Assembly (NCBI GenBank): GCA_965602015.1
Contig: OZ271918.1
Coordinates: forward strand, 2,144,001 to 2,208,000
From: Salinispira sp.
GTDB taxonomy: Bacteria; Spirochaetota; Spirochaetia; DSM-27196; Salinispiraceae
Length of the DNA stretch: 64,000 nt
Direction: 5' to 3'
Positions 1 to 64,000 of this stretch are shown one piece after another. How positions within the stretch are numbered: position 1 is the first letter of the stretch; each line of letters opens with the position of its first letter. The notes below the pieces were generated by a model. The model saw only the letters and a program-made list of their open reading frames with translations. It was not told the origin of the DNA and did not search any database. The position numbers and the translations under genes were made by a program.

Positions 1-61
1 GCGCTGGAACAAGGAGTCGGCCTTTCTCGTCAAGACTGTTTCTGTACTCCCCGGTCAACAC
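1..61 (-). CDS. mraZ: Division/cell wall cluster transcriptional repressor MraZ, 5' fragment (runs off the window edge)
   Basis: Not in the ORF track. The minus strand from GTG at 61 reads MLTGEYRNSLDEKGRLLVPA, the MraZ N-terminal G-x-Y...LDxKGRxxxP motif. GGAG RBS and MraZ boxes lie directly upstream. Confidence 0.92.
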   Translation of the reverse strand, partial: MLTGEYRNSLDEKGRLLVPA

Positions 62-69
62 CCTTTACT

Positions 70-104
70 CCCACTTTCTCCCGTTTTCTCCCACTTTTTA
101 CCAC
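70..104 (-). promoter_or_regulatory. MraZ operator: GTGG(G) direct repeats at 10-bp period
   Basis: Minus strand reads gaagaaGTGGtaaaaaGTGGGagaaaACGGGagaaaGTGGGag, with boxes at 101-104, 90-94, 80-84 and 70-74, matching known MraZ binding repeats. Confidence 0.85.
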
Positions 105-112
105 TTCTTCCT

Positions 113-140
113 ATACTACGACAATAAAATCATATGTCAA
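113..140 (-). promoter_or_regulatory. Sigma70 promoter of mraZ/dcw
   Basis: TTGACA (140-135), 16-nt spacer, TAGTAT (118-113), immediately upstream of the MraZ boxes. Confidence 0.7.
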
Positions 141-250
141 CCAAGTAGACAGAAAATTAATAAAAAGCAGTACAGCCGAAGATAATTATCTTCATATTTG
201 TTGAGTAAAAAATTGTGCGGGAAGATTCCGTCCGGTGACCTGCTTCGAGG

Positions 251-2476
251 TCACCCGGAGTCCCGGGGACCGGGGACCGAGAGGGGAATTCGCAACTCGA
301 AGCAGGCTCCCGGTTCGCCGGGATTAACCAGGCTGATTTCTCCGCCGAGCACCGAGGTCGCAAGATTGTAGACTATGCTCAAGCCGAGCCCCGTACCGCC
401 CTGTTCCATACCGGTGGTAAAAAAGGGCTGGAAGATCTTTGCCCCGTGCTCGCCGGGTATACCCGGGCCGGAATCCCGGTAAACCAGGCACAGCTGTTTG
501 TCGTCCCGGCGGAAATCGATATCGATTCTTTCCCGACGGCCCGGGTTCAGGGCGTACTTCAAGCTGTTGGTGAGAAGGTTTGTAATAATCTGGGAAAAGG
601 CGCCGGGGTAACTGTCCAGTACCAGCTGCTCATCTCCGCTTATGGTGAATTTGAGATCATAGGATTTCCATTGGGGTTTTAGGCTGAGAATTACCTGATC
701 AAGGTATTGCCTCACCGGGAAACGGCGGCGCCCCTCCCCGGCCTGATCGGCAGCGACCTGTTTAAAACTGCCCAGAAGCTGTTCTGCTCTCTCCAGGTTG
801 GCGGCGACTATTCGGCTGGATTCCTCGAAGAGTTCCAACATGGCCGCAAGATCCGAACGGGTCATGCTTCCGTCTTCGAAGCGTTTTTGCAGGGCGAGGC
901 TTTGGCTGTGCATGTGGCTGGAAGCCGTGAGGGCGTTTCCCAGGGGGGTGCGCAGATCGTGGGTTACTCCCGCGACCATCTGACCCAGGGCCGCCATTTT
1001 TTCCGATTGCTCCAACAGTTTCTGGGCGTTCTGCAGGGAGGAGAGGGTGTTGATAAGTTTTCGGTTGCCTTCCCGCAGGCGCTCCTGGTATTCGAGCAGC
1101 TGCTTTTCGTTTCGGCCGCGTTCGTCCAGAAGCAGCACTGACTGGAGGGCTCCGCTTAGCAGGCTCCTGATGGTTCCGGTTACCGCGCTGGATATGCGGT
1201 CGGTGATAAACACGACGAAACCCAGTTTTTCGTCCTTTGAATAGAGGGCTTCGACGATTACCAGCCGAGCCGATTGGCTCAATTCTTTAAGTCCTCCGGG
1301 AAGCAGAGATATGGTGTCGAAACTCACTCCGGCCTTGGGAAGCTCCCGGCGGACGCCGTCCCGTTGTTCGAACAACAGGCGGGATCGCCGGCTTTCCCTG
1401 TTCGTCTCCTCGAAAATGGAAAGATAGCAGGAGTTTATGCCTAATGCTGGAAGCTCGTACGCAAGGACATCCAGCACGTCAGAGAGTTTGATGCTGGTGA
1501 TAAGCGCTTCGCTGAGAAGCCTGAGCTGGTTGAGTTTGCGCTCGGTCGCCAGGCGCAGGCGGGTTTCGCTTTCCATATCGTCGGGAGAGGCGGACTCCAT
1601 GTGAACATCCCGGGAAGACCGCTGGGAGCAGGAACTTCGGATTATGAGCTCAGGGGCAATTTTAACGACGGCCGCTGCCGGGACGCTCTTGTGGTCAACA
1701 ATCTCCAAGGCCAACTGCGCTGCCCGGGCAGCCAGATCGGCGGTGGACTGGCGAACGGTGCTCAACGGCGGCTGGGCATAACGGGCATCGATGCTGTCGT
1801 CGAAACCGGTAACCCCAACATCCCCGGGAATGGAAAACCCCCGTTCCGTCAGCCCCTCCATCAGGCCCACAGCCATGCTGTCGTTGGCACAGACCACCAC
1901 GGATTCTCCCGGGACTATGAGTCTGGAAAGTTCTGCTGCCGCAGATAAGCCGGATTCTATGGTGTAGTCCCCCTCGGTTATCCGGGTTTGATCGAGATCT
2001 ATTCCGGCCTGGTCGATGGCCTTGAGGAAGGCGGCTTTGCGCAGCTCAGCTTCCTGCTGATCCCGGGGACCAGATAAGTGAAAGAACTGGTGGAAACGCT
2101 TTAGGGAAATAAGGTGGTCCATCATTGCGCTCATCCCCATGTAGTTGTCAACATGGACTCCCGGCACTCCCGGCACCTCGATTTCCAGGGTGATAAGGGG
2201 GAGGGGATAGAAATCCGCACAAAAACCGATTAAATCCGTACTGGAGATGTGGTGACTGATGGCTCCGGTAATAATAAGGGCATCAAGATTTTCACGGTCG
2301 ACCATGCGGTACAACACGTTTCTTTGTGCTTCGAAGCCATGGTAGGAGCGCAGGGAACCACTGGTAAAAACCAGCAGGCGAATCTCCCGGGACGAAAAAA
2401 TCCGGTCGAGACCGCTGAGGATGTTCTGCCCGTAGGAATCCTCAGTCGAACCGAGAAACAAGCCTATGGTCAGCAC
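251..2476 (-). CDS. Soluble sensor histidine kinase with an N-terminal LacI-type sugar-binding (PBP1) domain and no HTH
   Basis: LacI-like motifs (VHVDNYMG, VVCANDSMAVG, IPGDVGVTGFDD, PPLSTVRQ); H-box THDLRTPL; HATPase motifs NSLKYA, DSGPGIP, FQPFFTT, GTGLGLS. Start moved to GTG 2476, overlapping the racemase stop (GTGCTGA). No obvious TM segment. Confidence 0.88.
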   Translation of the reverse strand: MLTIGLFLGSTEDSYGQNILSGLDRIFSSREIRLLVFTSGSLRSYHGFEAQRNVLYRMVDRENLDALIITGAISHHISSTDLIGFCADFYPLPLITLEIEVPGVPGVHVDNYMGMSAMMDHLISLKRFHQFFHLSGPRDQQEAELRKAAFLKAIDQAGIDLDQTRITEGDYTIESGLSAAAELSRLIVPGESVVVCANDSMAVGLMEGLTERGFSIPGDVGVTGFDDSIDARYAQPPLSTVRQSTADLAARAAQLALEIVDHKSVPAAAVVKIAPELIIRSSCSQRSSRDVHMESASPDDMESETRLRLATERKLNQLRLLSEALITSIKLSDVLDVLAYELPALGINSCYLSIFEETNRESRRSRLLFEQRDGVRRELPKAGVSFDTISLLPGGLKELSQSARLVIVEALYSKDEKLGFVVFITDRISSAVTGTIRSLLSGALQSVLLLDERGRNEKQLLEYQERLREGNRKLINTLSSLQNAQKLLEQSEKMAALGQMVAGVTHDLRTPLGNALTASSHMHSQSLALQKRFEDGSMTRSDLAAMLELFEESSRIVAANLERAEQLLGSFKQVAADQAGEGRRRFPVRQYLDQVILSLKPQWKSYDLKFTISGDEQLVLDSYPGAFSQIITNLLTNSLKYALNPGRRERIDIDFRRDDKQLCLVYRDSGPGIPGEHGAKIFQPFFTTGMEQGGTGLGLSIVYNLATSVLGGEISLVNPGEPGACFELRIPLSVPGPRDSG

Positions 2477-3174
2477 GCAGCTTCTCCGGATGCGCACAGA
2501 AACTCGACGGCCTCGCGGCAGTGAATTGCGGTGCTGTCGAACACATCCATGCTCGAATCCTCCTGCGTGATTAATAGGGGAATTTCTGTGCAGCCGAGAA
2601 TCACTCCGGAGGCTCCCCTGGCCTTTAGACCGTCGATGATGTCCAAAAAGCGCTTTTGGGACTCGGGATTGAATATGCCTAAGCAAAGTTCCCGGTAAAT
2701 CACCCGGTGGATAAACTCCCGTTCGGCCGCTGAAGGGATTATTACCTCAAGACCGAAATTGTCGGTAAGCCGGACGGAGTAAAAATCCTCTTCCATGGTA
2801 AAAGCGGTTCCCAGGAGCCCTACCCGTTTCATATTTGCCGCCCGTATCCTTTTTCCCACGGCGTCGGCAATGTGGAGGAAGGGAATGGAAATACTTTCCT
2901 CGATTATCGGGGCAACCTTATGCATGGTATTTGTCGCAAGCATAAGCGCTCCAGCACCCGCCCTTTCCAGGGAAACCGCAGCCTCAGACAGGGCCTGGGC
3001 GATGGCTGTCCAATCGCCCTGGTGCTGCAGTTTTTCCAGGGGTTCGAAGTTGACGCTGCGCAGTATCAAATCGGCGGAGTTCAACCCCCCGAGCCGTTCC
3101 GCCACTCCCCGGTTGATGTATCGGTAGTATTCGGCGCTGCTTTCCCAACTCATTCCGCCGATTATCCCCAGCAC
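2470..3174 (-). CDS. Aspartate/glutamate racemase family, YgeA/RacX-type amino acid racemase
   Basis: GIIGGMSWESSAEYY, LATNTMH, GLLGTAFTM and ILGCTEIP motifs. Start moved to GTG 3174 (GGAG RBS; TAGTG overlap with the upstream stop). Confidence 0.92.
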   Translation of the reverse strand: MLGIIGGMSWESSAEYYRYINRGVAERLGGLNSADLILRSVNFEPLEKLQHQGDWTAIAQALSEAAVSLERAGAGALMLATNTMHKVAPIIEESISIPFLHIADAVGKRIRAANMKRVGLLGTAFTMEEDFYSVRLTDNFGLEVIIPSAAEREFIHRVIYRELCLGIFNPESQKRFLDIIDGLKARGASGVILGCTEIPLLITQEDSSMDVFDSTAIHCREAVEFLCASGEAAC

Positions 3175-4064
3175 TAGCCCTGCTCCCCGGACCCGCCACC
3201 GAGGCCGAGGGTTTTTCCGCTGTCCGGGGGATCGGCGAAGGCCATTCCGGTGACCGGTAGCTTCCACCCGAGGCTTTCGATCCACTGTCCCATATGGCTT
3301 GTCATCAGTTCAATGGCAACCGGCAGCTGGGAATCTGCTGTTCCCGCCATAAACAGCAGCTTTTCTACCGCGCGCTTACAGCCCTGGGGCGCATCAAGCC
3401 GCTGATTTTCGAGAATAGTCAGAAGCTTTTTTTCTCCCGGATGCCACATTCTGTTGCAGGCGAAGAGAATATCAAAATAGCTTGCCAAAAAAGCCCCGAC
3501 CCGATGGTTAACCGAGACGATATCGCCTCGGGCCGCCGCGACCTCAATCTGACCCCGGTAGGAGGAGAGGGAGTCCGATAAAAGAGGGAAATTGGCGTCA
3601 ATGATGTTCTGAATCAGCTCCTCGGGGTATTCCCCGTCGAACTCCTCGCGCAGGGATAAAAACCGGCCGTTCCTGTCAAAAAGAATCCGGGATGAGAAAA
3701 AGTTCGCCGCCATGCAGGTCGAATACCCGATATAGGCCTGATGCCGACGGCAAATCCGTTCGAGTTCACCCCGGATAAAATCATAATCCCGGAAAATCAA
3801 CTCGACCTTGCCGAGCCCGTCTTTGAGCTGCCATAAATCCTCGGTTTCCCAAAAGCGGTTGTCTATTTCAGCACGGCTGCAGAGCTTGCCGGCCAGTTCG
3901 ACGCGCCGGGAAGGGTCGATCTCCGCGCGTGTGTACACGTAGAGGTCGGTGTCGGAAAACCGGTCGACAGTACCCCCGGTTCGGCTGCCGGCCAAAAGCA
4001 GCGCTTCGGTTTCACTCCAGCTGGAAATTTCATCGCTGATGCTCGCTAACAGCTCGTCGTTCAT
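3174..4064 (-). CDS. Nucleotidyltransferase domain protein (DUF4037-like C-terminus)
   Basis: Pol-beta-type motif LAGSRTGGTVDRFSDTDL; C-terminal helical region SYFDILFACNRMWHPGEK. Start taken at ATG 4064. Confidence 0.8.
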   Translation of the reverse strand: MNDELLASISDEISSWSETEALLLAGSRTGGTVDRFSDTDLYVYTRAEIDPSRRVELAGKLCSRAEIDNRFWETEDLWQLKDGLGKVELIFRDYDFIRGELERICRRHQAYIGYSTCMAANFFSSRILFDRNGRFLSLREEFDGEYPEELIQNIIDANFPLLSDSLSSYRGQIEVAAARGDIVSVNHRVGAFLASYFDILFACNRMWHPGEKKLLTILENQRLDAPQGCKRAVEKLLFMAGTADSQLPVAIELMTSHMGQWIESLGWKLPVTGMAFADPPDSGKTLGLGGGSGEQG

Positions 4065-4170
4065 AAAACCCCCGAACTTAATCATAGGTCCGAACGGGCC
4101 GGGACACAAGGTCTTCGCTGTCCGGCATGTTTATTGCCCCGGGAGACTGCCAGCGGGCTATAATGGGTAT

Positions 4171-5169
4171 ATGAAAGACTTCCTTCGCGCATACCGGCTG
4201 CCCATCTTTTTAATTCTCGGTGCCATCATCATTGTGATTCTCATCTTTACCATACTCGCACCGCAGAGAAATCGGCTTCGCGTCAGCCTGGGCGACGAAG
4301 CCTTCGCCTCATACATCTCACGGATCGCGGAATCGCCTGGCGAGGAATCATCTAACGAGGAAGGTATAGAGCTGCATTTCACCGACCGGCGGCCGGATAT
4401 CCGCATCAGCCCCGGCGCCCCCGGCGAACGGCTGCCGTCGTTCTCATCGGCACTGGCCCTGGATCCGCTGGTGTGGATCGCCGACCGGCGATATCTGCCG
4501 GAAAGGGAGACCGGGGACATCAGTCTGCAGGAGCTCGTTCCGGCAGTGGCGGCAAACTGGACGGAAGAGGGCTATCCGCTGCTTATTCCCGGCGATGCGC
4601 CTCTGCTGTTTCTGCCCATCCTCATAAAGCTGCAGGAGGATATCAGCGGGAGGATTCCCCGCTACCCCCTGGAACATTGGGATGAGATGCTGGCCGCTCC
4701 AGGAGAATGGCGCCGCAGCGGGCAGTTCGACCAGGCCTTTGCGCTGCTGGATGCATGGGAAGAGGCGGGTTACCTGTCGCCCCAGTGGACCGATTTTGAC
4801 GAGGCGGCATTTACCACCCTCATTCGCGGCGGGCAGACAGCCCTGTTCCCCGCCCGGCTATCCTGGAGGCGGGCCCAAAGCAGAGAAGTGAGTTTTAACT
4901 GGACCGTACTCCCTGACATTCCCGGGGCCGAACGGCGGAATTACCGGCTTACTACCCGACTTCTGGAAATTGAACTGTCGCCGCGAAGACGTCTGGCCGA
5001 GACCGCCGACGAGCTCATGAAGCGGCTCAGCGGCCCGGAGGCCGCCGAACAGCTGGTAGTTGAAACCGGCTGGACCCCCGCCGTCGGGCAGGGCCCCTTC
5101 CTCAACCGGGAAGACCGGGACGCCCGGGCCGCAGCCCGGAGCGCCGTGGGTTGGATTGTGGTGCCGTAG
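4171..5169 (+). CDS. Membrane-anchored protein, distantly similar to ABC sugar solute-binding proteins
   Basis: ATG 4171 followed by a hydrophobic anchor (LPIFLILGAIIIVILIFTILA). Weak SBP-like segments (LDPLVWIADR, FTTLIRGGQTALF, ADELMKRLSGPEAAEQL). Confidence 0.55.
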   Translation: MKDFLRAYRLPIFLILGAIIIVILIFTILAPQRNRLRVSLGDEAFASYISRIAESPGEESSNEEGIELHFTDRRPDIRISPGAPGERLPSFSSALALDPLVWIADRRYLPERETGDISLQELVPAVAANWTEEGYPLLIPGDAPLLFLPILIKLQEDISGRIPRYPLEHWDEMLAAPGEWRRSGQFDQAFALLDAWEEAGYLSPQWTDFDEAAFTTLIRGGQTALFPARLSWRRAQSREVSFNWTVLPDIPGAERRNYRLTTRLLEIELSPRRRLAETADELMKRLSGPEAAEQLVVETGWTPAVGQGPFLNREDRDARAAARSAVGWIVVP

Positions 5170-5178
5170 CCGGCCCTA

Positions 5179-8100
5179 TCAGGGCTCCTCACCCTTCCGG
5201 TATACAAGGTCGAAATTATTGCTGCCGTATCCGATGGCAGTCTCGCCCCAAGCCGCAGCGCTGAAGCGGACAATTCCCGTACGCTTGTTTTGAATGGTCG
5301 TGGCCAGGGGAACCATTTCGTATTCCCAGTCACCCAAACCGCCATCCTGATAGGCGTATTTCAAGCCGTCGAAGGTACCCACCATAGCATTATTGATGTA
5401 GGAGATATGAGGCGTGGTACCTTCAAGATCAAGATCTATCCAGGTACCGACCGCACCTTCCGAGTCGACGGTTTGCGAATAATCGAATACATAATCGACA
5501 CCGTCCGCATCGGGTGCCGTGATGTACACCAGGTCGCCAGTGCTGGTGCGGTAGAACGCCGCGTGGACAGCTCCGCTGGGATCGATCTTCATGCTGACGT
5601 ATTGTCCGCTGAAGCTGCGGTTGGGGTCGTCGTTTCTGAACACGGTCTGAATAGTCCAGTCGGCATATGCGGTGGGGTTGGTGGTATTGGCATAGGCCAG
5701 CCGCAGAGTTTGATTAAAGATGTCGTAATACATAATAACCGGGTTGCCGAATTCGTCGACATCAACCGCGACGTATTGGCCGGCCAGGGAGGTCGGCGCA
5801 ATGCCGCCCTGCCCGGCTCCGGCATTTCCGCCGTCGAGATTCAGCTGCACCAGTCCGGCGCCGCTTCCGTCGGGCATGAGGGGACCGCCGTCATCATCCC
5901 AGGTCTGGTTTGAGCGACCGTTGGGAATGTAGCCGTACTTCAGGGTTTTTTCATTATTGTCGAAGTAGGCTACGTGGATGTCATTGCCTTCCCTGACTAC
6001 CCGGGGGTTTTGAAACTGGAAGAGGAGATTGTCGTGGCCGAGCCAGTCGACGTAATAGCCGTTGTATCCTCCCAGATCCCCCTCAGCATCGGCGTCTGGG
6101 TTGTAGACCGTCAGGAAGCCCCACTGGGTACCGCCGTTGAAGTAGTTCCCCAGGTAGGCCACCTGGATATTGTCCGCCGCATCGAGGTAGATGTCAGTGA
6201 ACTCCGGCGGGTCGAACTTGTTGTGAATGAGGGTTCTGGCCGCAGTGGTGCCGTAGTAGGCCTGGGAAGTCGCATAATTCACCCATGAGCCGTAGAGGGT
6301 TCCGGTGCTGTCCACATGGAGCGACGGATGCTCGGGGTCATTCGAGTTGGCCAGACTGTCGCCGGTTTCCCAGACAAACAGATACCGGTCGTCAGTCCAG
6401 AGGGTCGAAGCGATACCGTTTCCATCGTCCTCTTTGTTGTAGTCAAGGCTGTTGTCATTAATGTGGTTGATGGCTTCGATTCCATTGACATTTACTCTGA
6501 GTATTCCGGAATGGGTAACACCGCTAAGGCTTACCACGATCCGTCCGCCGTCGGCATCCGCAGAGGTGATGGTGGTACGGTCATCTGCGCTTCCCGCCGC
6601 GTTATACACCCGCACCCATTCATTGGGATCATTGACCGGGTCCGCAGGCACCGCTTTGAGAAGGTTAAAACCGTGTATTTCCACCCCGGCCTCTCCCTGC
6701 TGAACGGGATACCGGCCGTATTTGGTTCGGTTGGTGTTAAACGAACCGGGATTTCGCAGCAGCTGAGAGATGTAGGGAACGATGTCCACCGTTATGGCAT
6801 CGCTGTCGCTGTTCGGAACTCCGTTGGCATCGTATACCGTGAAGCTGACGGTAACGTTTGACTGGGCAATGGACGCGATGCTCGAACTGTCCCATTCAAA
6901 TGCCCAGTTAAGCACGTTTCCGTTTGATTCGGTGAGATAGTTCGCCCCGTCGACGCTAAAGGTCCAATCGGCGGTGTTCAACGCTCCTCCGGCGGCGCTA
7001 TACACATCGAAGGGATTGCCCAGGCCCGTGCCGGGGTCGTAGCCCGGAATTGCGGCTTCTATCCGGTCGATGATCTGATTATCCTCGACTTTTCCGCGAA
7101 TGATGATTCGTCCCGAAACATCCGGGTCGGCGCCGTCGTACTGGCTGTCGCTGCCGTATTCCACATGACCGAGGCGGGTTTGTCCGCTCATGGCGATGTT
7201 CTCGTTATAGTCGCCGACGGCATCCAGGGTTTTTGAAGCGTCATTATTGCTCTCGCTGTACCTGAATCCGAAATCCGCCACGGCGATGCTCGGCGGAGTA
7301 GAATCCACATTGTCCACCGTGAATCCCAGAGTAAGGCTGTCGCTGAGTTCATCGGTGGCGTCGGCGTCGTCGCTGGTGGTGCTGTCGTAGATGGTAATTG
7401 TTATGCTTTGGTCGTTATCCGCCGCCGATTCGGTAAATCCGCTGGTATCTATTTCTATGGTTCCGTCTGTGAGCGTTCCGTTCTGCTCGACAGTATTGTA
7501 GATTACCGAGTAGCGCAGGGTGCCGTTGCCTCCGCTGGCATTGACGCCGATGTACAGGCGGTCGTTGCGGGCGGTAAAGTTGCTGGCCGCATATCCTGCG
7601 CTGATGATACTGTTCTGCTCATCGACTTCCACGGTTCCGCTTCCGTCCAGGTCGGTTCCCAAAACCAGGGAATTGATGGACGGCTTGTTATTGGCGATAA
7701 ACGCCGCAGTGCTGTCCTCGGCCATATTTCCCGCCAGGTCCACGGCCCGGTAACGGAGGGTTACCGCCCCGTCGCTAACCAGGGTTGAATCAAAGAGGGC
7801 GGACCACTGGTAGGTACCGGCGCTTAAGGCCAGGCGCTCGTCGAAACCGTCGTTGTCCCCCGAGGGCAGGCTGTCGTCGCCCACCGCTCCGCCTTCAAGG
7901 CTGTTGTCGATGACAATCCGGTAGTCGTTGTAGATCGCATTGCTCAGATCATAGACATCTTCAGCAACGAATGCGCCGATGCTGCCCGTGCCGCCCTTGA
8001 GGCGCACCAGCTCTCCGATGCGGTTTTCCATGAACAGTACGATCCGGTCGATTCCCGCCACGGTTCCCGTGTCGCGCACGGTTCCCTGAACCTCAGCAGC

Positions 8101-11100
8101 GGTGCCGAGGATTTCGGTGTCGCCGGTGTAAGTAAGACTCGATGGATCGATGTTATCCACGCTGAAGCTGATGAGATTCTGATTGGTGAAGGGGCTTGGA
8201 CTGGTGGTGTCCTCGGCGGTGATTTTTACGCTCATGGACCCCGCCCCATTGGGGTACAGGCCGGCGGCTTCGGTGTTGATGGGTACGCCGATGCGGTATG
8301 AGCCGGGGAATGCCGGGTCGTAATCCGGATCTGCAGTGCCCAGGAGCTCAACGGTAATGCCGAGGCCCGCGGCTGCCGGAGTTTCGAGACCGGTGACGTT
8401 CGCCCCGCCGACGGGCAGCAGTCCGCCGGGATTGTCGAAAATTATGGTGTTGTTCAAAAGCGGTCCCTCGTTGGAGTAGATAATCCGGTCGATATCCGTT
8501 TCATCCCGCACCAGGCCGCTGAGGCCGTAGGTTCCGCTTACCGTGTCGCCGCTGATCAGATTGATATCGGCAAACTGAGGAAAGTCCTTGTTAAACGTGA
8601 TGCTTACTTCTTCTTCAGCACCGAAAATACCGTCTCCGGGGGTTTCCTTGTAATCCTTCGCCCGGACCTTAAAGGTGATGGTCCTGGTGGATCCGACGCT
8701 GGGATCGAATTCCCCGGATTCATTGAGGTTGATATTCCAGCTGTTAGTGCCGTTAACCTGATACCAGTTCACTCCCCCGTCGGTCTCATCGAGGGTGCCT
8801 TCTGCCCACACATCGTCGGTGTATATGCCGTTGTTGTTGGCGTCGATGGCGATTTGAATTTTTTCTACGAACTGGCTGTCGAAGGCCGAACCGAATACCC
8901 GCACAAAGCCCCCGACCGTTGAACCGTCTCCCGGCGACAGGATGGTCACTTCGGGCCGGTCCCGTTTCGGGTCAATCTGGAGCTGATAGCTGGTCAGATA
9001 ACTGATATTTCCGTCGCCGCTGACGCCAGCGCTGTCTTCAGCCCGGACATAGAAGGTGAAATCCCACAGGTCGGTCCAGGTTTCCCCGGCGTCCACGTTG
9101 CCGTCACCGTCCAGGTCTCCGGTGTTGGTGGAGAAGGTGCTGTTTGCGTAGTCATTTATGTTCAGGAAACTGTAGTTCCAGCTCGTTGTTCCGCCGGTAT
9201 TTATCCAGGTGCTGGCTTCCAGGGTCGCCGCATTGGTCGGATCGATCTGTTTTCCCAGTCCGATGGAAACGCTAGCCACACCTGCGCCGCCGGCATTGTC
9301 GCTGGTAGTTCCGCCGATGGTCAGGGGTCCGAAAACCGCCGAACCGTTGGCCGGAGAGGTCACGTTAATGGTCGGAGCGCTCTTGTCTACCACAAACGAG
9401 CGGCTGCTTACACGGGTCTTACCCACCCCGTCGGTTGCCCGTACATAGAGGGTGTGGGGACCGTCTGCCAGCGCAGCCTGGGCTACCGAGAAGCTCCAGT
9501 TGTCGTATGGAGCGCCGATAGAAACAGCCCCGCTGTCGAGATCGGAGTCGTCGAACTTGTATTCCAAAAGCACTATTCCGGTCTCATCGGCGCTGGTACC
9601 TGCAAAATCGAAGCTGTCATCCGACGACCAGGTGATGTTCGCCACAGGCGAAGTTATGTCCAGGTCGGGAAGCTGGGTGTCCAGCAGAAAGTCGATTTCT
9701 CCGGTATCGGTTCGTGAAAAATCGTTTACGCCGTAGTCGGCGCCGTTGTTATCAACCGTGTCGACGGCGCGGATGCGAATCCCCCGCAGACCGTTTTCAT
9801 TACTGCTCAGTGTCACAGAAAAATCGATGCTGGTGTCTCCATAGCTGCCGCTGACCAGATTAACGGTCTGGGCTGCAATGCTGTTGTCCACAGCATATGC
9901 ATCGATGAGTATGGCTGAGACGCCGTCGTCATCGGTGACCGTACCGGTTATGGTGCTGCTGGTAATGCTCGATGAACCGTCGAAGGCGATATCATCCAAC
10001 ATAACCTGAGGACGGTCCTCACTCTGATCAATGCGGAAGACCAGATCGTTGCCGCCGGCAGTGCTGTACACATTTCCCGCCTGGTCGGTTACCAGGGCGC
10101 GCAGGGTCAGCTCATAGAGTCCGCCGCCAAGATCATTGGCATAGTTCAAGAGGGTCGTATTGCGGGTATCAAAAGCCGAAATAGTCCAATTGGAAATCCC
10201 GCCGAGAACTCCCGTCGGCAGAACCTCCTCACTGTTGAAGTTATTCACGTCCACTATGCGGAAATCGAGATTTGCAACGCCATAATTATCCGAAGTGGTG
10301 CCGCTGATGCTTATGGTGTTGTTGCGGGTCGAACCGGGCGTGGGTGACGTGAAGGCCAGGCCCGGGGCCGTTTTGTCCACATAGAGCTGAACGCTGTCTT
10401 CCCGGGTATTCCCGCCGCTGTCTTCCGAGCGGAGAATTATCTGGTACAATCCGCCGCCGCTTGAGGTGTCCACGGTAAAATTGATGGTCCTCGGGCTGTC
10501 TCCGGCGATTCCGCTTATCTGGACCCCTGAATCAGTCAGGTTGGTGAACGGCTGAATCTGTGTGCCGTCCCGAAGTATTCTCACCGCCACATTTTCAACG
10601 CCGTTGCTGTCGGTGGCCGTTGCGCTCACGGCAAAATCGCCGCTTTGATAACTAAAAGCCGCCGGCAAGAGTCCGGTGAGATCCGGAGCTCCGGTGTCCT
10701 GGGTGAAGCTCACACTGGCGACATCGGAAAGCACCGGAGCCGCGTTAACATCTTCACCGCGGATTTCGATCGCCTTATTTCCGTCGGTCGCGCTGTTAAT
10801 TGTGAAGCTGAAGCTCCGGTCGGTAATCGAACCGCTGGTACTGACATTGGTCCAGGCGGTCCATGTGCTGCCGCCGTCGCTGGAGAACCGGTACTGCACA
10901 GAGTCGGGGTCAAGACCTACACCGTCATCGTCGCTGATAGAGCCGGAAACATTGATGGTTTGGCTTGCGATGGTATCACCTGCGCCCGGAGCGCTTATGC
11001 TGACCACCGGCTTGTCCGAATCCTGATCAATGCGGATTACGTAGTCCTGGCTCGCCGAATTGCCGTTCCTGTCGCCGGAACGCACACGAACTGTCAGGTC

Positions 11101-14100
11101 AAGACCGTCTGCAATGAGAGTCGTATCAATGCCGTTAATGGTAAATGCCGACCCCAGGGCCAGGGGTGTCCAGCTCGAGCCGCCGTCCAGGCTGTACTCC
11201 AGGCTGGCGAGATTCCCCACCCCGTTGTCTTCACTGACCGTGCCGCTTATGCTCATGACTCCATTGCCGTATACCCTGCCCAAATCCGCAGGAAAGTCGT
11301 CAATAAAGGGCACGGGATTTCCAAACGCGATAACCGGACCAACCCGGTCGAGACTCACGTCTTTCTCGAGAGAAACGGTTTTTCCCGCGGCATCCACCGC
11401 CGTAAAACGGAATGTGTACACACCGTCGAGATCGCCGCCTACCAGAGTCCGGTTGTACGTCCAGGTTCCCGGTCCGGCATTCCAGACTGCGTTAACCGGC
11501 GCCCCGTATGCCCCGGCGCCGTAGCGCTCTTCCACGGTGATTTCGCCAATCGCATTGCTGTCTGATGCGGTACCGCTAAAAGAGAAGTCTGCATTTTCAT
11601 ACGCCGTTGAAACGCCTCCGGTAATGGCGATCAACGGGTTGTTCTGGTCTATTCCATAATTCACCGTGGTCATGGGAGATTCGTTGCCCGCGTTGTCCAC
11701 AGCGACGACAAAAATACTTCGCTCCCCTTCACCGGTGATGGAGAAACTTCCGTTCCAGCTTCCGCTTCCACTGGCTATATTCCAGCTGGGGTCGCTGAGG
11801 TCTGCCGGAGGAGTGGCGCCGCGGGTATCTACCTGGTAGTACACCCGGCTTATTCCCGCAGAGCCGACATCCGAAGCGGTCCCCGAGGCCGAAAAGGATG
11901 CGCCTGAGAGCCACTGGTCCACCGTGGGCGAGCTGACCACCGGTGCGTTCGGCGCGCTTTGGTCCACCACAACCGTCTTAAGAATTGAGGTCTGCCGGCC
12001 AACCACGTCTCTGATGACTATTTCGTACACGTAGGAACCCTGACCGGCGCTGATGTCCGTATCCACATTCCACGTCCGTGCGGTATCGCCAAGGGAACCG
12101 TTGAGGGTAACCGTCAGGGGAACCGCTGCTCCGCCGTCTTTCGACTGGCGGACTATGACGGTATTTACCCCATTTGTGTCGTTCGCCGTGCCCGAGATGG
12201 TAAAATCTGCCGCCTTGTAGAGGATGGTGTCGCCCCAATCGGCGCCGGCCTCCTCCCTGAGATTGGAAACGAATGGAGCGGCCTGATCGACAACGAACAC
12301 CCTATTGGCGAAGTCGTCGCTTGTATCGCCGTTATCGTTGGCCACAGTGATGTTTCCCGCCCTGTCTTGAGCCCGCACCCATATGCGATGGGCGCCTTCG
12401 GACAGACCGGTGTCGGCCCCGGTGCCGTCGGTATCCAGGTCCAGGGAAATATTCCAGTTGCCGGCGGTGCCGGAAACGTTGACCCAGCTGTCGTTGGCGT
12501 CGTTGCCGTCGTCGGTGAAATCCAGCGAGTACTGTACGGTTCCCCCCGAGGGAGCGGCAATGCCGCTACCCGCGTCAGATGCGGTACCTAGAATTGCGGC
12601 CAGATTGCCCGACAGATAATCGCCGGGGTCATTTATCGTTACGGATTCCGGCGCTTGTTCGTCTATTTCCACGGCGCGGATGAGCTCGGTGCTTCGCCCC
12701 GCCACATCGGTGGCGGTGATGGTGAAGACCCAGCTGCCGTCCTCGCTGCCGTCCCCCGGCAGGGTTTTTGTATATGAGTAGGCGCCAGGAGAGGCGTTGG
12801 TGTAGACCGTTCCCTGATCCGCGCCGTCCGTGGTTGCGGTAATCACCACATCATTAAATCCGTTGGTGTCATTGGCGGTACCTGAGATTACCAGATCGCT
12901 GTTGGTAGCGGCCACTGCCGTCGTCTCGGTGAGGCTGGGCGGAGCGGTATCAAAATAAATATTTACGGCTTTTTCAGAGGCCGGCCCGTAGGGATTGATT
13001 CCGTCGGAGGCCCGGACATACAGGGTCTTCGCCCCTTCGCCGCCCGGTGAGAAGTCGATGTTTGCGGCGCTCCAGTTCAGTCCGCTCAATGGTATCGCCG
13101 TGTAGTTGGTACCGTCCAGACTGTACTCGAGAGATACCACGCCGCGCCCCGAGTTATCGGTTACCTGACCGCGGATGGTGTAATTTGCGCCGTCGATGAA
13201 CTCGTTTTCCACGGGACTGATGACGGTCAGGTCCGGATCTGCGGTATCAATGATAATATTCCGGATGAGCTCTCTCGTCCGTCCCACTTCATCAGTGGCG
13301 GTGATGGTCACTTCATAGGCGCCGTCGCCGCCGGCAGTGGTAAGGGTCGTCGCCCAGGAACCGTCGTCGGTGGTGTCGTTAAGCAGTTGAACCGCAGGCC
13401 CGGCGTCTTTGGAATATTCCACTACTACTGAGGCAAGGGCATTGCTGTCTGCGGCCGATCCGCCGAGGTTCACCGTGGTATTTCTGTAGACCACCGAACT
13501 GCCGGGAATACCCGAGCTGGTTTCGCTCAAGCTGGGAGCGTTCTGATCAATATCAAACATTACGCTGGCCGCAGAAGCGAAGGGCGTGAGATTTCCCGCC
13601 GAATCCTCGGCAATGACGTGGAGGTACCATCGGCCTTCTGCCCGACCTGTGTCGGCGGCGGGTCCGTCAGTATCGAAGTCGTCGGTAAAACTCCAGTTGC
13701 CGCTGGTAGCCACCGGGACGTAATCGCCGATGTTCGTGGACGCCGCGGGATTTTGGCTCACTTCATACAGTATGCGGCCGATGCCCGAAGCCGCATCGCT
13801 TGCGGTTCCGGCAAAAGGGAATGCCGAGCCGCCAAGGGCGCTTAGTCCGGTCTGTCCGGCTGCGGGATTGCTTATTGTGACTGAAGCAGGCGCAGTAGTA
13901 TCAACGAGCACGGTTCTGGTTTCCGAACCCTGGCCTCCCACGCTGTCGGTCATTTCTATGGTAAAAACATAGGTTCCTTCTCCGGCGGAAAAATCCGTGC
14001 TTGCCGTCCAGCTTCGCGCCGGATCTCCGGGGCTCCCCATAAGGGTAATGGCCACAGGAGTTTGGGGTCCGCCGTCCTTCGATTGGCTGATTACCACGGA

Positions 14101-16632
14101 TTCCACGCCATTGGCGTCATTGACGTCCCCGGCGAATCCAAAATCCGTGCGTTTTGCCAGGGTGAGAGTCCCCCAAGGGGCTCCCAACTCTTCAGTGAGA
14201 CCCGAAAGGCTCGGTGGTCCCAGGTCGAGAGTAAAGAGATACGGGCCGACCGGCAGACTCGAAACGCCGTAAATATCGTCAACCCGAAGCTCGATTGAAT
14301 AGATCTTTTGATCGGTGATGCCGGTATCGTGACGGAAACTCACCTGACCACCGTCGGATACCGGGGGACCGGTGAGGGCCTGCCACACCCCGGTTTCGCC
14401 GGAATCGTCGGTGTCGCCGTCATTATTATTATCTTGATTAATGCGCACTTCCAAGGTGCTCACATCCACCGAATCGTCGTCGCGGATTTCTCCGAAAATG
14501 TCTTCTCCCAGGGAAAGGGCGTTTACCGGAACGCTGCCATCGGTAATCAGGTTGGTGAAGCTAAACACCGGAAAATCGGAACTTTGGTCGATGGAAAAAT
14601 GCCTGACTACAGGGTCGCTGATATTTTGAGCCGCATCGCGGCTGTAATATACCAGAGTGTAATCGCCTTCGGTGTCCGGAAGATTGAGGCGGGAATCGCT
14701 TTCGGTATCCACGGCGGTGACCTGCCAGTTCACACTGGAGCCGCCGTCGGGGTTGAACCAGCCGGCTGCCGCCAGGTCGCCGGCATCAAACGATGCCGGT
14801 GGATCGGTTTCCGGGTCGCCGATTGCAAAGCTTCCTGAGAGTATTTTGAGGTAGTTGTTTTCCAGGGGATTTGATCCGTCGGTGGCAAGGCCGTTGAAGT
14901 TCACCGTACCATTAAGCACCGCCCCTTCGGACGGAACGGTTATGCTCGCCGTGGGCTGTTGGGTATCGCCGACAAACTGGAATATGGTAAACCCGTAGGC
15001 GTCGGTAATTCCGCTGCGTATCCTGAAACTCTGGGTGCCGTCAGCCAAAACAAAATCGGTTCCGGGAATAAGCTCAATGCCGTACAGTGCGTCGTCGGTC
15101 AGTGGATTGCCGTCGTAATCGAGCTGAAGCAGGCCGTTAACTCCGTCGCTCGTGGCGCTCAGGTCGAATTGCCTGTCGGCGACGCCGTCATCGTCGTCGT
15201 CCCAGTCGTTATCCGCATCGAGGTCGAGGTCTATGCTGCCGCCTTTGAGATTCGTCAGGTGAAGCTGCAGGCGGACCGAAGTACCGGGACCTATGAACGA
15301 TCCCTGTGACGGCGAGACAATTTCCACGCTCGGAATGCCCTCGGGTATGGAGAAGGTGACGTTCGCGCTGGCATCCGAGCTCGCGCTGACCCCGTTGAGA
15401 TCAACCGCAGTGAGCCTGAGGTAGTATTGCTTTCCCGTTTCCAGGGTCGATGCGGTGTACGACCATTGGTTGCCGTTCACCTGGATGCCGTAGGACACCC
15501 TCTTTGCGGTTCCGCCGGATCCGTTGCTGGGGAGCAGAACCCGGTCATCCGGGCTCCCGTCGGGATTGCCGTCGGCATCGAGGCCGTCGTTGTAGCTGAA
15601 CACCCCCTGGTACTCAAATACTTCGAGAAAGAGGTAGGGGTCGATATCCCAGTCGCTTGAGAAAAAACCGTCGTCGTCGAACACGTTTCCGATAAATACC
15701 TGCTGGGCGGCGGTAAAAGAGGCGGGTTCTCCCTCATTGGGGCTGATAAAATCGAATTGGGGAAGATCGGAATTCGGATCGACCCGGATAATCAGGGGAT
15801 TCTGATTAAGACTGTGGCGTATGCTGGCCAGGCTCACGCTGAGCCTTGAAGAAATATCTGCAGCGCCTAGGTCAGCGTCGTTTACATCGACGATGCTCGG
15901 CACGTCCGCAGGATTGACCGCATTACTCAGGAGATCGAAAAAATGGTAGAAATGGCTGTTCACATTGCCCGAGGGGTCGGCAGCGCTGACCACCAGCCGG
16001 TAATCCGCAACCGGAAGCCCGGACACATCGAGGCTGGCGGACCAGCTTGTCCGTCCTGTTGCCAGAATGTTGCTAAGACTGCCGTCCCCTGAGGGGTCTT
16101 GTCCTGACGCCGTGAGAAGCGACACCCGAACGCTTTGAACCCTGGTTGTATCCAGGGCTTCACCGGAAATAAACAGGGTATTATTGAACTCGCTGCTGAG
16201 ATAATTGCTCGGTGAGTTCACCAGTACCGTCGGGGGATTATTGTCGACGGTAAGCAGGACTCTAAGGTTTGTTCTCTTGGCGGAGGAATCGGTGGCGCTG
16301 ATGGTGAATTCATGGTCTCCATCGCTCAAGGTGGTGGTGTTTATCCAGGCGGACCAGGCATCCCCGTCAAGTTCGGCGTTGACAGTCCTGCCGTTCACTT
16401 CCACCTGCACCGAACTTACCGAGGTATCGTCTTCGATTACCCCGGCAAGGCGCAGCTGACCGCCCACATAGTCGCCGTTTCGATGACTCTCGAGAACGAC
16501 CGTTGGAGCGTTGATATCTACTGCTTCGCCCAATCCGGGTTGGAAAATATCGCAGGTGCTCAGTCCCAGAATGAGGATAAACGTCGCAGCCGCCTTGAAT
16601 CCGATGCGTGTATTATTTTTACTTGTACCCAT
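5179..16632 (-). CDS. Giant (3817 aa) acidic Ig-like repeat lipoprotein with a C-terminal propeller-like domain; putative surface adhesin or filament
   Basis: ATG 16632 with GGGGGAGAG RBS; spirochaetal lipobox LGLST-C at Cys27. About 30 repeats (estimated) of D..aP.i.i.sP..g....G.a.D..gv..v...W......dG.y...v.A.D.aGN. EF-hand loops. The C-terminal ~390 aa has repeated beta-blade-like motifs. Confidence 0.9.
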   Translation of the reverse strand: MGTSKNNTRIGFKAAATFILILGLSTCDIFQPGLGEAVDINAPTVVLESHRNGDYVGGQLRLAGVIEDDTSVSSVQVEVNGRTVNAELDGDAWSAWINTTTLSDGDHEFTISATDSSAKRTNLRVLLTVDNNPPTVLVNSPSNYLSSEFNNTLFISGEALDTTRVQSVRVSLLTASGQDPSGDGSLSNILATGRTSWSASLDVSGLPVADYRLVVSAADPSGNVNSHFYHFFDLLSNAVNPADVPSIVDVNDADLGAADISSRLSVSLASIRHSLNQNPLIIRVDPNSDLPQFDFISPNEGEPASFTAAQQVFIGNVFDDDGFFSSDWDIDPYLFLEVFEYQGVFSYNDGLDADGNPDGSPDDRVLLPSNGSGGTAKRVSYGIQVNGNQWSYTASTLETGKQYYLRLTAVDLNGVSASSDASANVTFSIPEGIPSVEIVSPSQGSFIGPGTSVRLQLHLTNLKGGSIDLDLDADNDWDDDDDGVADRQFDLSATSDGVNGLLQLDYDGNPLTDDALYGIELIPGTDFVLADGTQSFRIRSGITDAYGFTIFQFVGDTQQPTASITVPSEGAVLNGTVNFNGLATDGSNPLENNYLKILSGSFAIGDPETDPPASFDAGDLAAAGWFNPDGGSSVNWQVTAVDTESDSRLNLPDTEGDYTLVYYSRDAAQNISDPVVRHFSIDQSSDFPVFSFTNLITDGSVPVNALSLGEDIFGEIRDDDSVDVSTLEVRINQDNNNDGDTDDSGETGVWQALTGPPVSDGGQVSFRHDTGITDQKIYSIELRVDDIYGVSSLPVGPYLFTLDLGPPSLSGLTEELGAPWGTLTLAKRTDFGFAGDVNDANGVESVVISQSKDGGPQTPVAITLMGSPGDPARSWTASTDFSAGEGTYVFTIEMTDSVGGQGSETRTVLVDTTAPASVTISNPAAGQTGLSALGGSAFPFAGTASDAASGIGRILYEVSQNPAASTNIGDYVPVATSGNWSFTDDFDTDGPAADTGRAEGRWYLHVIAEDSAGNLTPFASAASVMFDIDQNAPSLSETSSGIPGSSVVYRNTTVNLGGSAADSNALASVVVEYSKDAGPAVQLLNDTTDDGSWATTLTTAGGDGAYEVTITATDEVGRTRELIRNIIIDTADPDLTVISPVENEFIDGANYTIRGQVTDNSGRGVVSLEYSLDGTNYTAIPLSGLNWSAANIDFSPGGEGAKTLYVRASDGINPYGPASEKAVNIYFDTAPPSLTETTAVAATNSDLVISGTANDTNGFNDVVITATTDGADQGTVYTNASPGAYSYTKTLPGDGSEDGSWVFTITATDVAGRSTELIRAVEIDEQAPESVTINDPGDYLSGNLAAILGTASDAGSGIAAPSGGTVQYSLDFTDDGNDANDSWVNVSGTAGNWNISLDLDTDGTGADTGLSEGAHRIWVRAQDRAGNITVANDNGDTSDDFANRVFVVDQAAPFVSNLREEAGADWGDTILYKAADFTISGTANDTNGVNTVIVRQSKDGGAAVPLTVTLNGSLGDTARTWNVDTDISAGQGSYVYEIVIRDVVGRQTSILKTVVVDQSAPNAPVVSSPTVDQWLSGASFSASGTASDVGSAGISRVYYQVDTRGATPPADLSDPSWNIASGSGSWNGSFSITGEGERSIFVVAVDNAGNESPMTTVNYGIDQNNPLIAITGGVSTAYENADFSFSGTASDSNAIGEITVEERYGAGAYGAPVNAVWNAGPGTWTYNRTLVGGDLDGVYTFRFTAVDAAGKTVSLEKDVSLDRVGPVIAFGNPVPFIDDFPADLGRVYGNGVMSISGTVSEDNGVGNLASLEYSLDGGSSWTPLALGSAFTINGIDTTLIADGLDLTVRVRSGDRNGNSASQDYVIRIDQDSDKPVVSISAPGAGDTIASQTINVSGSISDDDGVGLDPDSVQYRFSSDGGSTWTAWTNVSTSGSITDRSFSFTINSATDGNKAIEIRGEDVNAAPVLSDVASVSFTQDTGAPDLTGLLPAAFSYQSGDFAVSATATDSNGVENVAVRILRDGTQIQPFTNLTDSGVQISGIAGDSPRTINFTVDTSSGGGLYQIILRSEDSGGNTREDSVQLYVDKTAPGLAFTSPTPGSTRNNTISISGTTSDNYGVANLDFRIVDVNNFNSEEVLPTGVLGGISNWTISAFDTRNTTLLNYANDLGGGLYELTLRALVTDQAGNVYSTAGGNDLVFRIDQSEDRPQVMLDDIAFDGSSSITSSTITGTVTDDDGVSAILIDAYAVDNSIAAQTVNLVSGSYGDTSIDFSVTLSSNENGLRGIRIRAVDTVDNNGADYGVNDFSRTDTGEIDFLLDTQLPDLDITSPVANITWSSDDSFDFAGTSADETGIVLLEYKFDDSDLDSGAVSIGAPYDNWSFSVAQAALADGPHTLYVRATDGVGKTRVSSRSFVVDKSAPTINVTSPANGSAVFGPLTIGGTTSDNAGGAGVASVSIGLGKQIDPTNAATLEASTWINTGGTTSWNYSFLNINDYANSTFSTNTGDLDGDGNVDAGETWTDLWDFTFYVRAEDSAGVSGDGNISYLTSYQLQIDPKRDRPEVTILSPGDGSTVGGFVRVFGSAFDSQFVEKIQIAIDANNNGIYTDDVWAEGTLDETDGGVNWYQVNGTNSWNINLNESGEFDPSVGSTRTITFKVRAKDYKETPGDGIFGAEEEVSITFNKDFPQFADINLISGDTVSGTYGLSGLVRDETDIDRIIYSNEGPLLNNTIIFDNPGGLLPVGGANVTGLETPAAAGLGITVELLGTADPDYDPAFPGSYRIGVPINTEAAGLYPNGAGSMSVKITAEDTTSPSPFTNQNLISFSVDNIDPSSLTYTGDTEILGTAAEVQGTVRDTGTVAGIDRIVLFMENRIGELVRLKGGTGSIGAFVAEDVYDLSNAIYNDYRIVIDNSLEGGAVGDDSLPSGDNDGFDERLALSAGTYQWSALFDSTLVSDGAVTLRYRAVDLAGNMAEDSTAAFIANNKPSINSLVLGTDLDGSGTVEVDEQNSIISAGYAASNFTARNDRLYIGVNASGGNGTLRYSVIYNTVEQNGTLTDGTIEIDTSGFTESAADNDQSITITIYDSTTSDDADATDELSDSLTLGFTVDNVDSTPPSIAVADFGFRYSESNNDASKTLDAVGDYNENIAMSGQTRLGHVEYGSDSQYDGADPDVSGRIIIRGKVEDNQIIDRIEAAIPGYDPGTGLGNPFDVYSAAGGALNTADWTFSVDGANYLTESNGNVLNWAFEWDSSSIASIAQSNVTVSFTVYDANGVPNSDSDAITVDIVPYISQLLRNPGSFNTNRTKYGRYPVQQGEAGVEIHGFNLLKAVPADPVNDPNEWVRVYNAAGSADDRTTITSADADGGRIVVSLSGVTHSGILRVNVNGIEAINHINDNSLDYNKEDDGNGIASTLWTDDRYLFVWETGDSLANSNDPEHPSLHVDSTGTLYGSWVNYATSQAYYGTTAARTLIHNKFDPPEFTDIYLDAADNIQVAYLGNYFNGGTQWGFLTVYNPDADAEGDLGGYNGYYVDWLGHDNLLFQFQNPRVVREGNDIHVAYFDNNEKTLKYGYIPNGRSNQTWDDDGGPLMPDGSGAGLVQLNLDGGNAGAGQGGIAPTSLAGQYVAVDVDEFGNPVIMYYDIFNQTLRLAYANTTNPTAYADWTIQTVFRNDDPNRSFSGQYVSMKIDPSGAVHAAFYRTSTGDLVYITAPDADGVDYVFDYSQTVDSEGAVGTWIDLDLEGTTPHISYINNAMVGTFDGLKYAYQDGGLGDWEYEMVPLATTIQNKRTGIVRFSAAAWGETAIGYGSNNFDLVYRKGEEP

Positions 16633-16651
16633 AGTTCTCTCCCCCCTTGAA

Positions 16652-19600
16652 TCAGAAAACATTTATTCTCAACCCAAAGGCCATGCGGTAGGCCAATCCT
16701 CCCTGTACGTCGGAAGAAATGAACCACAGCTGGTTTTCCACATACGCGGCATATGCGTTAAACATGCCGGCATTTTGTAATTCGATTTTTAGTAATTCCA
16801 ATTGAAGAATAATGGCCCCCAGCACCAGTCCCGGCTGGTCGGGCGTCGGGGAGTTTTCCATGGTGAAATACTCAAAGGCCGCGCCGACGGCAATGCTTGA
16901 GGACAGGAAATCCCAATCGGGGCCGAACAGGAATCCGTACGGCAGACTGAACACATTGGCCAGCATCTTGAAACCAAGGACATTACCGTTGAATCTCCCG
17001 GGAGGCGCCTGGCCGAACAGTGCTTGAAGCTTGACGTTGTTGTCAAAAAAGGTAAGTCCGAGGCCGACTTCCCATATGGTCGCTCCGAGTACGTGAGCAT
17101 CGACGTACAGTCCCTGAATGAACTGGGGCACCTCATAGCTGTTTTTGCTCCGGGGACGCAGCATCACGGAAATATCAGAGAGCCCGTTCGAATCCGAGGC
17201 GGTTCCGCTGACCATCAGTTCTCCGTTGAAGGCAAGGCCTTCCTCCGGGTCGAGGATGGTTACAGCAGGATTGGTATCGTCGACGAAGACGTATACCGTA
17301 TCCTGGGCTGTCTCGCCGTTGGCGAATCGGGCCCTTACCAGAATGCTGAGCTGTCCGTCGTTTATTTCCTGTGTCTCGAGCCTGAAGCGCCACTGCTCTT
17401 CGGCGCGGATTTCCCGAAACACCAGGCCGTTGTCCAGGCTGTATTCCAGAGCTTCCAAGGCAAAGGGCCGAAGCTCAGCCCTGCTGAGCTCCCCGTCGCC
17501 GTCGGAATCCGCCTGGGATACCGACAGGTTGTACCCCGCACTCCCCTCAATCCAGGGGCGCTGACTGGCAAACTGCCCGGTGCGAATTGAACTCATCATC
17601 ACCCAGGGACCGGATTCCGCATAATCAACCCGTATCTCACGGGATATGCGCCTCTCGGAGCCCGGAAGATCGATCGCCACTGAAAAGCGCTGATCTCCCT
17701 CGGGAATATCTCCCGATGCTAATTGATGACGAAAGTAGCCCTGTTCATCGGTCTCGCTGACCGCGAAGGCAGAGCCGTTTCGGTAAAGACTGACGGTCTC
17801 GGGAATGCGGTCGCCCTCAACCCGGCCTTCCAGGTAAAAGGGGCCGCGGATTTCCGCGCCGTCCAGGGGATAGAGGATTTTTGGTATTGATTGGTCCACG
17901 CTCACCCGGCGGATAAAGTCCCGGGACACTATGGTCTCGTTGTTCGCATCGTCGTAAACATACAGGGTGAGGTTATACAGTCCTGGGTCCAAAGAGGTAA
18001 TATCGAGCTGCTCTATAACCACCGGTTGCGGGACAAGGCTTCCCTCCAGACCAGTCGACTCCCCGTCTCCTTCCTCATCCAGCAGACTGATCTGATATTG
18101 AACCCGGCTGACCGACAGTTCATCAGACAGGCGCATCTGCAGGGGAAGCTCCTCGGTAAAGTCTTCACCGTCACGGGGCAGACTGACCTCGACAAACGGC
18201 GAGGTATTATCGACTGTGAGAAGGCTGGTTGCCACGGACTCGACACCGTAACCGTCTACGGCGCGGATGAGCACCATGTAGGTTCCGTCCACCAGAACCT
18301 GCGAATCAAGTGCATACACCCACGAACGCTCAGCCTCAGGTACGGAGGGGTCCTCAGGGGGGGTAATTTCAGCGAAATCCTCAACCTCCCCCTCATCGCC
18401 GATATTCTGGGCATCGTCGCCGACGACGGGCAGCAGGCTGGCCTCCTTGTAGCTCAAGCCGTTGTTGAAGGAGACCAGAATCCGTGAGATTCCGTTTTCG
18501 TCGGTGGCCCGACCCTCGAGGGTTATTTCAGCCCTGTTGGTGCTTCCCAACACCGGCGAGGTGAGCTCGGCATCGGGGTTCTGCCGGGAAACCCTGAACG
18601 GGATTCGCACGGGATCGCTGGGAACCCCCTGAAGATCATACGCGGTAATTTCCATCAGGTGCTCATTGTCCGCCAGATCAGCGAAAGGAACCGTAAGCTC
18701 GAAGCTGTTGCCACCGTCGAGATCCCGGGGCTCGCCGCCGTCCAGGCTCCAGCTTATGCGTGATATGCCGTCGTCATCGAGTACGGTTCCGCTGAAAACA
18801 GCGTCACCGGTTATCAGGGCGTTGGGAACCGGCAACTGGACCTGAACCCGCGGTTTATCGGATTCGGGATCGAAGGCTATGGCGGGTCTAATCTCGCCCT
18901 CGTTATTCGCCTCATCGAGCATGCTGAGGACAAAATTATCCGGCAGCTCCGAAAAGGGTGAAAAATCCGCATCGAGCCGTAGGAAGCCGTTATCCGCCTG
19001 GAGGTTTGTTATTCCGTCCCCCAGGGCGAAGCTGCCGACTATATCCCTGGCGTAATTATCGTCGACGCGGAACATGAGACTTATGGCCCCGTTTATGGCC
19101 TCTCCGGCTTCCGGCAGGATGGGGGTAATCACCGGCGCGCTGGCGTCACGGAAAACAAGAACATCCCGGGTGCTGCTGTTGCCCGATGCATCCCGGGCCC
19201 TGAGGGTGATGGTTAGGGGACCGTCGGGACGGGCGCCGATGGGAATACGGCCGCTAAAATTGCCATCGGTCGGCGGACTGATACCGGCGCTTTCCCCGGC
19301 TTCCGGCCGGTCTTGCGCATCGTCGCCGTCGCCATCGTCAGCATCCGTCTCACCTTCTGCAGTCTCGCCCGAAGCATCAAAGGGGAAGGCCGACCAGTTG
19401 CCGTCATCGAGGCGGTACTCGAGAACCGTCTCGTCTTCATCCGTCAAACTGACCCGGATGGGAACTTCCGAGCTGAAGTGCTCTCCGGCCACATCCGAGA
19501 CGATGCGTAGTTCCGGCGGACTCACATCGGCGCTGTACTGAGCAGGTCCGATCCTGTAGACATCTCCGTCGATGGTCGTTGACGTTATGGTTAAAGGACC

Positions 19601-22600
19601 GCTTCGGCTGCCCCCGGTCGAGTTCAGGCTGATATATTGCCCGTCGGTGATGAGCTCAAAACCATCGGGAGCTTGTTCAAAATCTGCGGAAGCCAGTTCT
19701 CTGCCGTTGAGATAGAATTCATGGCGGCCGTCCCGGCTCCCCAGGCCGTACAAGCCGGGGTTGTCGTTTATTGCCCGGTTCTGGGAGTCGGCGACAAGAA
19801 AGAACAGCCCGGATACCCGATGGCTGCGGCCGAACTCGTCGGTTGCGTTGACCGAGTATCTATTGAGGCCGAAGGGCAGATTCGCGACCGGAATGGAAAA
19901 CAGCCCGGCTCCCTCGCCCCGGCTCGTACGGGCGGTGAGGGTCTCGCCGCCGTTGAGACTGTACTCTACTCTGCTGAGGGCAAAGGTACCGGGAACCCGG
20001 AAATTCAGTGACAGGTTTTCCTGACGGACAATTTGAGCTCCGGCGGTTAGGTCGACGGCGCTTATCCGGGGAAATCCGTCCACCACGGTAAATCGGGCGC
20101 TGCCCCTGAGCTGACTGTCCTCCCCGTAGTCCGCCGTGAGCGACAGGGTATAGCTGCCTTCGCCGGGGACTGGAATAAAGCCCTCGGCAACCGGGAAGCC
20201 CTGAATGCTGCCCTCGCTGACTTCCGGTATGCTGTAGCGGATGTTTCGAACCGATTCGACTCCCCGAAATGCCGCGGCGATGTACATTCCGCTGCCCGCC
20301 TGATCGGAGCGAAGCAGCCCGTTGCCGCCGGTTCCCAGGAGTACTGTTACCCCGGGTCGGGGCGGGTTTTCCGGGTCTTCAGTGGGGGCAAAGCTGCGAT
20401 ACACCGAACGGCCCTTGCCGGAGCTGTCCATCGCCCTGATCTGGACCAGTACCGGCGCTCCCTCTGCAGCTGCCACGTCGACCGGGAGATCAAAACTCCA
20501 GCGACCCTCAGCTTCCCTGAGGGTTACCGGGGAAAAGTCTCCCCGGTTTATCCGGTACTCTACTGTTGGCCTTCCGGCATCATCGTCCACGCTCCCGCTG
20601 ATTCGGGGGTTACGGCCGTAGCTTCCCGAGGCGTCGCCCGACAGTTCGAATTCCGGCGGCGCAAAATCAAAAACCAGCGTCGGAAGATCTGCTTCAAATT
20701 CCGTTCCCCGGTCGGTGACGCCGTAAATGCTGAGGTTTTCATACACGCCGGGCTCCGCGCTGCGGATTTCAATGAGCCCGTTCCGCACCTGGGCTTCAAG
20801 AACATCGCTGCCGCGTACTTCAATTGTTTCCAAGGGGTGACCGATAAATCGCAGTTGGTAGGCCTCGCCGCGGGAGAGCTGCGCCCGGGCACCATCAGCC
20901 AGATAGAAACCAAAATCCGACAGGGGACGGCTGAGGTTCCGGCTCCACAAGTAAGCAGTTCGTTCAATCTGCGTTCCCAGGGCGTCCGAGGCGACAATGG
21001 TAACCGGAAGATAGCCGAAGGGGACCCGGGGGCCAAGTTCTATGGCGAAAAGGTACTCCCCTTGCTCATCGCCGCGGGTGAGCCGTACTTCCCGTTGGTC
21101 GACTCCCGGCAAACTCACCGTGACGCTGCCTGATCCGCTTGCGAAAACCACCGATCCGCTGAGTATCCGGTGCCGGTCGCTTCGAAACTCCAGCCCGGGG
21201 CGGTAAGCCAAGGTGCTTCCGTCGCCGGCCGCCATGGATTGGAAACTGATTTGCGGTTCATCTGGAGGAATGAAAAAACTGATTTGCTGTTCATCGCCTT
21301 CGAATCCGTATCGGTCGACGGCCCGGATGCTTATCTGGTGATCGCCGGGTGACAGATCCTCCAGATCGACGGAAAAGCTGCCGTCGGACTCAATGCGTTG
21401 CGGCTCGCCCCGGTTGAGCCGGTACACCACCGCTTCTGGTGCGTCATCATCGCTCACCCAGCCGGCAAGGCGGGGTTCGCTGTCCCCTTCGCTTACGGGA
21501 GATAGCAACTGCACGCCGGGCTTGTCCGCTTCCACATCAAGCGGGCGTCGGAGGCGGAGCTCGGTCTGGTTCCCCGCCACATCGCTGAGAATAAAATCAA
21601 GATCCATCTGGTCCTTCCCGACGAAATCGACCATGATGGACCAAAATGGATTGCCTGGTGGGAGCTGTATCTCCTGGAGCTCGCCGCCGCGGTACGACCA
21701 GAACAGGCTTTCCACGCCGGTATCGTCTGACGCCCGTCCGGCAACCATAAAGTACCCGTTTTCCGGCTCATCTTCCCGGGGGTAGACAATCTCTATGACC
21801 GGCGGGCTGTTATCCACATACAAAAGGAGGGCAGTCTCAGCCGTTGACCCCTGAAGGTCCGTGCTCCGAAACAGGAGAATCTGGGGTCCGTCGAGTAAAT
21901 CCCTGCTGTTTATCGGAATAATAAAGGCTGCCTGACCTTCCCGGGCCGAGCGTGGAATCCGGGCCTCAAGCCACGAATCGCCGCCGTCAAGAGAGTATTC
22001 CATGGCAGCGACCCCGTTCGAGTCGCTGGTATTGCCGGCAATCTGAAATCTTCCGCTGACAAGGTCTCCGTTGCGGTGACTGTCTATTGAAATAAGCGGG
22101 GCGTCGCGGTCGAGAAAAAAGCGCTGACTGACTTCCCTTCCCTGCAATCCGTTGACGTCGGTGGCCCGGGTAGTTACGGTATATTGCCCGTCGGCAAGGG
22201 AATCGGTTTCAATTCGCTGTGACCAAAAATCCGCCCCATCCGCCCTGCGGAAAGCCTCATCTCCTAAGCGAACTTCGACAAACTGAACCTGATCATCATC
22301 ACGGGCGCTTCCGAGTACGGTGAGGTCTCCGGTAATCCGCAAATCCCTTCCGGGATATGTGATGGACGCTACGGGAAGGTCGGATTCCGGATCAATACGA
22401 ATGTCCACCGGCTCTGCTTCAATCACATTGCCGGCTATATCCCGGGCCCTCACGACAACATTATACACACCGGGATCAAGATTGCTGATATCGAATGCTT
22501 TTTGCCATTGATTGATGCCGTCTACCGGGAGAAAAACCTCCAAACCGTCTTCAGCGGCGGACTGAGCTTCTGACGGAGAAACCCCGGCGGTCTCCCCGTC

Positions 22601-22666
22601 CTGGGCGAAAATCGAGAACAACAATAGCAATGTATAAACGAGCGCAAGAAACCTCGGTCTCACCAC
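16652..22666 (-). CDS. 2004-aa Ig-like repeat protein with a Sec signal peptide and a C-terminal outer-membrane beta-barrel-like domain
   Basis: Signal peptide ...LLLFSIFA-QD. About 16-17 Ig-like repeats (estimated) of the same type as the downstream gene. The last ~160 aa are amphipathic strands ending YRMAFGLRINVF with a terminal Phe. Confidence 0.88.
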   Translation of the reverse strand: MVRPRFLALVYTLLLLFSIFAQDGETAGVSPSEAQSAAEDGLEVFLPVDGINQWQKAFDISNLDPGVYNVVVRARDIAGNVIEAEPVDIRIDPESDLPVASITYPGRDLRITGDLTVLGSARDDDQVQFVEVRLGDEAFRRADGADFWSQRIETDSLADGQYTVTTRATDVNGLQGREVSQRFFLDRDAPLISIDSHRNGDLVSGRFQIAGNTSDSNGVAAMEYSLDGGDSWLEARIPRSAREGQAAFIIPINSRDLLDGPQILLFRSTDLQGSTAETALLLYVDNSPPVIEIVYPREDEPENGYFMVAGRASDDTGVESLFWSYRGGELQEIQLPPGNPFWSIMVDFVGKDQMDLDFILSDVAGNQTELRLRRPLDVEADKPGVQLLSPVSEGDSEPRLAGWVSDDDAPEAVVYRLNRGEPQRIESDGSFSVDLEDLSPGDHQISIRAVDRYGFEGDEQQISFFIPPDEPQISFQSMAAGDGSTLAYRPGLEFRSDRHRILSGSVVFASGSGSVTVSLPGVDQREVRLTRGDEQGEYLFAIELGPRVPFGYLPVTIVASDALGTQIERTAYLWSRNLSRPLSDFGFYLADGARAQLSRGEAYQLRFIGHPLETIEVRGSDVLEAQVRNGLIEIRSAEPGVYENLSIYGVTDRGTEFEADLPTLVFDFAPPEFELSGDASGSYGRNPRISGSVDDDAGRPTVEYRINRGDFSPVTLREAEGRWSFDLPVDVAAAEGAPVLVQIRAMDSSGKGRSVYRSFAPTEDPENPPRPGVTVLLGTGGNGLLRSDQAGSGMYIAAAFRGVESVRNIRYSIPEVSEGSIQGFPVAEGFIPVPGEGSYTLSLTADYGEDSQLRGSARFTVVDGFPRISAVDLTAGAQIVRQENLSLNFRVPGTFALSRVEYSLNGGETLTARTSRGEGAGLFSIPVANLPFGLNRYSVNATDEFGRSHRVSGLFFLVADSQNRAINDNPGLYGLGSRDGRHEFYLNGRELASADFEQAPDGFELITDGQYISLNSTGGSRSGPLTITSTTIDGDVYRIGPAQYSADVSPPELRIVSDVAGEHFSSEVPIRVSLTDEDETVLEYRLDDGNWSAFPFDASGETAEGETDADDGDGDDAQDRPEAGESAGISPPTDGNFSGRIPIGARPDGPLTITLRARDASGNSSTRDVLVFRDASAPVITPILPEAGEAINGAISLMFRVDDNYARDIVGSFALGDGITNLQADNGFLRLDADFSPFSELPDNFVLSMLDEANNEGEIRPAIAFDPESDKPRVQVQLPVPNALITGDAVFSGTVLDDDGISRISWSLDGGEPRDLDGGNSFELTVPFADLADNEHLMEITAYDLQGVPSDPVRIPFRVSRQNPDAELTSPVLGSTNRAEITLEGRATDENGISRILVSFNNGLSYKEASLLPVVGDDAQNIGDEGEVEDFAEITPPEDPSVPEAERSWVYALDSQVLVDGTYMVLIRAVDGYGVESVATSLLTVDNTSPFVEVSLPRDGEDFTEELPLQMRLSDELSVSRVQYQISLLDEEGDGESTGLEGSLVPQPVVIEQLDITSLDPGLYNLTLYVYDDANNETIVSRDFIRRVSVDQSIPKILYPLDGAEIRGPFYLEGRVEGDRIPETVSLYRNGSAFAVSETDEQGYFRHQLASGDIPEGDQRFSVAIDLPGSERRISREIRVDYAESGPWVMMSSIRTGQFASQRPWIEGSAGYNLSVSQADSDGDGELSRAELRPFALEALEYSLDNGLVFREIRAEEQWRFRLETQEINDGQLSILVRARFANGETAQDTVYVFVDDTNPAVTILDPEEGLAFNGELMVSGTASDSNGLSDISVMLRPRSKNSYEVPQFIQGLYVDAHVLGATIWEVGLGLTFFDNNVKLQALFGQAPPGRFNGNVLGFKMLANVFSLPYGFLFGPDWDFLSSSIAVGAAFEYFTMENSPTPDQPGLVLGAIILQLELLKIELQNAGMFNAYAAYVENQLWFISSDVQGGLAYRMAFGLRINVF

Positions 22667-22781
22667 AAAACCTCACAATAGGGATACGACGATCCAGCAA
22701 AAGAATGAATTAAGACTGCAAAAACGGAGATGAACATTTTTTAATTTTCGGCACATTTACCGACTCAGCCGGCAAATATAC

Positions 22782-22796
22782 TATGATTATATCATA
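22782..22796 (-). promoter_or_regulatory. Extended -10 promoter of the Ig operon embedded in a palindrome
   Basis: Minus strand TGaTATAAT (22794-22786) lies within the inverted repeat TATGAT-tat-ATCATA. Confidence 0.55.
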
Positions 22797-22863
22797 ATTG
22801 GGGAGGAATTACTAAAAAAGGACGGTTCATTGGAGAAATTTACTATTCAAAAAGGGTAAAATT

Positions 22864-24501
22864 CTACTTTATCACCTGGTCGGTTACCACATACGGATGA
22901 CCCATGCGTCCGTTATCCCTGCTGCGGCGGGCTTCAAAGGTTCGGTAATCGATGGCCGGAAAAATATTATTTTTCTTTTCGATGCGGGTAAGCCATTCGG
23001 TTCCCAGGTTGCCCTGACCGAGGGATTCGTAGATAAAATAGAAGTTTCCGATGTGTTCCCTGATTCGCGCCCTGGCATACTCTTCGGAAACCCCGGATCG
23101 CATGATTACCGACCAGTCGACGGTTTGGGCCAATAGAACCTCCCGGGCCGCCTGATTCAAGGCCCGTTTTTTGAGGCCGGTAACATTAGGGAACCGCTCG
23201 ACCAGCTCCTGCATGTGCTCAATAGCCGAGTGCAGGTGACGGTAAATCCAGTCATTTGCCCCATTGAGCCACACTTCAGCATATCCCTTGTTTCCCCAGG
23301 AAGAGAAAACCGGTGAAAGAGTTTGCTGAACGGCATTTTTCTCCAGGAAGGCGCCGGGGGTCGTGCTGCCGATAGTTCCGTCGGCATGAATGCGCCGAAC
23401 AACCTGCTCCAGCCACTGGACGCCTTCAAACCACCAGTGGCCGAAAAGCTCGGCGGAAAACGGCGCGGTTATGAGGGCTTCGCCGTCCATTAGACCGTCA
23501 GCGGTTTTAAGCCGCTCCCGAATAGTATAGAGAAAATTATCGGCATGCTCAGCTATTTTGCCCCTGGCCTGCTCGGGCTGATACGGTTGTTTTTCGACCG
23601 TGTTACCGGTTATGGCGTAGTATTTGTACCCCGTATTCACCCGAAACTCTTCCAGGTGAATATACGGTTTGATGTAATCGAAATCTAGATCGTGCCCGAT
23701 ATCCCGGTAGAAATCCCGGTAGCTCACTTCCCCGGGGTATCCGTCGATATCTGACCAGACCCGGTTCACCGATGCCACATCGCGGGCGAATGCATAGGGT
23801 CCCGCGGGAGTCTGAACCGGAGCATATGTACCGGAAGTCGGACAGTTTTTGGCGAATAGCAGACCGTGGGCCTCGACGAAAAAGTAATGAAGCCCATGCT
23901 CTTTCAAGATTTCCTCGAGTCCGGGATAGTATCCGCATTCCGGAAGCCAGATTCCCTTAGAGGCCCGGCTGAAAATCTCCCGGTGGCTGTCCAGGGCAGC
24001 CTCGATATGCGCATGAATGTTTGCGGGGTACTGTTCGTAAAACGGCAGAAAGGGATAGGTGCCCGGACTGGTTATAATCTCGATATTGCCTTTTTTCTGG
24101 TGATAATCAAAGCCCGAAAGCAGATCACGGTTGATCTGGTTGAGGAAAAAATCCAGGTTCTGGCGATATAAATCGAGATACATGCGGGCGAGACCGTTAA
24201 ATTGCGGGTCGTCCTGGGTGCGCCGCACTTCCTTCTCGCCCAGTTCAATCAGGTTTTCCACATAGCTGACATAGCGCTCCTGCAGGAGTTCGTCTTTGAG
24301 CATTGCAGTGAGGCTCGGGGAAAAACTAATGGTAATATTCGCGGGAATGCCGTCAGCATCGAGATTGTGGAGCATTCGCAAAAGAGGGGTATAGGATTCG
24401 GAAATCGCTTCAAACAGCCAGGTTTCTTCGAAAAACGATTCGTGTTCCGGGTGTTTAATAAATGGCAGGTGGGCATGCAGTACTAATTGAATCTTTCCCA
24501 T
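22864..24501 (-). CDS. GH57 family 1,4-alpha-glucan branching enzyme-like protein (DUF1957), acid/base Asp replaced
   Basis: HAHLP, ESYTPLL, WLPECGY, (S)AELFGHWWFEG and ARE.LLAQ..DW motifs. Confidence 0.9.
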   Translation of the reverse strand: MGKIQLVLHAHLPFIKHPEHESFFEETWLFEAISESYTPLLRMLHNLDADGIPANITISFSPSLTAMLKDELLQERYVSYVENLIELGEKEVRRTQDDPQFNGLARMYLDLYRQNLDFFLNQINRDLLSGFDYHQKKGNIEIITSPGTYPFLPFYEQYPANIHAHIEAALDSHREIFSRASKGIWLPECGYYPGLEEILKEHGLHYFFVEAHGLLFAKNCPTSGTYAPVQTPAGPYAFARDVASVNRVWSDIDGYPGEVSYRDFYRDIGHDLDFDYIKPYIHLEEFRVNTGYKYYAITGNTVEKQPYQPEQARGKIAEHADNFLYTIRERLKTADGLMDGEALITAPFSAELFGHWWFEGVQWLEQVVRRIHADGTIGSTTPGAFLEKNAVQQTLSPVFSSWGNKGYAEVWLNGANDWIYRHLHSAIEHMQELVERFPNVTGLKKRALNQAAREVLLAQTVDWSVIMRSGVSEEYARARIREHIGNFYFIYESLGQGNLGTEWLTRIEKKNNIFPAIDYRTFEARRSRDNGRMGHPYVVTDQVIK

Positions 24502-24544
24502 TAACGGCGTTCTCCCGGACTTTTTTGAATTTCCCTTTTGAATA

Positions 24545-25372
24545 TCACTGCTCGTCCTGTTCGATTATTTCCACAAGGCGCCGCGGGCTTCCCTCAAAGG
24601 CGCTGACCCCGAGATCTTCGATGCCCGACAGTGCTATAAGCACTTCGCTTTCCTGACTGTTGATATTTTCGAGATTGCGGCTGAAATTCCCGCCGGGGAC
24701 AAAAATCATTCCGGAGCGGGCGAGGCTTTCATGCCCCTCGTTTAATTCAGCGACAAGCTCGACGCTATAGTAGCGGTTGCGCCGGGGAATGTTAATATAC
24801 CAGCTGCTGTCGCTCATTTGTACGGGTATTTTCATTTCAACCCGGTTTGCGGAAGCCTCCGCTTGGGGTGACGGGCCGACGGAGCTGCCTTCCACCGTTT
24901 CGCCGGCGGGGCGGTCCTCAGCAATTGATGATTCATGTTCGCGCAGAACTATGCAAAAGTATTTGAAGTCGCTGCGGCCGGTCAGTCTGGCTCGGTCCTG
25001 ATTTGATATGTCCCAATAGCTGTAGGCCCATTCGGGGTCCCGAAGCATGAGCATAATGCGGGTCACATTATACTGTTCGGGGAAGGTGAAAAAAGAATTC
25101 TCATCGTCGAAGGGATGCCCGAATATTTCCTCTATGCTCTGGAAATGTTTCTGCTGATAATTCACCGGATGGGAATCGCTTTCCTGCTGCTCCTGACGAC
25201 TCTCTTCCATTACGTCGAAGATCTGCTCTTCCAGCTCCCGGCGGCTTTCCTGAGGGATCGGCTCAAGTGAGTCCTCATCAAGATTGTACTCGTCAAAGGG
25301 ATCGAGGGAGAAAAGCTCGGCGAGTTTGACCAGGTCTTTATCGCTTAATTTTGAAATTCGTTCTCTTGTCAT
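24545..25372 (-). CDS. DUF4912 domain protein
   Basis: FPEQYNVTRIMLMLRDPEWAYSYWDI and SWYINIP...YSVEL motifs; typical neighbour of GH57 branching enzymes. Start ATG 25372 (25405 is an alternative). Confidence 0.82.
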   Translation of the reverse strand: MTRERISKLSDKDLVKLAELFSLDPFDEYNLDEDSLEPIPQESRRELEEQIFDVMEESRQEQQESDSHPVNYQQKHFQSIEEIFGHPFDDENSFFTFPEQYNVTRIMLMLRDPEWAYSYWDISNQDRARLTGRSDFKYFCIVLREHESSIAEDRPAGETVEGSSVGPSPQAEASANRVEMKIPVQMSDSSWYINIPRRNRYYSVELVAELNEGHESLARSGMIFVPGGNFSRNLENINSQESEVLIALSGIEDLGVSAFEGSPRRLVEIIEQDEQ

Positions 25373-25428
25373 ATACCCCGCTTCCGTTATGGAACCTTGG
25401 GGCATACTAGGTTTTTGTCATGCTTCTG

Positions 25429-26325
25429 TCAAGACACACGCCTTCCCATAACCATCACAACATCTCCAATACCTGTAATACGAGCGAGACGGTCCACGGC
25501 CCGCTTCACCGGAGACGGAGCCATACCTACTGGTATGCCGCCCCAGGTTTTACTGCGAAGCGGAGTAAAGCCGTGGCGCTCAAGGAGCAGGTGCAACTCC
25601 TTCGTCGAGAAAAGATGCGTATGGTCGGCTATGGCGGAACGCCACTGCGAACCCATGAGCCAGGCCTGCAAACTGCGCCGGTTTGGCGTCGTAATAACCA
25701 CATGTCCGCCGATCCTGCAGATTCTCCGCACCTCCGCAAGGAATGCATTGACATCCGGCAGATGCTCGATGACGTGGGAAAAATGAATAAGATCATACGC
25801 GCCGCTCTCAAGCCCGGCGGCCTCGAGGGTATCGATATGGATGGGGACCCCCCGGTGTTTGATTCCGTACTCGGCTGCCGGAGCGCATACTTCCAGACCC
25901 TCGGCTTCCCATCCCAAATCATTGAGGTATTGGACCAGGACACCGGTGGCGCAGCCGATATCAATTGCCCGCGGCGCGCTTTTCCTTTCCGAATCCGCCA
26001 AATGCTGCGCCGTCAGGGAAAACACACCGGCATCCCGAAGACCGAAACGCATGAGCGTGAAAAAATTCTGGCTGTTTTCAACCTCGTAATCCCGGTATTC
26101 CTCATCATAGCGGTCGATGAGGTCGCCGCTCAGCGGGCGGGGATTCTGATAGAGGTGTCCGCACCCGCAACAGCGGGAAAACGAGAACTCTCCGCAGTTC
26201 CAGTGGTTCTCTATCCGGGTGGCAGCGCAGACCGGGCATTGTACCGCTTCATGGGTCTCGCTGTCGGCAGGTCGTTTGCTGAACGTCTTGTAGCTATACT
26301 TATTCAGGCCCAGGAGGCCCGCCAT
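25429..26325 (-). CDS. Class I SAM-dependent methyltransferase with an N-terminal Zn-ribbon
   Basis: CPVC...CCGCG; AIDIGCATG motif I; HVIEHLPD; VVITTPN. Start is uncertain. Confidence 0.85.
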   Translation of the reverse strand: MAGLLGLNKYSYKTFSKRPADSETHEAVQCPVCAATRIENHWNCGEFSFSRCCGCGHLYQNPRPLSGDLIDRYDEEYRDYEVENSQNFFTLMRFGLRDAGVFSLTAQHLADSERKSAPRAIDIGCATGVLVQYLNDLGWEAEGLEVCAPAAEYGIKHRGVPIHIDTLEAAGLESGAYDLIHFSHVIEHLPDVNAFLAEVRRICRIGGHVVITTPNRRSLQAWLMGSQWRSAIADHTHLFSTKELHLLLERHGFTPLRSKTWGGIPVGMAPSPVKRAVDRLARITGIGDVVMVMGRRVS

Positions 26326-27148
26326 CGATGGTAAACTCATAACTCTGAGACAACCCCTTCGGGTCGGACAGATACACCTCAATTATATTCATACCCGGCC
26401 GTAGACTGATCTGCAGCCGGTCGCCGTTATCTGAACGCCCTGGTATTAATGACAACTCTTCTCCATTTTCGGCGAAATACTCGAGACCCTGACGCAAAAT
26501 TAACTGGCCGTTAGCGTAGACCCGCAGTGAGAAAATATTATCCACATCATTCCAGCTGAAACGCCCGTCTGCCCAGTCCAGATTAACCAGATACTGCCCT
26601 GAAGCTATCCTGCTGCGGCGAACCCAGGACCACAAATCTATGGTTTCGCCGAGGACCCCGCCGTCCAGCACAGAAGAAAATCTGAGACGCCTGAGGCTGG
26701 GGGCCTGGTTTCCCGGCGGGGCGGAGAAGAGTATTTCGGGATTGATAATGCGGTGGCGCAGACTGTCGATTGCAAAAAAGATAAGCGGTTTGCGCAAGAC
26801 CCCCTGCCCATCGATATTTTCCGTAGCGATGCGACGGTTCTCTCCATCAGAAGAAGCTGAAGTGCGGGAGAGGTTTGCATACACGAAGCGAATACCATTG
26901 TACTCGGCGGTCATTTCGCTCATGCCAAGCCCATTGGGCAATAGCCCCCGGAAAATCACCTCGCCGGTTCCCGAAGGAGAAAAATCACCCCGGGATGCGA
27001 AGGCCATATAGGCGGGAAAGCCCTCTGGGTAGAGGGCAGAACCGCTTGCGGCAAACTCGGTTACCGGTTCTTCAAATGAGGGCCAATCAAAAGCCGACGC
27101 CGAAAAACTGAGCAGGCACAGGCACACAGCACAAAGCACTATCCTCAT
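26300..27148 (-). CDS. Exported protein with a degenerate M23 peptidase-like N-terminal domain
   Basis: Signal peptide (ASA-FDWP); GTGEVIF...PNGLG...GIRFVYANL...IINPE pattern of the M23 fold, without the Zn-ligand His residues. Confidence 0.6.
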   Translation of the reverse strand: MRIVLCAVCLCLLSFSASAFDWPSFEEPVTEFAASGSALYPEGFPAYMAFASRGDFSPSGTGEVIFRGLLPNGLGMSEMTAEYNGIRFVYANLSRTSASSDGENRRIATENIDGQGVLRKPLIFFAIDSLRHRIINPEILFSAPPGNQAPSLRRLRFSSVLDGGVLGETIDLWSWVRRSRIASGQYLVNLDWADGRFSWNDVDNIFSLRVYANGQLILRQGLEYFAENGEELSLIPGRSDNGDRLQISLRPGMNIIEVYLSDPKGLSQSYEFTIDGGPPGPE

Positions 27149-28296
27149 CAGCCCTCCTCCAGTATGAAGGAGGAAAGCAATCCGCTTCCCCGAATAAAGA
27201 TTCTGTCACCCCGCCACTCAATGCGCGCATCAAAGGGTAACTGCCTCCTCAAAAGCTCATGTCTGGTGTTTCTGTGATGGATAACAAGTCCGCTCTGCTG
27301 CGGACCCTGCAGGACGGTCCAGTCGACTCCCGCCGGGGATTCGGGGCTGCCTGCTGCCACCCTAACGCTTGAGGGCAACAGGACTCCGCCTTCAATCCTG
27401 CCCTCATTACCAACCGTCTCGGGGAAAAACGATGCAAGGAAGGAGCCCTCCGGGCTTGAAACCGAAATTCTCAGACTCCCGTCGGCATCGGACACCAGAT
27501 TAATAGCTGCAGGCGAGATGAGCTGGAAGTCCAGCTCCAGCTCGCCTATCATCCGCAAGCTTCCCTGAGTCTCCCCGAAGGGAACAAACTCCACAATACC
27601 AAGGGTCATTGGCCTAAAGCCGCCGAGAACCGCCACAACCACCCGGTCACTTGCCTGCTCTTCGGTGGCGCGAAGGATTCCCATGCGGGCCCCATAGCTT
27701 ATTGGGTGGGCTGAATTGCCACCGGTTGTCCAGCTGGCCAATGTTTCCCCGCCCTCATTAAAGACAAACACCCTGCCGTCCAAAAGCGATATGAGGTACA
27801 GCGGCATATCATTTTCAAACTTTTGCGCCGCAGATACCGGACTGGACCATCGGCGGGAAAACAGGAGTTCTCTGACGTTGTCATAGGCTCTCAAGCCCAG
27901 GCCGTCGGGGTCTATTGTCAGTAATCCGTCACCGGCGAAAATGGGGAAGCCCCGGGTTTCAACTGTTTCAAGCACGTCTCCCGGGGGCGAGCGTCGGATG
28001 AGGGTCGAGTGATATTGCGAGGTATTAATCAGACCCCGGTCATCATATTCCCAGTAAAAATCCCGGCTCTCCCGGTGACCGACTTGACCAGAGTCACTGA
28101 CGAACAGAATATCCTCTCCCAGTGGCAGGGCAACCCAGGTTTCAGGAGCAATAATTTGGCTTGCCCGGACGTCTTCCGGGGTTACCCACATATCCCTCAC
28201 GAGAATTTCTGGAGGAAGTCTCATAGGAAAGAGAAAAAACGGCAGCATCACATAGCTGAGGGAGACCAATATTATCAGGATGCGGATGTATTTCAT
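27148..28296 (-). CDS. Membrane-anchored hypothetical protein, probable beta-propeller
   Basis: 382-aa ORF with an N-terminal TM segment and repeated short beta motifs (GLRAYDNVRELLFSRRW, GRVFVFNEGGETLASW); 1-nt overlap with the next gene. Confidence 0.6.
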   Translation of the reverse strand: MKYIRILIILVSLSYVMLPFFLFPMRLPPEILVRDMWVTPEDVRASQIIAPETWVALPLGEDILFVSDSGQVGHRESRDFYWEYDDRGLINTSQYHSTLIRRSPPGDVLETVETRGFPIFAGDGLLTIDPDGLGLRAYDNVRELLFSRRWSSPVSAAQKFENDMPLYLISLLDGRVFVFNEGGETLASWTTGGNSAHPISYGARMGILRATEEQASDRVVVAVLGGFRPMTLGIVEFVPFGETQGSLRMIGELELDFQLISPAAINLVSDADGSLRISVSSPEGSFLASFFPETVGNEGRIEGGVLLPSSVRVAAGSPESPAGVDWTVLQGPQQSGLVIHHRNTRHELLRRQLPFDARIEWRGDRIFIRGSGLLSSFILEEG

Positions 28297-28309
28297 GGGA
28301 TTGTCTTAA

Positions 28310-29113
28310 TCAGCCTTTGGCTTTGCGGCTGCGCTCATCATCTTCCATTTTCTGCTTCCACAGGTCGGCCTTTTTCTTGAGTTCTTCGCCTTCCTCGGCT
28401 TCGCCGAAGATAATATGGATGCGGCGCAGGGCGGACAGATACCGAATGGCGATTTTGAAATCGTCTATCCTGCTGGTGGAAAGTTCATACTTCAGCCGGT
28501 AATCATCTGCCGCCTTGGATAAGAGGGTCTTAACCTGCTGAAGCATTTTTCCCCGAACCTGATAGTCCTCCATTCGGGGATCGAGACCGGCGATTATGGT
28601 TTTGAAGTTGATGATATTCTTGTATATAACGGCATAGCGTCCGTTGAGCTCAACAAAGGACCAGCGCCATTTGGTATTTTCCCCATAGCCTTCGATAACC
28701 GATTCAATGGTGAAGCCGAGTTTTCGCATGAGCTCATAGCGCTTCCTATCGGAGAAATCGGCAATACTCTCCCAGACCTCGTCCAGGTCGGAAAACGGCG
28801 TATCGATGCCGTCGGTGACCACCTTCTCCATGTGGATAATGCTTTCATAGCAGCTTCTGCGGGCGTCGTTGAGAAAGGCCTCATTTTTTATGCCGAGCAT
28901 GGCAACGGAAATTCTGTTCAAGAGCAGGTAGTGGGCGGCGAGGTTTAAACGATCCTCGGCAAGAGCTATGCGCTTAAACGGCTGGTCATCGTCGCTTTTT
29001 TCGATAACCTGAAGAAGACTTTTTTCCCGTTGGAGAATCTGATCTATTTCCTGCTTATACACCCGCACCTTTTCGGCATAGGTGCGTTTGGCTTCGGCAC
29101 TGACCTTGCCCAT
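28310..29113 (-). CDS. Conserved spirochaete-type helical hypothetical protein
   Basis: 267-aa ORF with GGAGG RBS, in the operon after recN. Confidence 0.7.
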   Translation of the reverse strand: MGKVSAEAKRTYAEKVRVYKQEIDQILQREKSLLQVIEKSDDDQPFKRIALAEDRLNLAAHYLLLNRISVAMLGIKNEAFLNDARRSCYESIIHMEKVVTDGIDTPFSDLDEVWESIADFSDRKRYELMRKLGFTIESVIEGYGENTKWRWSFVELNGRYAVIYKNIINFKTIIAGLDPRMEDYQVRGKMLQQVKTLLSKAADDYRLKYELSTSRIDDFKIAIRYLSALRRIHIIFGEAEEGEELKKKADLWKQKMEDDERSRKAKG

Positions 29114-29167
29114 TTTTCCTCCGCTCTCTTATCAAGTATAGACGGTCACACCGACAAATTGAAGGGA

Positions 29168-30868
29168 TTATTTTTCTGCGGCCTTCAACAGCTCCCTGGC
29201 ATGGGTGCGGCTGGCCTCGGTACTGCTGTCCCCGGAAAGCATCCGGGCGATTTCCCCCACCCTTTCGTCACCGGATATATTTTTGGCTGTGGTAATCGCC
29301 CTCCCCTGGGCATCGCTCTTGCTGACGGTAATATGATTGTCGGCATATGCTGCAATAGAGGCAAGGTGGGTTATGCAAAGAATCTGCTTGCGCAGGGAGA
29401 GATTGTGCAGATGCTCTCCCAAGGCCCGACCGACTTCCCCGCCGATTCCCGAATCGATTTCATCAAAAACCAGACTGGGAATATCATCGCTCTCGGCCAG
29501 GGCAGTTTTTATTGCCAGCATGACCCTGCTTATCTCACCGCCGGAGGCGATGTTTCGCAGGGCCTTCATCGGTTCTCCCTGGTTAGCCGACAAGAGAAAC
29601 TCAACTCGGTCTATGCCAGTAGGACCCACAACCGGAACCTTGTCGTCGGATAGCTTTTGACTGACCGAAACCGCGAAGCGGGATTTTGTCATACCAAGTT
29701 GGGAGAGACTTTCCAGGACCTGCTTCTCAAGCATCGTTCCCGCAGCCTTTCTCTTTTCAGAGAGGCTTTTGGCCGTAGCGATGAGCCCGGTTTCCAGCTC
29801 GGCAATTTCCTTCTGTAGCTTCCGGGAGTATTCATCGGAATGCTCAAATCGATCGAGCCGCTTTTCGGCTTCGCTGCGGTATTTGATGACATCGGACAGG
29901 CGGGGGCCGTATTTTTTCTGAACCAGTTGAAGCTCCGCCAAGCGCTCTTCAATAAACTCGAGCCGGTTGGGATCATAGGACAGATCATCCAAATAGCCGC
30001 TCACCTGGGAGAAAATATCTTCAAGTTCATAGTACAGGCTCTCAAGCCGCCCCGAGGCCTCTTTCTGGCTCTGGTCGATGGCTGAAGCCCGGGTTAGGGC
30101 GTTCATCGCGGTGTATACCAAACCGAGGGCCCCGCCCTCATCTTCTTTGAGGGCATTATGGCAGGTATCGATGTGGGAGAACAGTTTTTCGTATTGCTGG
30201 AGTTTCCGGCGCTCCTCCTCCAGACCCTCATCTTCACCGGGCTGAATGTTCAGGCCGTCGATTTCCTGAATAGCATACTTAAGAAGCTCGATTTCCCGCT
30301 GGCGCTCTTTTTCATCGTTCTCAAGGGTGTTGAGTTCATTTTTTCGGTCGTTAAGATACAGGAAATCCCGCTGAACCTTATCCCGCAGGGCGGCAAGACC
30401 GCCGAATGCATCGATGAAGCGCCGATGGTGCTGAATGTTAAACAAGGACTGATGCTCGTGCTGGCCGTGCATGTCGAGCAAAATTGCGGTAAATTCTTCC
30501 AGCTTTTGCCTGGGCAGCATGGAAGCCTGGATATAGGAGTTGCCCTTTCCATTTATCTTTAGCACCCGCCTGATTACCACCCGGTCATCGTCGGCTTCGA
30601 TTCCCATTTCCTCCAGCCAGATTCTGCTGTCCCGACCCGCATCGCTTTCACCGTCCGGAAGGGCGAAGGTGCCGCTCACCTCGGCCTGCTCGCATCCGCT
30701 GCGAATCGAGCCGGTGGTGGCCTTTGCCCCCAAAAGCAGACCGAGAGCGCCAGCCAGAATACTCTTGCCCGCGCCGGTTTCGCCCGTGAGGGTGTTCATT
30801 CCCGGTGAAAACTCCAGTTCGAGATGATCGATAAGTGCATAATTGCGAATAATCAGATTTTCGAGCAC
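29168..30868 (-). CDS. recN: DNA repair protein RecN
   Basis: LTGETGAGKS Walker A, HGQHEHQ, ASGGEISR, FDEIDSGIGG, CITHLASIA. Confidence 0.97.
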   Translation of the reverse strand: MLENLIIRNYALIDHLELEFSPGMNTLTGETGAGKSILAGALGLLLGAKATTGSIRSGCEQAEVSGTFALPDGESDAGRDSRIWLEEMGIEADDDRVVIRRVLKINGKGNSYIQASMLPRQKLEEFTAILLDMHGQHEHQSLFNIQHHRRFIDAFGGLAALRDKVQRDFLYLNDRKNELNTLENDEKERQREIELLKYAIQEIDGLNIQPGEDEGLEEERRKLQQYEKLFSHIDTCHNALKEDEGGALGLVYTAMNALTRASAIDQSQKEASGRLESLYYELEDIFSQVSGYLDDLSYDPNRLEFIEERLAELQLVQKKYGPRLSDVIKYRSEAEKRLDRFEHSDEYSRKLQKEIAELETGLIATAKSLSEKRKAAGTMLEKQVLESLSQLGMTKSRFAVSVSQKLSDDKVPVVGPTGIDRVEFLLSANQGEPMKALRNIASGGEISRVMLAIKTALAESDDIPSLVFDEIDSGIGGEVGRALGEHLHNLSLRKQILCITHLASIAAYADNHITVSKSDAQGRAITTAKNISGDERVGEIARMLSGDSSTEASRTHARELLKAAEK

Positions 30869-30889
30869 AGATTCCTCCGCGGGCCGACG

Positions 30890-31774
30890 CTACTCCGGTC
30901 CGCCCGACCAGTTCAGTTTCGCCCGCAATACCTCATAAAAGCTGCGGGTACCAGAATATAATAATGTAACCGGCTGAGCGGACTTTTTGATTCGAAGCTG
31001 ATCACCGGGCAGCAATTCATAATTCAGCTGTCCGTCCACCGTCAAGGTGAGGCTGGTCCGCTGCTGTTCGAGAATTTCAACCCTCATCAGTGCATGGGCG
31101 GGAAGAACCAGAGGCCGGTGGGACAGGGTAAAGGGACAGATCGGGTTGAGAATCAGAGCTTCCATTTCTGGATGCACAATCGGCCCGCCGGCGGCAGCCG
31201 AATAGGCTGTTGAGCCGGTTGAGGTGCTGAATATAATTCCGTCTGCCCGGTACTCGATATGCTCGCTTCGGTCCAAGTGAACCATGAGGTGAACAAGTTT
31301 GGAGATGCCGGAACCTGAGATTACCACATCGTTGAGAGCAATTCCCTGCTTGAGTGCGCGGAACGTTCCCTGGCTGTCCGGGCGCTCATGGATGAATTCC
31401 AGCATTAGCCGAGTGCCTTTACCGAGCTCATCGCGTACCGCTTTTTCGAGATCGGTGAACAATTCGCCCACGCTGGTTTCGGTAATAAAGCCGAAATTCC
31501 CCAGATTCACCGGAAGTATGGGAATTCCCAGGGGGGCGAGGGAACGGGCGGCAAAGAGCACGGTGCCGTCTCCGCCCAGGGTAATGGCCAGTTCATAGGG
31601 TTTATTGCAGTTCAGTTCGGCCTTGCCGGAAAATCCGAAAATATCTGAAGCAATATTCCGCTCTTCGAGGAAGTCGCGAATCCTCAGGGCAAGGGGTTCG
31701 GCCTCGGTTTTCTGGTAGTTGGCGATAATAAGTACGTTCCGCAGTCCATTGCTGTCTTTGCCCATTACGCCCAC
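30890..31774 (-). CDS. nadK: NAD kinase
   Basis: LGGDGTVL, NLGNFGF, LNDVVI, ADGIIFSTSTGSTAYSAAAGGP. Start may be ATG 31765. Confidence 0.96.
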   Translation of the reverse strand: MGVMGKDSNGLRNVLIIANYQKTEAEPLALRIRDFLEERNIASDIFGFSGKAELNCNKPYELAITLGGDGTVLFAARSLAPLGIPILPVNLGNFGFITETSVGELFTDLEKAVRDELGKGTRLMLEFIHERPDSQGTFRALKQGIALNDVVISGSGISKLVHLMVHLDRSEHIEYRADGIIFSTSTGSTAYSAAAGGPIVHPEMEALILNPICPFTLSHRPLVLPAHALMRVEILEQQRTSLTLTVDGQLNYELLPGDQLRIKKSAQPVTLLYSGTRSFYEVLRAKLNWSGGPE

Positions 31775-31818
31775 TATATCTGCTAGAAATTCTCCTGTAA
31801 AGCCGGATTTTCCGGTTC

Positions 31819-32865
31819 TCAGGGCAGGGTCTTGATGACCTTCTGTAAAAGCTCCATTTCCTTCCTGCCCATGCTGGGGTATAGGGGAAGGAGCACCGTC
31901 CGTAATGCAAAACGGGCAGCTTCAGGATACAACTCGGCCGGCGCCCGGTCGCCCTCATTATCGATATCGAAATTTCTCATCATCGCGCTGATCACTGAGT
32001 TTTCAAAAGCGGGCTGGATTTCCACCTGTTTTTTGACACCGTAATGCTGGGCATCCTGGAGCGAACCCTGCAACAACACCGGTAAGGCCGAAGGCACCAG
32101 CTGCTCGTCCACGGAAATCATTTTATGCCGGCTCTCCATGACGCTCCGTTGAAGAACGGCCAGAAGATCCTGCCTTACTTCGAGAAAACCCTTGAGTTCA
32201 CGAACCTGTATAACCCCCATGGCGGCATTCATATCGGGGAGGTAAATATCCTTCGGATAGCCGTCGACCACTGAGGTGAGGGCTTTGCTGCCCTTCCGCT
32301 TTGCCGAGGCGATAAAAACTCCTCCGCCTGTGGTGATTATGTTCTCCGGTTCGAGGTTCAGAATAAAGAAATCGCCGATGTACTCCGGCCGAGGGCTGTG
32401 ATAGAGAATTCCGCTGATATCCTGAATGATCGGGGCCCCGAGTTCAGCCAAACGTTCGGTATCAGGAGCATATCCCAGGGGATGCTCAAGAATGACCGCC
32501 GAGAGAGCCTGGGACTCATGGGCTGCAAAAAGCAGGTCCAGATTCATCACCGGAAGGGAAGAAGACGCATCGATAAACACCGGTGTCAGGCCGAGCTTCT
32601 CCAGGACAAAGCGGTAGGTTTCGCTGCCCAGGGCGGATATGGCTACCCGGTCGCCGGGTTTACAGTCGAGGCTTTTGAGGAGGACTTCCATTCCGCGCAA
32701 CTGCTCGCGCAATACAATTCCGGCGTCGGCGTCGCAGCGCTCCAAGAGCGAGTGGACAAGATCTTCCGAGTAATTGCCCGGACCGATCTGGTCGGACACA
32801 AGGCAGGTGAGAACCGCATCCATGTCTTTGCGTTTTATCGAAGGCCGAAATACCGGAATTGCCAT
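31819..32865 (-). CDS. DegT/DnrJ/EryC1/StrS aminotransferase-like protein lacking the PLP Schiff-base Lys
   Basis: Fold motifs KPGDRVAI, GLTPVFID, HPLGYAPD, IIQD, LLPLYPSM; the SF.p.K motif reads NLEPEN. Confidence 0.8.
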   Translation of the reverse strand: MAIPVFRPSIKRKDMDAVLTCLVSDQIGPGNYSEDLVHSLLERCDADAGIVLREQLRGMEVLLKSLDCKPGDRVAISALGSETYRFVLEKLGLTPVFIDASSSLPVMNLDLLFAAHESQALSAVILEHPLGYAPDTERLAELGAPIIQDISGILYHSPRPEYIGDFFILNLEPENIITTGGGVFIASAKRKGSKALTSVVDGYPKDIYLPDMNAAMGVIQVRELKGFLEVRQDLLAVLQRSVMESRHKMISVDEQLVPSALPVLLQGSLQDAQHYGVKKQVEIQPAFENSVISAMMRNFDIDNEGDRAPAELYPEAARFALRTVLLPLYPSMGRKEMELLQKVIKTLP

Positions 32866-32931
32866 AGCATACCTCTATAGGGAGTAGTAAAGCGCTGCAG
32901 GATTATATACAGTGCCCGAAGAAAATACCAG

Positions 32932-32955
32932 AAAAAGGCCGGCGCAGCGCCGGCC
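32932..32955 (-). terminator. Intrinsic terminator after cheW
   Basis: GGCCGGCGC-T-GCGCCGGCC hairpin followed by T5 on the minus strand. Confidence 0.65.
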
Positions 32956-32992
32956 CTTGTAGATTGAGTCAGGTTAGTACATCAATAGTCTC

Positions 32993-33469
32993 TTAGTAGA
33001 TTCCCATTTTCTCGAGAACCTGTAGTTCACGGACGTTGAATAGCCTGCGAATATCGAGAATTATCATATACCCGTCATCCCGGTTTACCACGCCTTGAAT
33101 ATACTCGGCTCCGATTCCGCTGAGCATTTGGGGCGGAGGCTGGATTTCATCAAGATCGATGGTGATAACCCTGCTGACCTTATCGATAATTACCGCTATC
33201 TGCATTTCGTCAATGCTGATGATTATAAAGCCGCTGAGCAGCTCGTCTTCCTCAGACATTTCCGGGCGGGAAAGATGAAAGCGCGTGTGAAGATTTATGA
33301 CGGGGATGATTTCCCCGCGGAGGTTAAAAATACCTTCGACATAGTTCGGAGAATTGGGGATTTCCCGTATTTCTTCAACTTGGACAATTGCCTCCACGTC
33401 CATTATGTCGATGCCGTACAACTCCTTGCCGAGCTGGAAGGTCACCAACTGAAGGCTGTTTTCTGCCAT
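32993..33469 (-). CDS. cheW: Chemotaxis coupling protein CheW
   Basis: QLVTFQLGKELYGIDI, IPNSPNYVEGIFNLRGEIIPVINL. Confidence 0.97.
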   Translation of the reverse strand: MAENSLQLVTFQLGKELYGIDIMDVEAIVQVEEIREIPNSPNYVEGIFNLRGEIIPVINLHTRFHLSRPEMSEEDELLSGFIIISIDEMQIAVIIDKVSRVITIDLDEIQPPPQMLSGIGAEYIQGVVNRDDGYMIILDIRRLFNVRELQVLEKMGIY

Positions 33470-33557
33470 ATATCCCTCCAGAAGTTATAGTATAAGAATA
33501 AGTCGTCCGCCGGATAATTTCAATGAGAAAAGGCTCCCCTTAAAGTCAGGAGAAAAA

Positions 33558-34388
33558 TCAGCGTTCGCCCAATATCACTTCAATTGTCCGCTTCTCCTGA
33601 CGGCGCTGAATCACTGCGGCTGAACGCTGTCCGGCTGCCAGGCTTCGAAGAATAAAAAACAGGTCCTTCGGTTCGGAGACCTCTTTCCCGTCAAAGCTGA
33701 TGAGAATGTCACCGGTTTCAAGTCCCGCCGTTGCTCCGGGGGAATCATCCTCTACCTCGGTAATAACAAGTCCCCGTCGCCCTTCCAGATCCGGCGCGGT
33801 TGTAATCCCGACATAGGCAGGCTTGGCAGTTCCATTCTTGCGAATTTCGCCAACCAGGCTCAGCAGCTGGTGTATTTCGATGGTCATTCCTGAACCCCGG
33901 GGCATGCTTGAATTCATTCCGAGAATTTTTCCCTCGGCATCGATTAAAAACCCTCCGCTCATGGACGCATTGATGGTTCCATCGACCTCAATTGAAGGCT
34001 GAAGAATACCTCCCATGGGAAGAGTTTTTTTACTCAGCATCTGTGCAATCAGGCCCTGATGAATCCGGGGCCCGTGGGCATCAAACCCCATGGAGTAACT
34101 GATGAGTCCGGGATGAATGTTTTCGATTACCTCCGCCGGAATAAAATCAGCCACATCCGGAACGTCAAGCACGACCAGATCATAGCGGTTATCCCAACCG
34201 ACAACCTGAGCCTTCATGATTGTACCTTCGGCATCGCATACCGTGATGTGATCGGGGAATTCCAAAGGGTGAGATACGCTGACCACCGTTCTTTTGTCCA
34301 CCGCGAATCCCGAAGCGCGCAAAACACCTCGTTCGCACACTCCAAAAACCTGTGAACGGTACTTCTCGAATATGTTGACTGGATTCAT
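33558..34388 (-). CDS. S1C (HtrA-like) serine protease with a PDZ domain and no signal peptide
   Basis: Triad-like H (VSVSHP), D (YDLVVL) and S (SMSGG); PDZ VEDDSPGATAGLETGDIL. Start moved to ATG 34388 (GGGAGGG RBS). Confidence 0.85.
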   Translation of the reverse strand: MNPVNIFEKYRSQVFGVCERGVLRASGFAVDKRTVVSVSHPLEFPDHITVCDAEGTIMKAQVVGWDNRYDLVVLDVPDVADFIPAEVIENIHPGLISYSMGFDAHGPRIHQGLIAQMLSKKTLPMGGILQPSIEVDGTINASMSGGFLIDAEGKILGMNSSMPRGSGMTIEIHQLLSLVGEIRKNGTAKPAYVGITTAPDLEGRRGLVITEVEDDSPGATAGLETGDILISFDGKEVSEPKDLFFILRSLAAGQRSAAVIQRRQEKRTIEVILGER

Positions 34389-34569
34389 CAAACCCTCCCA
34401 AAGCTCCGGATCTACGGTAAAAACACTCGCGCTCTCACCGGTAGACGGCATAGTACTGATTTTTGTGAAAGATTCCAATAGATGTTTGTCACTGACCTAT
34501 GATGCGTTTATCAGCCCCGGTGCTTCCGCTGCTCGTGCACATTACCCATCAAAGCCCGGCTTTATACAT

Positions 34570-34602
34570 AAAAAAAAGCTGCCGGAGAAAACCTCCGGCA
34601 GC
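34570..34602 (-). terminator. Intrinsic terminator of the oxidoreductase-rhodanese-TVP38 operon
   Basis: GCTGCCGGAG-gtttt-CTCCGGCAGC followed by T8 on the minus strand. Confidence 0.85.
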
Positions 34603-34652
34603 CGCATGCAAATATGACCAGCTATACGCTCCTTCACGAAGCAGCACAGCAT

Positions 34653-35402
34653 TTACCCCTCGGCGACAGGGACAACCTTATTCGCCTCATCGACGGGCAT
34701 AGCAGCAGGTTGCGTCTGGGTCTGCATCTTTTCATCGATAGCCTTTTTCGCTATTCGCGTGATAAAGACCGTCACGACCACGGTTGCCGCAAGTCCGACA
34801 ATGGTCATTACCAGTTGGCCGGTAGTCATGCCCTGATCACCGCCCCCGGCGGCGAGTCCAAGCAGGGTACCGATGTATACGTACATTATGGTGCCGGGCA
34901 GCATGCCGATCCAGGAAGCGAGCACATAGCCCACCGGTTTTACCGCGGTGATTCCGTAGAAATAATTCGAAAGACTAAAAGGAACCACCGGTGACAACCT
35001 CAGCAAACCGACTATTTTCCACCCTTCCCTGCCGATGACTTCGTCGATTGCTTCGAACTTCGGATTCTTGCCAACCGCCGAGGCGACCGCGCCCCTGGCG
35101 AGGTAGCGGCCGACGAAAAAAGCCAGGGTCGCGCCGATTGTGCTCCCGAGGGAAACATATACCGTTCCCATGCCGAGGCCGAAAATTGCACCGGCGGCAA
35201 GGGTTGGAATGGTCCCGGGGATGAGCAGCACGGTGCAGGCGGCATAGAGGGCAATAAAGGCGAATATGCCGATGAGACCGAGTCCTTCTATCCACTGCAT
35301 TGCCATGCTCAAGTATGCGGGCACATCGAAGACGATTCCCAGGGTAATGAGGACAGCGACGAGCACCAGGGCAATTATGGCTTTTATTGTCTTTGCGTTC
35401 AC
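34653..35402 (-). CDS. TVP38/TMEM64 (DedA/VTT) family membrane protein
   Basis: IPGTIPTLAAGAIFG, GATLAFFVGRY, LLRLSPVVPFSLSNYFYG. Confidence 0.93.
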   Translation of the reverse strand: MNAKTIKAIIALVLVAVLITLGIVFDVPAYLSMAMQWIEGLGLIGIFAFIALYAACTVLLIPGTIPTLAAGAIFGLGMGTVYVSLGSTIGATLAFFVGRYLARGAVASAVGKNPKFEAIDEVIGREGWKIVGLLRLSPVVPFSLSNYFYGITAVKPVGYVLASWIGMLPGTIMYVYIGTLLGLAAGGGDQGMTTGQLVMTIVGLAATVVVTVFITRIAKKAIDEKMQTQTQPAAMPVDEANKVVPVAEG

Positions 35403-35411
35403 AAATAGCTC

Positions 35412-36413
35412 CTAATTGCTGGAAACCCGCTGAACGTTTTCCGGTACGCCGGTCTCGATTGCCAGGTTTTCATGGTATGACCACTCGATCCATGAGCCGT
35501 CGTAGTTCATTACGCTGTCGAATCCGAGCAGCTGGGAGAGTACGAAGGTTGTGTGGGCCGATCGGACGCCGCTCTGACAATATGCGATGATGGTTTTATC
35601 CGGGGTGACTCCGACTGCAGCGAACCGCTCGCGAAGAGAAGCTATGTCTAAGAAGCACATGTTCTCACCGAGGGTCTCCTTCCACTCGAGCCACACAGCG
35701 CTCGGTATACGTCCTTTTCGGAATGCGCCGTTCTTCAAATCTTCGCCGGTCATTTCACCGAAGGTACGGGTGTCCAGAATAACGACGTTGGGATCATCCA
35801 CCGCTGCGATCACATCTTCGAGGGTTGCGATCCGATGCGAGTTGGGCTGGCCGGTGAAGCGGAACTCAACGGGGGTGACTGTGGGAACCTCAACGGTGGT
35901 TTCAAAACCTGCGGCCTCCCATGCCACGATACCGCCGTCGATGAGCTTAATATTTCGGAAACCATTCATATCGAGCTGCCACCACATCCGGGCAGCGTCG
36001 TAATCGCCCTTGGCGTCGTACGCAAAAATAGTCGTATTCGGTCCAACGCCCAAATTTCCGAGCAGGGCCTCCAGTTGTTCACGGCTTCCCCGCATTCCCC
36101 CGAAGGGATACACGTCTGATTCTGCGCTGTAATCACCGCGAAAAATATTCTGGGCGCCGGGGATATGACCGAGGGCGTAATCCGCAGCTTTGCGGATATC
36201 CAGAATAACAATATCGTCCATAGCGGCGATCATGGTCCGGGCAGTCTGTACGCTGAGAATGTTACCGCTGTCGACATACGAATCGATTCGGATCTCCGCC
36301 ATATCCATATCTTCCTGGGAGATCACGATCTCCTGGGATGAAAACACGGTGAAGCCAAGGGTAGTCAAAAGCGCGACCACCAGTACGGAAAGAATAGCAA
36401 CTGCTTTCTTCAT
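35412..36413 (-). CDS. Tandem-domain sulfurtransferase (rhodanese) with an N-terminal signal/anchor
   Basis: GHIPGA, AARMWW, IDGG, active-site YCQSGVRS, YDGSWIEW; hydrophobic N-terminus MKKAVAILSVLVVALL. Confidence 0.93.
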   Translation of the reverse strand: MKKAVAILSVLVVALLTTLGFTVFSSQEIVISQEDMDMAEIRIDSYVDSGNILSVQTARTMIAAMDDIVILDIRKAADYALGHIPGAQNIFRGDYSAESDVYPFGGMRGSREQLEALLGNLGVGPNTTIFAYDAKGDYDAARMWWQLDMNGFRNIKLIDGGIVAWEAAGFETTVEVPTVTPVEFRFTGQPNSHRIATLEDVIAAVDDPNVVILDTRTFGEMTGEDLKNGAFRKGRIPSAVWLEWKETLGENMCFLDIASLRERFAAVGVTPDKTIIAYCQSGVRSAHTTFVLSQLLGFDSVMNYDGSWIEWSYHENLAIETGVPENVQRVSSN

Positions 36414-36492
36414 TATTATGCTCCTTTGCCCCGGTCGGGGGCCGGTAAACCCGGGTAACCCGGGCGGTTTCTGGTTTTTCCATCCTCCGGAA

Positions 36493-60636: not shown

Positions 60637-61521
60637 TTAACAGTTTGAAATTAGCGAGGCGATTATTCTGCGCATGGATTCCGGGGAGAGGGTTTCAGCC
60701 CGTGCCGTAGGTTCTATTCCCGCTGCGCGTAACGCCGAACGGTAGTCGTCAGCTGTGGGTCTGTCCGCGGCTTTTTTTATATTGTTGTGGAGGGTTTTCC
60801 GCCGAGAAGCGAAAAAAAGCCTCAGGCTGCTGTCGAGGAGCTCCATTTCTCCGGCTCGGGGAAATGGCGCGGCGGCGCTTTCTTCTGGTGCACGGGGAAG
60901 CAGTCTGACTATTCCGCTTTGTACCTCCGGCGCGGGGTAAAATGCCTGGGCCGGAATGACCCCGTGGTTTTCCGCATCCATGGCGTACTGACACAGTATG
61001 GAAAAACTTCCGTACTCCGGGTCGCCGGGCTTTGCGCATATCCGTTCAACAACTTCACGCTGGAGAGTGAAAACCATCGGCGTATTATACAACCCACCGG
61101 TTATCAGCCGGGCTATTATTGCCGACCCCACATTATAGGGCAGATTTCCCGCAATAAGCGCCGGCTGGTGATCTTGAGAAAAGAGGGTTTTTTTGGCGTC
61201 GCCTTCGACGATGGTAATTCTTTCCTCGATAAGCTCAACGGCAAATAATTCTTCAAGAGCCGAAACAAAGCCCCTGTCGATTTCGAAGACACGGACCAGG
61301 GCACCGGCGTCGACCAGTCCCCGGGTGATGGCACCCATGCCCGGACCAATTTCCCAAACCTGTTTATTCGAAATACCGGGACTGACGCCTTCAATGAGAT
61401 TGAGAATACGCTGCCGATGGGAGGGATTGATCATGAAATTCTGACCGAATTTCTTCTGCATTCCCATACTGCGCGATTCAAGAAATGCCCGAATATCCCT
61501 CACCGAATCGTAATTGAACAT
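60637..61521 (-). CDS. rsmA: 16S rRNA (adenine-1518/1519) dimethyltransferase
   Basis: KKFGQNF, EIGPGMG, EIDRG, GNLPYNV, FYPAPEV, RRKTL, RAETL. Confidence 0.97.
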   Translation of the reverse strand: MFNYDSVRDIRAFLESRSMGMQKKFGQNFMINPSHRQRILNLIEGVSPGISNKQVWEIGPGMGAITRGLVDAGALVRVFEIDRGFVSALEELFAVELIEERITIVEGDAKKTLFSQDHQPALIAGNLPYNVGSAIIARLITGGLYNTPMVFTLQREVVERICAKPGDPEYGSFSILCQYAMDAENHGVIPAQAFYPAPEVQSGIVRLLPRAPEESAAAPFPRAGEMELLDSSLRLFFASRRKTLHNNIKKAADRPTADDYRSALRAAGIEPTARAETLSPESMRRIIASLISNC

Positions 61522-63082
61522 GTCCTGAGGATAGCAGAAGGCCGGACCGTCGGCAATAAAGGATCCAGCAGATCAATCCCCCAAGACAGGTTACGGCGGT
61601 CAGCCATGAGAACAGATAGTTGGCGGCAATGCGGTCGCCCAGGAATGCAAAGGGACGGCTTATGGCCTCAAGGAATCTGATGCTGTACTCCAGGGCCCAT
61701 TCGAGAACATGATGAACAGCGGTGAGCCGGGCGAAAACGATCAGCATAAACAGCAGCGCGGCGCACAGAGCCGCGCATGCATAAAACGGAATGATGACAA
61801 TGGGAAGGGCAATAATTCCCTGAGGAGCTATTGAGCCAAAAAACACCAGGCTCAAGGGCATGACGGCAAGACTGGCGGCCGCGGAAGGAATAAATGCCCC
61901 GGCCACAGCCTTTAGCCATTTCGACGGAAGCCCGGCATTTCCCATGTAGTAATTGATCCGATGGATGAGCAGTACCAGGGGCATCCTGAGGAAAACCAGA
62001 CCCCAAATCGCTGCAAACGATAGAAATGCCCCTAGCTGACGTGCGGATTCCGGGGAGGCAAGCAATAACAGATTCCACAGCAACGCGAGCTGGTGAGATC
62101 GGTTCAGCGTCCAGCTGCTGAGCTTGATGAGGCTGTAGAGGGCAATAGCCAGGGATGCACGCAGGGCTGAAGCACCGGGAGAGACCAGGGCAATAAAAAC
62201 CCATATAAAGGAGTTTGATAGAATCTCGCGAACAGCCGGGCCAAGGAAACCCGGCAGGAATTTTTGACACATGAAATAGAGAATTCCCAAATGAAACCCG
62301 CTGAGCACAAATAGGTGCATAAGACCCGAGCGGCGATACAGCTCTGAAACCCCTGCCCCCATTGACGAACGGTCACCCAGCAGGAGGGCGTTGATATATG
62401 ACTGAGTTTTTACCCCGAGATGAGCCAGCGCCTCCCGGCTGCGCTCACGAATGGAAGCCCGCAGCTCGGCAATGAATGGTGCGGGTAGGCGAAGAATGTC
62501 CCTGTTGGCATCGTACTGTATGAGCTCCGTCTCTCCTGCTGACTCAGACCCGTACACGGGTCTTACAGTCTCAAGGGCAACAGGCAGGCTGAGAATCTGT
62601 CCCCGGTAGTACACCCCGTCCGGTAGATAAAAAACATGGCCACCGTCAAGGTCGAGGAATACTCCCCGTGAATCCTCGCAGCGGAGTAATTTTACCGTAA
62701 GAATCGTACCCCCCGACATGCCCCGGCGGGTGTCCGCAGAAACTCTGGCGAGGACCCTGACGGAATCCCGATCAAAAAGCGACGCCACGGTAGAACCGAA
62801 GTACCTGTGCCGGGAAGTTGATGATGGCTCATGGGGGATAAGCCCGGCAGGCTGCAAAAACGGACTGACCCTGATCAGGAGGACGAAGAGAGTGAGGAGT
62901 AAGAGAATCGGCATGCCGGGACGGGAGTAATTCCGGCGTCCAATGGATGATTGCTGCGTGTCGGCGGTAAAAAAAAATCGGACGGCGTGCCCGAGGATTC
63001 CCAGGATTCCCAGCAGCCCGACAAGGGCGTACAGGGGCGTCTGACTCAGTATTAAACAGCTAAAGACCGCCGCTACAAACAA
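61478..63082 (-). CDS. comEC: ComEC/Rec2 family competence membrane protein without a C-terminal metallo-beta-lactamase domain
   Basis: ALLLGDR, GLMHLFVLSGFHLG, SALRA, LGAFLSFAA; many TM segments. Start uncertain (TTG 63082). Confidence 0.88.
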   Translation of the reverse strand: MFVAAVFSCLILSQTPLYALVGLLGILGILGHAVRFFFTADTQQSSIGRRNYSRPGMPILLLLTLFVLLIRVSPFLQPAGLIPHEPSSTSRHRYFGSTVASLFDRDSVRVLARVSADTRRGMSGGTILTVKLLRCEDSRGVFLDLDGGHVFYLPDGVYYRGQILSLPVALETVRPVYGSESAGETELIQYDANRDILRLPAPFIAELRASIRERSREALAHLGVKTQSYINALLLGDRSSMGAGVSELYRRSGLMHLFVLSGFHLGILYFMCQKFLPGFLGPAVREILSNSFIWVFIALVSPGASALRASLAIALYSLIKLSSWTLNRSHQLALLWNLLLLASPESARQLGAFLSFAAIWGLVFLRMPLVLLIHRINYYMGNAGLPSKWLKAVAGAFIPSAAASLAVMPLSLVFFGSIAPQGIIALPIVIIPFYACAALCAALLFMLIVFARLTAVHHVLEWALEYSIRFLEAISRPFAFLGDRIAANYLFSWLTAVTCLGGLICWILYCRRSGLLLSSGHVQLRFGEGYSGIS

Positions 63083-63107
63083 AAAACCCTCCCGGCAGGG
63101 AGGGTTT
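63081..63107 (-). terminator. Intrinsic terminator after the HEAT-repeat gene, overlapping the comEC RBS
   Basis: AAACCCTCCC-tgcc-GGGAGGGTTT followed by TTTGTTTG. Confidence 0.75.
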
Positions 63108-63142
63108 GTAACCGTCAGGCAATATCTGCCGGGCAGCCAGTC

Positions 63143-64000
63143 TTATTGGCTGACCGCTTCGAGAGCTTCCTGCGCCGCAGCCTGTACCCCGCTCGAATAG
63201 TTCAGAATAGTAACCATAAAAAGGGGTTGATATGCTTCGACCTTGCCCAAAATTCGCAAATTATTAATTACCGCCAGGGTTATTTGACGGTCAAAGGGCC
63301 GGTCTAATTCCGTGTAGGTATTGATGAGATCGAGAAATTCCGCAAGGCGGATTGCCGCGTCTACCGAATCGGTGCGTCCCAATGCGGCGATGGCCTCGAG
63401 AACAAGGCCGATATCCGATGTGCCTCTGTCGTAGGACTGGATGGCCGCATTAAAGTGCCGGATGAGGGCAGGAGCGTATTCCTCCTGGGGATTCTCCGAG
63501 AGCACCCGAACGGCGTCCATGCGGATGCTGTCGAGAATAATCCGCTCTTCTATATTGTTCGGCCGGGTGGAAAGAACGTCGTTGAGCACGTCGAAGGAAA
63601 CCTGCTGTATGATATCGTCGAACTCATTGCGGTTAAGGTATAGGGTGAACAGTTCGCGTTTGAACACCGGCTGGTTTTCGGCGATCAGTTCGGCGAGCAT
63701 TTCGGCGCGATTCTCGTACTGACTGATACCGGCAAGAGCCGCAGCCGTAATTTCCGCCGAATACTGTGCCAGGACCGTTTCGACGAGAATGGGATAAACA
63801 ACAGGGTCGGCAAGCGCGCTGAGGGCGCGGACGGCGGCGAGAACAACCTGGAAATCCGGCCGGGTACCGGCCTGCTTGCTGATGTTTTGCCCGTCGAGCC
63901 AATCGGTCAAATCAATGGCTAATTGCTCATCCCCCTGCCCGACTGCAGCGATGGTTTCAAGTACGTCTATGCGCCAAAATGTCTCATTCACATCGGAAAA
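63143..64000 (-). CDS. HEAT/PBS-repeat protein, 3' part (open at the window edge)
   Basis: Repeats AAVRALSALAD, DAVRVLSE, EAIAALGRTDS, AVINNLRILGK; the frame stays open to 64000. Confidence 0.82.
   Translation of the reverse strand, partial: FSDVNETFWRIDVLETIAAVGQGDEQLAIDLTDWLDGQNISKQAGTRPDFQVVLAAVRALSALADPVVYPILVETVLAQYSAEITAAALAGISQYENRAEMLAELIAENQPVFKRELFTLYLNRNEFDDIIQQVSFDVLNDVLSTRPNNIEERIILDSIRMDAVRVLSENPQEEYAPALIRHFNAAIQSYDRGTSDIGLVLEAIAALGRTDSVDAAIRLAEFLDLINTYTELDRPFDRQITLAVINNLRILGKVEAYQPLFMVTILNYSSGVQAAAQEALEAVSQ

Follow-up and report, generated by a model that had tools for sequence, protein, structure and literature searches.

Eight-stranded outer-membrane barrels of the OmpA type are monomers with both ends in the periplasm and a lumen too tight for a polypeptide linker. 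The barrels of autotransporters and inverse autotransporters have 12 strands with the linker running through the lumen, Slam is a 14-stranded barrel with N-terminal TPR on which its cognate lipoprotein depends for surface delivery, and TpsB is 16-stranded with POTRA and has cargo with a TPS domain. Giant adhesins of type I secretion, such as LapA and SiiE, have no Sec signal, carry a C-terminal secretion signal and are linked to ABC/MFP/TolC genes. Chaperone-usher pili employ donor-strand complementation, donor complementation between subunits being the way in which pili polymerise, and RcsF-OmpA is a lipoprotein/barrel complex. Repeats of the Lig type are Big_2 and come without a propeller tip. 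To our knowledge, the LptD route for surface lipoproteins has been shown for Borrelia only.

Locus and coupling of the two genes

Two minus-strand genes were analysed in a window of 64,000 nucleotides (the whole stretch of DNA studied) from Salinispira sp. Gene 1 (22666-16652) starts with GTG and encodes 2004 residues with a Sec-type N terminus and a C-terminal Phe, and gene 2 (5179-16632) starts with ATG at 16632 and encodes 3817 residues. A GGGGGAG ribosome site lies within the 19 nt between them.

16652..22666, minus strand: gene 1, with Sec signal, split-Ig core of 12 domains plus variable insert, and C-terminal 8-stranded barrel (sequence, Pfam, models)
16633..16651, minus strand: intergenic gap, 19 nt, with ribosome-binding site (sequence)
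5179..16632, minus strand: gene 2, 3817-aa lipoprotein (sequence, BLASTP)

A preliminary description had assigned to gene 1 a Sec signal, Ig repeats and a barrel-like C terminus ending in Phe, and to gene 2 a lipobox, the same repeat type and a propeller-like tip. Both outlines were borne out, the former by sequence, Pfam and an 8-strand model, the latter by Pfam, BLASTP and a propeller model. Its operon stands as regards the 19-nt gap; the spacing is what suggests co-transcription, and a promoter/terminator scan of the locus gave counts at the chance level of shuffled sequence. Its statement that the window holds no secretion-system gene agrees with a Pfam scan of the 42 window proteins, which found none. 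Big_7/Big_13 matches occur in both proteins (Pfam), matches to Ca-stabilised adhesin repeats were also obtained, and the two share repeat type and junction motifs and match each other in BLASTP, down to E 1e-13. Each gene is present as a single copy in its genome. One TraF_2-like barrel gene is located 32 kb from the pair.

The two genes are coupled across Spirochaetota. The barrel gene is present in 71 of 401 genomes, 68 of which also have the lipoprotein gene, and no barrel-negative genome among the 401 gave a strong lipoprotein match, related genomes being non-independent samples in these counts. The co-occurrence anticipated in the preliminary description thus held, but strict adjacency did not: the pair is commonly adjacent, in either order and in three orientations, yet is unlinked or on separate contigs in 29 of the 71 genomes. 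One barrel gene is often accompanied by 2-5 lipoprotein genes. Both genes are jointly absent within three genera (g3, g9 and g14), and the pair occurs in none of eight genomes of a small-genome family (f6). Neither a conserved third neighbour nor a conserved transporter neighbour was found across 60 loci. Common repeat ancestry, the genomes with the genes apart and the relatedness of the samples would be in keeping with paralogous Ig proteins that are co-kept by ancestry, regulation or lifestyle without physical partnership; with the joint absences inside three genera and the adjacency retained in three orientations against it, we regard this as very unlikely.

Treponema denticola, a gum bacterium, is among the spirochaetes with the pair. 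A literature search of main texts found no paper describing it. The genes TDE2020 and TDE2022 were considered as candidates and ruled out, both being YD-repeat genes in PMC3747143, and the barrels in the excerpt of PMC7171239 are 22-35 kDa proteins.

Barrel and split Ig domain of gene 1

The architecture of gene 1 was derived from alignments, a repeat model and structure predictions.

22601..22666, minus strand: putative Sec signal peptide, about aa 1-22 (sequence)
22376..22513, minus strand: second half of Ig repeat at the N terminus, aa 52-97, model positions 49-97 (repeat model)
21254..22375, minus strand: fixed arm 1, Ig domains 1a, 1b, 1c and 2a, aa 98-471 (alignment)
19517..21253, minus strand: variable insert, aa 472-1050, about 580 aa (alignment)
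17270..19516, minus strand: fixed arm 2, Ig domains 2b, 2c, 3a, 3b, 3c, 4a and 4b, aa 1051-1799 (alignment)
17138..17269, minus strand: first half of Ig repeat, aa 1800-1843, model positions 2-45, abutting the barrel (repeat model)
16652..17119, minus strand: 8-stranded barrel of OmpA/OprF fold, aa 1850-2004 (alignment, model, structure matches)

The barrel was modelled with eight strands (pLDDT 87.7) and its best structural matches are OprF/OmpA/NspA (Z 14.7, rmsd 3.0, 129 aligned), in agreement with the membrane barrel proposed earlier. The terminal Phe is present in 30/30 aligned sequences and in/out alternation is clear in 6/8 strands. As in OmpA-like 8-stranded barrels, the strands are amphipathic and antiparallel, the turns at one end being short and fixed and the loops at the other variable, and the chain ends in an aromatic residue. 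Neither the barrel nor any of 13 tip/pre-tip stretches had a real Pfam match (best E 0.0015). Because an 8-stranded barrel keeps both ends on the periplasmic side, a topology with which the connector pattern agrees, the Ig chain of gene 1 is predicted to be located in the periplasm. A role of the barrel as export pore is unlikely because an 8-stranded monomer has no room for a polypeptide linker. One conserved barrel gene accompanied by 1-5 cargo-like genes with a common N-terminal motif does resemble a transporter and its substrates. However, the closed 8-stranded monomer fold like that of OprF/OmpA, the lack of POTRA, TPR or a 12-16-stranded pore in the barrel protein and the absence of ShlB, Slam and autotransporter matches from its Pfam results make a dedicated lipoprotein translocon (Slam- or TpsB-like, perhaps oligomeric) highly improbable.

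The Ig array of gene 1 opens with only the second half of a repeat, where the Big_13 profile is covered from 69 to 101 of 102 (Pfam), and the first half stands just before the barrel. The first repeat is represented by only the second part of the model in 151 of 159 gene-1 proteins (of the eight exceptions, six are N-truncated and two run into coiled coil), and the last repeat by only the first half in 146. In a further gene-1 set the N-terminal half was found in 71/73 proteins with a signal-like start and the C-terminal half in 116/127. Half-like repeats are 28 of 1871 among internal repeats, and the last repeat is whole in 48/50 lipoproteins. A register artefact was ruled out, since the same model finds whole first repeats in 55/55 lipoproteins. 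The lipoproteins also gave a negative result as donors of the missing half, with 2 first-half-only and 24 second-half-only among 788 repeats. The break point is the insertion hot spot of the repeat, with 249 insertions at model positions 40-49 compared to 16-42 per decile outside 40-69 (903 repeats).

Four three-domain units, twelve domains in total, constitute the fixed core of gene 1. Its period of 3 is seen in a same-position profile score of 104 vs 62, with a permutation p of 0.0002 that is optimistic because the a/b/c labels were set after the linker pattern had been seen. By profile scores both terminal halves match c-type domains best, and the shortest natural forms, down to 1338 aa, consist of exactly half + 11 + half. 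The insert ranges from 13 to 854 aa in relatives; it is off in length by >70 aa in 45/115 rows, the core arms in 6/115. The split first/last domain and the 4 x 3 periodicity are new here, having been missed in the preliminary description.

Whether the halves belong together was approached by covariation and complex prediction. Mutual information (115 gene-1 rows, effective number 103) was 4.04 for the half-to-half block, 3.6-4.2 within domains and 3.9-4.1 for unrelated barrel blocks. Complex prediction of aa 44-192 with aa 1688-2004 yielded a weak score of 0.49 (best control 0.00), passing a mark that was reached by 116/157 solved and 2/215 mismatched pairs; among these, 18 solved pairs and both mismatches scored 0.60 or under. 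The runs share at least 97% of contacts, and the partner has a pLDDT of 81 in the complex vs 66 after replacement of chain 1. Such a pass gives no interface, tends to come readily to the halves of a single domain through their likeness to solved Ig folds, and is compatible with both a ring and a polymer. The halves are complementary, and the split together with the 4 x 3 periodicity argues for a ring or for head-to-tail polymerisation instead of a rod.

An outward-pointing rod was the earlier picture of display or filament, in which both proteins are outward-facing Ig adhesins and gene 1 is anchored by its barrel. The Big_7/Big_13 and Ca-stabilised repeat matches would suit it, and Lig proteins are Ig chains displayed by spirochaetes (excerpt of PMC12183334). 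Against this, an even-stranded barrel with terminal Phe puts the N terminus inside. Gene 1 also lacks a tip domain, and its identity between two strains is 91-96% over the whole length, so that the outward rod retains very little probability.

If the halves instead pair between molecules, a head-to-tail Ig filament would run under the outer membrane with a barrel rivet every twelve or more domains, and might brace the membrane against the pull of a giant adhesin or align adhesins. The split-domain data also fit pairing in trans, the variable insert is easily accommodated and pili would offer a precedent by analogy. Yet a polymer needs no exact four units, and the core is fixed in 109/115 rows; pairing in cis would also be kinetically favoured if geometry allows. 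We therefore consider the filament unlikely.

The giant lipoprotein and a proposed periplasmic ring

Gene 2 comprises the following parts.

16516..16632, minus strand: lipoprotein signal with Cys27 (16552-16554) and family motif GLGxxVD, aa 33-39 (alignment, profile)
6784..16509, minus strand: Ig stalk, aa 42-3283, 25 repeats detected, the first whole (repeat model)
6385..6783, minus strand: small beta-sandwich ahead of the tip, about aa 3284-3416 (model)
5182..6384, minus strand: 7-bladed beta-propeller tip, about aa 3417-3817, divergent and exchangeable among relatives (model, structure matches)

Cys27 stands directly behind LGLST, with GLGEAVD downstream. The Cys is invariant in 11/11 aligned sequences (rows chosen by Cys motif) and the motif occurs in 80/88 proteins found by profile; the residue after the Cys varies. 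With a hydrophobic signal and an invariant Cys as in spirochaetal lipoproteins, lipidation is predicted. The tip was modelled as an all-beta propeller (pLDDT 86, pTM 0.90) that matches 7-bladed propellers, among them BP39L (Z 27.5, rmsd 3.3, 309 aligned) and, higher, the enzyme CylK (Z 30.3). It has the PLL/PHL/BP39L fold at an identity of only 10-12%, and the fold alone shows no function. A solved-structure search matched only a sulfite oxidase Ig domain (E 0.01), and ESM Atlas matches beyond the family scored <0.9.

Lipoproteins of the family have 1,800-5,700 aa; their N terminus is conserved, the stalk varies and the propeller is exchangeable. In T. denticola, two strains share 42% identity in the lipoprotein and 94% in gene 1. 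Size and variability are the features for which surface exposure is proposed, and the giant lipoprotein is probably a surface adhesin. Alternatively, both proteins could be periplasmic and together span the envelope as a strut, with the lipoprotein in a membrane leaflet meeting the ring. The shared repeat type and junction motifs would agree with a strut, as would the more distant families, where in one genome pair tandem lipoproteins are 83-85% identical and gene 1 53%. On the other hand, the lipoproteins are far longer than the width of the periplasm, the low identity between strains of one species and the tip swaps fit exposure outside, and the residue after the Cys is not conserved, which leaves the strut distinctly unlikely.

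Our tentative main reading, with a probability of roughly 0.4, is that gene 1 is a barrel whose periplasmic twelve-Ig chain closes into a four-sided ring, a dedicated collar for the giant lipoprotein. As read from the sequence, both proteins carry export signals and complementary half-domains flank the 4 x 3 core of gene 1. BamA would insert the barrel with both ends periplasmic, and the halves would fold together as one Ig domain with the barrel in its most insertion-tolerant loop. An Ig domain measures about 4 nm; the four c-to-a junctions may be the corners and the sides would be about 12 nm. At the inner face of the outer membrane the ring could bind the conserved first lipoprotein domains, and either keep the chain export-competent or anchor its base. 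The lipoprotein would take a general route across the membrane (LptD-like or with assistance from BamA) and would not pass through the barrel. Its propeller might bind glycans or surfaces and be swapped by recombination. An insert of up to about 850 aa within the supposed ring counts against it, and the pairs unlinked or on different contigs count against the collar. We hold somewhat more doubtful the fuller claim of a new class of envelope machine, in which one chain forms a circularly permuted ring of twelve Ig domains that half-domain complementation closes, with the barrel inserted in one of the ring's loops and the dedicated collar exporting or mounting lipid-anchored 200-600 kDa fibres with exchangeable tips.

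Three Pfam models whose controls matched found no LptD in this genome, but they may miss a strongly diverged spirochaete homologue; because LptD went undetected, the general route is an assumption here. No autotransporter was found in the genome with a matching positive control, and the Slam, ShlB and PorP searches had no responding positive control. TolC-family genes are present elsewhere in the genome.

For the display of very large lipoproteins by spirochaetes, gene 1 would be a named, deletable candidate helper. The genetically workable T. denticola carries it together with a hypervariable, apparently unstudied candidate adhesin. A ring or filament made from one Ig domain split around a membrane barrel would, if true, be a new organisation of the periplasm. 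Such proteins are annotated as 'neuraminidase', 'BNR' or 'Ig-like adhesin' and likely face inward.

Comparison with known systems

OmpA/OprF and the treponemal 8-stranded proteins of PMC8407342 (excerpt) resemble gene 1 in fold, terminal Phe and periplasmic soluble part. In gene 1, however, the barrel is C-terminal and the last domain, the periplasmic part consists of 1,150-2,250 aa of Ig repeats with a split first/last domain, and the peptidoglycan-binding OmpA_C of the OmpA family proper is missing (Pfam). Leptospira LigA/LigB are likewise spirochaetal lipoproteins with tandem bacterial Ig-like domains and an adhesin role at the surface (excerpt of PMC12183334), but gene 2 has Big_7/Big_13 repeats only, is 2-3x longer, and has a propeller tip and a cognate barrel partner; families without the barrel gave no strong gene 2 match.

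Slam/type XI and TpsB/TpsA also combine one barrel gene with cognate surface proteins sharing an N-terminal region, whereas the gene 1 barrel has eight strands and carries an Ig array, unlike the T5bSS and T11SS architectures. Autotransporters and inverse autotransporters (intimin/invasin) combine a Sec signal, an Ig array and a barrel in a single polypeptide, as does gene 1; because its barrel has eight strands and not twelve with a linker, its Ig array is predicted inside, and the lack of any autotransporter family match sets it further apart from T5aSS/T5eSS. In contrast to T1SS giant adhesins, both proteins carry N-terminal signals and the surveyed loci have no conserved transporter neighbour, and neither protein ends in the CTD of T9SS cargo.

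In chaperone-usher pili, as predicted for gene 1, another segment completes an Ig fold that is unfinished by itself, but in gene 1 the donated part would be half a domain and not a single strand, most likely within the chain, and there is no usher or chaperone. RcsF-OmpA similarly joins a lipoprotein with a small barrel, gene 2 being about 30x larger than RcsF. The Borrelia BB0838/LptD route, which carries surface lipoproteins (excerpt of bioRxiv 10.1101/2022.12.21.521298), would provide the membrane-crossing step and is a general pathway, unlike the dedicated pair. Taken against T1SS, T5aSS/T5eSS, T5bSS and Slam/T11SS, the comparison supports placing the gene pair outside these named secretion types, as the preliminary description had proposed.

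Gene pair, surroundings and distribution

Both genes encode proteins with Big_7/Big_13 repeats, as identified by Pfam, and are arranged in the window as follows.

22666-16652, minus strand: gene 1 (barrel gene), 2004 aa, Sec-type start, terminal Phe
ATG at 16632: gene 2 (lipoprotein gene), 3817 aa, Cys27, motif GLGxxVD, ribosome site and 19-nt spacing behind gene 1

The preliminary description had given the same sizes, gap, protein termini, lipid-anchoring cysteine and motif. Each gene is present once in its own 3.87-Mb genome, with a G+C content (0.58 for gene 1 and 0.57 for gene 2) slightly above that of the genome (0.54), and the directly adjoining genes are unrelated to the pair. Those directly upstream on the same strand (22864-25405), GH57 branching-enzyme and DUF4912 genes, were not seen as conserved neighbours. 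Elsewhere in the window an IS66 element and an rRNA operon lie side by side (41451-43679 and 43862-49457), and a TraF_2-like protein of 580 aa, a probable outer-membrane barrel, is encoded at 54269-56692 behind a TPR gene and adjoining three tRNAs. Outside the window, the source genome holds a second pair of giant open frames of 2303 and 2755 aa (G000:C1:3740478-3755581); the tail of the latter resembles a FlgD-Ig/T9SS-type C-terminal domain.

A single-protein query detected the barrel in 71 of 401 Spirochaetota genomes and a profile query in the same 71, with one gene per genome except in G056. Two copies of gene 1 were seen in two genomes, G056 (loci L082 and L083) and the one with loci L115 and L159. 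A model of the lipoprotein N-terminus matched 112 of the 401 genomes at E 1e-6, because it also picks up generic Ig repeats. Among its best 150 of 445 matches, the 107 starting at model position 4 or earlier were kept; they represent 64 genomes, every one barrel-positive, and 29 of these carry 2-5 copies. With the tip profile, 96 of 401 genomes gave a match, 65 of them at E < 1e-50 and all 65 barrel-positive. After a gap in E-value follow 31 partial matches at 8e-25 or weaker, of which 29 are barrel-negative and probably other propellers. When both searches were combined, 68 of the 71 barrel-positive genomes had a strong lipoprotein marker, a count to be read with the marker profiles having been trained on barrel-positive genomes and kin genomes not being independent. 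The exceptions are G029, which has a weak marker nearby, and two drafts, G056 and G104, which have none. Both genes are jointly absent within three genera, the pair being present in 8/9 (g3), 21/25 (g9) and 1/3 (g14) genomes.

The co-occurrence and adjacency check proposed in the preliminary description was borne out for co-occurrence and only in part for adjacency: the lipoprotein gene lies directly downstream in 25 of the 71 genomes, within 20 kb in 10, far away in 5 and on another contig in 24, and in seven it is not among the best 150 of 445 matches. Among the best 80 of 517 further loci, 78 of them titled as spirochaetes, it was downstream in 13, upstream in 19, divergent in 2, near in 11 and absent in 4, and 31 were too short for a decision. 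No conserved third gene was found around the pair in the 60 loci compared.

Several loci depart from this pattern. In distant families (L071-L090; for example L074:4565-10444 and L089:2137-8319) the N-terminal half-domain of gene 1 is preceded by an extra coiled-coil-like segment of ~100 aa, and two types of lipoprotein, each of ~1,900 aa, mostly occur in tandem. Three draft loci (L091, L103, L168) have an interrupted gene 1, and a stop splits one lipoprotein gene (G205:C1:540260-546697), through either assembly error or decay. In a barrel-negative genome (G226:C3:97929-100829), a 1161-aa frame that weakly matches the Ig and propeller profiles is possibly a smaller relative without partner. 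In the ESM Atlas, Aminicenantota and Bacteroidota Ig/PKD proteins scoring 0.79-0.88 by features are possible distant Ig-plus-barrel analogues, as a lead only.

A split Ig domain and four units of three

With a 100-position Ig repeat profile built from gene 1 and gene 2 proteins, the first match in gene 1 covers positions 49-97 and the last, right before the barrel, positions 2-45. The same half-matches occur in relatives of gene 1 (first 151/159, last 146/159) and in further proteins (first in 71/73 signal-bearing ones, last in 116/127). A register artefact was rejected as the cause: the first repeat is whole in 55/55 lipoproteins, and of 1871 internal repeats no more than 28 are half-like. 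The break coincides with the site where whole repeats most often gain insertions. Complex prediction for residues 44-192 and 1688-2004 of gene 1 gave 0.49 against 0.00 for the best control, which weakly supports pairing of the two ends; the test yields a score without an interface, and two halves of the same domain are prone to pass it because they resemble solved folds. Its mark was reached by 116/157 solved and 2/215 mismatched pairs, and at 0.60 or below by 18 solved pairs and both mismatches. The runs share at least 97% of contacts, and partner pLDDT was 81, falling to 66 when chain 1 was replaced.

When the profiles of the eleven whole core domains were compared, a period of three emerged, same-position pairs scoring 104 versus 62 for others (p 0.0002, with position labels picked after the pattern was seen), and best pairs were same-position in 10/11. 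Third-position domains score best with both halves of the split domain, clearly for the second (72 versus at most 49 outside the class) and narrowly for the first (55 and 54 versus 51). In three of four third-to-first junctions the linker is longer and a DDD motif comes after it. The shortest natural gene 1 proteins (1338-1340 aa) consist of half, eleven and half domains; length variation is confined almost wholly to residues 471-1051 (13-854 aa, mostly ~200), and the core arms are off by more than 70 aa in 6/115 rows. The lipoprotein has the same domain types, mostly in long middle-type runs, as a straight stalk would. Judged from sequence, four fixed units with mutually completing ends are the pattern that a closed four-cornered ring predicts; the main alternative is that gene 1 proteins form a head-to-tail polymer instead.

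Barrel, propeller tip and rates of change

Predicted from an alignment of 30 relatives, the C-terminus of gene 1 models as eight strands (pLDDT 87.7, pTM 0.79), with OprF, OmpA and NspA as top structural matches (Z 14.7, rmsd 3.0, 129 aligned), in keeping with the barrel-like end noted earlier. Alternating hydrophobic faces are clear in 6/8 strands. Connectors are fixed in length after strands 2 and 4 and variable after strands 3 and 5, with insertions also after strand 7. In the established topology of 8-stranded OmpA-type barrels the N-terminus, fixed turns and terminal Phe lie on the periplasmic side and a linker has no lumen to pass through; the prediction is therefore that the Ig chain lies in the periplasm and that the barrel serves as an anchor rather than a pore. 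With 256 clusters in a set of 1.84 billion representatives the barrel family is compact, and the match reaches or adjoins the C-terminus in 149 of the best 150. The exception, P0190 (389 aa), has a signal peptide and two tandem barrels without Ig repeats, the sole such case among 127 new proteins.

Residues 3281-3817 of gene 2 model as a small sandwich and a propeller (pLDDT 86, pTM 0.90). Foldseek matched the tip to 7-bladed propellers, with Photorhabdus PLL/PHL lectins ranked first, and a second aligner to CylK (Z 30.3), the lectin BP39L (27.5) and integrin heads. Since identity to these propellers is 10-12%, sugar binding is a guess.

Between two strains, represented by loci L041 and L043 with proteins named T. 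denticola in the sources, gene 1 is 94% identical, evenly along its length, the adjacent lipoprotein 42% and a neighbouring gene 99%. Tips are mosaic, as in L044 and L065, which share 83-96% identity over their last four windows against 46-75% in those before. Lipoprotein hypervariability is not universal, because the contrast reverses in one distant genome pair (lipoproteins 83-85%, gene 1 53%). Two recurrent gene families, of 8 and 7 members, lie beside lipoprotein loci (L034, L038-L041, L046, L051, L053, L057, L058, L062, L067, L070); presumably a transposase and an Rpn-type nuclease, they may bear on tip shuffling.

Proposed mechanism and known systems

We propose, at a probability of roughly two in five, that a periplasmic ring of the barrel-anchored gene 1 protein is a dedicated collar for a lipoprotein that crosses by a general route. 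BamA, present in the genome, would insert the barrel; the paired ends would close a ring that hangs in the periplasm and putatively binds the lipoprotein by its conserved first domains. The lipoprotein would pass the outer membrane by the general route and display its variable propeller atop a long stalk. Pfam detected no LptD in this genome. An LptD homologue carries out the outer-membrane crossing of lipoproteins in Borrelia (bioRxiv 10.1101/2022.12.21.521298), and an orthologue of LptD is also present in T. pallidum (PMC8407342).

The pair is a genuine two-gene envelope system that occurs widely and has apparently not been described before; no published description was found in the largely open-access literature searched. 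As a lead only, cryo-tomography of Treponema primitia reportedly shows unexplained surface hooks, bowls and tip fibrils. The pair lacks defining features of autotransporters, two-partner systems, Slam and T1SS cargo, which agrees with its initial placement outside the named secretion types, and likewise differs from OmpA proper and Lig. The component folds are known; the architecture of the barrel protein is self-completing and unusual.
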